DNA of 63,980 nt, counting the filler, from Sphacelaria rigidula (lineage: Eukaryota): the NCBI GenBank assembly GCA_964200075.2. It is 3 parts of 3 records of this genome, joined end to end, with 100 filler letters (N's around TTAATTAATTAA, not from the genome) between each part and the next. Parts side by side here need not be neighbours in the genome. Positions count along the whole stretch, not along the records: positions 1 to 21,478 come from CAXNAA020000417.1; positions 21,579 to 43,054 come from CAXNAA020000418.1; positions 43,155 to 63,980 come from CAXNAA020000490.1. One strand, written 5' to 3'. The translations under genes were made by a program, and so were the position numbers. Shown one piece after another: positions 1-63,980 of the stretch. Under the pieces are notes generated by a model. It did no database searches. It had not been told where the DNA came from and saw only the letters and a list, made by a program, of their open reading frames with translations. Every line of letters begins with the position of its first letter. The stretch's first letter is position 1.

Positions 1-574
1 TGCTCTTCCGCGCTGTACGGGTAACACCGCATGGGTAGGCGCAGATCGAGTACAAGCGTAGAAAAGCACGGCGCGACTTGTACCTTTTCAACTCATGACA
101 CCGACCACGTGGCATTCGGAACAGAAAATACTAAACCCTGAAAAGTTTGCCACGGTCCACACCTACGTGGTAAAAATAAACAATCCAGTCGTTCTCGCTT
201 TCATCACTGAGTTCTGATTTTTTTTCCCGAAACTCTAGTATCGTAGATCATCTGGGTCATGCATTCATTTTCCATATGAAAATTGATGCCGATTCAACAG
301 ATGACCTGTGCTGGCAGCCATTATTTGACCGCGAGGGTAGGTCACCTGCTGAATGGGCATCAATTTCACTTGGAAAAATCATGTATGATCCAGATGGACT
401 GCCCGTACCGCGGTCTAAAGGGTTAGTCAACATACACGTACGAGAGCGGGTCAAACATCTGGAATTTGCGTTCATTTCACAACAGTGGGAAAAAAAAATG
501 ATGCCACCACAAAACAGATTGCTCACTTTTCGGCAAAAAGGGATTCCGTGTCAGACCCCCATGAGGCATATATA

Positions 575-757
575 CTCCCTCTCTTCAGTATTATTTATTC
601 ATGTTTTGCTTGTATCGCGTTTTGTGAGTTTTTGAATCTGGGTCTATTTTTTTTGGTGGGGGGGCTTTTTTGCTAGCCTGTGACCGCGGAAGGCGTCCGC
701 ATCAGATGCCCAGTGCGAATATACCACGCGGATATCGGAACGGTTTTTAATGTGAAG

Positions 758-788
<31 letters not shown>

Positions 789-789
789 C
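575..789 (+). repeat. (CAA)n-tailed retroposon 3' end; second copy at ~31635-31872
   Basis: ttttgcttgtatcgcgttt.gtgagtttt...gctagcct.tgacc.cggaaggcgtccg..tcagatgcccagt.cgaatatacc.cgc.g.tatcggaacggtttt..atg.gaaga-(caa)n is present in both copies. Confidence 0.85.
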
Positions 790-1104
790 CCCCATCAGGT
801 GGACCGTATGCGGACCACTACACCAGTAGAGTTTAGCACTTGCTAGCTACTTGCTTTTAGTAGGGGAAAAAAACAAAAACCGGATCTTCAATGGGCGTGC
901 TGTGCTCCTAGCGTGCGCAGAACGCGTTCTTGTCTAAATCGGCGCCGATTTGAGGTCAGGCAACGCACACTTCGCCTTGAGAGCACTTTGCGCCCCCTTT
1001 GCCCGAGGGTTCTTGGTATGCCTTCGTCGGGGTTAGGAGTAGATTCAGAGTTAGTGTTATTCGGAATCATATATTTCCGAGAAATTTCCCACCCCTACCA
1101 AGTG

Positions 1105-1166
1105 CGTTGTCAATAGCCAAACGACTAAGGCAAGCAACAAATGAGTACCCCCCCTTCCCTCCCCAT
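1105..1166 (+). mobile_element. Extremely 5'-truncated copy of the same LINE with C-rich tail and 13-bp TSD
   Basis: gttgtcaatagccaaacgactaaggcaagcaacaaatgagtac-cccccc matches the reverse complement of 28611-28655. Flanked by CCCCTACCAAGTG (1092-1104) and CCCCCACCAAGTG (1167-1179). Confidence 0.8.
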
Positions 1167-1473
1167 CCCCCACCAAGTGGTAAACTGACCTCCACTATAG
1201 GCACGAGGTGCAGAATACGTTTTCCGACAGCCCTTGCATCGAGGCACCGAGCCAACTCGTTTGATGGTAGCACATAGAGCAAGCAACTGGACGAGGCATT
1301 CTCCCGTCGGTGTCCCAAGTGCGGGGTCGGCTTATTGTAATGTTTTCCCGTGCTTGCTTGGTGGCATCACTGATGTGGCGGAAGGATGGGAACATGGAAG
1401 AATGACGGGGTGTGGACCCGTAAATACGGGGTCCCAGAACTTCTGTTACCAAAAGGAGGGGACCCAAAGAAAT

Positions 1474-1551
1474 GCTAACGCTAACGCTAACGCTAACGCT
1501 AACGCTAACGCTAACGCTAACGCTAACGCTAACGCTAACGCTAACGCTAAC
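1474..1551. repeat. (GCTAAC)13 hexamer array
   Basis: Perfect repeat; a one-base variant of (CCTAAC)n, i.e. TTAGGG. Confidence 0.97.
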
Positions 1552-1664
1552 CTTGACCCAAGGCGTACGAGACCCTCGGGGGAAGGGGGTGCACAGGTTC
1601 CCCCAGACAAAGTGTGCGTTGGCAGACCTTAAATCGACGCCGATATCCTACTCAGGGATCTTAA

Positions 1665-1837
1665 CCCTCGGACAGCGAGAGTAGGTCATCTGTTGAATCG
1701 GCATGATCCAGAAAGACTACCCTCGCGGCCTAAGGGTTAACCCTTAGACGGCGAGATTAGTTTTTCTGGATAATGCATTTTTTTTTCACTTGAAATTGAT
1801 GCCGATTCAAGAGAAGACTAACCTCGCGGTCTAAGGG
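1665..1837. mobile_element. Two adjacent piggyBac-type MITEs (1665-1736 and 1741-1837) in opposite orientation
   Basis: TTAA at 1661, 1737 and 1838; CCCT...AGGG ends with TIR CCCTTAGACCGCGAGG(G/T)TAG. Related copies at ~245-425, 1975-2045, 11330-11650, 40385-40425 and 40783-40888. Confidence 0.8.
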
Positions 1838-2719
1838 TTAAGGGTTTGAGTGGCAAGCTACTACAGAAAGCATATTGGACCTCGTGGAGGGGCATTTCGG
1901 AACTGAAACGATTCATTCACTAATTGGCCGCTTTTCACTTTCAATTTCACGAACACACTGTTGAGAGTAGATATAGGTTGGATCGTCATTAATCCCACTT
2001 GACAAAAGTATGCATGATCCACTTGGACTACCCTCGCGGTCTGACGAGGCCGTGTCTTATCAAAAATTCTTTTCGTGTCGGAAACATGCGGTGGAATCGA
2101 ATTCGCTCCGGATCTGATACAAGTCCACGGCATTCATTCACGTTCTCAACCACCATCTGAGTTCAACATAAATGCTGTGGACGTGTATCAGATCCGGAGA
2201 TAATTCAATTCTTTCACCGCACGTTTTTGACACGAAGACAAATTGATGACGAAGACACGCTCTGAGGCTCAAACTGCGACAATCAATCAATCAATCAACC
2301 AATCAAATCGAATCGAATCAAAATCTTAATCTGTCCGGGATTTCACACCCGCTCTTGCTCGTAAGTACTCACGATTCGAACGACGGTTGTTGCTCTCGCC
2401 AAACAAAAACAATCACCTCTCGACGTTCGAACGCTCGACCTTCCGGCGAGGCATTTACTCATCATGCTATTAGCACGGATTCTGTGTGCATGCGACCCAT
2501 CATTGTTTTCAACATGAACGATTTTTTCAGAATCCGTGCTACAGGAGCATAATAATAACTAGGAGCCTAACCTTGCCCGCGATGGCCAGCTATTGGTACT
2601 CCCGCTGAGACCAACGGGACGTGGTGGCATGTGTGTTAGATATCACCGCGTTCATAACCCCTTCAGATCAAATACATATAAGAATAGTTGCACACCCTGA
2701 AAAATAGATGGAGAGATGA

Positions 2720-2930
2720 ATAGATTGATTGATTGTCGCACTTGAACTGGCTCCCCAGGGATCAAGCCGTCGTCACATGATGGACGTACCCAAGAAACAC
2801 AAAACCGAAAACAGTTGCTGAAGAAAAAGAAGGAACAGAAAAAAGTCGAACAGAATGACATAGTAGACACAGACGCGAAAAAGAAGAAACAAGAAGAAAG
2901 AGTCAACAAAAAGCAAAGCACAGGGAATGA
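2720..2930 (-). repeat. (CAAT)n-tailed retroposon 3' end. Other copies: ~2262-2305 (+), 19700-19920 (-), 33250-33555 (+), 34005-34257 (+), 35322-35440 (-), 36650-36990 (+)
   Basis: Shared core gggtacgt.tat.atgtgaccacggc.gga...ctgggg...cagtt.a.tgcgac-aatcaatc. Confidence 0.8.
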
Positions 2931-3614
2931 ATGGCCGATTAGGTTGTCGAAAAGTGTGCTGCATGCAGTATGGAATCTATTTTGTCTGCTTCAATAGACG
3001 CAATAGTCTGTACTGTACGCAGTACACTTTTCGTCATTGCCATCTCTTGTCCAGGGTAGGAAGAGCTGCGAACGTGCAAACTCTCCAGGACACGGAAGAA
3101 AATGTGATACCTGACTAATTGCTCGCTGCTCACACCTAATTTCATGCTCGCGAGCTGGGTGATTGATCAGCACTATAAATCGAATATTCTAGAGTGTGCA
3201 GAGCATAGAGGACCTCCAATAACGGAAGGCTCGGAGCCACAGCCCTCGCTTGGGAACATAGGCTCATCATAGAGCGAGCCGAGAGGGGGCATGGGGTCCC
3301 CTCATATCGAGGGGAAGGTACGTACGTACCCCTCCGATACCATGGGTAATGACGATAGCAAGTACTGTATAAGAACAAGACAGTACACCCGGGTGCAGCA
3401 CGGTATGGGCACGGTGCCGCAGCAGGGGCCGACGCAAGCAAGTAGCTTCGTTTGTTTTCCGCAGTGCCCGATGATACCGCGATAGCCGCTGCGCCCCCTT
3501 CCCCCCCCCCAAACCAGCCTTAAAACTGTCACGTAAAAAACAGTCGCACAGTACATGATGGCTGCTTTCAGAGTGCATAAAGCGCCTCATACGGACGACA
3601 TTGGCAAAGACAAA

Positions 3615-3825
3615 AGAGATTTCCGGAAAACGCTTTCTGGTATTTTGAGAGTGCAAATACTCAGGATTAGAGTGTAAATATATATATATATTCCCCCCCT
3701 CCGTCAAATGTGGTATCCCCTCAACTTTTTTTCGATGAGTTCTTTTAATTTTCATTTTGCACTCTGATCCTGAGATATTTGCACTCTGAAATGAAATGAC
3801 AAAAAAGCGTTTTCCGAAACTCTCT
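3615..3825. repeat. Degenerate inverted-repeat (MITE-like) element
   Basis: ggaaaacgcttt...agagtgcaaatactcaggattagagtg versus cactctgatcctgagatatttgcactct...aaagcgttttcc. Confidence 0.65.
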
Positions 3826-4385
3826 AATAGACGCTCCCAAGCGTGGGAGCTCCCAGCTGATCAATATGCTCGGCCTTTGTTATTTAGATTTACATATAGA
3901 TTTATCCGTCAAATCAGCCGCTTTTCCAGGGGTGAATATCACGACCTCACTCTGCAGTCAGGTTACCGATCAAAATTCAAGGTCTTGGGGCCACTAGATA
4001 ACCAACTACATATCTGTTGATCGCATGAGAATCAACTAAGCTTGATATTGTATCACATGAACTGACGTACACCACTCGAACGTCAAACTCGAGTGACCTG
4101 CTGGGTATGAGGGCAGTTATACGCAACGAAAAAAAGTCATTATCCAAAGGTGGAAATCTGTGATTTTCTGATATAGTAGCTTTGAAGTTGCACCTAGATT
4201 GCTATCGAATTCCATACCCTCGCCAACACAGAGCAGGCAGGAAAACTTTCTTGAGTTTGACCTGCTCATGCGTGGGCGATTCCTGGGCGGTAAACCATGA
4301 CGGCGTTATTCAATTATAAATATTGGCAGATGAAAAGGAACAGGGTTCCTGTCGGGATTCTCTCTCATAATCGTTAGTCGTGGCG

Positions 4386-4690
4386 GGGGGGTGTACTCAT
4401 GATCTTGCATGCCGTAGTCATAAGACCATTGACCTCGCATTCCCACAGAGAGCTAGGACGGAGAACGCCGGGTTTTTGCCGGACCAGGCTTGCAATCACC
4501 AAGCGCGAAGCGCCGTGACGTGTTCGGCGAGTCGCATGAAGGGTGAGCTGAATCGTGCTAAGTTTGTTCAGCCCGACGCGTACTGATTATCTTGCATTTG
4601 GATGACAGCCTGCAATGAGTTACTTCATTTTCTGGTATCGCCATTTCCGGAGATAGCTACGGGTTACACACTGCCTCACGGATATCGCAG
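4386..4690 (-). mobile_element. Poly-C-tailed SINE-like retroposon, long form
   Basis: Homologous to 42715-43006 and 62277-62531; ends GATCATGAGTACACCCCCCC on the minus strand. Confidence 0.8.
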
Positions 4691-7535
4691 TCTAAGGGGA
4701 GAAGGGCGGAAGGCCATGACCACTAGCCTACAGCCGATGGAGACCTCTTGAGAGCTTGCAGCACACCTTAAACAGTAACAACCTTGATCTTTTCCCTCCC
4801 CAACAGTGTTATTTCATGATACTATATATAGAAATCACGCGACGATAGAAAATGACAGTATATGAGGAAACACGTCCATACATGCCTTAGGAGCATATAA
4901 CCCGCCCCCCCCCCCCCCGTACCTTCCGCATGACATTCCGAGAAAATAAACCTTTCTGCAAGACGGATGTCCAGCCAACTCGGGCCATTGTCCATTCCCT
5001 TACTGAAGTAGTGTCATACTCCGAGAGGGTCCGGGCAGCCAACGTGCTATCTGAGCGTTACTCCGCGTGTTTGGCGTCCAACGCGCCAAAATGAGCTAGT
5101 TCATGATCCGGATCAATATACTAATAAGAAGTAATATTTATGTAGCTCTTGAGCTGTCCGATGTGTGATCATTTCTCGTCATCTATCAGCGTCCGCCTCG
5201 ACTTCTACACATGATAATGAAAGCACGCCCCCCCGTTTTCCTTGCGGCTGACACACCACGTGGCCCTTTAGGGTACTACATCGATACCCACATGGAGGCA
5301 GCTGGCTTCACACCACCATCTACACATCACATACTAGGGCCGAAGCTCATGAGAGTAGGACGGCACGTGCACTGCGCCAAATCTACAGGGGGTTGTTGTT
5401 CTGTAGTGGGTCGGACCTCGACACTGCCTTGGGCAAACCTTGCGAACGCGCCAGGCGTCTACCCCGCTTGACTGCCATGAGGCAGTCTAGCGGAGCCTCC
5501 GGGTAATCGGCAAACGAACCCGCTTGCGGGGAGGGGTTGGGTCAAGTTTCCGCCCTTCCTTGGAAAGATGAAAAAAAAACCTTGAAGGTTCTGATGCTAT
5601 CGCATGGAAAGACAAGGCCGCTCCTCGGTGGAGGTTACTTTTCAAAAATACATTTCCTACCAAATGGTAAACTCTACTGCCTCCGTGGGTACGCTAAATG
5701 ATCTCTCCGGAAAACGTTTCACGGTTGGGACAACTCGTCACGACTCAAAACCACCAAATTCACGATTTCTTCGGCCTGATTGCCCAAAAGGGNNNNNNNN
5801 NNATTCCACGTGTCTGGGGTGCGCGTACCTGGGTTGCAACGCTAAAATAAAGCCTAGGGATTGATTATGGTCAATGGTTGCAAAAGGCCTTTAGTTTACA
5901 CTGTTTGTGTGTGTTGTCATCCCATCTATTCTGAACGCCAGTCTATACCTTTCGGTATATGAGGGCGCACCAGCCGGGGTCACACAGGAGGAAGGTCAAC
6001 ATGGGAGTTTTTCTTCTTCATTTGTTCTAGTTCTCCACCTTTTTTCTGCGGCACAACGCCCATACGTGGGGATAGATTTTTGTAGTGAAATTTGAAATTC
6101 AACCAATCCGAGGTCCTTCAGTGAGGAATCGGCGGAAGCTTGCGCCAATGAAAGGCGACCTTCGTAGTAAATAATGTAGTGAAAAATGCCTGTGATTGGC
6201 TCGCACACTCGAGTCACACCTATAGTGTACACCACGACGGATAGAACAGCAGCAGAGAAACGAAGCTGCAAGCAGACAAGTAGACAGTAAGTGGGAACCT
6301 GCCGCCGCAGTGAGTCATTGCGATCCTCGCATATCGGTATATCCCCATCTTACTATAGCTGGTTGTGTCTTTCCGTGGCCACAAGCGATGGCGCCGATGC
6401 CAGTGGCAGCAGCCGCCATGCTGACGGGTTCAAGCAATACCCTGGTGCAGTTGATCCGCACTGTGCTGTGCGTTGCTCCTTTAATCGAAGCACGGGGTCT
6501 CGCCCAGCCGTTCATACGGTGTATACCAGCGCTGGTTGTGTGTCTTTACCCAGCCATGTTCGGTATCGCGCAAGTGATGGGTCCGAGTAACATGAATTGT
6601 TCAAAAGGCAGTCAAGTGTGTATGTAGACCGTACTGCGTCCCAACTGACACTATATTTTACAAAGAGACGAAGACAACCATGCAGCAGCTCAAGCAATCT
6701 GAGCGGAGATCAAACCGTCTTCGAAAGGTCTAAACACACGACAGAACAATGATAGCTACAGCACATGAGAGAGGACGTGAGTGTGTTTGTGCTGCAGTAG
6801 AGTGAAACAGGACATGTCCCATGTTATAGTTCTTCGGCTGATTTCAAACTGGTCCTCAGTGTTTGTCGGGTGCCTGTCTTGAACGCTCGGCCGTAATCGT
6901 GCTTCACGCATATAATTTAATTCACTACAAAATCATCCCCATGTATGGGTCCTGTGCCCTTCCTGCGGTGCTTGCCTTATTTTTTCAATCGACCGAGACG
7001 TTCAGGCTAATTCTCATGTATAAAAATAAAAAACTAGTTGAAAAGTGCATTTTCTGTCTTTCTCCGTCGTTTCCCCGCCGGAAGACGGCTACGCGGATGT
7101 TGACACCTTGGAATGACTTGATCTACTCGCTGAGACCGTTTCAGAGCACCTTCGCGTTATCCGTAGGTCACAGTTTAGTTCTTGGTCAAACTTGAATTTT
7201 CAATAGCAAACGGTCAAGTTATAAAAAAACAGGGAAACGCAAAGGTGCTCTGGAACGGTCTCAGCGAGTAGAGCATAACAGTCCAGGGTGTCACACATCC
7301 ACCTAGCCCTCTTTCCGGGGCAAAAACGACGAAGAAGGGCCAAACATGCACTTTTCGACAAGTTTTTTCATTATTTTTATTTTTTTTACGGAAGAGGTAG
7401 CCTCAGAACTCCCTTTCCCTCATCGACCGTGAAGTCGAACTTTGTACATCTTTTTACACATTGCGACTGTTGAGCATAGATTGTCCAGGGTGTGCACTTT
7501 TCCGATCTGATTTTGGCCGGACGAGCGATTCCTAA

Positions 7536-8195
7536 GACCAACTCTAATCGGAGCTGTTCAAAATTCCTGTTTAAAACTGCCTTTCTTGGCCCTTCTCCGT
7601 CGTTTGACGCCTGAAAATAGGGCTAGCCGGATATCGACGTCTTGGAATGACTTGCTCTGCTCATTGAGACCGTTCCAGGGCAACTTTGCATTTCCCGCTG
7701 GCTGCACTTTAATTTTTGGTCAAACACGGATTTTCAGGCCAACTCTTATGGGAGCGTTTGAAATTTTATTGTGCAACGATTCCAGAGGAGTTTTGTTTTC
7801 CTTTGTCATCGTGGTGAATGGGCACAAAATACACAACTGCGGCAAAGAAAAAAAAAGTCGTTTAAATTTAATGCAAAATAAAATTCTAAACGCTCCGATA
7901 AGAGTTGGCCTCAATGAAAAACGGTCAACCGATAAAAAAACAGGGGGAAATTTTGATCACTTCGCCGTTTTTTACTGAAAATCCCTGTTTGACCTGGTTT
8001 GGCCAAAACCAAAACTGCAGCCGGCAAGCGGGAAAAGCAAAGTTGCCCTGGAACGGTCTCAATGAATAGAGCAAGTAAACATTCCAGGGCGTCAACATCC
8101 GCCTAGCCCTCTTTTCGGGCGTAAATCGACGGAGAACGGCTCAAAAGGCAGTTTTCAACCGGAATTTGGAGCGGCTTTCATAATAAGAGCTGACC
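7536..8195. mobile_element. PIF/Harbinger-type foldback MITE
   Basis: ~200-bp inverted arms with TAA duplication at 7533-35 and 8196-98. A related palindromic copy lies at ~7015-7390. Confidence 0.75.
7737..7910. mobile_element. PIF/Harbinger MITE nested in the 7536-8195 element
   Basis: TIR GGCCAACTCTTAT(G/C)GGAGCGTTT with 3-bp TCA duplication at 7734-36 and 7911-13. Confidence 0.85.
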
Positions 8196-11100
8196 TAAAC
8201 GACAATCGAAAAACTTAAATCGCTGAGGAAGAAAAAATCATACGACTCCTAATCAAACTCACGGAAATGCGTAACGTATGTTTTGGGTTTTGGCGAGGAA
8301 CCCATGGTCCGGTCGAAAGTATAACTGGCCTCATGTAAAAAATATCGAAAAAGTTGAAAGAAGTGCGCATTTTGCTCCCTTGGGAATCACAGCGAAAGTC
8401 TTCCCGTGAAGTCGAACCTGCCTAGCCCTGTCAGCACGGAATAGCCGAAATCTATATATGTCGGACGTGTTTCCTCCATACCGCTTCTTCGCCCTCCACC
8501 CCATCCCCCATGGAAAAATACCCAATTTGGCGTTTCGGGGTAATGTCTTGCTCGAAAAGTGGGGCTTAGCGGGCATTGTCCCCTTGGGAAAGACATTTAT
8601 TATACTCTGGGCGGATCCCGCCGAACTTTCCCGACTCTTCGTATGGCGAGCTTGATTTTTCGCTGTTCTGCGAATAACGAGCGTGTTCGCAATTTCACCA
8701 CCATACTCGTTCGAAAAAAACACCTTCGAGTATTATATTCGTAGTTCTTCCATACCCCCCCCCCTTCAGATTGGAGATACCGACAAGAAGATGATCATTA
8801 TTAGGATGCTACTTTCTTGGTCTGATTGATTGAGATATGGCTACTGCAGCCCATCCGATGCCAAAGTAGGTGGGATGTGCGGAACATGGATAATGGGAAA
8901 AGTGCGCCGTAATACTGCAATTTCAGTCGGGTAAAGAGATACAGCAAGAATGTGTACGGCAGGTAGGGCGCATGACAGGTTACAGTGATAAATAAACTGC
9001 ATTGTAATGTAGGTATAATGGTACAAGTTGGAGGGGTGGGGGTGGGGGGGAGGGTAAGGTTACTCAAGGTGATATAAACTGGCGTCAGTATTCCGAAAAA
9101 TATAAATCGCAGGTCGTGTGCGTGACCATCACACACATGAACTTCCCTAGTCGTCGGTCCGCGGGTCGTGCGGCAACGAGAAAAATCTTCGGGCGGAGTT
9201 TCGAGCTTTCCCTTCCCGAAACCCCACTCTCGTCGGTGAGTCGCTGTGTGTCTGCACACAGGGGCTCGGAGGCCAAAATTATGGAAGAATGAAACGATGC
9301 CATACGGCATGGAGGCATGGAGGCCTGAGCTGAGCAAGCGCCGGGAGCTCGCTTTCTGTTGTCGAAACGGCTTGGGTCGTGGAGGCGCACGATGTGCACA
9401 ATCGAATCACGTGATGTGGCTGATGATACATGATAGTAGGATCGCGGTCGCGCTGTTCTGCGCAATGCAGAGGCGGATAGCCGTATCGTTGCAAATCACG
9501 GCGAACAACAACAGCACCCCTTCCTCTCGTACAGACAGTAGTAACTACAGTAACAGTTGCTAGTAATTTGACTCTTGAACCACGAAAGCTTGGAATCTTC
9601 ACTGTAGGAACAGCTGACTATAAACATGAATGAATGGACAAAGTTGTGCCCTGACATCAACCATGTGGGCTCCCTCCCGAAATGGACTGTTTCGTGGTTG
9701 GGCAAACCGGGCAACTCCGGGGCACATCTCATGAGCTGAAACAGATGATGCGCACCTTCCAGGCATGCCGGTCGGGCGCTTCGGCTTCGGACTGAGCGTG
9801 AGTTAGCCCTGCGTAGAAGATCCTAATATGATAGTGCGATGATCTACACTAAAACCGAGTATATGATCAACCATCGCTCATTGGTGCCGAACGGTGCGGC
9901 GACCAACCTCTACTGGTCATCTGGGTATCACATCCATTTTCAAACAACTGGTGGGGTGGACTAAATATGTGATCCACCTCGGGCGGTCGAAGGGTTGCAA
10001 CCCATGGGGTCATCTGGGTGCAACCTCCATTATTCAGGCGCAAACGATACTGCTCCCAACACATGACCGAAGCGAGCAGTCAAAGCGTGCACGGAAAATA
10101 CGAACAAAATCACCGACACATTATTTGCCCACTTGCTCTCAGATCAGCCCCTCCCTGACCAACACCGCCAAAACTTCTCAAGTATACACCGAAAAGACAC
10201 CACACAACAAAAGCTGGCTACAGACTCCCTGGCACATGCGCATCATGTCTGGAAATCAAAAAAAAAAAAAAGTTCGTCGAGAGAGAACGAACGAAGGAAC
10301 ATGGTCCTCTCTCCCGTCCAGCCTCTCTGTCAAGATGCCCCACAGATGTAAAACATCTCGACATTTTGTCATACACATACAGTCGCGCGACAGTCTTGGT
10401 GTGCGGCCCGGCAACCCCCCTCCCCCGCCCCGCCCGCCATTTTCTGCTCACTACATGTGGAGTACGCATGCGAATGTTTTGATACTGTGTGCAGTCAGTC
10501 CAATAGGAACGTGCGGATGCCCAAGGGGTGCAAACAACCAAGAGAAGGAAGGGCACGGGATGATGGGTGGGGGCATGCACCGGACCCCGCACATATCTTC
10601 CCTACGGTTAATTGCCACAGCATCACGTGCAGTACATGCTGTAGTCTGCTGCATTGTAATCGTCCTTCGTAGAGAGAGTATTGTATTTGTATGTTCCGTC
10701 TGTACGGGTGCGGCGAGGTCACAGCTGCCCCGTGACTGAGAGTTGCCATCCCATCTCCAATACAGTCAATACTTCCTTCGCTACAGAAATACACGGTACG
10801 AGAAGTACTTCGTAGCTCATCTCGTCGGCAGTACAGTGCAGCACGCCATGCGTACTTTTCCGTTGAAACTTGAAACACCCTCCGAGCAGTGTCAAGAAAA
10901 AAAAACACTAGAGTCTTGTTCTGTATTAGAAGACTCCTGAGAGCACGCCCATAAGGCTCCCGCCAATGTGTTTGTGTGTGATCGCCGAATAATGCTGAAC
11001 TGAACCATGCGAGGGCGGTAAAGAAAAGGAAGAGCAGTCATCAGTAATATAAATAACAGTGTACCCTCCATTATCAACAAGCGACATATAGTACATGCAA

Positions 11101-13425
11101 AACTCAAACACCATGTGTTGTGATACACACAAATGCACTCGAGTCTTCAGGCTAAGGCAGAAGACTGCCTTGTTCTTCTGGCCCAGAAAAGGCACGACGG
11201 CAACCTTACACAAAGAAGAATTTGGGATCTTCATTCTGTGTGGCAAAAATAGAACCAACAAACAATCGGATGCAATGGCACACCCGGTTCCGCGCGTGAA
11301 AAGACTGCTACAGGGTCGAAAGGCCGACCCTTACACGGTCAGGGTTGGCTGGCTGATTATCTGTCGACTCGGCATCATTTCCACTTGAAAAATACGCCTG
11401 TAGACAAGACCCAGATGGTCAACCGTGGTGGAAAAGGGTTGGGGGTCTCACCCTTGGACCGCTTACAGGTGTACTGGTGTCGATCTGGGGAATCGCCATG
11501 ATGTTCACCTCAACATTTGAAAGAAAATTGGGGCTACGGCTTTATCTGCGGTTCAAAGGATTGACTCTTGGATCGGGAGAGGGGGAAACATCTCGCCCAG
11601 GTATTCATTTTTCGAGTGGAAATGATGCCGACCATTGAAACACGTAACCCACCTTGGCGCTCAAAGGGCCATGAACCCTTTTGACGGCGACGCGTCCATC
11701 TTGATTATTTCGAATCTATGTCGTTCGTGCCAATGCGAACCAATGTAAGTTAATTTTAACAGAATCCTCAACAGAAAGATCCCAGGGGTGCTTTTCTGAC
11801 GAGCAAAAAGTAGTGTGTTTTTAAAAAGTGGTACGGGCACCGCACCCACCAGGAAACAAAAGAAGCATCCGTGCACCGGATGATACGGGGGGTGTTCATC
11901 TACATGACATTGCACGACCAGTGAAATCGCGTGGTATCCAGCACATTGAGCTGGTACAGTACTGTACGAAGGCGCGCAGGGGGCTGAAGGAGGGGTATCT
12001 ATATGTCAGATGAGAATACAGGGAAAGCGGGCGCGGCGGGCCTTGTGTAGTGCGGCTGTGATATGTACACTTTCATTCACTCTGGGCTCTGGACACATAT
12101 CTCTGTTGGACTTCATGCCATTATTTCCCATGCAAGACGAGAACGAAAAGCACAGTGTGAACAGGTGATTACCCTGCATATCCGACTGACTGCTCAATTT
12201 ACTGTAGTTCCAGCAGAACAGGGTAGGCGCAACTGATGCGAATAGGCTTACAGATAGTATGCACCGCTGTGTAAGGTGGTCATGTGGGGACGATCAGTGA
12301 AGTAATCTACACTTCAGTGTAAAAGTACAGTTTAGGTAGCAGGGAAACAGGGAAATCATCCGTACTCTAAACTGTTGCACTGGTGAAGCGAGGGTCCAGA
12401 AAGTGAGGGGAGGGTATCGCATATGCTACTTACCAGCTTTCTTCAAGAGTTGGCGAGAGGGAGAACAGCAACAAAGATAGATGGTTTATGAGTCATGTGC
12501 TTCATCGGACACAGTACACTCTACCGCATCTTTAGTATCTTGGCCGTGACGAGACGATAATTTGGATTACGAAAATGTTTCTTGCCACCTGTCTCATAGT
12601 ACTGTACAAAAACACCTCATGATGTTCCTGGACACAAATGCGTGAAGCGGGGAGAAAGCAGTTGCATAATATGAACATGCCAAAGAGGCATGGAAGACAC
12701 ATACACCACGTACTCCCGGGAGTAACGCCGCAACTAGCTGCTTGCCGTACACCACAAGGCAGGATCTAACTTCAGGGGAAAGCGCGGGTGTGCGAAACAG
12801 CAATATGCCACGTAGAAAGCACGCGAACTCTAAACAGCATGATATCTCATGGTGCAATCGATTCGATGCAGGGGAACTCTTTTCGGTCAGGTCAGCTCAA
12901 ACTGATGGCAGCCAGGAAAGGAGGGGCAGGGCAAACCAACAAATTAGCCAACGAAAATCATGCAACTAGTGACATCATATTGCACCCAACGCCTATATAA
13001 TATCATAAACCGTTCAACATACGAAACGTAACCCCCGATATTTGCGGGGGGCTCGCACAACATAATTTGACCAAATATCGTAACTTCTTAGGCTATACCT
13101 CAGACGCCCCGAGAAATGTGCACAGTGCACTAGAAGACTGGAGTGCTCTTGTTCAGGCACTACGAGAAGGGAGGGATGGTGTCAAAGACCAGAGGAAGTA
13201 ACGACTGTAAATGCTAAGGGTATTTTTATGGGTGTTCATTATTCATGTATGCGTCTTGCATGTGTATTTCTACAACGAAGCACTGAAGTTATTTGAGAGC
13301 GAGGTGCGCCAAGGAGAGCTTCGCTTCAGACTGACCTTTCTCTTCTTGTGATGAAAAGTTGAAAGAGCATGCGCTCTGTTTCGTTGAGAGGTACCGCACC
13401 GTACACTGACTGGACTACTGCCTAC

Positions 13426-14367
13426 ACTGCACTGTCTGATGTACACGGAGGGAGAGGAATCACGTAAAGTCCATGCCTCGCCAATTTCCACTGTTGGTTT
13501 TTCGAAAACTCTTCGCACAGTGAGGGGAAACGAAAAACCCACCACAGCGCATAACCAAGAGCAGCAGCATCTCAACGATTCGAGCGACAGAACCGCAGCA
13601 CTTTGCACCGAAGGGTACTGTTGTAGGTATGATTTTGGAGGACTCTATAGTGAACGCGCGTTAGGTTTCAAACATAGTCCGCAATTGTCGGGATACCATG
13701 GGCATAACAGACACGCCCGTCACCATTCCCGTAGTTCAAATATGGGCGGAAAAGGGAAGGGCGCCATGTTCGAACAGAGTACACACACCTTCCACATCAG
13801 AACTAAGTACTACTGCCCGAGTGTCCTCGAATCGACACAAGCGTTGTAAGGAAACGACACCTTCGGGCACAAAACAGAAGAGACACGAGGACACCCAGTT
13901 TTCACCCAATCTTCCACAACTTTTGCTCTTTACGACCAATACCACACAAGAGATACACACGAACACCCACACTCACCCGTCGAGCAACTGTCATCTGCCG
14001 CTGGTACGCCGTCAACCGCATTTGAAACCTCCACCGACACCGCATGATCCGTTGCCATCAATTCATCCAGTGTACTAGTAAAGCTGCATTCCTCTCCAAC
14101 TTTTCCTGAGGATCCCGAATATGTGCTCATTCTGGTTGCTCCCACCCGCCGCCCTTCTCCGACTAAGAGCAACGCTGAAGCAACAAGCATCATAGTCTTT
14201 GCGCCAACGCCAGCAGGCCAACGTTCCCTAAGTAAAGTCACATGCCTTCCCGTAGTGTTGCTGTACTGCATATCCTGCGCTGGACCACAGCGTGCACTGT
14301 CGCCCGATTTGGAGCGACCGCGGGCAACCCTTCGTGTCGTCCGACGTGGCGGTTGCCGGATCTCCAT
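13426..14367 (-). CDS. Candidate gene of unknown function: exons ~14367-13977 and 13510-13426
   Basis: Open frame with a hydrophobic segment (MMLVASALLLVG) ends at a strong g|gtgagt donor. It splices in phase 1 to an exon giving DDSCST-EFSKNQQWKLARHGLYVIPLPPCTSDSA. No recognisable domain. Confidence 0.3.
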
Positions 14368-17300
14368 CGCCCACAAGAACTAATGTCGACTACTTTGATA
14401 ACTATTAGTACTTCGTAGCGGACTGTTGGCCCACCGAAGTACCCAACCGCCACCCTTGCGTTGCGTTGCGTATCGTATCAAATCAATCTATGGTTATCAA
14501 AGCACGACCTACGCTCTAGATAAATTACACCCCACAATACCTCAAGCAAGTGGGTGTATTGCAGTACTAGCAAAAGTTGCTGCGATACCAAAGCAGGTGC
14601 TCATCCCTTCCCCCCTAGAACTGTTAAAACACGCCGGCAGGCCACCAGGCCAAGGGAGACTGCGAAGAACTGAATGTCACTTGTATTTAGAGGTTTCACA
14701 TTGTTCAAGTGATGAAAATAGTAAAAATAGTAAACGAACGTGCAAGAAAGAAACTTTTTTGCGGCTCGCTTATGTTTTTGTATCACAACGATCACGACGT
14801 CATGATGTGTTCTGACTTCCCAGTACCACAAAATCCGGCTATGGATCACAAGATGGTGATTATGATGCAGCGGAGAAACATCTTGCTACACGAGTTTCTG
14901 TCACAACCCCGGAAAGGCGGGGCGCCCATTTGTTGTCCTCTTGTGCTTGCCATCACGTCAGCAACGGAGTGCTGATGTTGAGTTTGACTGTCTTGAAGTA
15001 GTACAGCAGGACGAGCGTAAGAAGAAAAGCCGAGTGATGGCTGCTATGTGTCTCGTGGTTCCCTGAAGCGAACGGATGTATAGGATATCTTTTCCGCATA
15101 CTAAACCGGGGCGTTACGCCCACCTCAGTCGAACGTTTCCTCCATCTTTCGCTGTTTTTTTGCGATTACTGACTGCGACGGAATAGGGGAGGAGTCGCAT
15201 GTCGTTGTGATTCTATGTGTATGACAGATAACAGATGGTGCCTACACCGGCAGTTGCACAAGCGCCACCGTGGAGGGTACGTGGGGGCGAGCGAAGCGGA
15301 GCCAGTTTCCACTCCTTCGTTGTGATCCCAAGACCAAAACATGCACGTTGATTCGCAGCACTGCGCTTCGTGAAAGCATGTGCGGGTTGTGATATTTCAT
15401 ATGTCGCACACGGGTCTGTTGGATGAAGCGGCTTTCCGTTCGGGGTAAGATGAAGAATGTCACAACCTGTCCGGCAAAACATGCATGTAACGATATGACT
15501 CGATAGACGAGCTCTCGCGCGCGTCCGAAGCCCCGCAAAATAAGGGTTTTGGCAAAACACGCATACTGTCTGTATCACGTACCTCTCACAGCTCATTTCA
15601 ACTCACATCGTATATGACGTACCTTCTGTGTGATGCTCTCCATGCCCTTGACACAGGACTTTTCATAAGCATTGCAAGTCAGTCTGTGTGCAAGGTGCAA
15701 GGTATCTGTCCACCTCACTCAACACAATAAGTTAATGACACGTGGCGACGCAGGCTGTCTCCTCGGCTGCGGATAGGATATACTGTATTACGATAGTCAG
15801 TACGTGGCCTGCGGCGCAGGTTCGAACTCTGAACTAGCTCGGTGTGGCATACCCTTGACTCTAGGTGAGTACTGTACACTATACTGTTGGTGTTACCGTA
15901 CACCAGCAGTGCACTACGCGGTTATGTCGCCAAGGCATGATTTGTGTATTTATTTTCTGAACGCGAAATCACCACTACAAGATATCGCTACTGCTGCTGT
16001 GGGCGGGCACATATCACTACTGTGGACGTGCGATATTATTTACCCACCACATACAACGTCATTTGTGAAGACACTCTCTAGTAAGGGAGACGCGGTAGCA
16101 CATATATTGCGCATTCGATAGATCCACACTTAGTACAAGTAGAACCACTCCAGTGCATTCAAATTCGACTGACGTACCCATTGAGGACGGGTTCTCAGTC
16201 CTCTTGACACCCTACTGATGGTTCCCGTAGTTTTTCGAACACGCAAATGCCCCCGGAGTTGAATTTCGTGGTTATTCATATGGGGTTGGGGGGAGCGGGA
16301 GGTGATATCTGGCGAATGTCGTCCCCCCCCTATTACGGTACGAGTACTCGTCTTGAGTTATTGTCCAGCAAGTGCCAGGAATTCCCCCCCCTCCCCCCGC
16401 CCCTTCCCCCAACGCTCCAAAGGTCCCGGTCGATGTAGATGGACGTGCCCGAGCGTGGTAGTCCATCGTCAGGAGCTAGAACGTCGGTGATCGGGTAAGC
16501 TGGTCAAGTAGCCTCGCTGGCAGCAAGAACTGAAGGAAGGGTTGTCGCGCGGCTGGTGGAGCAACTCAGCGGCCGGTAGATGGGTACGACTACTTCGGCT
16601 TAGGTGTGGAACACCCTACGGGGAACCTTTCGGATGATGAGACCTCTACAAGACGTCCAAGGTGAGACCGTAAATCTACCATTTTGTTCCGGTGCATATA
16701 CTGCTTGTGATGTGCCCAACTGGTGCACCAAGTTTCACGTGACTGCCCGGAGCAGCGGCCGAGAACTGCGCAATAAGAAATGATGCATAAAAGTCGAAAA
16801 TGGCACCAGTCGACCGTCCAAAGATACACCAGCTGCAGGTACGCCGCATTATCCTGGTTCGGAAAGATACTGTACACGCGAAACTGCTGCATCCCTGCAG
16901 CAGCACGGCTGACATGGGGACAAGTATGCTACCGTACATCCGACCACTATCGGTTAGGCTTCGTGACATCGCCCCGCCATACAAGATGCCTTCAACTATG
17001 TCGGAAGCTCAGTTGGTAGCAGTCGGAGGTGTCGCGCAGATGCCATATAGCCGGGGGGTGTCGGCGTTGGCAATATCTGCATACCGCGTTCATCCTGTTA
17101 CCATGTAGGGCTCAACGAATGCACATTTTGTTCCCATTTTCGCAGATTTGCGCACGGTCGTGACTCTTATTCCGGAATGTAGACCTAGTTGTTGCCAGTA
17201 AAGGAGCACGCAGGTTTTACAGGCCTCAACTGTTGCAGTAAAGTTCATGCAGTAACGATGATTGCTCCCTCCTTACTCTGTAAAGAATTAGCCCGTGGTG

Positions 17301-17754
17301 ACGGGGTTTTGACGTCCGACGTTGAGCGCCAAAATCACGCAATATCACAGGGGATCACAGGGTATCCCTGAAAATATGACGCGAACGAGCGCCAACTTCA
17401 AAACAGGAACGCCTCAGCAGTACAAATCATGATGCCGACAGGCGTCTGACTCTGTGTTCTGCTCATCAATCGCAGCGCGACTATTTACAGTGCCTTTTAC
17501 CGACTCCGCGACGCCACAGCGGCGAGCGAAAGCTTGACATCCCCGGGATCGTCGTTGTCCCCATGGGAGGGTGCATGCCGCTTACATCGGCATTATGGGT
17601 TCAGCGTCCTTGTTGACGGGGATAGCTTCATTCTCATAACTTTTATCGCTACTTTTCTTTCGCATAAATAAACTTCTCCGACAACGAAGTAAGAGTACCT
17701 TGTTAACGTAGTCAATGACCGAATATTTTCATGCTGACAAGGTGTAACAGGCGA

Positions 17755-18175
17755 TCACCAAACGTGAGGATGCAGCTTTTCATTGAGGATGATGAGCTCG
17801 AAAAATATATATTTGTATCCGCACCAACTCTTCAAAACATGGTCGCATTCCTTCGCCTCCTCGTAGCTGTTGACGAGTACGAGAAGCCCTGCAAGTTTGG
17901 ATTCCGATAACCGAAACGTTGGGGTCCTAGGTTAAGAAATGGTCCCGGATAAATCGGGTGGTCCGTATCGATATACCATATGTCCCATATTTTATTCATC
18001 TAGGACCCCAACATCTCGGTTATCAGTGTCCATGTTTTCATGTCGCCTAGTAGTCGACATTCCCTACGACGAGCTGAAGGAATGCAACCATATGCCGAAG
18101 ATTTGGTGTAGATAGGGGCATTTGAATTTCCCGGGTTTGCATCCTCGATAAAAAGCTCCTTCCTCCATTTTGATT
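17755..18175. mobile_element. Old foldback MITE; a single arm recurs at ~57588-57760
   Basis: ~175-bp degenerate inverted arms, e.g. gataaccgaaacgttggggtcctag and ctaggaccccaacatctcggttatc. Confidence 0.7.
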
Positions 18176-21054
18176 ACTCGGGAGAAGGACCGTGGTATAT
18201 TCTCTTCGTGATTTCTTTCTCGTTAATGAACCTGCGACGCTTCAAAAATGATAAAGGGCAAGTGTATTTATATACATACACAATCCCCTTAAACTGACCT
18301 CCTCCGTGTCGGCAAATGTTCGCCGCACAATACATACTACCATCTACTGCTATATGTCGTTGTCTCTGCAGCACTCAGCCCTCCGCGCAGCCGACGTCAG
18401 CAATCGTTTTCGCCGCGTCCCAGGGCTCGCCCATACTGCATGTCACCATCCCTCCTGTCATGCTTTCTGTGGCTGCTTTCCAGCGCGATACATGTCGTGG
18501 TCGCCGCCCAACCAACCTCTGTCGGACTCTCGTCTGGCCACACATCCCTTGGCAGTTCCCCTAATAACATACCACCCAGCAATCAGACGGCGTTGTCACC
18601 AGATCTTAACCCAGTGTGACAGCAGAAACATACACCAACCCTTGAAAGTGCAACTTTCAGGTTTAGCATCGACAACTTGGAATTTTTCCCGCATCATATA
18701 TCCACATGGTCTGAATAAGTTACCATGATCCCGGCAGTGAAATGCGTACAAGACACATAGTACCGACAGCATCACGGCGTATGGTTCGGCGCTCTTCCGC
18801 ACCGAGCTTTCTTCCTTCGCCTGGAATCCAAGCACCAGACAGGAAGCCACGGACTCCCAAGTCTCCACCCCCCGCGAGGCCATAAATCAGGCCACAGCCT
18901 CTTCCTTAATATAAAACATTGATGCGGTCCACCGCCCAGATAATCATTACACACGAGGAACATTTACACTGGATGTACCCTTGCGCCGTCTCCAGCTTCA
19001 CGGGCTTAGAACCTTAGGTCCGATTTAGCCAACGCAGGTGAGCACCTGAGGGGCAACGTGGCGCGCGCAATAACCATTGGAGGCACAAGGGGATGGTTGT
19101 GCGAGTGTGGGGCCTGCTTGGCCTAAGTATCACATTTCGCTTATATCTGACCAGTGTGCGACGGAGTGGTGCAAACGGGCAGGGGGAAGACGTGAAGATA
19201 TGCGGGATACAAGTTTCTTCGAACACACGTTCAGCAGTCTAGACCCATGCGGCACGTGTAGCGCCAAAAATAGTATTATTTTCAAGTAGTGCGTTCATCC
19301 CCACCATTCAGACACCGGCCAGGGTGAGGAGCATGACGCCCATCCTACTCTCCCCTGATGAGTGATGTTATACTCGGAGGATGGCTGAGCAACGCATGGG
19401 ATGCGTGTCTGTCTCCCGGTGACCTCAGAGTCATGGCGCCGCAAATGCACACATTGACATCATTTCCCGTGCAATATCCTTAGTTGCATACATTGACCCT
19501 TTGGAAACCCAGTGACGATTTCTGTTTTTTCGAATCGGCTTCATTTTGACTTGAGAATGAATGCAAATGATACCGACTCACAAAAATGGAATTCGTCGCT
19601 GGGTTCCCAAAGGATTAAACAGCCATGGGCACAGGAGAACGGTAACTGCAAGATGCCCAGGCTCCGGCGCGTTGGCAACCTGCCGCAGGCGTTGGAAAAT
19701 GATTAATCGATCGATTGATTTGAATTGCTCGACGGACTTGACCATGCCCCCTACGAATCCAGCCGCGGGTACATTATGAACGTGTACTCAGGCCTGAACG
19801 AAACGAGACAAGAAAACTCGCTGAAGAAAAGGAGGGATCAGAAAAGGTTAAACAGAGCAGCATCGTGGACGATGACATGAAAAAAAGAAAGAACAAATAA
19901 ATAGGTGCAGAAAAAGCAAATAGATATTTGGTCTGTCTCTGTCACATGGCTTCTGTCATGGTTCGATACTTACCACCTAGGTGGGAGTGGTGCCAGTTCA
20001 GTGGGCACCAGGCTAGCGGGCCCCAAACACAATCATAAGTATCGAATCCATTTGAGCTCGACGTTACCAAGTGTAGAGTCAGCCACCGCCCCAGTGGTCA
20101 GGTGGCATGCCGTGGTCGCCGGAGGCAGCACAATATATGTTGCGTGGAGATCAGGCTTACATTTAGTGAAGGCCAGAAAATCCTCTGAGATCGCAGTCCG
20201 CGATGGCGTAGATGCTCTTGTATTATTGGCGTACAGGCTAACTTGTGACTTGCTAGTTGAGATGCATAGTCCAAAACGCTGTAAAACGTGGGGGCAGGCT
20301 GCTCAATCCAATCACACAATATGGCATGACCCATTAGGTACCAAGCATGACAAAGTATGACACATGAAACCTAGTCGACTGGAAAATGACCAATAAATCT
20401 GTAACATCCACCTAGCCATATTTACATGGCTAAACAAAAATTTATTGGAGGCCGGAAGGGCCAGAACAAAAACAAAGCCTGTGCATCATACGCCTGAAAG
20501 TAAAACGAGAAAAACCTGCTGAATTACAGTACAGGAGAAAACTCGTTGCGAATAAGTAAACCCTGATAAGCAGGGGAAAGCTCCATCCGTTAGGAAAGGA
20601 AACAATCTATAATGCCCTTTCCAAGGACAAAACAGCAGACAAGTATGGTCGCTGTCGTTTTCGGGGGATCTCAGTTTGACTGGAGAACGATCGGCTAGTT
20701 AGCGTGATCGCGCGTCGACACCCCTGATCAGTACACTGGATTCTGGGGTAGTGCGGGGCTTGAACCTCGCTAAAAACAACCTTTCAACGAACTGATAAAA
20801 AATTACAGGAGTGCAGCTTTAGACGGGTGCTCTTCTGCAACTACTGACACCTACTCTCCTGGAAATAGAGCCCACGTGCCTTGGCTCACACATGTGCCCG
20901 TATGTTACCAAATGGGGAGCAATCAATAACCAAGCGACAGAAGAAAAAGACCAGAACACTCGAAATTCATGACTGAAGCGTACGGGAGTAGCGATATATA
21001 GTTACTCATTCCCTTATTTCATCACCGCATTCCTCTTGCAATAATATCATATAC

Positions 21055-21256
21055 CACATCACACAACAGCTATTCGTAAACGTCCATGGCTCCAGTCTCT
21101 CTTTGGTTCCTCCGTTCCAGCTTGGGGCGACCGAGTTCCCGGCGAGATAGCTCTTTCCAGTCTCCATCTTAGTATCGTACTCGCCGAAGAAATTCCCATA
21201 ATCATACACGTGGTGCTTCAGCTCGGCCCTGCTATAACCTTTCCAGGAGGTTGCAC
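21055..21256 (-). CDS. Candidate exon, possibly of the TMX3-like gene (3' boundary uncertain)
   Basis: ttttgcccatag| acceptor; the open frame is phase 1, compatible with the 26084 donor. ATSWKGYSRAELKHHVYDYGNFFGEYDTKMETGKSYLAG... looks protein-like; the donor is weak. Confidence 0.3.
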
Positions 21257-21344
21257 CTATGGGCAAAAGCTTCAAGGCATCACTACGTGGGGAAGCGGGG
21301 TGCTTGGAGTGCCATGGCGGGGTCGAAGAAACTGTGGGGTGACA

Positions 21345-21478
21345 CAAGTGCTAGAGGCTCATGACGCAGTATGGGGCAATCGGCTGTGGGAAAATATATG
21401 AGGAACTGTGATCAAAGGAAAGGTGTGGACGATGAAGACGACAGAAATGTGCCAAAAGTGCGATGATGCTAGACAGGG
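21345..21478 (+). mobile_element. LINE RT fragment, cut by an assembly gap
   Basis: AHDAVWGNRLWENI*GTVIKGKVW is an RT AYD.VW..GLW..L...G..GK.W motif, similar to 30260-30380 on the minus strand. Confidence 0.65.
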
Positions 21479-23994
21479 NNNNNNNNNNNNNNNNNNNNNN
21501 NNNNNNNNNNNNNNNNNNNNNNTTAATTAATTAANNNNNNNNNNNNNNNNNNNNNNNNNNNNNNNNNNNNNNNNNNNNGAGAGATGGGATTAGCCATAGA
21601 GACCGCAAACTCAACCCGAGGAAGGGGAGGAGTTCAAAGAAAAAAAAAAAAAAAAAAACACCGAGGTTCGGGAACGGACACACATTGTCCAAAAACAGCG
21701 GGTGTCGGGATTGCCGCACCCTGTGACCTGGAGCATTGCTGACACCTAGCAATTCTAACAACAGTAGACAGCCCATCGTTCTGCATGAGATCGAAGGTCA
21801 AACGACGCGAGGGCGTCACCACGGCCAGAGGTTTCAAGTTGCAGGAGGCACACGGAACACTTAAACCCATCAGCACATGCATGACACAAGTTGAGAGGCA
21901 GACACGTGGTTTGTCAGAGTCGGGTGGAGGGCTGTACTCTGCCGACCCACACTTTTTCACGAAGAAATCGACGGAAGCTGAACAGACGAACATGGGTGTG
22001 CTGCCTCCTTCCCGTGGCTCTTATCTCATCACGCATCACGCTCCCTCACCTGCTTGAAGGTCAATGTCTCCGTTGCCCTTGGATCCACAACCCCAATCAC
22101 CAGCAGCTTTTCCGTCAAACCCAACCTAGCGACAAGAGAAGAGCGACAATACCGAACATGTCGCACCGACACATGGTGAACGGAGTCGGTCAAGTGCTCA
22201 CCGACCGTATCGGTACTCGCAGCGGCAAGCCAGAAAGACCCGTGGCGCTACATCACGGCACAGGTGGAACAACTACAGGTAGCGCCACCACCACTTAACA
22301 ACCTCTTATTTGGCGTGAGGCTCTAGTTCTTATTTCCCCTGTGGTGGGCTACCAACAGCCACAATAATACGTAGGTTTCAGTGTAGGGCTCTCATTCAGG
22401 TATCACAATTGTGCTCAAGTTCTTACATTTTGGAAGCTTCGAGGCTTTGAAGCTCAAGTTCTCAACTGGCAAGTTCTCAAGTAGTGACGCTACCTGTAGT
22501 CGTTCAAGTGTTTGTTCAAGTGTGACCCGAGGACATGAATGTGAGACCCACAAGCCAGATCTACGTGACCCAGCACTACTAATAGTGCGTATAATCGCAG
22601 AGACCTAAGGTACTTTTGGCAGTGACGTTTGTAGCCTCCGCCACACCACTGTAGAGTCTGTTAATCTAGCACAAAAACTACAAGCCATTACAGTACGACC
22701 AACACAACAATAAGGCCTGTGCGGAAGCGACGGTCCTGCATTTCGGGAGACGAGGGACGGAAAACTCAGATTGAAGTCGCGTTGGTGAGGAAGGCGCCAA
22801 GATCGCTCCACCGAAATCAAACTACCCTCCAAAACACTCACTCTCTCCCGGTTAAGGCTCACGGAATAAAATGCCTCACATCAACTGATCCATTCCGAAT
22901 CCAATCCAGGCGTATGGTGATGGTGATGGTGATGAGATGAACGAAAAAACTCGGTGAAGGAAAGTGGAGGAAAAGCTTGAAAAAAAAATAGGAGAACGCA
23001 CCGTATCGCGTACCTCACCTTGGCAAGTTTTCAGGCCCGAAATCCGACACGAGGGGATGGTTTTCCCCTTCCACCCATCTCGTTATCGCCAGATACGACG
23101 CGCTCCTCAAGTCCCCATCAAACGTTAGCCACGATAACCCATCAAGCCCCGCATATATCTTCACCAGCGCGGGCACACTCCTAACACACAGAGACATGAA
23201 GCAACAGCGACACCGCAGTTTAGGGTCTGTTTTCTTGCTCTTTTTCCGAAATGTCCAAAGTTGTTGGGGGGGTGGAAGGGGGACGAAGTTTCTCCAGAAT
23301 ATTAAGGCAGATTTCACAACCAGTTTAGGCAATAGATGAAGCTATGATAGGACTGACGACAGATTTCTCCGAAAATCTAGCGTCGGATTTTTTTCAGCAC
23401 TTTTTTCTCTGGAGAAGTTGGAGAAAAAATACACTTTTTCCGGGAAAAGTAATATATACAGGCTGGTCCGCCTAACAAGTTCACTTTCCTTCAGCCCGCT
23501 CTAACTGACGATGTATCGCCAGTTATGCCTACCATGACACATCGAGGTAATCGGCAAATCAGCACGCGTCTTCAAATCCATGTAGCACTGCGATCCGACA
23601 AGGTCTCTTCAAACGAAATACCAAACTGTAGTCAAGTGCGAGAGTGTAAAGAGTTGAGGGTACTATGTGCGGCGGAATTAGCCAACAGAAAACAGCTACA
23701 GTCGCTCTTGTGCCGCGTGGTGCCGCACAAGCTGTGGCACAATTCCCGAGATCAATTATCAGTCGTATTCGATAAAATTTTGACATGATGTACAGGACGT
23801 ACGTGCAAACACCCCTTCGTTCCTCCCGTGTCTTTTTCTCGTTGTCTTCGTGAGTTATTGGCGACGTAACATTTCAGAACAGTTTTTCCGGAACAAAATT
23901 ACCAATAACTCACGAAGAAAGAAAAAACAATTAGGGGGGGGGGGGGTAAAAAGGGCTCGTTGCACATACGTCATATATACCGCAGGAACCGGTT

Positions 23995-24280
23995 GTTGAC
24001 GAAATAACGCATTTTCTTCGCTCAATTTTGGATCGTTTTCGATGAGATTTTTACACGATGTACAGGATTTATGTGCGAATACCAAACCTTTCCCCCTATG
24101 TTTTATTTTCTTCTTCCTCCGTGAGTTATTGGCGACGGAACATTTTAGAACATTTTTTCGGAACAAAATTGCCAATAATTCACAAAGAAGCTTTGGTATT
24201 TGCACATACGTCCTGTACATTGTGCAAGAATTTCATCGAAAACGATCCAAAATTGAGCGAAGAAAATGCGTTTCAACATT
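23995..24280. mobile_element. Foldback MITE with an older related copy directly upstream (~23765-23985)
   Basis: cgcattttcttcgctcaattttggatcgttttcgatga ... tcatcgaaaacgatccaaaattgagcgaagaaaatgcg inverted arms; no TSD seen. Confidence 0.75.
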
Positions 24281-24306
24281 CCTGGTGGCTTCTTGGGCGG
24301 CCCAGC

Positions 24307-25285
24307 TAGGCCTTTGCTTTTTATGCGCGCATATAAATTCGCATACACCGGGGTTTTGCGCATAAGCATATGCATTTTTTTCAAACATTTGGTTTTGGAT
24401 ATTTCAGCATCACAAAGGGCATAAAAGCTAAGTTTTACGCATAACTTGGCGCATATATAGTCCTCCAACGGGATCATGCACCTCATGTCCAGCAGCTACT
24501 AGCTGCCCACGGGTGCTCCATGTGGCGTGATTCGTGGAGTCGTGGCGTTTGTGTTCGTAATTGGTTTTTTTTAACTTTGTTGCGGGTCTGATATCGCTTA
24601 TCGTGCTGTATGTGAACTACTTTATGTTTATGTGAAATTGATGAAAAAAAAATGTGTCATATTTCACATCAAACAGCGCCTCCCGCCACAACGTCATACA
24701 CCAAACAGTCCAATCCACGCCTGTACAGTGTACAGCACACAGAGCACAGTTCACCGACAGTACTGTACAGCAGTGAGCACTACACTAATATGATAGAGCA
24801 GAAAGAGGTCGAGGTGACCGAGGTGCGGACTTCCGCGCCCCAACAGCGCGACGCGAAGGAGACCGCTGAGGAGCAGAGGGCGAGAGAAGAAGCGCAGAAG
24901 TTTTTCTGTAGTTCTTGTTAATAATTTCTCAATTTTCAAAATATTTCTGAATTTATTTTTCTATTATTATTAATTATTTTTATTTTTGATTATGGCCTCC
25001 AAAATCAATGAACGGAGAAAAAATGAGCGAGCCTTTCTTCCAAGCAATCGTGAAATCTCGAAATGTTCAACATGCCGTTTTGTTGTCTTGCTGGAAGGTA
25101 CGTTCCACGGGCGATGCCGCCAGGAACCCGCCAGGAACTACCTCAAGAAGGACGCGAAAAAGGCGAATAAGTCGCGCATATTTCACCAAAACACGCATAA
25201 ATCGGCGCATAATGCTCACTTTTGCGCATGAAAAAATTAGAAAAACGCGCACGAAAAAAAAAATCGCATAAAAAGCAAAGGCCTA
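24307..25285. mobile_element. Non-autonomous hAT element
   Basis: Perfect 21-bp TIR TAGGCCTTTGCTTTTTATGCG and perfect 8-bp TSD GGCCCAGC (24299-24306 and 25286-25293). Subterminal GCATA repeats; no transposase. Confidence 0.93.
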
Positions 25286-26083
25286 GGCCCAGCCTGTAGG
25301 AGTATTGAGACCCCTTGAATTATTATAGTGAGGAAAAGCCACAAGGAGTATGAGCAACAGTTTGGTTATTTAGGGGAATGGCCGGTCGAAACAGACATGC
25401 AGGGTTATTAAATTTTGCAACGCTGCACGAATCAAACGGCAACGTTTCAGGCGGCTTTTTCTCAATCACCACTATTTTGACCTCATGACAACATGACTTA
25501 CCGCCTCCTCATGTGGATATCATAGCACCGGGTGCGCAGGAGCTGAGCTATCTCTTGTGCTATGACTGTCCATCTATTGGTCATCATCCGTTCTCACCAA
25601 GAGCAGCACAATTTCGCTGTGACACTTCAACAGCCAGTGATGAGAGGAGGGGTACCTGGGGCTCGCTTCTGTGGATGGCTTTTTCATCATATGCGTATGT
25701 CTACGAGGCACTCGCCCTTTCGGAAATCGTCGAACCTGCCCAGTCATGCACGCAGTCACTTCGCTAGCTAAAGTTGATTGATTTTTGTTCAGTGATTGGT
25801 CATCTCACACAAAACTGGTTCACTATGAATGCAGTGGTCCACTATCACTACAGTGCGAATGTACACCCATGGCTACAAAGAGGCCATACGCAACGAAAAC
25901 GAACGAAGCAGTCGCTGAACAAACTCGAGGAGGGATGAAAAAGAAATGAGTAAACAAATACAGCGAAGTGGGGACGAAAGCAAAGCAAGAGAAAGTAGCA
26001 ACTGGACCTCCTGCCGTATAGCTTTCGGCAATGGGGGCGTACCCAATCGAACCTAATCGACCAGACGATACAAGACAGCTCAC

Positions 26084-26207
26084 TCGTATTCCAATCACTT
26101 TCGGGGTGAACACACCGCCCTTCTCTGACCCCGGATGCTACCAACAGAATATCGTTCTCGCCGGTTTGGGCAACACGGACAACATTGCCGTAGCCTTTCC
26201 GTGAACA
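26084..26207 (-). CDS. Candidate further exon of the TMX3-like gene
   Basis: Strong polypyrimidine tract ending tttcag| and |gtgagc donor. Only the phase-0 frame stays open to the donor, compatible with exon 4: CSRKGYGNVVRVAQTGENDILLVASGVREGRCVHPESDWNT. No diagnostic motif. Confidence 0.4.
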
Positions 26208-27049
26208 CTGAAACACAAGAAGCGGAAAAGTGGAAGTAATGCGTATTGAAAATACCACAGCCCAGCACCAAAGAGCTCGGCAGTACAGCACAAGGCACGG
26301 GCAAGATGCTGGGTGTTCCCAAGTGCCTATCGCAGTAACATATCCCGCACGCGAGTGGCGCTTGCACTACACTACACTACAGTAATAAACTGCCAAGCGG
26401 AGACTTCTGGGGGAAAGCGATGTGTCTAGGTTTTGCGGTTGGATCATGAATGACCGCAGTAAACCTTCAACACCAAAATTTGCGGACGGAGATTTGTTCG
26501 TTTCAAAGTTTCCAACAGATTGCGAAACGGATTTTTTTTTTTAATATATGGGAGTCTCAGAAGAAGCCGCTCAATAAGCGCTTCTGTCTCATGTAAGGAA
26601 TATCAGCGACGGTACTTGACAGGCGAGCCTACCTACGTCTGTGACAACGGGTTCGAGAAATCGGGCTCAAGTGCGGATAAACTACTACTGCTACTAATAC
26701 TAGTAATACTAGTAATTATCAACTTTGAACTGTTTACGGGCAATACCGGTGATCGGGGGTCCAACGAGTACACGAACCCAGATTTTGACTCGTTGAACCC
26801 ATCCTGACCGTCCTAGTCGTTACGCTGAACAGTTCATTCACGCTCAGTTTCTTCATTTCATTTCCCAACTATATATTGCCCACCACAGTCGAAAGAACAG
26901 GTGTTCGGACCAATATATGAGTAAAATCACCCCCCCACAGATTCGGCTCTAACCTCGCGTTGCCCCGACGAGGATGACACAAAATTGGCGAGTATTTCCT
27001 CGCAACGCATGTTTTTCTCTAAAATTTCTACCGATTCCGGAGCTTTTGC

Positions 27050-28567
27050 GTGAAAATGAGAAGCAGTCTGCGGGAAATTATCGTGTGGACGTTGACTACT
27101 GTAGTAGCGTATCAGTGTATCAGTGTATTAGTGTATTGTCGGCCGAGACAAGGCCACCGTTCTCGATACTGCTCAACTTCTCGAGCCTTCTTCAGCGAGT
27201 GCTTCCTCTTTCATCACCTTCGATACGTCCATCTGGTGACTACAGCTGACTCAATCTCGTCACCATCATCCTCACCTCGGGGAACAGAGAGTGCTAACGT
27301 TCGTCAATCAACCAATCGATCAATCTATCTATCAAGCCACAGACCACGCGCACCCACTTGACCGCAATTCCAAGCGACAATAACACCTCCCCCGTCGCCG
27401 TGCCTAGCGAGGCGGCCTGCTGCAGCCCAGTCGCCGCCAGAGGTACGCCGGGTGCCTCCGATGCGGGATCAGCGTCTGTCTGCGCGATTCCGAATATTCG
27501 GTGTGCACAACGGCGACGATACACGCATGTCTCGTTAACATCACAGGTAAAAAAGATTGTTGCTCCTGAAGACGCCTTCAAGGCAACACTGTGGCTTTGT
27601 TAACGTGTTACACTACAGTACTACAAATCCAGCACCCGTCCCCTCCCCGACCGCCACCCGTCTGGGGTTGGTTGTGTCGGTGTAGGCTAACCCCGTCGAC
27701 AACACACCCAGTAAGTAAGGGAGGGTGAGTTCACCTACTGGCTTGTCTGCGTGTCGTGTCACTGGTAACACTACATACAGTCTAGGTAGTGGGTCATGTC
27801 CACGGTGCCAACATCCAGGCTCAGGCTCAATGCTGCAGCTGCGGAGTTTTACCCAAGAATGGGAACCAAACTGAACCCCGCAGCTGTAGCGCTTTACCCC
27901 ACGTTGAGGCACTGTCACGGAAAGCACGTTGATGAAGATGGGGCACGTGTGAGTAAGTATCAGATTCGGCGGACTGGAGACAGCGGCCAACGCAGGATGG
28001 GAAGGCTGCACCCTTCCCGCGAGACCAACAGGCAAGGCAAGTACCGTGATAGACGTGCCGAAGCAAAATCGGAACAGAAACGCGGACAAGCGAGAATCAG
28101 ACCAACGTCACAAGCGAGAGGCTGCTACGTCGAGGGCTGCCAATCGGAAAATCCTGTCCTCTCATATCGGTTGTTGATCATGTCCTTAGTTGGTGGCTCC
28201 GCGGTGCCCACTGGTGTGTGTCTGCATCTACTCTGCTGCCATGGATTCCTCAGGCTTTTTTTCTTCCTTTTTCACCCCATCAATCCATTACATTTTTTTC
28301 CCCCCCCATCGTTCCATTGTATTTTTTTATTTAATTTGTACTTTCCTCTTCTTTTCCCCTTTCTTGCTTTAGGTCGGCAATTTATTTTTGCGCTTTGCTT
28401 GTGTTGAATTTTTATTACTTTTTTTTGTCGTTCTGTTCGTCCCCTCTTCCTTTTTTCTTTTTTTTCCTTAGAACGTGTTTGAATTCCGTTTTTCTTGAGT
28501 ACGTCTATTATGAGACCACGGCTGGACCCCTGGGGGGTCAGTTAAAGTGCGACAATCAATCAATCAA
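27050..28567 (+). mobile_element. Longest copy of a (CAAT)n-tailed retroposon family; 5' boundary uncertain
   Basis: Pyrimidine-rich 3' region plus the conserved end gtacgtctattatgagaccacggctggacccctggggggtcagttaaagtgcga-caatcaatcaatcaa. Low-complexity ORF-like sequence lies upstream. Confidence 0.6.
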
Positions 28568-29606
28568 CTACAGTGTCCCATCACTTACAGCAGGGGGGAG
28601 GCGTAGGAGGCGTACTCATTTGCTGCTTGCCTTGGTTCCTTGATTGTTGACCACACATCATTTTCGAGACGCAGCACCGCTCCTACTTCTAATAGAGACA
28701 CCTCCAACAGTTGCGCGCTCATTACGTTCCTTCCATACATTACCCCAAAACCTTTTACATCATTCAACCCCTTTTTGTTCCACCATCTGTGGCCATCATT
28801 TATCTCCTAGTATAGCCATCGTTTTGTCGCTACTATCTAATGTACCAAACGACTTCATGCCACCGTCGTTTAGATCTCGCATTTCCCCCCTTTAACACCT
28901 CCGGTTCCTCCGTGTATAGTTCACGTTCTGCCACTATGTGACATAAATTCTCTGGTACTTTGCCACAGCGGCAATTTTGTGCATTTACTTGATCCTCCAC
29001 AAGAAATCTGGTGCATCTCTTTCTTTTTACTGGCAGGTCCAGGTCCCCCGCCCGGATCGCACCGACAACTTTCTCGCGTAGTCCATTGGGTCGTGCAGAT
29101 ATGTTTTCATCCGTATCCCTTCTGTCAGTTCCCCGTATACCTTCACGTGCTCTTCCTATTTCTCCTGCATCCATCCATATTTTCTTGACTACACTATCCC
29201 ATCTTCTTCCATCTTGCCCCTTCGTCACGTTCTTTTACACAGCCCTATAAAGTAAGGCTGACAGTATCGTTCTTGATATGTTACGCTATATTGCCATTTC
29301 AATTTCCTCATGTTTTTGTTTCAAGTGGGCACGTCCCTAATTCTGCGCTCAGTACTGAATTTACTTGTCATTTGTGAGCATCCAAGTATTTCCTTAGCTG
29401 CTGTCATCTTTCCGGCTGCTTCACCAACTTCGCGATCCCTTCCCATACTTCTGCATATTTTAGCTTCGGTACAATCATATCAGTCAGAATACGTATCTTG
29501 ATCCTAGTATCGAGGTGCGACTCTCTGGGGTTCACGTCCATCTTGCTTATCTGTGCCTTACACGTTCCTACTACTTCATCTATGTGCGCATTCCAACAAC
29601 AGTTAC

Positions 29607-29866
29607 ATATATATATATAAAATATACAAGCCGCACGGACCCGGGGCTCATAATGGTCGCGAACGCATGTGTACCCCCGCACAAAGTAAAGCACGAATCC
29701 GCCAACCGGCCCCTAGCATTGGCATTGGCCCAAACAGTTATCTCCCGGGGCGGGGGCGGAGGAACTTGAACACTACAATCAGCAATAAATCTCGTGAACG
29801 CCTCGTTACAAAGTATGCTTCACGCTCGTGAGTTCAAAATATTCTATATATGTACTATACTATATA
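29607..29866. mobile_element. ~260-bp insertion flanked by TA-rich runs inside the LINE RT
   Basis: Interrupts ...YLGVDI / NCCWNAHI...; TA repeats on both sides. Class not determinable. Confidence 0.6.
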
Positions 29867-30513
29867 TCTACGCCAAGGTATATATCCTGGTCTACGATCG
29901 GCAATTCCTCTTCTTCCCACCTCTATTTGAACATTCCCGGGTTCTTCCTATCTTGGTTACATACTTGTACAAGTAACGCGCATTTGTTCACGTTCGCCGC
30001 ACTATCCACTTCCTATAATACTTCGTAGTGTATTCCAGCGCCTCGTGTACTTGCTTCTGCCATCCTTCTGATGAAGATATACCCACGAAATCATCCGCAA
30101 ATGTCAATCCCGATACCATATCTCCCCCCACGTTGACTCCTTGCTTTGCTGCTTTACTACTGCTATTATCATGTCATTAAAAATACCCTGAATAACGTGG
30201 GTGATAACGCACATCCTGTTGCAACTCCTTGTATCACGTGGAATATTTCGATATTTCCCCATCTAGCATCATAGCACTTCTCGCACATTCTGCCATCTCC
30301 TTCACCATCCTCCACATATTTCCTCTGATCCCACGTCCTCATATCTCTTTTCACGGCCCGTTTCTCCATACCGTGCCATTGGCTTCTTTACATGTAGAAA
30401 CCAGCACGTTGTTAGCCCTGCGTCTTTTCCATCTCCAACAATCTTACCTCATGTGTACACATGGTCTACACAGCTACGGTTTGGTCTAAACCCTGTTTAC
30501 CCCCCTCTGATTT

Positions 30514-30663
30514 AAGCCTGGTCCGGCGAAAACCCGGCGTGCTCCGTCCCGGCATTGTAGGGATGCGAGGTCAATGGTCTTATGACNNNNNNNNNNGCAT
30601 TGTCGGTACTGTAGGCCCATGTTCTGATATTTATTGCATGCCTGTTTATGGGTGCACCCCCCC
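30514..30663 (+). mobile_element. Poly-C-tailed SINE-like retroposon, short form, inserted in the LINE RT
   Basis: Starts aagcctggtccggcgaaaacccggcg and ends ATGGGTGCACCCC.... Flanked by the duplication CCCCCCTCTGATTT (30500-30513 and 30664-30677). Contains a 10-N gap. Confidence 0.8.
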
Positions 30664-31975
30664 CCCCCCTCTGATTTCTTCTTCTCTAGCGTCGTTCCCA
30701 CTCTATCGTTCAGTATCCTACAAAATGTCTTCCCTGCGGTGCTCAGTAGCGTTATCCCCCTATATTTCCTTGGGCTAGCCTTGTCTCCTTTCTTGACAAG
30801 GTTTACAACGACTCCTCCTCTGCGCCCTTTGGATGTGCACTTATCTACCATATATGTTACCTCGTTTCTAGCTTGAGCATACTCCTCCCCACCCTACGGT
30901 AGTCGACCAGTATCTTGCGTGGGCCCTTCTCCTTGCTCTTACAGCCTCTTTCGCTCCCTCTTTCCCCCCATTGTGCTGCTCTGTTGCATACGATTAGCTT
31001 CGTCCTCATGACTTTTTACTTGCTGTGACCTTGACCAGTAGCTCCATTTCTCCTATAATTTCCGCTCCTTCCCGATCCCTTTATCCCTTTTGGGGGGGCG
31101 AGGGGGGGTGGCAATTTTGCGCGGTGGGTTGTCAGCCCGGCATGACCGCACACAAGTGGGACCTCGCATGATACGAGTATTAGTATAATACTTCTTCTGT
31201 CCCGTAAGGTGGGGCCGTTAACTTTGTACAGAATAGTGACCGTGTCCGATTCTTGCCTTGTTTTTCTAAATACATTGTTCGGTGTTTTTCAAGTTAAAAC
31301 CCTTTTTTTTTACAATAGATGCCGCTGACCCCACGCGTCTGAACGACCGAAAAAGGATCAGTCTGCCCGACAACGGTCGTATTGCGCTCCTTTTCTGAAG
31401 ACAAAATAATGAAAACGCAGGAAAAACGGCAAAAAACGCCAAGAACTCCTCATTTAAGCCCTACTTCTCCTGCAGAGGGTAGCTACTATACGCCTTGTCC
31501 GAAACCACTTTGTCGCGTTTTCACTCATGTCCAGCACGGAAATGAACTGCAAAAATCGGTCGAATATATTCACATCCTGACGATATTACGAGCAAATAAC
31601 GACACCATTATCGGATCTTCTGAGGTCAGCCATACGTATTATCTTTCTTCTTTATTAGTTATCCCTGTTTTGCTTGTATCGCGTTTCGTGAGTTTTAGTC
31701 TGGGTCTATTTTGTTTCATTTTTTTGTTTTGTTTGATTTCTCCATGCCTTATTATAGGGAGCTAGCCTATGACCACGGAAGGCGTCCGTGTCAGATGCCC
31801 AGTACGAATATACCGCGCAGGTATCGGAACGGTTTTGAATGGGAAGACAACAACAACAACGACAACAACAACATTATTAGTATAACACAGAGGGGTCTTA
31901 ATCACATTCCCAAGCTTGCACATCAAGCACAGTGCTATCGCATGTAACGCACTACGTGCTGTCCGCCAAACGCAC

Positions 31976-32089
31976 CTCCGTGACAAGCACAAACACGACT
32001 TCCTCTGTATTTACTAGCTGCTGCACTTCCCCTGAATTGAGCCTAGGTAACGCCACCACCGCCATGCGTTTTTTGAAGTCTTGGATATC
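31976..32089 (-). CDS. TMX3-like gene, exon 4: Trx C-terminal helix and start of b domain
   Basis: ctgcag| acceptor and |gtgcg donor, 114 nt, phase 0-0. DIQDFKKRMAVVALPRLNSGEVQQLVNTEEVVFVLVTE resembles the TMX3 a-b junction. Confidence 0.78.
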
Positions 32090-32526
32090 CTGCAGTAACG
32101 TCACGGCGCGACACAGCAAACCACATCATTTTTAGTATCTAGGCAAGATCTAGTCCGGATCTTTGCAGCCACAACGCATGATAGAAACGCCACGTTGGAA
32201 ATTCTGTCGACACATAGTTCAAGAGCGCATTTGATGACTACACGCTGCAACCACCCCGTGATAAATTACTTTTTTTTTGTTTGGTGAGCCTGTGGCCCAA
32301 ACCATCAGCTTAGTCACGTGGAACTGCCATGCACTTACTGTTTCCCACCAAGCACGAGAGACAACATCGCACAGAAGATGAAAAACTCTAGTATACTCTA
32401 CGTATTGTTGCCACACAAAAAGCGCATGGCATCAGAGATCGGAATCTTTGTATATGCCTGCAAACGACAGGCACCGAAAGCGGCAGTGGTTGTCAACCAG
32501 CGCAGCAACCCCATCTATCGACCCAC

Positions 32527-32610
32527 CTCTATCGTTCTCTTTCCTTCGTACGTGCTCCATTGCCCCGCGCGAGTAAATCGCAAATCCGGAAACTTGTTGA
32601 TTCCGAAAAC
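32527..32610 (-). CDS. TMX3-like gene, exon 3: cis-Pro loop and end of Trx domain
   Basis: ctcag| acceptor and |gtggg donor, 84 nt, phase 0-0. VFGINKFPDLRFTRAGQWSTYEGKRTIE matches the F.I..FP.L.F...G....Y.G.RT.E thioredoxin consensus. Confidence 0.88.
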
Positions 32611-33884
32611 CTGAGGCAAGGCGGCACAGCGCGATACAGCACGAGGAGGATGTCGGCCGACACACATACCTATCAACGGATACACTCTTTACAACAGCGC
32701 GGGTGGTAGCTGGTATCCGGTACTGAGTTCTCCCCAACCTGGCTCCCCAAATCCATGGTTGCGACATACTTGGTTCTAGTCCGACCCTTGGCTTTAACCC
32801 GACCCTTGGTTCAGGTCCGAACCATCATATTGAGATCTTTTTCATGGCCCAAAGTTCTGGGGCTAACGCAGCGTGCTCAGCACGCTTTCTCGCCTCAAAT
32901 CCAGGCACCGATTTGAGCTCTGCCGACGCAAATATTGCCCACGAGACTACCAGAGGATAACTTACGTGCTCCCCCCTTGACCGAGGGTTCTCGTGCTGTG
33001 TTCGTGTTGGCTTATGGTTTGGGATAGGGATAAGTAGCGCTACAGTGTGGTTTGGCGAAAATAAACAGGGAACAAGCATGGCCTTGTGGGGCCAGGTTGG
33101 GAACAGTGGATCCTATCACAGAGCGTACTGCACACTTTGTGATCTTCCTCGAAGGTCACGCACACGCTACAACCGAGCACACCACTCCGCCGACTGTAAA
33201 GCCCGATCGCCAAGCTGCCCTTACACAAACAATAAAACTGTGTTTCAAACCTCCAGATTTTTTCTCTTCTCTTATTTTCTCCCCCCCCCCCCGCGCCCTT
33301 TTTCCTTTTTTTTTTCCTTTTTTCTCTTCTTATCCTCCGTTTTCCCTTTCCTTCTTTTTTTTCTCCCTTTTTATTTGCATTTATTCATTCATTTCGCTCA
33401 GTCTACTCTGCTGTTCTGTTCTAGCTCCTTCTGTTCTGTGTTTTTGTTGAGCAAGTGTTTCAGTTTATTTTGTTCCGGGTACGTGTATCATGTAACCACA
33501 GCCCGATCCCTGGGAGGTAAGTTAAAGTGCGCCAGTCATTCAAAAATCAATCAGCCAAAAAATCTCACGTACCCTGTCAGAGCAGAACCAATATTGGCCC
33601 AAGATCATAAGCCATATATATATATATATATATATGTATTGATCTCACTTCCATCCCCTCCCCTTGCTCGGTAGAGTCCGTGGTGTAATGGCCTAATGTT
33701 ATCATTGGATCGACCCATCTCTCCCCGATACACGCATAGCATATCGGTCTGGCGGATTGAATCATGATCAGCACTTCCGCACCATATCAACCCTCATCAC
33801 ACAAAGCCAGTCTAATACTCCACGTCTACTCAGATCCTCACGATGTGAAAGGCGGAAATCAGGTACTTCGAAGAAGAATCAAAC

Positions 33885-33975
33885 GTACCTGACGGGAATC
33901 AAACCCGCCTTCTCTCCACAAGACCAACAAAGTTGAAGTAATGGGGTCAGTTGGATCATTACACCACCCGGGCGT
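33885..33975 (-). repeat. Degenerate tRNA-derived SINE head
   Basis: A-box-like GTGGTGTAATG and B-box-like GGTTTGATTCC at tRNA-like spacing; no intact cloverleaf. Confidence 0.35.
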
Positions 33976-34444
33976 GGCAACCAGCACAGTATTCGGGATC
34001 AAAGATGACTTTTCCCTGTCTTTTTTCTCTCGTTCCCCCTTATTATCATTTATTTTTTCTTTATTTTTTCAGTCCACTCTGTTTGTCCGCTTCACCTCTT
34101 CTGTTCTGTTCTTTTTCGCAATTTCTTCAGGAAGTGCTTCAGTTTTGTTTTGTCTCGGGTACGTGTATTACGTGGACAATGACCACGGTAAGGCTGGATC
34201 ATGACTCCTGGGGGACCACTTAAATTGCGACAATCAGTCAATCAATCAACCAATCAACCTCAACACGAAGCCTATTGGTTCACCCATGCTAACGTTTAGC
34301 TTTCTGCGGTGTTCTTCCGTAGCAAGAGAATACTAAACTGAATACTGAGTGTAATGTAAGCGGAGGTTGCCGGGACTCTCAACCACAACCAACTACGAAA
34401 TGCAAGTCGTACCCAGTGTGATGGTGATGGTGAGATATTCTCAC

Positions 34445-34585
34445 CGTTGCAAGCCGTGGGTTCTTTGTACAATCCACCTTGGCCAGCTGAAACCAGTGCT
34501 TGTCAGGATCTGCTTCTCGCCGCTCAACCTCTGCGTCCAGGTAGTCAATTACAGCCGACAGTCGCTGACACTGTCTGCATCCCGG
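34445..34585 (-). CDS. TMX3-like gene, exon 2: CxxC active site
   Basis: cgcag| acceptor and |gtgag donor, 141 nt, phase 0-0. PGCRQCQRLSAVIDYLDAEVERREADPDKHWFQLAKVDCTKNPRLAT; joins exon 1 as DFFSPGCRQC and carries the AKVDC motif. Confidence 0.88.
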
Positions 34586-35320
34586 CTGCGATGAGGAACC
34601 GTGCAGGAACAACGGAGCAAGGGTGTCACAGATGTTGCCGGGTTGTCACATGTTACATGGTAGATAGCTACTCGACGAGTGCGGACTTCGAACTCTGGGG
34701 CACAGTCGGAAATCATAGGAAGCACATGGGATAAAGCATCGATGAAAAGATCGGGGGCGGTCGCCAGGACAGGGAATACAGTGTGGTGTTGGTTTTCGCC
34801 AATTCGGGTACCGCGGTCAACAGATTTTCTCACGGCCCAACAAGAACATCAATTTGACTCGGCTCACGTTGCGCTCGGTCAAAGTACGCACCGCTGCTAC
34901 TTTTTTTCAGCCCACGAAACACGAGTAAATGCAGGACAACGTGAAAGGTGCTTGCCGCAATCAAGCAGTTTCGGGTGGTCGGCCAAATTTCGCTTGTACC
35001 CTCAAGTGACGCACAACAGCGAGGTACATTTGGTAATACCTCGCTTTCTCGGGCACAACCATTTTCCACAATCCGCTGACTCTGACCACTCTTGCAGAGA
35101 TCCTGATCCTGTGTAGAGCACAGTGCAGCACACTAGTGCCAAGACTCCAAGCATACCGAGTATTTGTGGGGCCACATTGTTTCTTCACAACGTCATAACT
35201 ACAGACATGCTTGACACAGGGCCTATGAGCACTATGGCTATGCAGGAAGCCTGAAAGCTAGTACACCGCGTTAGGTCTGGAAGGCATCTGAAAGCCCATA
35301 CGGCGGCGTGCAAAAGCACC

Positions 35321-35356
<36 letters not shown>

Positions 35357-35546
35357 CGCACTCGAACTGACCCCCCCGGGGTCATGATCCAGCCGTGGTC
35401 ACATGACAGACGTACCCAAGACAACCAAAACCGCATTCTCGTGAATCTCCGGCAAAACGTATGTGATCGTTCGCTCATGACGTGCGTGTCTGTGACAACT
35501 TCAGCCGGTTCAACTTTTTCTTGTCTCATTTCAATTTCACTCTTGA

Positions 35547-35735
35547 GGCCCTGTCTTAGCACATGGGTTCTCGATCGAAAAAGTGCGGTAGAGAACAAAA
35601 ATCCTGGTCTGATAGGTCGTAATTTCAATCATCGTCGTTTATTTTGAAGATGGTTGGAATTACGACCTATCGGATGAGGGTTCTTGTTTTCCACCGCACT
35701 TTTTCGATCGAAAACTCATGTGCGAAGACATGCCC
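35547..35735. mobile_element. PIF/Harbinger-type palindromic MITE; related element at ~2046-2263
   Basis: GGCCCTGTCTT...AAGACATGCCC with long inverted arms and TGA duplicated on both sides. Confidence 0.8.
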
Positions 35736-36767
35736 TGAGCGGAAAAAAAAGTCGGGGACAAAATTTCACCCATGGACACGCCCCAGAAGTGCAGCGAACT
35801 GTACACGTGCAGACGACACAGCGCGGCAGAGCACCAACAAGCTAAGACGTCAGACGTGTCGGTTTAATCGGGAGGAGTCTTGGCGTGGGCAGTTGTTCTA
35901 CAGTAGTACGTACGCCCCACAGCCCCTCTCGGGGTATGTGCTGATCCTGTCCCACGCAAGGTGGAACGGAGGAAGCGGTTCGTCTGAGGTTTGGAGCATG
36001 AATAAACTCGCAAGATTGGGTCACGGCGGTGAAACATATGGTATCTGGAGGTCGAGAAAACGGTTAACGATTTCGACGAGGCGTGGCGACGCGAAGATCT
36101 ACGTCAAACCGGTGCACGTCACATTCAAGAGGCTTCCGCGTTGAGAGTCGCAAATAGGAGAGCCGGCACCATGAAACAACAGTAACAGGAGTAATTCAAG
36201 ATGAAGCTGGCCGAGAGAGCGATCCGCGTTATAACTGGGAATGAGTGGGAGAGGCGGGGGTACACGAAATCGCGATACCCTTGTATTATCCCTCGGGTTG
36301 TTGACTTCTTTCCTCAGCTTGCAGCTGTAGCACGTTGACTAAAGGCCTTCCAGTACGGGTTCTGCTCGGTCACTAGGTTTTCATCTCCCCTTGCCTTCCT
36401 GATCTCGCTCTTTATCCTCCTCCCACCGTCTTTCAACTCTTTCTTCTCCCTTTTTCATCATCCTTCCGTTCTGCTATCGAATACTTCGGCAGTGTTTTAG
36501 GTCTCGCTCTCACAGAGCTCGCGGATGAGAGGTCATGTCAAGATTGTGAAGTTTCCTAATAGCTGAGTCGCAACTTGCGTCGACCGCCTGATTTCTTCCC
36601 CCTTCCCCCCGGCTTGTTTCAACCGATCTTATACGAACTCCTTATCTCAAGTCATACGGCAGGGGTCAGCCACTCTTGTTTTTTTTTTTCGGCAGGAGCG
36701 GTACCATGTCTTATCTTGGCGTGATTTTTTCTTTTTATCCTTTCCTTCCCCTTCTTTTTCCCTCCTT

Positions 36768-36800
<33 letters not shown>

Positions 36801-39289
36801 TTCTGTTCCTCGTTCTTTAGATGACTGCTTTCTCCCTCTTTTCCCGTTTCCTCCCTTCCTCCAGCTTCCATTATAATAGATTTAGCGAGTGTTTCTGTTC
36901 TGTTGACCTTCGGTACATCTATCTTGTGCTAACGGCTGCATTCTTAGGGGATCAGTTAATGCGCGACAAAACAATCAACCAACAAATCGAACAAAACTAT
37001 CTGGCAGCTTCACGTGTAAGTAGCCAATTAAAAAATCGAAGTAAGTTTGACATTCTTGAAGGTGTTTATTCCAAGTTGAGTTGACTCAAGACTGTATCTT
37101 GACTGTAAGTATCACAGTGAAATGATTACTTCGAATACGAAAGAGAGGTTGCCTCGCACCGTGAGCAAAAACTACAGATTGATGGAATATAACTGTTATC
37201 TCAAGAGCGAACAAAACCGTGTGAGGCTTCGCTGCTTCCGTTGTGTTTGTCGTGCACCAAATCTCAGAGTTGGTCGCAAGTAGATGATTTCGAGTGCTAG
37301 GTATTATGTGCGGAGGCAAGCGTCACGAGGTTGTTGTCATTGTTGTTCTTGTTGTTGACGATGCCTAGGAAGCTTGACTTGACCAGCAAAAGCTATGAGA
37401 GGTAAAACAGCGGTGTTCATTTTGTTGCTTCCAAGGCGCATTCAGTCCGCATGCTCATACCCCTGCACACCATCCGTGATATCTTCCTTCGTAGAGAGCG
37501 TGCCAAGCCACATCAAATTATTGTGTAGCCCTGTTGAGTGGCATTTCCCCCAAGTACTACTCTGATGGAACGTCCTCGTCGTGAAAAAAAGCTGAGCTGA
37601 AGAGAAACCGTGAGTCTGCAAATATCACGTCATTTGGTATGACGAAGAGCACGATGGGAGCCTTCAATCAAGTCTTCCGGGGACTGCACGGAAGCTCATG
37701 TGTGACGTGTAACCGTGGACGCGCGGTTCCAGCGTGAGTTCTGGTAACATCTGAGGGGGTCGCAATGGCAGCTACAGTAACTGCATTTATGTGCGATAAG
37801 TTTCGATCGAGATATCGTGCGCTGCCGCGAGTGAAGATGAGACGAACCTCCCGGGCGTCAAAAATATTACCCATAGCTTGTTACCAGGAGTTTGTGATTG
37901 ACTGCGCCGATCCTCGTTTTCTCTAGGCGGAGTTAAAAACGTAAGACTACGTAACCGTAGGGCGGGGATCCTTCACTGCCTGCACAAACAAGTATCACAC
38001 AGACTAACGGAGCCACCCCATGCTTCGCGACGCAACGTAAGGGTCACAGTGGTAGTGTCGGTGGTATTGGTGGTATTGGTGGTGTGGTGTTCACTACTGT
38101 GGCTACTTGTGGTGGCGACGAGGAGATAGTGTGTACTATACTCTGCGTATGATATGTGGTTGGTTCTATCGTACGCTTGAATTCCGCTGCTCCTTTTTTA
38201 GAAGATCCAAGATTCGCTGGGTCCAGTGTCCAAAGTTGAACGAAATGACCAGTTTCAGAATTTGGATATCCTGTGAATGAATGCTCCAACCCACCTCGAC
38301 TCTTGCACGCACCACAAGCGTGTCGCTTGTCATGGCTACTCATAGTCCTCCCCTTCTGCAGATAAGTCGGGCTCTCTACACCGAAATATGCAGCGCATCT
38401 AGCTGCTCACGTAGTATTGATGCGCAGTGCGTCCGCAACGAAATCACAGTTTTGGCTCTCATTTTCAGACGAATTTTGAAATGTCGTTGTCTGGCACTTG
38501 ACACGAACCACGCGGAAGGTCGTACACCTTGTCAAAACGTGTGTGCGACACATCCCGTACGATTGAGGGCTGGGAAAGTACTATTTTGAATTCACGCGGA
38601 AGGAGTGACCAGCGTAATCAACATTCACGAAATCATGGATGTTCACCTCTAAACTCCCCCGGTGTGCCCATCTGTTGGGACGGCTCGATGTTTACTTCAC
38701 CAATGAATGAACGGCATATTTGTCCATCTTCGGGCGTTCAAACGGTTGAAGCACCGTACAGAGACAGACAGCACAGTAGCAACCAGTACTTGGAGGTTGA
38801 AGCTGCTACACGCAGTGATGAAAAAAATTATGTTGAGCAATGGGCCCGGCGCCTTGACGAAACCCTGTCTAAGCGTCCTTCGGAGCCAACCCGGTCGTCT
38901 CACGGGTCAGACACAGTACTTCGCACGCCCCAATAACTGGACGGGTGAGCAGCAGTCGGCTGTAACGATGACATTTTGATTGTTGAGACAGCAGATTGAT
39001 ACAGACAAATTCAGCACGAAGTGTCATACCATGTCGAACAAATCGCAGCCGAGCCCAAACAAATTCGCTGCGTCGTATGGTGCCTACTGAACTGCACGAT
39101 ATTGTTTGTACTTCTCCCCGAGTCTTCGACGATCATTTCGACATTGGTCCAGCTCGTAGCTTGATGGCGTAGTGGCTGTTCTGTTCTGCAAAATTACGGT
39201 TAGGGCGACTGAACACCTGCAAAACGGAACAAATACGCGTGCTCTGTGTGCTACTGCTACTGCTACGTTGCAGTGCTATGCTGACGTAC

Positions 39290-39451
39290 CGAGAAGAAGT
39301 CGACGAAGAGGAGGGTATCTTGCGCCAAATGGTCAACAAAGCCATCAAAGTTTTCATCGTCCAGGACGTGCACCTTCGCCAATGCTCGCCCAATCCCACC
39401 CCCAACAAGAGCACCCGCCAGCAGCAGCAGGGCACGTCGTAACTGCAGCAT
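39290..39451 (-). CDS. Thioredoxin/PDI-family (TMX3-like) gene, exon 1: signal peptide and start of Trx domain
   Basis: ATG at 39451; MLQLRRALLLLAGALVGGGIGRALAKVHVLDDENFDGFVDHLAQDTLLFVDFFS gives a hydrophobic signal followed by the PDI-type V..L.D.NF...V...FVDF start. GT donor (tcg|gtacgt), phase 0. Confidence 0.85.
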
Positions 39452-41865
39452 CGCCACCACAGCGGCGCTACCGTTTGTATTTCAAGGAAACTTGAAGGTA
39501 CTCCTGCGTGCCTACGAGTACCTCGGCGAAAATAGGGGCTGATTCTTGAGGACTACGGTCGTTGAAGCATCGATGATGTGGTTAGTAATACGGCGAGGTA
39601 AAGGGTACTTGGTGTACATCAAACTGTACCGCGGGGATATTGCCGCCAGCTGTTGGTTGCGTACCGGTGTGAGCCCGATTAGCGAGCATAAACTTTGTCA
39701 TACTCTTATCCAAAATAGAATACGACATGTTTCAAAGCGTGGCATGCGGGATTGATCGAGCTCCAGCACCGAGCACAGGTTAGACGACAGTAGCAGGGCT
39801 TGGATGGGTCTTTAGCTTACAACCTGAAATGAAGCCATCTATTCACATAGATTTGCCTGGCTGGTGCACCCTTCAAAGGCAAAGCAGTGGCGGCGATGAT
39901 GAGGTGAGTGTGGTGGCCACGCACCCAGTATCGTACTCCCTGTACTGTTGTTGTACAACTATAGTTGTAGTATTGTACTCTCACACGCAAAGCGTAAGGC
40001 TTGTCCTTCGGCTACTATAGACTGTAAAACGGAGGGTGGCTAGCCGCAGTAAATCACGTACAGCAACCATGGATCGGTCGATAACCCAATTCAGATCGTC
40101 ACATGCGGTATTCTTCCGCGCCGTGCTTCGTCGCCACTACTGTCTGTTTGTATATCTGCAAGGTTAAGGTTACATCATAGGTAACCCGTTTGGCTGAACT
40201 TTCGGGGTTACCCACGATGCCACTGTCTGTACCGCACTGACCACATCGTATGCACTGACTACGAGTATGATGTACATGTGCGGAGGTGTAGTCTTTCACA
40301 CTGCACTGTTGTTGCCTGTACTTCATCGTGCTCTATAATCCTATGTCCGCCAGGGTGTGTCATTTACGTCTTGCAAACGCTTTTCAAGTCAAAATGATGC
40401 CGATTCAACAGATGACTCACTCTAGCGTTCCAAAGGTCGAGCCGTCGACACCGACGATTTTCGGATTTTTTTTGTCGTACTACTCGTGTACAAGTCGAGT
40501 CGCGAAAGTTCGCATCAGCACAGGTAGACGCCAAATGACTACTTCGCGGACAAATTATAAATATTTTGACCGCCAGCTTCATTTCGGAATAGTTTTCGGC
40601 CGGCAGTTCAGGGTTATCCAAGGATTTCCAGAGATTGGTGTGGTTTTCGACGGAGAGAGAATGCGGGTTCCCCAAGTTACGCAAAGAGTGTCCAGAATCT
40701 ACCATGTATATTTCCAGGAAAATTCTAGGAAGAAGAGCGTCAAACCTCGCTCGTAGCCAAGAATGAGGGGTCGTGTCACCAATTAACCCTCACACAGCGA
40801 AATTAGGTCATCTGTTGAAATGGTTTCAATTTCACTCGAATAAATTATGCATGGTCCAGATGGACTACCCTTGCGGTCTGAGTGTTGAATGCGGAAAACG
40901 ATGAGCTATGATACGTTACAAATTACAAACGACCTAATGATACCCACTGCTGGCAAATGCATGTCACCAACTTCTTGGAGAGTCCTTGACACACGTGCCC
41001 CCTTCCTTTTTATCGGGAGAGCTGCAGTGAGCACACCATGACATTCCGTGCATACCTCAGCCACAACGTTGGCTGCTGTGTGCAATGAAGAGCGATGCAC
41101 GGCACATTTTCGTCTGGCCACTGATGGAAAAGGTGAACTAAGGTCGTGCAGACAACACAGTCCTGTACCGTGCGCACACTTCAGTAGAGCTCGTTATAGC
41201 ACAGCACAGCATATTGGAAATGATGCAGACTGAAGAAAAACACACCCGCCCTGCTCCGAAAGCACAAAGACTGGGAAAACATAGCCAGAGACGATGTATG
41301 GATGTATCCTGATAGGATGACTGAGTAGAGCGAGAGTGCAGCACCACTTGCAGCTGCACGTGAACTCGATGACGTCGCACTTCACTAGACAGTACTTGTG
41401 AACACGATCAGATGTCAAAAGTGCACTTGTTGACCGGCTACGCTAGAAGGGTTGTCGGAACACTACTGCCTATACAACTGTCCGACATCCACCTCTTCAT
41501 GCCAGCAGGCGTTTTGCACACAACGACATGCCCACAAATCCTCCCTAGGCGACATTAGGCAATCTGACGAAGGGGTGGCATTCACTTCTGTAAGGCCGCT
41601 TCTTACAGACTGAAAAAAGTCTCTGAGAAAAGTCGTCCAAATGACTTTTGTCAGAGACTTTCTCTAGAGAAATCAGTTTTCAAAACCCCACCTTACAGAG
41701 TATGAAAAAATCATTGGGATTTGTACACCCGAGGCCATCATCTAGCCTGCGTGCAGACGCTGGTAGTGGTCATCATTTGCATTTTGTGCTTGTGCCACCT
41801 GCGGTGAGCCTGCGGTAAATCAACACGGAAATAATCCTGTCGAGGTACAGGATGGATGGGATGGC

Positions 41866-41945
41866 AACACACACACACACACACGCACGCACGCACACAC
41901 GCACACGCACACGCACACGCACACGCACACGCACACGCACACGCA
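41866..41945. repeat. (CA)n / (GCACAC)n microsatellite
   Basis: Read directly from the sequence. Confidence 0.95.
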
Positions 41946-42714
41946 AATGAGTCAGCTATACCGGACTTTCAAATGCACTAAGTGGCCTGTCACGCGGGGA
42001 AAAGTGGAACGAGTTCGAGATACGGTTCGTTTTACTGGGAAGCAAGATGGAGCGTTTTCCCGCTGTTTACTGCATCTGCAGAGCGATTGAATATTGTGGT
42101 GGCCCATGCGAGCGTTGCAGTCATTTGGTGGTGAGCCTCAGTTGACAACAAGTAGTAGCGGTCGATGCGTTTGTCCGCCGCATCTGGAAACAGCTTAAAA
42201 AATTCGATCGTTCTTGGAGTGAACATAGGTCAAACATGTTCGCGCTGATGCAGCAAAGACGCGACAAAGCATCACAGAGCTTACACACCGATCCCTATGA
42301 AAACACGCTAAAACACCCGCCACACAGTCACGTGTCTTTGTATCCGTTCTTACCTGCCCAAGACGCTTCCAACGCCTCAGAAGCGGATCTCATGTTTTGC
42401 TTTCAGACCCTCCCAATTGTACCCCGCCTGTTCCGGCGACAACCCGGCGTGCTCCGTCCCGACTTTTTAGGAAGGGACCCCCGATTGGGTCGGCGTCGGA
42501 TGGCGATGACGCTGTAAAACACGCCACTAACTGCGTAAGCTGAGCAACCAGGTTACCGATTTGTTTTGCGCGCTTACGTTTTTTTGCGGCAACTGTGATG
42601 GTAGTCGAGCTCGATCGCGTTGTGCGGCGTGGAAGAACCTCAACTCCACACAATGGGGATGATCGTACTACGTAGTGTTTATTTGGTGAGGCACCCACGA
42701 AGCAAAGTATAAGA

Positions 42715-43054
42715 CGTGGCTGTCTCTGGAAGTGGCGATGCCAAAAAAAAATCAAGTCAATTCAGGCTGTCATCCAAATGCAAGATAATCAGTAGGCTTC
42801 GGGTCGAGCAATCTCAGCAGGGTGCTGCTCACCCTTCATACGACTCGCCGAAGGCACCACGGCGCGTCACGCTTGGTGACTGAGTGCGAGCCTTATCCGG
42901 CGAAAACCTGGCGTGCTCCGTTCCGGCATTGTAGGGATGCGAGGTCAATGGTCAGATAGCTATGGCACGCATGATCATGAGTACCCCCATTCCCTCCCCC
43001 CCCCCCGGTTGGACACCCATGAGGCAGTGTAAAGGCCGTGGCTGTCTCTGGAAG
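42715..43054 (+). mobile_element. Poly-C-tailed retroposon, long form, followed by the start of another copy
   Basis: Ends GATCATGAGTACCCCCATTCCCTCCCC...; 43010-43054 repeats upstream family sequence. A partial short copy lies at 42426-42480. Confidence 0.8.
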
Positions 43055-43335
43055 NNNNNNNNNNNNNNNNNNNNNNNNNNNNNNNNNNNNNNNNNNNNTT
43101 AATTAATTAANNNNNNNNNNNNNNNNNNNNNNNNNNNNNNNNNNNNNNNNNNNNAAAATGCTTTGTGCGGTATCTCACCAACCAGACTGCCGAATTCCTC
43201 GAATGGGGTACTGTACGGTAGCTGCATGCACAGGACGTGTGCTCAAGCAAAAAAACAAAACAAAAAAATGCCTGTTAGGAACGCTGGAGCATCCACTCTG
43301 AATCTGAAACTACGTTCTGAATCTCACGAATATAG

Positions 43336-43990
43336 TGTAAACTCGTGCTCCCAGAGGTGACCACGGACATCTGCACACGAGATTTGTACTCGTTCCGGCA
43401 CTCCAGTTTCGTCGCGATCTACGCCACTTGTAGCTACTTTGTTGTTGCTGTCCTCTTCTGGTGTACTTCGCATAGCTGTAGAGCAGCGCGGTACATCACC
43501 GTGGTAAGTAACAATACACAGCACAACGAACTGTGAGTTTTCTCTCATTTTGACCCCCTCTCGAACAAAAAATTAATGAATTGTTCCGAGGCAGTTTCGT
43601 CGTGATATACGTTATTCGTAGCTATTTTGTTGTTGTTGTTCTCTTCTGGTATACTTCGCACAGCGTAGAGCAGCGCTGTACATCACAGTAATAAGTAACA
43701 GCCCACAGCTCCACGAACTGTGAGTTTTCCCTCATTGACCTCCTCTCGAACGAACAATCATGTATTGTTCCTAGACGGTTTCGTCGTGATATACGTTATT
43801 CGTAGCTATTTTGTTGTTGATGTTCTCTTCTGGTATACTTCGCACAGCTGTAGAGCAGCGCTGTACATCACAGTAATAAGTAACAGCCCACAGCTCCACG
43901 AACTGTGAGTTTTCCCTCATTGACCCCCTCTCGAACGAACAATCATGTATTGTTCCTAGACGGTTTCGTTGCGATAATACACGTTTGACA
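43336..43990 (+). repeat. Putative 5' LTR containing three tandem ~185-bp units (43404-43960)
   Basis: Starts TGTAAAC and ends GTTTGACA (TG...CA, imperfect inverted ends). Units start at 43404, 43592 and 43776. No second LTR copy is available to confirm it. Confidence 0.45.
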
Positions 43991-45201
43991 CATTCCAAAC
44001 CTACGTTACGTGCTCATTTGGAGCAGACAGCACTCGAAACCAGTGCCCCTTACCTGTGCACTACTTTTTTCGGCACCGCCCTCAGCATTGCCCCTGCTAT
44101 GCACAACATTCAGCCTTATTTCACATACGTACGTTGTCCCACTTCCGCTGTGTAACAAGCCTTGCCTGTGCACTACGAGGTCCGATCTCGTGGTCTACAT
44201 CCCAACCTTTGTAGAAGCTTTTGTGCTGCCCTACGCTGCACGATCTTTCGGTGCTCATCAAAAACAAACTTTATTGAACACCGCCAATCGTTTCTCAACT
44301 TGTGCCGGGGTAATACAGTTATAGTCTGCCTGTGACGCCACAATCGGAACACGTGTGAGTTGTACGACTTTCACGTACCAACGCTGCTACAGACAATTGG
44401 ATTTTCGCTTTTCTTCGACGCCATACGTCTGTTCTGTGCACAAGCCCGAGCTTCCGTTGACAGCTATTACCGCCACAACTTAGATAAGTTGTAGTAACCA
44501 GACCCTGGACATTGTTGTTACATACAGCAATTCGCTTGAATAAAAATATTCGAGTTCATTCGGTCCCAAGGTCCCCCCTGGCGCTATTAGGCTTCAGTAT
44601 CCCGTATTTCCGGATACAAGCTTCGGCCGTTGCACGTAGCATATCCTGGTGTCACGCTCCTTTGATTAGAGCCCGCAGACCAAACACACTGCCCCTGCCT
44701 TTTCAAGCACACAAGTTGCGTACGATTATCATGTCGCGTACAAATAGCGCTGGCTCTTCCCCTCAATTAGGAAACCAATCGCTTCGTCGGACACGGAGTC
44801 AAACCACTGGCGGTTCGAAATCTTTTGATATGAGTGTCACGTCACCTTTAACTCGTCGCCGTACGTATGCGAGCGCTGTTCGATCTTCGGGAGCTGAAGA
44901 CCAACCTCCGAGCGATACTCGTTCTTTGAGGCTTGAAGACAAGACTATGACGCCGCGACCTGTTCTCTCACGTTCCGACTCGGAGTCAGAGAACAGGCTT
45001 GTGCTACCGGCTGAGTCATTGGTTCCTGACGGACATGTCAGTGAACCCGTAACGGTAGATTCCGTAGCGCCCCCCTCGCTGCGTCCTGTTCTTCCGAATC
45101 TCAATGGGGATTCCGAAGTCAGGATTGTGCCCCCAGCAGAGTCGTTGCCCCTGGACACACGTGTCCAGCTTGGTCCTGTAACGGTTGCTTCAACCGTGGC
45201 A

Positions 45202-45500
45202 CCCCGTCGCATGACGGCTGACAACTCTCGAGACGATTCTTTCCCGACGAAGCATATCGCTTCTGGAGCAAGAGACTTTGTCACGCGGACTGCTTCCGTA
45301 CCCCGTCGAATGACGGCTGACAACTCTCGAGAAGATTTTGTCGCGACGAAGCATATCGCTTCTGGAGCGAAAGACTTTGTCACGCGGACTGCTTCCGTAC
45401 CCCGTCGCATGACGGCTGACAACTCTTGAGACGATCTGTCCCGACGAAGCGTATCGCTACTGGAGCGAGAGACTTTGTCACGCGGGCTGCTTCCGTTACG
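45202..45500 (+). repeat. Three 99-bp (33-codon) tandem repeats in the gag extension
   Basis: ccccgtcg(c/a)atgacggctgacaactct recurs at 45202, 45301 and 45400 (PRRMTADNSR..F..KHIASGA.DFVTRTASV). Confidence 0.9.
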
Positions 45501-46288
45501 GTTCCCTATCGCACGACTCTCGATAGTCCCGTGCGCCCTACTGCGCAGTCCAATGTTGGACCCGCAATTGCGGCCGTGCATGCTGCCATGCAAACTCTGC
45601 ATCGCGCTTCATCGGCGTCGTCGCACTCGCCAGCTTCAGCTCTCATCGAGGCATTTACGGCTTTCTGCCAGGCCACGCTCCAAGATCAATCGGCGTCTAC
45701 TCACGTGCAGTTCAATGATGATTCTTCATCTGCCACGCCCAAACCTGTACGTTTGGCGCCCCGATCGGCGACATCGCGCCCTCCGCTCGTCACTCATGAA
45801 AAATTCAACGAACATGAGTCCAGCCCCTCCTCAACATCAAACCAGAGTCTTACTCGCGCTTCTGACCGGCGCCGCACACCGACACTTGGTCACGACCACG
45901 CCTCCCGTTCTGGCAGTTCCAAGGGCAACTCCCAGCAAAGCTTGAAAACATCGCGCGCTTTTACGTTCTTGTGTTTTTACACGCCCGAAGAACATCGCTC
46001 ACGGTCGCAAATATGACGGCAGTTCACGCCACAGTTCCACTTCATCGCGCGCTCCAAAGCGCCCGGTGAATGCCAACCGTGAACATACTCACGAGGATGA
46101 TTTGTGGGACAGGTCAAGTTCTTCGCGCGTTCACACGCGCTCGAAAAAAAACGATCATACACCCGCGCGCACCTCTCCTGCTCCGCATCTGTCACGCCGC
46201 CATCATGTGCGCCATGATAACGCTGTACATGCTGATAAAATCCAAAACATATTTTCGGACATGTCACCGGCTCTGGAATCCTCAATTA

Positions 46289-46694
46289 ACCAAGGATTCT
46301 ATAAAATGAGGTTCATCAATGAAATGAGGTTCGAGCCCAAAACATTACTTTCTCCACACTTTCAGCGATGGTGCCCGATGACGTTTTTGTCGGCCTAATG
46401 CCCCTCCATCGCGTAGGTACTTTTTCAGCGCATTTTACCGATTCTGGGAGCTTACAGCGCTGACCAAAACTGCTGTTTTCCCTGATATCACCCCCCCTAA
46501 AACATGAGTAGAAATGGCGGTTTCGGACAACGCTGTAAGCTCACAGAGTCGATAAAATGCGCTGAAGAAGTATGTACGCGATCGAGGGGCCGACAGAAAC
46601 GTCATTGGGCACCATCGCTAAAAGCGTGGAGAAAGTACTGTTTTGAGCTCGAACCTCATTTCATTGATGAACCTCATTTTATAGAATCCTCTGT
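46289..46694. mobile_element. Tc1/mariner-type foldback MITE inserted in the Gypsy gag region
   Basis: ~190-bp imperfect TIRs (AC(CA/AG)AGGATTCTATAAAATGAGGTTCATCAATGAAATGAGGTTCGAGC...) flanked by TA at 46287-88 and 46695-96. Confidence 0.9.
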
Positions 46695-47696
46695 TATTTG
46701 AAGAGTCCGGCCGCACCTCATCGCAAAATCGACGACCCCGCACTGACCGCGAACCACCGTCCCGCTCCGATGCTGCGACTATTTGCTCTCTTTAACATCG
46801 ATTGACAGAACTTGAGCGCCAACTCTCAACAATGGACAACACAAGATCCACTGCCGCTGCCGCCAAGATCACCACGGAGCCCTCTGGCGTTCCTGCAGCA
46901 ACTACTGCCGCAACACCTGCCGCTGCCGCCGCCGCTACCTTGGCCGCTGAGCCTTCTGCGACGCCAACTACACTCACGGCTCCAAAACCCGTGGCCGCCC
47001 CGTCCGCAGTCGACACCGACGCGGATAGCGGTCCCACCACTGACCCGGTCGAAGATGCCCCCGTGCGCTCGCCCCCATCCGTAGAGGATCTCCCTCCGCT
47101 CGGCGACGAGTGCTGTCCGACTGGCCTCCTCTTGAGGCTGTTCCGAAACCGCCCCCGCACGGAGCAGCTATAACTCATTGACGACTACGCGTCACAAGCA
47201 CCAGCACTAGCACAAGACATCCTCGACCAGCAACGCGAAGCTGACGCTGACGCTGCCCGCCTCCTTCTGGACTAGCACGCTGAGAAGCAAAATGATCTTC
47301 AGCGGCAGGTCTCCAACGCTCAATGCACGAGCACGGCTGCGCAACGAGCGCTGCAGGAAGGTCGCACTGCAGCCATGGCGGCTCAGAGACGGGTACTCGA
47401 GCTGGAAGACCATGTCCGATGGACGGCTCAAGAAGCGGCTTCGTCGGTGGCGCGCTTGTCCAACCATCAAGCCTCTCCGCCTTCCACCAGCAGCTTGCTC
47501 AGTGCCCGTCCGCCTCGCCAGCCAACGACCAACATGTCTACTTACGTAATACTACCTAAGTCCGACAAGACGTCGTATGCTGCGGCCGCTGCCGCCCCCA
47601 CGACGGCTCCAGCACCGCCACCTCGTGGAGCTAGCTCGGCGGCGAATGCCGTCCCTGCCCAAGGCTTGCAACTGGCGCCCCACGACCGAGAATGGC

Positions 47697-47883
47697 TTTC
47701 TCGTTCCGTGGCCGCCCATACCGGTCCCTTCCATCGCAGCAACCACCTTCATTGCTCCCGCGATGCATAGACCCTTATTTCGCAGCAACCTTTCTCGTTC
47801 GTGGGGCGCCCATACCGGTCCCTTCCATCACAGCAACCACCTTCATTGATGCCGCGATGCATGGACCCTTATTTCGCAGCGAA
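47697..47883 (+). repeat. Two ~93-bp tandem repeats in the gag extension
   Basis: tttctcgttc...cccataccggtcccttccatc.cagcaaccaccttcattg...gacccttatttcgcagc is duplicated. Confidence 0.85.
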
Positions 47884-50800
47884 TGTTTTACGCCGTTGGC
47901 GTTTACGTGGACCAGGGCGGATTCTTCCCCAAAGAGGCCGTATCGGTGCTCACCTTGGGCCAACTGGTCCTCCAAACGACCATTGGTGATCACCAGGAAC
48001 ACTAGACTTACGTTGACGCGGTCACCAGACTTTTTGCGGCGCTCCGCACCGCTTACAACACTCACCCCGGCGCCATTATCGCCGACGGAGGCAAAGATGA
48101 AGATGGGTGGACTCTCGCAACCACCAACTGCCGGGGACAGAAGAAAAATCACCGGCGAGATGACGACGACAACGATGGCGGAAATTCATGCCGCCGCCAT
48201 GGCGGTGGAGGATGTTCTTCGGGCGGTTCCGGACCGAATCGCCCGCCTCGCCACCCGCACCGCAGGAAACCCAGAGGTAACTCTCCCGGTTCTTCCGCGA
48301 CTGGCTGGAAACGGTCTGGTTCAGACCTTCCTCCCTCGGGTCCGGCGACCCCCAAGCAAGTGATTCCTAAATTGGCTGATGTTTCGGCCAGCATTTTAGG
48401 TTTATCCGATACGGACACACCTGACCGTCCTTTGTCTTCTACTGCAGCCCACGCCTTAGCAACCGCTACGACTGACAATAAACGCTCCGAAGCTAGCAAT
48501 AAAGCAGCTTCCGATAAGGCCGAGTCTGCCCGAGTAGCTGCAATACAGAGACAGTATATTCAGATGGATGTGAAAAAAACTCTGGCACATCAAAACCATG
48601 CCTGCTGCGGATAACGAAGATTCGAGCCAGTTTACTTCTACCCTTTTCACGCCCATCCGCCGCACTGTTTGCAACATCCTTCACTTGGCGGATGCAACTG
48701 GCACACAACGTTTCGAAGATTCCGACTGGGTAGAGGGCTGGCAGACTCCCTTGCACAAAGCATTGCATCGATCCATCAGCCACCACTCTCCCGACCTCGC
48801 TGCTTCTTGAACGCAGATTCTCGACGGCTTCCTCGCCGAGATGGATCCGGACCGTGCCCAGGGGAAGGCAGGCCCGGTATTACTCTCTGATGTGGAGAGG
48901 CGTTTAATTGGTTACTTCGACAAAAGTGACCAGGCCAGCGCCATCCAAAGGCTGAGTTTTTTCGTCGTCGCATCGGATGTCCCCTTTGCGAATTATCTCC
49001 GCGAATTTAAGCTTTTGGTTTCGGATATGACGGGTGTCGGGCGCCAGAACGGACCGAGCGATGCAATGTGTCCGACTTACGTTCGCAATAGCGTTGCTCA
49101 ACAGTATCCGGTTCTAGTGCCGTCGTTGTTTCCAGGTGTTTTGGCGCATCGCGAGGTGCCTTACGCCTCCGTTGATACTATGTGGTGTGCTTTTGTACAC
49201 CAAGAGGGTAATCTAACGCCTGCCATAGGTGGCAAACCTTCTACGCCTTTGCGTTCACAACCTACGGTTGTGTCCTCCGCTCATGCCCAAGGGTCTCGCG
49301 GCAGGAATTTGAGCTCATCCCGCGCTTCATGGACCCCCGACTCGGTCGGCGGTTCAGTTATGCATGTTCAAAGTACCAGAGATGCATTTAGCGCGAGTTT
49401 TGACGGTTGTCCGTTTTCCGAGGAAACTTGGGATGATGTTTATTTGACTTCAACAACGGTATTCATTACCGATGACCCCCATTTGAGGAACCCACTTATT
49501 TCGTCTTCCGCTAGACGTAATGCCTTCAGCAGTCATGCCAACAGCTGTATCAACTGTACTGTTCAACGCCACAGTATGCGCGACTGCGACAGTCCATGCA
49601 TCAATGCCTTTGATCTCATGAACCCTGAATTGCAGGATAATGAACCCGCGTGGCGCCGATGGCAAAAACGCATGCGCGACTACCGCCCACCTAATCGAAA
49701 TTACCGTAACAACTCAAACCAACGTTGCAACAAAAGCTCTAATCGCGGTTGCCGACAAAACAACAATCACGGAAGCCCTCGCCAGAACGATCAAAATTAT
49801 CGTGACGACAAACGTTCCGTTGATGGACACCAGCGGACGGGACCGACACAAAGCTCGAACCCCGACACCAGAAACCCTGGTACCTTCACTACGGATCGCC
49901 TAGATTCATGACGTGCCGACGTCGGCATTCTTCGGTCTTCCACGCCGCCGATAGCACGAGCGAAGACTTTCTCAACACAGCCCGCGGAGTCCGTGTCAAA
50001 AAATGCTCACTCGACTCCCCCGGCACTATCCAGGAGCGTAACTGACGGCCGTTCAAATTGACCCCCGTCTCCAACTTCCTCACAATTTTCAAGACAGCCC
50101 GCAGAGCCCGCGACCAAGATTGTCCGCCCGGCTCCCCGGCACTATGCAGGAGTGCATCTGACGGCCGTTCAAATCGACCCCTGTCTTCACTGCTCCACAC
50201 ACCGCGTAACAGTTGTGTCACCCCGCGACTCAGACCTACACCCGGCTTTGAACTTGTTCCTTCAGTGCCGAGTATAAGTCTGAGGTGTGAGAAGACCAAC
50301 CGTGAGGCAAAGGATTCCCTCAGCGACCGCACGCACAGGTAGTAGCAAGCCTTTGTTCAGCTGACCCAAGTGTTGCTGATTTGAACTTGACCACAGCGGA
50401 TCATGTAATTCCCAATCAGTTGGATCGAGCTCCTTCCCCGCGATTTTCAACACGCACGGACCTACCTTCGGCCGCTTCTAATAACAACCGCCCCAACATA
50501 TCTTCGGTTATGCCCCAAACAGCCAAGCTTGCCTACGGAAAGCAGCCCACAAGTTTGGCTCCGTCATGCCCCGATGCTGACCCCATCCACGCAACCGGAC
50601 GCAGTTGTGGTTTCATCACAAACCTTTTTGGAAGTCCCCCGACCTTTTGTCCCGGCGAAAGAGAAAGCCCCGTAAGCATGCCCCCAAGGACGCGCGCGCA
50701 TCATCACGTACACCCCTTTCGAGCGGAAATCCTCGACCTCTATCTCTCCAAAATCCGACGACTTTGAGTTCGACGACTCTATTAAGTATCCCGGAAGAGA

Positions 50801-51071
50801 CAAAATCAAATAACTCTAACGCCACCACTTCTTCAATCGATGACTCCAGCCCCGCACATTCTGGATCCCCCTTGGACGGTGATCCCTGCCAACCGAAGAC
50901 GATAAATTACAAAATCGCCAATGGTCACTCTGACCGTGCCACACCTGGAAATAACACACCATCCACGCCCTTCTCTGGTGAAACATCTGACCCACCGGCG
51001 GATCACTCGCCGTGCGTTTTTGCTGTCAGTCCCGCTGATCCTGACAAGTTTATCTTTCCGGAACACGTAAA

Positions 51072-51440
51072 GTGTCTGTAGATCCGCCTACTTTCACTAC
51101 TCGCATTGCGATCCATTCCGGTCCAAACGCTATCACGCCTACGAAATGCGTGTCGTTCTTGGACAGCGGCAGCCCGCAAACATTTCTTCGTGAATCAACA
51201 TGGAAACACATTAGACAGACTGGCGCTGCTACTGCAGCTTGCGAAACCACCACCAAACCTCGCGTGTGGGGCGGTTTCGGTGATTCTGCCGCGTCACTGA
51301 CGACACGTAAATCCGTACGATTCAGAGTGCAATTCTTTCACAACACCACTCGATCTGCCACACTGGCAGTCTGGGCATACATTGTCCCCGACAGCACAAT
51401 GCATCACGTCATATTATTGGGCAGAGATAGCATATGCGGT
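51072..51440 (+). pseudogene. pol: Retropepsin aspartic protease
   Basis: FLDSGSPQTFL catalytic motif (D at 51162) and ILLGRD motif. Confidence 0.9.
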
Positions 51441-52029
51441 TCAACAAACGCACCTCCCGCACGCTTCCACCACTAATGCCACATTCCACGCCGCGTGGAG
51501 AATTCAACCTCGAGCACTTCGGTACTCTCCACGGCGCCCTGGCCTATCAGAAGAGTCCTCAAACAACCGGAGCTGCTTACCACCTACGATATAACGGTAG
51601 GGTCGGTATTACACTCTCCGACGACCCGCAACTTCTTGAAGTTGCACTAGTTCGCCGAAATGGCATGTCAGCACTTACGGGCCATTATCGTGCCGAAATG
51701 TTGCCCCGTATCGGCGAACCAGCCGACACAGAACATCTTGTGTCGGCGGGACAACAACTCCTCCCTCTTACGGGTCATGCTAACTTGGAAGCCGGCGATG
51801 GTTTAGGAATCGCCGCTGCTCCCCTGATGCACATCCCACTCGAGACGTGCGTCACAGAGCCTGCCGCGCCAAACGCCACATCCCCGGCGGAGTCAGTCCA
51901 ATGTGTCGATGAACCCTATTTCGACCTCGCCTCCGCGACTCCATCCCAGGTCCACACCATGGATCCTGCCCAGGCAATTCCGATCCTCCTGCTGAAGTGC
52001 TTCAATGCGTATCGCCAGATTCTCGGAAT

Positions 52030-53510
52030 AGTTCCTTGCACATGTGGAACCAACTGCCGCCACACATGCGCGACATCAATTTTTATCTTCGTGGGCCCGG
52101 CTGGGAACCGGCAGTCATCCGAGAACTCAATGATATTCTGCTACAGTATTAAGACCGATTTTCCCGATCAAAGACGGATCTTGGGCATTGCAAAACACTG
52201 CCCTTTGAGGCTACCCTCCAACCCGGTGTCTTGTCGATTTCTTCTCGGCCGTACCGAACAAGGGCGATCCTTACCACGAACGTTAACGCCATCTTGGATG
52301 CGTAGTTGGAAGCGGGATTAATACAACATTCCTCCTCTCCTTGAGCCTTGCCCTTCGTGGTAGTCCCCCAAAAGAATGGAAACATACGCAAAACCGTGAA
52401 TTATCAACGGTTGAACCGCGTCACCGTAGTCGGTAAACTTCTATTTCTCCGTATTGATGAAATCTTCGACTCCTTAGGCGAAGGCAAAATATTTAGCACC
52501 TTCGACCTCGCTTCTGGATTTTTTCAGAATGCTATACACCCTGACACAGTCCCACTGACGGCTTTTTATACCTCGTCCGGACTCTATGAGTGGCTTCGGA
52601 TGCCACAAGGCGCCCCCACTGCCCCGGGATACTTTCAACGCTTAATGCAACGCGTCACCGAGGGCCTCGAGCACATCATCATGTACCTGGATGACGCTAT
52701 CGCTTTCGATGCCTCACCTATTGCACATATACGCACTCTACGCTAATTTCTCTCTCGCCTACGCACGCACGATTTGAAAGTGTCTCCATCCAAAGCTCGC
52801 CTTGGTGCGACTGACTTGAATTTCTTGGGACATTTCATTTCGCTAGCAGGCCTGCATCCGGATACAAACAAAGTCAAGGCGATGAATGATTTGCCAATGC
52901 CAACTAACATTTCTCAACTTCGCTCATTGTTGGGAGAGCTATTCTACTACCGCAATTTTTTGCCGAGTTCATCTAAACGGATTCGCCCCCTTACTGCGTT
53001 ACTCAAGAAAGGAGCCGTGTTTTCTTTCACAACCGGAATGAAGAATATCACCCACGAATTACTCAAGACGCCTACCGAAAAGCCGGTACTTTGCTTTCCC
53101 GATTGGGAGGCAGTACGAGATGGCTCCCACCTTTTCTAACTCCACACTGACGCCAGCACAAACGGATGTGGAGGAGTTTTGAATCAACCTCAGGTTGATG
53201 GCTCTGTCCCACCCATCCTCCATATCAGCCGCGCTATCCTGCCCAACGAGGCTAATTGGAGCCCGCTAGAACTGGAAGGTGGAGTAATCACTTGGGCCAT
53301 TAAGTGCCTTCGACAATGTCTGTTTCACGTGCCCTTTGAGATCTATACAGATCACGGAGCACTCGAACAACTCGCCAAGGTTGGCGAACACAACCCGCGT
53401 GTACAACGATGGTTGGGGTTTCTCACAGCATACCAGTATACCATTAAGCACCGTCCAGGCAAAACCAACGAGAACGCTAATCTTCTTTCTCACCTACCTC
53501 TCCCGCCTAC
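52030..53510 (+). pseudogene. pol: Reverse transcriptase and RNase H (interrupted)
   Basis: RT motifs PFVVVPQKNG, VNYQRLN, FSTFDLASGFFQ, YEWLRMPQG and YLDD (52684). RH motifs LHTDAS, NWSPLELE, YTDH and RVQRW..FL..YQY.IKHRPGK. In-frame stops near 52342, 52744 and 53137. Confidence 0.95.
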
Positions 53511-54129
53511 AGCCGCAGATTCCAGTCCGGCTTGCCGTTCAAAGGAACCCGATGAACCTGAAATTGACGCGATCAGACGTTTCCCAACGCCCGTTTACGC
53601 CCTCGACCTCCAGTGCCCGGAAACCGGTATGCATATGGGAGGACCTCGCCCTCTACCATATGACGCCGTCTTGGGTGGGTTAAAGCCCGCTGCCTCCGAT
53701 TTTGTCGATTTTCGCACTTTCGGTACTCGTGCGAAATTCTTCGCGGAGACACCTACAGTCACCCACCTTATCTCCGACAACACGCGCTCTTGGTCTATCG
53801 CCTGCACCACAACGAGTGCCCCGCCGCCACCGATAACACCTACAAAACCCACGAGCCACGCAGTACAAGTTCCACGGACCAGCATGCAACGCTCCGCGAA
53901 AACTCCTGCAACGTACACCACGCGCCATGAACAATCTTCGTCGCGCACTAATACAGCCCCGCCGCCCACCACGGCGCCGCCAACATTTACCGCTCCCGGA
54001 CACGGCGCTGACGACCTAGCTCCTGCCTCCGGGACAGATATTGATGTCGGCATTCCCGCCCCGTCGCCTATTCCCGCGCCGCCTGCCCCACCATGTTTGG
54101 TCGGCTCGCCAACGTAAGATCAACTACGC

Positions 54130-56332
54130 AAGTTTTTCGCCAGCTACTCCCACCGCGATTGGACTCGCGACAGACCGCAGAACCGCTACGTCGCGCAACC
54201 ATTCGGTACTTACAACTCGACTGTCCAGTCCCTTTTCCATCCACACTTCTGGCCCCGGTTGGGACACTGCCACCACCAGTTACTTCTGACGTATACGAGC
54301 TTGTGCGTAAAGGCACCCTTTTTACTACAGATGAAGATGTGCAACTACTCGTGCGTCCGCCCACGCCTTTGACAGGCGCAATTGCCGTCTCAACGACGGG
54401 ACGCACCGCACGACTACTCAATGACGAACCAACGCGCATATATGTGCCATTATTAATGCGCCCCTGAGTCATGACAGGCTGCCACACAGGCTTGTCATGT
54501 CACCTTGGCGTCACCCGTACTCTCGCGCTCTTGGAACGCTCCTACTGGTGGGTTGGCATGAAAATTTCAACCCGCTTCTGGATTCGGCGATGCTTTAAAT
54601 GCCAAGCCCGAAAAACTTCACGACAGACAGTACGCTGGCTCGTCATCTCTATGGGACTCCCCAACGAGCCCGGCCACCTTGTGTTCTTTGACTACTTTGG
54701 CCCTCTACCGACCATAGGTCGCGGCACACCTACATCTTACTCTTCACTGACCGCTTCAGCCGCCACGCGCCCATGTACGCGGTAACCGCCGCAGATTTCA
54801 CTGCCGCCGGAACGGCCGACATATTGGTCCACGATTACATTAAACACCACAGTTTCCCCAAGCGACTACTTTCAGACAATGGTCAGCAATTTTGCTCAGA
54901 TCTCTCTGATGAGCTTTACAAGCTCCTGGGCATCCGCAATATTGCCACGAGCGCCTACCACCCGAACGGTAACGGTGGTACCAAGAGAGTCAACTCCACC
55001 ATGGCGCAGATACTCTCTGTGGCTGTCAATGACCGCCAAAATGACTGGGACCTCATCTCTCGCACATCATGTTGTCCTACAACAACTTGGTTAATACCGC
55101 CACAGGCCTTTCTTCGAACGGACTTCATCTTGGACGTTACCCTCGGCTGCCTATCACCGTGTTTGAGCGACACACGTCCGACGGCCACCAAGGATTGGAT
55201 TAGGATCAGATATCCTACCATGAGCTAGCGCATGCGCGACAATGCAAAGCGTTTACCCTCGTGCGCGAACAGCACACTATCAACGCCTCGCTCCTAGAGA
55301 GATCTAACACTGATCTCTACAACCTCATGCACAAACGCCCCAACTAGGAAGTTGGTGATTGGGTTTGGATCTACAACAATTTGTCAACCATCCGCCAAGG
55401 CACCAGCAAGGCAGCCAACGAAACAATTTTGAAGACAAAATTGTCCCTCAATTGGATAGGACCATTCAAGATCCTGACAGTCGGACCTTCGTCATCATCA
55501 CCAGATGAAAAACTCGTTGGCGACGAACTGTTCTATCTCGACTTGCCTCGCGACTTCCAGGGCAAAGATACCAAGCCCCGCGTCTCTGTGCACAGATGCA
55601 AACCCTGCACGAACCCGCATGATACAAGTGACATGCCCAAGTACCTGCCTGCCGGACTCGCACAGTATGTTCTCAACAGCTACTCGACCAAGTCCCCGCC
55701 CTACTACGTTACAACCGACGACGTGACGGAACAGCCCCTTCGATTGATCGTGTCATCCATCTCCGGCCACCAGATATCACGTGGTCGAGGTGGCAAAATC
55801 GCTGTCATGTATAAGACACACTGGCACGGTCTTCGGAGAGCGTCTTGGGAACGCGAATCCGACCTGCAATTGCACCACCGTGCAATCCTCCTTTACTGAA
55901 CGCAATCCCCAACATCAGCATCTGGCTCACAACAAGAAATATCGCAACATGCGTCATGGCGCAGCAGCCCGCGAACTTTACCGTAATCAGGGACTACGCT
56001 TTGGTGCCGACGGTTACGAACTTGTACCCACCAAGACTTGTAAGACGAAGTTCTTCGCGAACCAGCGACTCCTGCCCAAGGGCAGCTACCTTTGGTTCGA
56101 AGGCAGCGACAACCTCTTGTGGTTGGGTCAGACCCACTCCGCTAACCTGGTTTCGGCCGACACATACATCGTGCGCTTCATCGATGACCCTGGACCCATA
56201 CAGCTCAAGCTAACCACCAACCCATCTGCACCACACGCATCCTGGTGTCTCCAGTGCCTCAAGTCCAAAGGACTTCGCCGTGGTCTCCAGCGCAGCATCG
56301 ACCACACCCACGACGTCCACGCCCCGCTTTAA
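54130..56332 (+). pseudogene. pol: Integrase (HHCC, DDE, GPF) with chromodomain and C-terminal extension
   Basis: CHTGLSCHLG...CFKC zinc motif, DYFGPLP, LLSDNGQQF, YHPNGNGGT(K)RVN (catalytic E mutated) and WIGPFKI. Chromodomain ISGHQISRGRGGKIAVMYKTHWHGLRRASWERESDL at ~55740-55880. Confidence 0.92.
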
Positions 56333-56597
56333 ACCACGCTTCCCTGTAGCAACTGTTGCCCCACCCCCGTTTTTTCCGTAAACAGTGTCTGCCCTCCCTT
56401 CTCCAACAGGACCCTCTCCTACGACACCACAATAGCGGGACCTACATCAGACGACGATCAAGAATTACTGAGACGACCACCACCTACGACTACCAGAGCT
56501 ATAGTATCTCCTCGCTACTGGCGCTCGATCTGGTTGGATCATCGATTTTCAGATTTATGATCTTGCAGGTTTTAGCACTTTTGGGTTCCCCTAGGTC

Positions 56598-56910
56598 GAA
56601 GCTCTGCTCCCTGTTGTACCTTTGGATTCCCCCAGGTTGAAGCTCTGCTCCCTGTTGTACCTTTGGTTTCTCCCAGGTTAGAGCTATGCTCCCTGTTGTA
56701 CCTCCCTGTTTTTTCCACCCTTAATCTTCGCTAGGACGCCGGAGCAATTTGTGCTTCTTCGTTGATCTCTAGCACGCAGAAGCAGTTTGTGCTGCCGCGT
56801 TTCGGAGCAGTTTTTCTGCTCCTCGAAGCAGTCTATGCTTCCCTTCCTTTGAGGTGTAGGAGTGGGTACAGGAGTGTTGGTACGGGAGTGTTGGGCACGG
56901 GAGTGTTTCC
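56598..56910 (+). repeat. Short tandem repeats in the retrotransposon 3' UTR (~42-bp and ~14-bp units)
   Basis: gctct/atgctccctgttgtacct occurs three times, followed by ggagtgttgg-type units. Confidence 0.75.
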
Positions 56911-56929
56911 TTAGGTATGCATTATTTCC

Positions 56930-58800
56930 AGCACATGGCTTCACGGGTAAAAAAAAACTTAGTTTTCGCTGCTCTGAGGATAGATCCTCGCAGCTATACT
57001 AATGATTCGTCTGGGTGGGTTAGTGTCATGAAGACGCATACTAACCTGTTGTCATGCCGCCTCAGACCTGTTGTCGAATCTGGCTATCTGCATTTCTGGC
57101 TATTTCGTGTTTGGAGTATTCTAAGATACAAGACTACAGGTCTGTTCAGAGTTTGTCAGGTACGAGTGTGAATCTGTATATTGCAGAGATGATGTCGGCT
57201 TTGCTCGCAGAACACGAACAAAGCTGCCACCATCGGTCACTACCTACTGCTCCCCTACTGCGTTCCAGCAAAAGAAATCTCAGCATCGGTGAGACGTATT
57301 GACTGGTTCGAGTTGGATTGATTGATTGGGTACTGGAAATTAGAGACAAGCTAATCAAGAAGAAGTGAAGAACCATCGCGTGAGAACTCGTCTGATATAT
57401 TGTGCTGAGCGGTGTTCAGCAGTGTGCAGATCTGTGCCAGCCTGACTGTTGTCCACTTGCCTTATGAGCTTGTATCTTGGACTACAAGCTGTGTCCTTGC
57501 TATAACAGCATAACAGCCACATTATAAAGAACCAACTTTGGGGGATGCAGGTGATCCGATCGAACACCAGACACTGGTTCTTCACCTTTGACCCCGACAT
57601 TTCGGTTATCGAAATCCAAATTTGCATGGCGTTTGGAAGTTGTCGATAGCTACCAGCAAGTGAAAAAATGGAAGCATACTTCGAAGATTTGGTATGTATA
57701 CAGAGATTTTAATTCTCCAGGTTTTCATCCCCAATAAAACAATCCATCCCCAATTTGTAAAATCCCGTGTTTAATACAAGGTTGCCCTTCGGGAGGTTCG
57801 TATGGGTCTTCCAGGTGTGACCCCCAACCAAGTCGGAAATATATGGTTAAGAAAGGCTGTTGTATCTCAATGTACAGTGATCGTGGCTGTTCATAACATC
57901 GCATGTGTTATCGGATGTCGTTTGGAAATATGGGAATTCGGACGAAGGCCGGCGGCGGAACTGCCGGCGTAGGGCATGTATGGTATTTCCGAGGTGCTAG
58001 AGTGCGAAGTAGCTCTCGTGCCACAAAGACATGACAGCGGGAGGCACTCCCGAAAAATTGGAATGCGTGGAACATTCTTCGCATCTTCTTTGTACATCAC
58101 TGTGGCTCCCACTTCACCGGGCCTTTTTTTCAAAACAGGGTGATGGTTCTTTGCGGCAAAACATTCCTGTGCTGCCATGCTGTGTGCCTTGTTCAACTGG
58201 CCAACGGCCCATTGCACGGTCTTGTGTTTGCTACTGACTAAGGCCAACGCAATGTTCGACTGTTTTCAACTGCTTTGCTCTCATGTTTTCGTGACAATAG
58301 CGGCATAACCGGTGTGTTCGTGCTCCCAAATGAACGAGAACGCGACAAGAAACACGAGGGAAAATACCCCGCCAAAAGTAATCCTGTTTTGAAGACTTCC
58401 ATGATCTTCAACAGGCTTTTTTGTCGTTCGGGTTCTTGTATCAAGTTTTCCGTGATCTCGAAAAGGCTTTTGTCGTTCGGGATCGATACCTCGCGAAAAA
58501 AGGTCAGTTTGAGCGAGTTTCGGTGGCCGGAACACGCGCCACAGGTATCAGATGACATCCAAACCTGAACGGCAATGTACCGCTAAGCCTTCTCAGTGCG
58601 CTGCAAAAGAAAGCGCGGGAAAAAATGCCTTGCCGCCAGGGAGTACTTGGCAAAAGTGGTGAAAAATGTGAAATGATACAGGTACATATATAGAACAGCT
58701 GGAATGAGCCCACACCGCAGGCAGAAAAAATCATCAGCGAGCGAACCGTTCCACTTTTTCTTCTCGTAGCAGGCAACGTGAACGTGCGACACACAGCGTC
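56930..58800 (-). pseudogene. Possible heavily decayed hAT-like transposase remnant
   Basis: Fragments in hAT-like order: FFCLRC...ARHF (BED-like), IWEHEHTGYAAIV...NIALALVSSKHKT, RVLTRWF and LTDAEI. Many stops; interrupted by a MITE arm. Confidence 0.3.
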
Positions 58801-61025
58801 GACGACAAACCGACGGTTAGCACGAGACGAAGAGATGCACCACGCATACATGCAATACGTAGCACACACGAACACAAGGCTTGTCATCCTTCGCACTCTG
58901 AAAATAAACGCTTGAACGATACACTCGACGCGAGCGCTATACTCGACGAGAACGCGGGACCGTTCAGGGGAAGTGAACAGGGAGGGAGGAAGAGAGGGAG
59001 GGATGGATATGATTCTCTTCATCCACTTGTTTTCGTTCATCTTTGAAGAGTGAGCCCAAAAAGACAGAGAAGGGGGGGGGGGGGACATGCTGGTACTCCA
59101 ACCCAAGGTATGCATGTCGTTGTATACCATGGCCGCCGACCCCTCATGTAGGGTAGATACAACCAAAACTCCGTCCGCAAAACAGCCATGCACTTATGTA
59201 GCGTTGCCTCTGCTACTGCCTTCAACACACGCCGCTCCTACCTCCTCCTCTGTCCCTCTCCCGCCGCCCCCCTCACTCGAAAGGAGAAAAAACGCTGCTG
59301 CTACCATACACATGCACAACAATTGCAACGCACGTCACCTGTCTGTATTCGTAGTCGTGCCGGCAAAGCTAACCAGCGTGTACAGCACAGACAACATAAT
59401 AACGACGTGCAATGTCCCTCACACTATCGTTATACTGGCAGCTCAACAAAAAAAAATGAATCGAACCGAACTAACTGAACCATTCCATGTATGCTTGCAA
59501 TCACTATACTTCACCCCGGAAGCTCCGACACCCCTCGCGCGTCACGGCTGCAACACTTGGCATGCACGTGAAATGGGAATTACCCATTAAACCGAAAAAT
59601 AGCCCACAGAATCATGGATCTGTCCAGACCTCTCGGGACTGCAAGAAGGATTTAGGGCACCATACCCGCAGGGAGCGTCTCTACAGTATTATTGTACACT
59701 GAAATCATCCTCAGCACAAAAGTCGCAAAACGTTTGAATTGACCCCATGTATGGAATCACTCCAAAATGACCATGGGGAAGACGAGGAGGGTGGGGGACG
59801 GGTACTTGGAGCAGCCAAAAATGTGTTGACCATGGATCGAGCACTAACCCAAGGTTGCCATCGGCCTCCGAGAGAGGCACAGTTGTAACCCATCAGCATC
59901 CAGTTCTAAACCAGATGGAAGGAAACACTTAGGACCCATTGTAAGAGACTCGACAAAAACAGTAATAAAAAGAAAAAGAGAGAAAAACGAAAGCAGTGGC
60001 CAAAAGTTGCAGATGAACAAAGACTCAACCAACAAACCAACCAAACAACCAACCAAACAACCAACTAAAAAACACACACACAAAGGAGAGGACGAAGACC
60101 TATATCAAAGCGAATCCTCCTCCGTAAAAGAGTAAAAGTAAAAAGTCAATCTTCATCTTGCAAAAACACTGCGCTCTCTCTCCGTGACTCGAGAAATATA
60201 ACGGGCGAGGACATCCACGTTCATATTTTGCGCCGTGCACCAATGTTCTTCACAGCTGCAAAACAATATGAAACAGTTTCAAAGGGGAAAATGAAGGAAA
60301 AGGAAAAGTCACTTACAGCGCAACTGATATGTACGCATACGTGAATACACCGTAACTACCAGAAACAAAGCGAAAACAAGAAAACGATTGTGCCCATTGC
60401 TATAGGGTCAAGACACATATTTCCTATCCATCCTTCATCCATCCTTCAAAAATTGCCCTCAAATCACACATTCCCGCAGACACCCACCCCACCCTGGTCC
60501 CCCCTCATGCCGCGTGTATCTCGACGTAAAACGGCTTGCCATCACCCTTCAAGATTCACACCCGGGCTTTTTCTTCGTCTACGAGCTCATCAAATCAACG
60601 GAAAAAAAAGGCAAGTCTTCCAACAATGACGGCGGTGGCGACGACGACGACGACAGCGACAAACTCCCCGAAATACAAACTCCCCCACCTCTAGTGACCC
60701 AAGGCCTCGCCCTACCATCACCACACTACAGAATGGGTACAGTAGCACGGGAATGAACGCAAAAATCGTCCCTCTCAGCCCATCGCCTCGCCGCCTGCTT
60801 TATATGAACCTACCTACGGGGATGGCGATCAAATTGTGTTTTCAAACGGGGAGCAAATTAACACCCACCGACTCGGCCACCGCCGTCAGTTGCGCTTTCA
60901 TAAATCTATGAATCCATCAAGAGGTAAAGTGAAGTGAATTAATTGTGTCGGAGCTTCCACTTTCTTTGTGGCTGCTCCTACTGCTGCTGCTGCTGCTGTG
61001 GCTGTGGTGGCCCTTTTATTCTTAC

Positions 61026-61097
61026 TTAACTTGACTTGACTGGCAGGCCGTACTTTCCATCCACCGATCCATCGGCCGCGTCCACTAGACGGAACAC
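61026..61097 (-). CDS. EF-hand protein, terminal exon
   Basis: gctgcag| acceptor; VFRLVDAADGSVDGKYGLPVKSS* completes the helix (NEFFE-VFRLV); TAA at 61028-61026. The upstream exons were not found in the window. Confidence 0.82.
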   Translation of the reverse strand: MFRLVDAADGSVDGKYGLPVKSS

Positions 61098-61849
61098 CTG
61101 CAGCAAAAGGGTAAAAGGACAAATGAGTAGATGAGCAGATAAGTAAATGAGTAGATGGGCAGATCAAGAAATATACAAACGACTACATGAATAGATGGAA
61201 TTATGAATATATGAATATGGATACATGAGTACATGTAGAGATAATCCTTTTTTTCTTGGTATGTGGAGCAGATATAAATATCTTCAAAGTCCCAGTGTGA
61301 TAAGTGGTGGTGAGCGAGAAGAGCTCAAGAAAATCGCTAATTACGGAAAAACCACAAAATGCCACAAGATGATGAGTTAGATCGCCCACTACTCTATACC
61401 TTTCGCAGTACCTTTCTTATCGATTGCAACTACTGACCATCATATACTGTCCTGGGTGTCATTTTTTTCCCGCGCATGCGTACTTACAGACTCGCGACTC
61501 ATGCCACCGCAGGGGTTTGCACGTTTGAGCCCGGATATTTCTCACTTGGGGGGCTGCCAAATTCAGGGGCTATTATACACACGAATATGAGTCAGGACGT
61601 TGCCGATTCAAATTTCATTAGGGACATGCATAGCCGATTGGAAGGATGATAGCGGCGTGCCGTCATATATTTCACCGGTCGTGTTGTGGGTGAGACATTG
61701 GGCTCCTAACAATTCAAACCTTGGCAGCCCTACCGCGGCATGACTCCTACGACGGTCGTACAATAAAGGCAGCAAGGGGATACGGCGAGCTGATCATGCT
61801 TCGTGAGTACCGCAGTATGACACACACATACACACACAGACACACACAC

Positions 61850-61945
61850 CTCGAAGAACTCGTTGATGTCAATGGAGTCGTTGTTGTCCATGTCCATGAC
61901 ATCCAGCATGGCATCGAAGTTCTCCAGGTGTTCCCCATCTGCCGC
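61850..61945 (-). CDS. EF-hand protein, penultimate exon (C-terminus resembles PPEF/rdgC Ser/Thr phosphatases)
   Basis: ctctcag| acceptor and gag|gtgtgt donor, 96 nt, phase 0-0. AADGEHLENFDAMLDVMDMDNNDSIDINEFFE contains a canonical EF loop DMDNNDSIDINE. Confidence 0.88.
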
Positions 61946-62055
61946 CTGAGAGTTGATCAGCTCGCATCCCTTTTTTTCGGGGAGGGGGAGGGAGGGGGGG
62001 ACCCGAGAACAAGGGAACAGCACAACATACACCAAAGACGTCAGCAACAAAAAGA

Positions 62056-62531
62056 GGGGGGGGGGGGTGGATGTACTCATAATCTCGCATACTACATATT
62101 TAAGACTTTTGGCCTCGCATCCCTACAAAGCCGCGACCGGGCACGCCGGGTTTTCGGCGGACCAGGGAGGGCGGGGGGGTACTCATGATCTTGCAGCTAG
62201 TCATGTGACCCCGGTGACCTCGCATCCCTACAAAGCCGGGACGTAGAACGTCGGGTTTTCGCCGGCCCAGACTCGTGGGGAAGGTGTACTCGTGATCATG
62301 GATGCCGTAGTCATCAGACCATTGATCTCCCATCACTAGAAAGCCGGAACGGAGCACGCCGGGTTGTCGCCGGACCAGGCTCGCACCCAATCACCAAGCG
62401 CGAAGCGCCGTGGTGTGTTGGGCGAGTCGCATGCAGGGTGAGCTGCATTATCCTGCGAAGATTGTTCGGCATACAGATTATCTTGCACTTGGATGGCAGC
62501 GTACAATGAGTTGCTTTATTTTCTGGTATCG
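62056..62531 (-). mobile_element. Three stacked poly-C-tailed retroposon copies (one long, two ~110-bp short) upstream of the EF-hand exons, probably intronic
   Basis: gtactc(a/g)t(g/a)atc...cctcgcatccctacaaagccg...ggttttcg.cgg.ccag is repeated at ~62072, ~62179 and ~62286, each preceded on + by a G-run. Confidence 0.85.
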
Positions 62532-62871
62532 GGTGTGTATGGGGATGAAAAAATCGACCAACTGACATCACATGGTCATTCCTATCGTATGCCATCAGTG
62601 AAACGTCAAATGACAAAAGAAATATATATATTTACATCTACACTCTCAAGGGTTGCAAATGTTGGGGGGGAAGTGGCATGGCGAAGAAACAAGCAACACA
62701 TGAGAACATGGACTGCGTCACTACAGTATAGCAAACATTCAACAATCGTCAGCACTGAAACAGATCATTTTACCCTCTCTCCCCTCATTGGTGACAATAC
62801 ATATTTTGTTGTCAGGTCACCCTGAGATGTGAAGCTGTTCCGAACCTCCGCATATACCGCAATGATGACTT

Positions 62872-63320
62872 CAAGGGTAGGTCGAGTAGAGTATGTACTT
62901 TTCAGTACTCGAGTAAAATACTCGAGTATTTACTCTACTCGACGTCTGAGTAGGTCGAGTACGGCCTCAAATACTCTACTCAAATTATGAGTAGGTTGAG
63001 TACGGTCTCAAATACTCTACTCAAATTTTGAGTAGATCGAGTATGATCTCAAATACTCTACTCAAAATTTGAGTAAGTACCCTCAGTAATACTTGAGTAT
63101 AGAGTATCACTTGAGTATGACCTCAATACTCTACTCAAATTTTGTGGAGATCGAGTACGGCCTCAAATACTCTACTCAAATTTTGAGTAGGTTGAGTACG
63201 GTCTCAAATACTCTACTCATAATTTGAGTAGATCGTGCACGACCTCAAATTCTCTTCTCAAATATTTAGTAAGCACTCTCAGTAATACCTGAGTATAGAG
63301 TACCCCTTGGGTACGGTATC
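62872..63320. repeat. ~39-bp minisatellite, probably subterminal repeats of a DNA transposon; another unit at 63688-63724
   Basis: gagtaggt(c/t)gagtacgg(c/t)ctcaaatactctactcaaatttt units, each internally near-palindromic, with a higher-order ~175-bp period. Confidence 0.85.
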
Positions 63321-63722
63321 CCTGACAGTCGGCGACTTCGTGACGTCACTTCATAGACTATGTTGACTGCATGGACGAACGATAGCCATTGAGTAGATGA
63401 GCGGCGTTACATCACAGCCAACGAGCAGTATGAGCGAATGGTGGCCATAAAAAATTTAAAAAAACGCGTATGGCCCTTCGACAATAACGCAACATTCATT
63501 CTACCCTAGTTTTGTACAATTCGGTTCTGATCTGAATGTTTGCTGAAGTTTTACCTTGAATCAACACGCAATATGGGTGGGTAACTTTTGGAATACCTCG
63601 GTATTTCCTCTACCCGAGTTTGAGTATCGTGCGTACGAACTTGAATATCGAAGTTGAATTTATAGGTTTTGGGTACATCGGATCCAGCCTCAGATACTCT
63701 ACTCAAATTTTGAGTACGTCGA

Positions 63723-63980
63723 GTGTGTGTTGTGTGTGTTGTGTGTGTGTTATGTGTGTGTTATGTGTGTTATGTGTGTTATGTGTGTTATGTGTGTTAT
63801 GTGTGTTATGTGTGTTGTGTGTGTTGTGTGTGTTGTGTGTGTTGTGTGTGTTGTGTGTGTTGTGTGTGTTGTGTGTGTTGTGTGTGTTGTGTGTGTTGTG
63901 TGTGTTGTGTGTGTTGTGTGTGTTGTGTGTGTTGTGTGTGTTGTGTGTGTTGTGTGTGTTGTGTGTGTTGTGTGTGTTGT
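63723..63980. repeat. 7-bp microsatellite (GTGTGTT)n with (ATGTGTT)n variants, running off the window
   Basis: Read directly from the sequence. Confidence 0.97.

What the first reader, a model, noticed from the sequence alone, without database searches (positions are those of the whole stretch)
1092..62531. LINE and SINE-like partner sharing an ATGAGTAC + poly(C) terminus and inserting at C-runs
Seen: the LINE at 28593-31095 (-) ends with its stop codon inside AAATGAGTAC followed directly by a C-rich tail. A ~60-bp truncated copy at 1105-1166 has the same end and a 13-bp TSD CCCC(T/C)ACCAAGTG. A separate non-coding family (4386-4690, 30514-30663, 42715-43006, 62056-62531) ends GATCATGAGTAC(A)CCCC..., and one copy has the TSD CCCCCCTCTGATTT. 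Known: L1/Alu use a poly(A) tail that pairs with a T-rich nick and give TSDs starting with As, and LINE/SINE pairs often share 3' ends. Inference: this is a C-based analogue in which an endonuclease nicks next to G-runs and a poly(C) tail primes reverse transcription. I am not aware of this being a standard described mechanism.
Basis: partly seen in the sequence, partly recalled or inferred. Interest (0 to 1): 0.78.

Follow-up and report, generated by a model that had tools for sequence, protein, structure and literature searches.

The report
Brown-alga LINE and partner with C-tails
A jumping gene (LINE) and a short non-coding hitch-hiker in a brown-alga-like genome end in the same sequence plus a run of Cs and land at C-runs; this is real, but the same arrangement has already been catalogued in the model brown alga Ectocarpus.

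Summary
The degraded LINE at 28593-31091 (-) ends with its stop codon in AAATGAGTAC followed by a C-rich tail. Four marine-metagenome contigs carry the same LINE, two of them with open endonuclease-RT frames of at least 1157 aa, and all four end ...KASNK-stop, G[A/C]TACG, then C8-C11 or a C-rich run. A non-coding family (8 copies or pieces in the window) shares its last 72-78 nt with the LINE (E 6e-11 to 3e-9) and ends GATCATGAGTAC(A) plus Cs. In each of three DNA read sets, over 1000 contigs show that same end. Four of 8 insertions tested have 13-18 bp target duplications that begin with a C-run, and one has a paralogous empty site. Copies often sit head-to-tail in each other's C-tails.

It is not new. 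The curated Ectocarpus transposon table (PMC12477816, supplement) lists RTE-X LINEs with "(C)n 3'" and "C-rich" TSDs. It also lists non-autonomous RTEX-N partners that share a 60-bp 3' end, have an unknown head, and are sometimes tandem.

Verdict: a new member of a known kind in another brown-alga-type genome. It is not a proven SINE, and it resembles stringent LINE/SINE pairs more than L1/Alu.

The parts
28593..31091 (-). Degraded, 5'-truncated LINE copy. It corresponds to about residues 285-1170 of the intact relative P0088, with many stops and frameshifts, an internal deletion, an unrelated insert near 29600-29870, and copy F inserted at 30514-30663.
   Evidence: Translation and tblastn with P0088. 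The motifs RGITLLSTAGKTF, FADDFV and the CX2C..H..C knuckle can be read directly.
28593..28619 (-). LINE 3' terminus: ATGAGTAC (28612-28619, with the stop TGA inside), then G, then the C-rich run CCTCCTACGCCTCCCCCC.
   Evidence: The same terminus is present in L001-L004.
31092..31110 (-). C-run directly upstream of the truncated LINE 5' end (CACCCCCCCTCGCCCCCCC). It is the probable 5' copy of a roughly 16-bp C-rich TSD.
   Evidence: Local alignment of the flanks: 16 columns with 2 mismatches and 1 gap. The sequence is low-complexity, so this is weak.
1092..1179 (+). 5'-truncated LINE 3' end. Body 1105-1148, C-rich tail 1149-1166. TSD copies at 1092-1104 and 1167-1179, possibly 17-18 bp long.
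   Evidence: (blastn to the LINE end, 86% over 42 nt).
4381..4709 (-). Non-autonomous copy A, long form. It ends GATCATGAGTACA plus C7GCC. The 5' end is uncertain and is preceded by C-rich sequence.
   Evidence: (nhmmer E 6e-101).
30500..30677 (+). Short unit F inserted in the LINE in the opposite orientation. Body 30514-30656 (holds a 10-N gap), C-run 30657-30669. Exact 14-bp TSD at 30500-30513 and 30664-30677.
   Evidence: Intact LINEs L001/L003 carry the site once, giving a paralogous empty site.
42417..42495 (+). Partial short unit G, preceded by GTACCCCG. Its 3' half is missing.
   Evidence: (E 2.7e-9).
42636..43009 (+). Non-autonomous copy B, long form. ATGAGTAC at 42977-42984, tail CCCCATTCCCTCCCCCCCCCCC. 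The 5' boundary is not determined; homology in other genomic copies reaches at least about 42636.
   Evidence: and 54 (joints 42678-42681 to 43012-43015, and the letters between 42636 and 43007).
43010..43054 (+). Start of a further copy (B2) that abuts B's C-tail. It is cut off by the contig end and linker.
62056..62531 (-). Head-to-tail chain: C (62278-62531, 5'-truncated long form), then short units D (62165-62277) and E (62056-62166). Each begins in the C-tail of the one before. E has a 13-bp TSD (CCCCCCCGCCCTC / CCCCCCCCCCCTC).

Best explanation
This is an APE-endonuclease/RT non-LTR retrotransposon of the brown-algal RTE-X type, together with a non-autonomous retroposon family that borrows its last 72-78 nt. 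The LINE has one long ORF; a complete relative is 1360 aa, with an N-terminal region, an APE nuclease, an RT and a CCHC knuckle. Its stop codon lies 4-5 nt from the element end, so the sequence the RT must recognise lies inside the C-terminal coding region, and the partner has copied that region.

Both elements end in GAGTAC(G/A) followed by (C)n. Insertion is most likely by target-primed reverse transcription. The endonuclease nicks the bottom strand just 3' of a G-run (G-run^T/A). The exposed G-run pairs with the C-run at the RNA 3' end and primes cDNA synthesis. A second nick 13-18 bp away then gives a TSD that begins with Cs.

Because each new copy leaves a C-run (tail plus TSD), old tails become targets in turn, which produces head-to-tail chains.

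Shown: the element anatomy, the shared end, the C-tails, the C-first TSDs, the tandem chains and the very high repetition. Inferred: nick specificity, G:C priming, and how the RNA acquires its C-run.
For: The intact relatives L001 and L003 have open frames of 1170 and 1157 aa that run off the held DNA. Both match Exo_endo_phos and RVT_1. P0090 is a complete 1360-aa ORF on a 4903-nt contig.

In L001-L004 the ORF ends ...KASNK-stop. The terminus is AAATGAGTACG in 3 of the 4 and AAATGACTACG in L002, and it is followed by a run of 8-11 Cs (L001-L003) or a C-rich run (L004).

An HMM built only from window copies A, B and C hits the last 72 nt of all 4 LINE loci (model positions 224-301), with E 5.7e-11 to 2.8e-9 (alignment).

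All 12 of 12 3' ends examined (6 LINE, 6 non-autonomous) are followed by a C-rich run.

TSDs were found in 4 of 8 insertions tested, and all 4 begin with a C-run. The empty site for F is seen in intact paralogues. F has 13 Cs at its 3' junction against 6 in the 5' TSD copy, so at least 7 Cs are tail and not target.

Seven of the 9 5' junctions I defined have a run of at least 4 Cs within 25 nt upstream, against 6.6% of random positions.

Genome-wide, 1189, 1010 and 1063 contigs in X1, X3 and X4 continue past 30586 with the consensus TACGGCATGCAAGATCATGAGTACACCCCC. Joints from tail end (42988) to unit start (30515) occur in 15, 3, 9 and 3 contigs.

The RT region is 68% identical to Ectocarpus proteins. 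The published Ectocarpus RTEX-1/2 and RTEX-N1/N2 notes match point by point.
Against: No TSD could be found for A, B, C or D (4 of 8). Two of the four TSDs (E and the long LINE) are low-complexity C-runs that could align by chance. The 5' ends of A, B, B2 and G were set by me and are uncertain, so the 7-of-9 count is descriptive only.

The nick-site rule rests on 4 junctions. No conserved RNA fold was found in the shared end: the consensus structure is -1.6 kcal/mol with 6 pairs, and single folds are no better than shuffles.

RTE-X membership was not tested by phylogeny. It rests on homology to Ectocarpus proteins and on the match to that paper's description of RTE-X families. The link between those proteins and the named RTEX-1/2 consensus sequences is inferred.
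Confidence: 0.82

Rival explanations
1. There is no real tail. The element ends at GAGTAC(G/A) and is simply site-specific for pre-existing (C)n/(G)n tracts, as microsatellite-specific LINEs are for their repeats. All flanking Cs would then come from the target.
For: C-runs lie on both sides of the insertions. For the long LINE copy the whole 3' C-rich run can be read as TSD. The Ectocarpus note for RTEX-2 itself reads '(C)n termini/TSD'.
Against: F has 13 Cs at its 3' junction against 6 in its 5' TSD copy, and intact paralogues have only 4 Gs at that site. The truncated LINE at 1105-1166 carries 14-18 nt of C-rich sequence between GAGTAC and its TSD that is absent from the 5' flank. The two ideas can both be true: a tail and a C-run target.
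Confidence: 0.12
2. The short non-coding copies are only 5'-truncated or internally deleted LINE copies and not a separate family.
For: They share the LINE's last 72-78 nt. The head has no recognisable small-RNA origin. The Ectocarpus curators saw weak similarity of the RTEX-N1 head to the 5' end of RTEX-2.
Against: Positions 1-223 of the family model match nothing in the 3.5 kb of LINE held in L001 or L003. Nothing in the window resembles the first 300 residues of P0090 or P0092 at the copies. Units D, E, F and G start within about 6 nt of one another, unlike random truncation. The LINE 5' UTR was not available, so a 5'UTR-plus-3'-end derivative (RIME/ingi style) is not excluded.
Confidence: 0.15
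3. It is a DNA transposon whose C-run is a terminal inverted repeat.
For: None beyond the constant C-run at one end.
Against: The 5' flanks carry C-runs in the same orientation, not G-runs. Copies are 5'-truncated. The partner encodes an RT and an APE nuclease. TSDs vary from 13 to 18 bp.
Confidence: 0.01

Closest known systems
Ectocarpus RTEX-1_Ec32 / RTEX-2_Ec32 (LINE/RTE-X) with RTEX-N1_Ec32 and RTEX-N2_Ec32 (PMC12477816, Supplementary Material 3; I read main-text passages and parts 1 and 3 of that file)
   Same: A single EN-RT ORF, '(C)n 3'', and TSD noted as 'C-rich'. The non-autonomous partners share a roughly 60-bp (N1) or 100-bp (N2 to N1) 3' end, have a head of unknown origin, and 'can be present in tandem'. 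They come in a long form (607 bp) and a short form (188 bp) and are the most abundant families in the genome. The RT region of the LINE studied here is 68% identical to Ectocarpus proteins.
   Different: This is a different genome and different sequences. The short unit here is about 105-120 bp, and the long form is over 370 bp with an undefined 5' end. The paper gives only table notes: no nick-site analysis, no discussion of the stop codon in the terminal motif, and no mechanism.
Stringent-type LINE/SINE pairs with non-A 3' repeats, such as UnaL2 with (TGTAA)n and the I element with (TAA)n (as described in PMC3747384, passages read). Green-algal RTEX families end in (CA)n, (CAA)n or (CCAT)n (its Table 3).
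   Same: The partner copies a specific LINE 3' sequence. The tail is a short repeat rather than poly(A), and is probably kept up by slippage or annealing at initiation.
   Different: The repeat here is a homopolymer of C and matches the start of the TSD. No conserved 3' stem-loop was detected.
Mammalian L1 / Alu
   Same: A homopolymer tail complementary to the nicked target strand, TSDs that start with the tail's base, variable TSD length, and 5' truncation.
   Different: The L1 tail is poly(A), added by polyadenylation, and is the only thing shared with Alu. L1 has two ORFs. Alu has a 7SL head. None of these features is present here.

Membership tests
Non-LTR retrotransposon (APE-type LINE) | ORF with an APE-like endonuclease N-terminal to a reverse transcriptase | tested here: met
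   P0088, P0089 and P0090 match Exo_endo_phos (E 7.6e-7, 2.4e-5 and 3.4e-12) and RVT_1 (E about 1e-31 to 7e-33). The window copy aligns to residues 538-1170 of P0088.
Non-LTR retrotransposon (APE-type LINE) | 5'-truncated copies with variable-length TSDs and no LTR or TIR | tested here: met
   Truncated copies at 1105-1166 and 28593-31091. TSDs of 13-18 bp in 4 of 8 insertions.
RTE-X clade | Placement of the RT domain inside the RTE-X clade in a phylogeny with reference elements | not testable with these tools
   No Repbase references are available. PDB matches (R2, L1 ORF2p, E about 1e-21) only show that it is a LINE RT.
RTE-X clade | Single EN-RT ORF and a non-A simple-repeat 3' end, as described for brown- and green-algal RTEX | tested here: met
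   A 1360-aa single ORF on a 4.9-kb contig. (C)n ends. Compare.
RTE-X clade | Homology to the named Ectocarpus RTEX-1/2 families | tested here: inconclusive
SINE (strict sense) | 5' head derived from tRNA, 5S, 7SL or another pol III gene with an internal promoter | tested here: not met
   ARAGORN found 0 genes. Rfam found 0 matches at gathering score over the window and 0 at E<=10 on 42600-43054. The full 5' end was not defined, so a head further upstream is not excluded.
SINE (strict sense) | Short and non-coding, with a 3' end shared with a partner LINE, TSDs and high copy number | tested here: met
L1/Alu-type (relaxed, poly(A)-dependent) mobilisation | A poly(A) tail as the only shared 3' feature | tested here: not met
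   The tails are C-runs, and 72-78 nt of specific sequence are shared.

The most novel reading that the evidence does not exclude
The C-run is both primer-binding site and target. The endonuclease would cut specifically at G(n)^T/A, and the G-run would anneal to the RNA's C-run. Because the TSD's Cs fuse with the tail, every insertion would rebuild a DNA-encoded (C)n that read-through transcripts carry on. The element would then keep a homopolymer tail without any poly(C) polymerase, and its own tails would become its favourite targets, building arrays. That would be a natural, self-renewing G:C counterpart of the L1 T-rich-nick/poly(A) rule, in a lineage far from animals.
Probability: 0.4. 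Interest if true: 0.55.

Novelty: new member of a known kind. Interest (0 to 1): 0.33.

Why it matters
The case shows that pairing of a tail with the nicked target strand is not tied to poly(A): a G:C version exists in brown algae at very high copy number. This gives a clean natural system for asking how much of TPRT site choice comes from the nuclease and how much from primer-template annealing. It could also help explain how short tandem arrays seed in brown-algal genomes. For genome annotation, the family here should be labelled as an RTE-X-dependent retroposon and not as a new class.

Tried and rejected
No whole genome is held for the window, so a genome-wide TSD table could not be made.

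Searches that gave little:
- Pfam on the window's own LINE fragments gave only sub-threshold hits.
- A word-based protein search with a 72-aa RT fragment found nothing.
- The exhaustive protein search with the 133-aa C-terminal fragment gave 79 short, broken relatives and no full-length one.
- The protein atlas gave only weak zf-RVT-like leads.
- An exact-pattern scan of metagenome contigs for the partner's core found 0.
- The first alignment, A2, was too diverse for the search for related loci. A smaller alignment, A3, worked.

RNA evidence: no RNA holder is listed among the sequencing runs. X6 is only guessed to be RNA, so its contigs over the LINE and the partner say nothing firm about expression or about a C-tail on RNA. 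Summed contig depth is not a copy number, as the tool itself warns.

Structure and head: folding of single ends gave z-scores of -0.5 to +1.5, so no structure signal. The alignment fold was weak. The head shows no similarity to the LINE N-terminal coding region.

Earlier scan notes held nothing on this genome or sequence.

Literature searches for a C-tailed LINE mechanism ('C-rich tail', 'poly-C tail', 'poly C' with TPRT terms) found no main-text description. Only the Ectocarpus supplement records it. Part 2 of that supplement file and the paper's TE library were not read.
Full report
**What the window is.** The 63,980 bases are three contigs joined by N44-TTAATTAATTAA-N44 linkers at 21479-21578 and 43055-43154. 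The middle piece is 21,476 bases, which is the length of the NCBI contig that carries the window's own LINE fragment, P0001. G+C is 44-57%. No tRNA gene and no Rfam family reaches threshold. No whole genome is held. The nearest named proteins are from Ectocarpus, and one read set that holds the region is labelled 'algae metagenome'. I therefore treat the source as a brown alga or a close relative. This is an inference.

**The observation.** ATGAGTAC occurs 7 times against 1.8 expected, and 0 of 100 shuffles reach 7. Six of the seven are element ends. The seventh, at 61225, sits in AT-rich sequence with no C-run.

On the minus strand the LINE at about 28593-31091 reads ...CAA GGA ACC AAG GCA AGC AGC AAA TGA GTAC G, followed by CCTCCTACGCCTCCCCCC. 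The copy is badly decayed. It has many stops and frameshifts, and an internal deletion of roughly residues 365-538 of the intact protein. It also carries an unrelated insert near 29600-29870 and a copy of the partner family at 30514-30663. It still aligns to residues 538-1170 of an intact relative, and the RT motifs can be read directly.

The 1105-1166 piece is the last 44 nt of the LINE plus an 18-nt C-rich tail. It lies between CCCCTACCAAGTG (1092-1104) and CCCCCACCAAGTG (1167-1179). With one indel the duplication extends to 17-18 bp.

**The LINE elsewhere.** An exhaustive protein search with the 133-aa C-terminal fragment found 79 relatives. All were short and broken, and those looked up came from ENA or Logan assemblies.

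A scan of metagenome contigs with an alignment of six of them returned four loci. L001 and L003 carry open frames of 1170 and 1157 residues that run off the held DNA, and both match Exo_endo_phos and RVT_1. A complete relative, P0090, has 1360 residues on a 4903-nt contig, so the element has one long ORF and short UTRs.

In all four loci the frame ends ...KASNK-stop. The terminus is AAATGAGTACG in three loci and AAATGACTACG in L002. What follows is C8 (L001), C11 (L002), C10 (L003) or CCTCCCCCCCTCCTCCC (L004). The stop-in-terminus architecture and the C-tail are therefore properties of the active element and not accidents of one decayed copy.

**The partner family.** Self-comparison, alignment and an HMM built from copies A, B and C find these copies in the window:
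- A at 4381-~4709 (-)
- B at ~42636-43009 (+)
- B2 at 43010-43054 (cut by the contig end)
- C at 62278-62531 (-)
- short units D at 62165-62277, E at 62056-62166 and F at 30514-30663
- fragment G at 42417-42495

D, E, F and G begin within about 6 nt of the same point (...GCCTGGTCCGGCG). This argues for a preferred start, or for a separate short subfamily, rather than random truncation.

The same HMM hits the last 72 nt of all four metagenome LINEs (model positions 224-301), with E 5.7e-11 to 2.8e-9. It hits nothing else in their 3.5 kb (alignment). The head matches no Rfam family, even at E<=10, and it does not match the LINE's N-terminal coding region. The true 5' end of the long form is not defined. 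Joints in the read data show that homology in other genomic copies continues upstream of 42680, to at least about 42636.

**Genome-wide support.** I laid the Logan contigs of four runs on 28400-43054 at 80% likeness. In that layout 1189 (X1), 1010 (X3), 1063 (X4) and 162 (X6) contigs run past the 10-N gap in copy F. Their consensus there is TACGGCATGCAAGATCATGAGTACACCCCC, with agreement 0.68-0.76. After 42988, 53 contigs of X6 go on with about 14 Cs.

In X1, summed contig depth is about 3.1 million and 2.5 million in the two bins that hold the short unit, and about 0.1-0.23 million over the LINE body. In single-copy bins it is about 70. The tool warns that this is not a copy number, so I take it only as 'very highly repeated'.

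Joints from the tail end (42988) straight to the unit start (30515) occur in 15, 3, 9 and 3 contigs. Head-to-tail arrangement is therefore common in the genome and not a quirk of 62056-62531.

**Tails and targets.** All 12 of 12 3' ends read (6 LINE, 6 partner) are followed by a C-rich run. I aligned 5' and 3' flanks for 8 insertions, with these results:
- F has an exact 14-bp TSD, CCCCCCTCTGATTT.
- The truncated LINE has a 13-18 bp TSD.
- E has a 13-bp TSD with one mismatch that lies in D's tail.
- The long LINE has a roughly 16-bp C-rich match with 2 mismatches and a gap. This one is low-complexity and therefore weak.
- A, B, C and D gave nothing.

F sits inside the LINE, so intact LINEs serve as a paralogous empty site. 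L001 and L003 carry AAAAT[T/C]AGCGA[A/G]GGGC once, where the window has AAATCAGAGGGGGG on both sides of F.

F's 3' junction has 13 Cs against 6 in the 5' TSD copy, so at least 7 Cs came with the element. Read on the bottom strand, the four targets are GGGGGG^TAAAC, TGGG^AAATT (or GGGG^TGGG), GGGGGGG^TGGCA and GGGGGGG^TACTC, that is, a G-run followed by T or A.

Seven of the 9 5' junctions as I defined them have at least 4 Cs within 25 nt upstream, against 6.6% of random positions. Three of those junctions are tails of other copies, and some 5' ends are uncertain, so the count is descriptive only.

**Mechanism.** The data fit target-primed reverse transcription. A nick is made 3' of a G-run, the G-run pairs with the RNA's C-run, and a second nick falls 13-18 bp away. 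Existing C-tails are then reused as targets, which gives chains such as C-D-E and B-B2.

The 72-78 nt of shared specific sequence points to stringent recognition of the LINE's own 3' end, which here is coding sequence. I found no conserved fold in it. How the RNA obtains its Cs is open. The simplest idea is transcription through the DNA-encoded tail plus the TSD C-run, with slippage at initiation, as proposed for other LINEs with repeat tails (PMC3747384, passages read).

**Comparison with what is known.** The curated transposon table of Ectocarpus is Supplementary Material 3 of PMC12477816. I read main-text passages, ran a supplement search, and read parts 1 and 3 of the file. I did not read part 2. 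The table lists:
- RTEX-1_Ec32: 'single EN-RT ORF; (C)n 3'', TSD 'C-rich'.
- RTEX-2_Ec32: '(C)n termini/TSD'.
- RTEX-N2_Ec32: 188 bp, 'could be SINE'.

The main text calls RTEX-N1 the most abundant single family. Every structural point of the present finding is in that list. Green-algal RTEX families end in other short repeats (PMC3747384, Table 3). An RTEX-1 element is also reported in Saccharina (PMC4421812, passages).

My searches for a main-text description of a C-tailed LINE mechanism found none. I could not run an RT phylogeny with Repbase references. RTE-X membership is therefore inferred from 68% identity to unnamed Ectocarpus proteins and from the matching description.

**Verdict.** This is a new member of a known kind. 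What remains worth testing is the nick specificity, the origin of the C-run on the RNA, and the self-targeting of tails.

Noticed in passing
28488-28567 (+), 2723-2800 (-), 33479-33543 (+), 35341-35421 (-): A second retroposon-like family ends in a (CAAT)n/(TCAA)n repeat, directly beside the LINE's 3' end. In the read data hundreds of contigs end here with variable TCAA-type or A-rich continuations, and the bin depth is very high. It is probably the 3' end of another LINE or dependent family with its own tail type.
   Followed up: partly
1155-1164 and 42990-42999: Two independent tails, one on a LINE piece and one on partner copy B, both contain TTCCCTCCCC inside the C-run. This could be C-to-T decay or a templated tail variant.
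   Followed up: no
21479-21578 and 43055-43154: There are N44-TTAATTAATTAA-N44 linkers, so the window is a chain of three contigs. Both the first and the middle contig break inside repeats: a LINE RT fragment at 21303-21474, and partner copy B2 at 43010-43054.
   Followed up: yes
44488-56332 (+), e.g. 53140-54117: A G+C-richer block with long open frames on the + strand. One frame matches RT_RNaseH (E 9e-22), so this is a Ty3/Gypsy-type LTR retrotransposon.
   Followed up: partly
29600-29870: An unrelated repeat flanked by TA-rich simple sequence interrupts the LINE. About 70-90 contigs per DNA run align here with fixed differences from the window copy.
   Followed up: no
63723-63980: A tandem array with a 9-bp period runs to the end of the window. 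Further arrays lie at 62931-63313 and 43404-43980.
   Followed up: no
P0090 residues 1-170 (relative of the LINE; not in the window): The complete LINE ORF has an N-terminal region of about 170 aa ahead of the endonuclease with no Pfam match. It could be an RNA-binding module fused into the single ORF.
   Followed up: no

Follow-up and report, generated by a model that had tools for sequence, protein, structure and literature searches.

The site at which an LTR element lands is decided by the tail of its integrase. Chromodomains, which usually bind H3K9me and H3K27me3, are found in several of the integrase tails described to date. In the yeast elements Ty3 and Tf1 an SH3 domain is followed by a chromodomain without cage aromatics, and in Ty3 this cage-less chromodomain is packed against the SH3 domain and makes contact with both Brf1 and target DNA (bioRxiv 10.1101/2021.07.27.453949). 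Plant group II chromodomains lack the first and third cage aromatics (PMC3605345). In Ectocarpus four Gypsy lineages have been described, three of which carry a C-terminal chromodomain (one of them together with NADAR), the fourth, Gypsy-10, carrying a Tudor domain and being called the first TE with such a domain (PMC12477816, 2025). The same source places the brown-algal chromodomain lineages outside the chromovirus clade, so that the chromovirus label implied in a sequence-only reading of the present locus probably does not apply. It further reports that in Ectocarpus H3K9me and H3K27me3 are absent, that 5mC is negligible and that H3K79me2 marks TEs. The chromatin background assumed in the sequence-only reading agrees with this for 5mC, H3K27me3, H3K9me and H3K79me2; that reading also assumed the loss of PRC2, a word that is absent from the main text of the source. 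Finally, the centromeric Gypsy element ECR-1 of Ectocarpus has an integrase-chromodomain fusion with three intact cage aromatics, a length of 6.6 kb and one ORF (PMC11541908).

The window, i.e. the whole stretch of 63,980 nucleotides of Sphacelaria rigidula DNA that was analysed, contains on its + strand a broken copy of a ~14-kb brown-algal Ty3/Gypsy element. Its size lies within the 12-14.5 kb listed for several Ectocarpus families (PMC12477816). The family shares the integrase-chromodomain fusion with ECR-1, from which it differs in cage, length and ORF organization, and with the NADAR-bearing Ectocarpus lineage IV (e.g. Gypsy-12_Ec32; PMC12477816). As in Ty3 and Tf1, the SH3 domain is followed by a chromodomain that has lost cage aromatics, in the pattern of the plant group II domains. 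Unlike Ty3, Tf1 and plant group II, which as described end at the chromodomain, the integrase continues into a basic helix and a second, Tudor-like barrel. Gypsy-10_Ec32 likewise has a C-terminal Tudor domain on Pol, but is set apart by its description: it belongs to a separate RT lineage, its Tudor replaces the chromodomain, and it measures 11.5 kb with 636-bp LTRs (PMC12477816). The word 'Tudor' is absent from the main text of PMC11541908, bioRxiv 10.64898/2025.12.07.692804 and PMC5348765, and no description of a tandem chromodomain and Tudor module was found among freely available papers, including bioRxiv 10.1101/2021.11.30.470311. What appears to be new is therefore the conserved chromodomain-helix-Tudor-like integrase tail with degenerate cages; the Tudor Gypsy and the NADAR chromodomain lineage were already published in 2025.

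The copy in the window is a dead relic, a degenerate LTR retrotransposon of at least 14.4 kb (43155..57526). Its 5′ LTR is missing at a scaffold gap (~43055-43154), directly after which the 5′ internal sequence begins, and no second LTR copy is present within the window; the sequence downstream of the 5′ LTR of other copies maps to 43340-44420 and 46758-47502. The 5′ part contains tandem repeats of ~186 nt (43381-43976) and 99 nt (45201-45496), the 99-nt units lying within an open frame, and a MITE-like hairpin insertion of 434 bp without assigned strand (46275..46708; inverted repeats I3 and I11). Copy L081 spans 46287 to 46698 without the hairpin, which was found also in the regions flanking L072, L073 and L079. 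A probable gag-region open frame (48811..49911) is assigned from its position, without Pfam match. The order PR-RT-RH-INT of the Pol domains that follow is that of Ty3/Gypsy elements (Metaviridae). The region at 51072..51431, which has no Pfam call and is 44% identical to residues 444-562 of the relative P0182, we take to be the protease from its D[ST]G motif. Reverse transcriptase and RNase H (51946..53718; RVT_1 E 7e-15, RT_RNaseH E 3e-21; 50% identical to P0182) contain internal stops, and the integrase zinc finger and catalytic core (54471..55054; Integrase_H2C2 E 1.8e-12, rve E 8e-7) are frameshifted.

The C-terminal part of the integrase begins with a GPY/F-type SH3 domain (55348..55610, the right end being approximate), placed by alignment and by a match to SH3_Tf2-1 below the cut-off (E 0.011); its long loop insertions are conserved clade-wide. 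The chromodomain (55735..55896; Pfam Chromo E 0.15, best homolog E 1.7e-4) retains one of three cage aromatics and a conserved RG.GG hairpin. After a break (55897..55910) follow a basic linker (55911..56071), which from the model, the composition and the invariant residues comprises a long Arg-rich helix (~55934-55987), a short strand and a second helix, then a predicted Tudor-like five-stranded SH3 barrel with two of four cage aromatics (56072..56260), and the C-terminal end of Pol with its stop codon (56261..56332). The 3′ untranslated region has three 41-nt tandem units (56577..56699), the number of which varies among copies. A short G-rich tract at the position of the polypurine tract (57013..57023) precedes the 503-bp 3′ LTR (57024..57526), the start and end of which are common across 30 LTR loci; together with a TGGCG motif after the 5′ LTRs of other copies these are terminal features of Ty3/Gypsy elements. 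Just 3′ of the 5′ LTRs, L054-L082 show two variants of the primer-binding site within one family, which share the TGGCG start and then diverge. At L055, L067 and L069 the LTR directly precedes mid-Pol sequence, or internal sequence lies on both flanks, as in rearranged or tandem copies. No Rfam matches were found in 43155-58000, and Pfam gave only a spurious GFA match on the extension in the window. Contigs of four sequencing runs, two of them putatively RNA, cover the stretch and are uninformative on transcription.

The sequence-only reading held that, beyond a stop or frameshift near 55897-55905, coding-like sequence with a Tudor-like motif continues for ~140 residues, and this was confirmed. 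The chromodomain frame (55348-55896) ends at a stop codon at 55897-55899, and an extension of 143 residues follows in another frame, open from 55748 to 56332, with the motif starting at 56072. Comparison with the frames of other copies shows that the break is private to the window copy, which also lacks five codons near 56211; the full extension in other copies has 148 residues. When the own genome was searched in tblastn fashion, 916 candidates were obtained, and all of the 150 that were scored matched, with 68-100% identity. Chromodomain and tail are both present in 28 of the 30 best loci and share one frame in 27 of these 28, the exception being the window copy. Among 49 further loci (L002-L050, without the window copy) 47 span the region from chromodomain to barrel, with a single frame in 39/47 and no stop in 21/47; such shares exaggerate intactness, since the loci were taken as the best tail matches or manually (20 of the 150). 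Natural uninterrupted frames of 716, 2075 and 2184 residues pass from the integrase into the tail.

Selection on the extension was assessed from two subfamilies that are ~75% identical, with 36 and 13 copies, using uncorrected ratios because Jukes-Cantor estimates are near saturation for two regions. The net pN/pS of the barrel is 0.19 (bootstrap CI 0.09-0.36) compared with 1.03 and 2.06 in the shifted frames, and the corresponding values for the chromodomain and the linker are 0.07 and 0.38. In addition, in 13/13 loci the two subfamilies cease to be similar at the DNA level once the stop codon (56330-56334) is reached. The shared frames, the end of the similarity at the stop codon and the pN/pS values rule out an artefact of a decayed frame: the extension is under purifying selection and forms the genuine C-terminal end of the integrase in a brown-algal Ty3/Gypsy clade.

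The clade with the two-barrel tail is abundant and deep in brown algae. The 207-residue module is matched by 478 cluster representatives at E<=0.001. The 163 proteins aligned to its profile, mostly short fragments, comprise 40 with both domains, 76 with the barrel only, 43 with the chromodomain only and four with neither; integrase and module occur together in eight long proteins. A word-based search for longer proteins with the tail alone as query gave 0/283 candidates. At least two further families are present in the own genome, 44-49% and 23-31% identical to the query, and the more divergent one has a 2,075-residue RT-RH-integrase frame in which the whole module aligns (213 columns, hhalign 99.9%). 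The tail is also carried by a protein of Nemacystus decipiens, while a protein named for Sphacelaria rigidula is 93% identical to the own-genome sister family and is not independent evidence of range.

The closest described architecture is that of P0182 (2,184 residues; NADAR-RT-RH-integrase), which has the same chromodomain-plus-barrel module at its C-terminal end, is 37-62% identical to the Pol segments in the window and, from its architecture, can be inferred to belong with lineage IV. In an unrooted integrase tree of 11 rows, from which P0172, P0175 and the divergent L132 frame are absent, it falls among module-bearing relatives. The text of PMC12477816 names the chromodomain alone for lineage IV, and since P0182 combines that architecture with a barrel, the barrel seems to have been missed in the published NADAR lineage. 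Residues 205-354 of P0182, the NADAR domain, are unmatched in the window, and the divergent 2,075-residue frame also lacks NADAR. Without this domain, the window family is best treated as a relative of lineage IV and not as a member of it. Two NADAR matches in the own genome lie in loci that are otherwise without Pol similarity. At L051 (G000:C4:35363-35809) a NADAR domain 36% identical to that of P0182 lies in a 720-residue frame without other Pol similarity, which is probably a host gene.

An AlphaFold2 model of a natural open copy, calculated with 109 sequences, has a pLDDT of 89.9 and a pTM of 0.82. The modelled chain consists of the chromodomain (residues 10-60), a helix (71-88), a strand, a second helix (103-111) and five strands (122-184), and chromodomain, Arg-rich helix and barrel are predicted to fold as one unit of ~200 residues. 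The modelled chromodomain, a three-stranded sheet with a C-terminal helix, can be superimposed on that of Chp1 with a VIA Z of 7.1 and an rmsd of 1.4 over 53 aligned residues, and the chromodomain of the divergent family matches Swi6 (E 0.002). Residues 61-116 of the linker contain 12 Lys/Arg versus 3 Asp/Glu, and its invariant residues are an Asn, a Tyr, three Arg, a Gly and a second Tyr. The barrel has a pLDDT of 89-96 in the two-domain model and adopts the same fold when folded alone (pLDDT 84); the model thus firmly supports a five-stranded barrel of the SH3-like type expected in the sequence-only reading. In a search of PDB sequences with the tail profile the PHF19 Tudor domain is the best match (E 0.004), and the Polycomblike proteins PHF19 and PHF1 account for 9 of the 10 matches up to E 10. 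Strands 1-3 align with these Tudors without gaps over 41 columns. Foldseek also ranks PHF1/PHF19 first, with E ~0.02 and rmsd values of 1.6-1.8 over 44-45 columns. Compared with PHF19/PHF1, the present barrel lacks the first and fourth cage aromatics, is fused to an integrase chromodomain, and is matched over ~41-45 residues.

The Tudor cage of PHF1 is formed by Trp41, Tyr47, Phe65 and Phe71 (Tyr80 in PHF19); MTF2 has three of the four cage aromatics and binds weakly (PMC7492083). The equivalent positions in the present proteins were located by aligning the sequences with PHF19 and Swi6, the gap-free PHF19 alignment being extended by four residues to reach the last position. Among 101 barrels, two cage aromatics are present in 69, one in 30 and none in 2, and no barrel has three or four; only the second and third are retained, and in the near families a neighbouring Asp is conserved as well. 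In the divergent family all four positions are without an aromatic in 17/17 sequences (two with a stop at one position), although its barrel core is kept. Of the three chromodomain positions, one is aromatic in 38 of 48 sequences, two in 5 and none in 5, and the retained residue is a Trp. The three aromatics of group I (methyl-lysine-reading) chromodomains are present in none of the 48, and the aligned barrels appear to lack the four-residue cage of the PHF1/19 type. Judged from these alignments, both methyl-lysine cages are degenerate. The absence of H3K9me and H3K27me3 and the negligible 5mC in Ectocarpus fit with the decay of the chromodomain cage. The bivalent histone reading that had been proposed from the sequence, for which an aromatic cage was to be looked for, is thus not upheld in its canonical sense.

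The near and far families share 40 residues; eight of these are Arg or Lys, some of them within the long helix and the RG.GG hairpin. Aromatic residues common to both families occur at positions 58, 59, 73, 93, 98, 124, 125, 132 and 179 in linker and barrel, and these could form a non-canonical pocket. In the divergent family an aromatic residue lies one position off the fourth barrel position (94%) and, in 8/17 sequences, another precedes the first chromodomain position by two residues. Some homologs have a net charge that is no more than mildly basic, or neutral (P0008, with 30 Lys/Arg to 29 Asp/Glu). The RG.GG hairpin (55780-55795) aligns with the RMARKGGG loop of Swi6, which mimics H3K9, and it also resembles an RGG motif.

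On balance it seems probable, by a modest degree, that the module acts as a methylation-independent tether of the intasome, comparable to the cage-less chromodomains of Ty3 and Tf1. In this arrangement of SH3 domain, chromodomain, Arg-rich helix and Tudor-like barrel, the module would grip target or nucleosomal DNA through its conserved arginines, a host chromatin protein, or both, and such contacts, independent of methylation, would steer insertion. With most of both methyl pockets lost, the pair probably steers insertion through its grip on DNA or a host protein. A precedent is found in the tandem Tudors of PHF20L1, which bind nucleosomal DNA regardless of methylation and have lost methyl selectivity (PMC13285377). 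The other shared aromatics, the near-neutral charge in some homologs and the lack of a visible insertion preference would count against a tether. Although the marks read by canonical chromodomains are missing from brown algae, selection maintains a two-barrel tail in this Gypsy clade; the tail is not called by Pfam and is unmentioned in the text of the 2025 curation (PMC12477816). The module, small and predicted to be well folded, offers a bait for what defines TE-rich chromatin in brown algae, and a test of whether reader folds become methyl-independent tethers once the marks are lost.

It is unlikely that H3K79me2, H4K20me3 or H3K36me is instead read by the aromatics that remain, either on their own or within a composite pocket of chromodomain and barrel, so that insertion is directed preferentially to chromatin bearing the mark. 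The predominance of PHF19/PHF1 Tudors among the PDB matches, the conservation of two cage aromatics and the neighbouring Asp in the near families, and the presence of H3K79me2 on Ectocarpus TEs are consistent with such a reader. However, not one of the 101 barrels reaches the three aromatics with which MTF2 is already a weak binder, the divergent family lacks all four, and most chromodomains (38/48) keep one of three.

We also regard it as improbable that the module mainly builds the intasome, through integrase oligomerization or binding of the element's own cDNA or RNA ends, with little role in the choice of chromatin targets. The rigid predicted unit and the conserved basic residues would suit such an internal function, and the VIA-align matches of the barrel include SH3 barrels associated with nucleic acids (TraI, Z 7.3; the Esa1 knotted Tudor, Z 5.8; KOW, Z 5.6). 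According to the title of one paper, the Tf1 chromodomain promotes cDNA binding. In addition, the outer flanks of the 30 LTR loci share short repeat matches only, without a common target sequence, and tRNA genes were found at 0/30 (ARAGORN, bacterial setting, flanks up to 1.5 kb), a result on which Ty3-like targeting of tRNA genes was rejected. Dispersed flanks are also compatible with targeting of a chromatin state, however, and the flank results neither support nor oppose it. Moreover, the closest sequence resemblance of both domains is to chromatin-protein folds, and the barrel also terminates ORFs that lack an integrase.

The ancestry of the barrel is a question separate from these mechanisms. 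The sequence-only reading had called it Tudor-like, and this is supported by the best sequence and Foldseek matches, PHF19/PHF1 in both cases, although nothing was found at E<=0.001 in Foldseek or at Z>=8 for the barrel in VIA-align. The further VIA-align Z values are 7.0 for Spindlin-4, 6.5 for RDM15 and 6.4 for PHF19, all below that of TraI, and Pfam assigns SH3_VIII-1_N to 12 and Agenet to 7 of the 109 members, all weakly and the latter below the cut-off; both results would suit an unrelated KOW or SH3 barrel. The best ESM Atlas scores (0.86 and 0.80) reflect low recognition, and the rows for Spin/Ssty, Agenet, KIF2A-N and PTM Tudor are leads only. A duplicate of the integrase's own domains was rejected, since profile-profile comparison gives 0.7% with its SH3 domain (a profile of 11 rows only) and 0.15% with its chromodomain. 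An origin of the barrel outside the Royal family, by duplication or from an unrelated barrel, is thus distinctly unlikely, and Tudor or Royal-family ancestry is likely.

It is very doubtful that the fused chromodomain-helix-Tudor unit combines a composite non-canonical pocket with DNA contacts and recognizes H3K79me2 (or H4K20me3) nucleosomes, which would mean that a retrotransposon clade has itself evolved a reader suited to the alternative repressive chromatin of these algae.

Some of the proteins with a matching tail have unusual architectures. P0072, P0176, P0088 and P0070 are coiled-coil or low-complexity ORFs of 612-832 residues that lack an integrase and end with the barrel; three of them have no chromodomain, and P0070 has chromodomain and barrel with an aromatic residue at the first cage position. 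Shuffling may have transferred the tail to host genes or to the gag-like ORFs that deletion derivatives carry. P0030 (Nemacystus decipiens g3980.t1) is a gene model in which TIMP and WSC domains are fused to the tail, and could reflect either an erroneous joining of models or the exonisation of a TE fragment. Downstream of the element, the neighbouring host gene contains an exon-like frame on the - strand (61730-62122), with a putative EF-hand-like motif.
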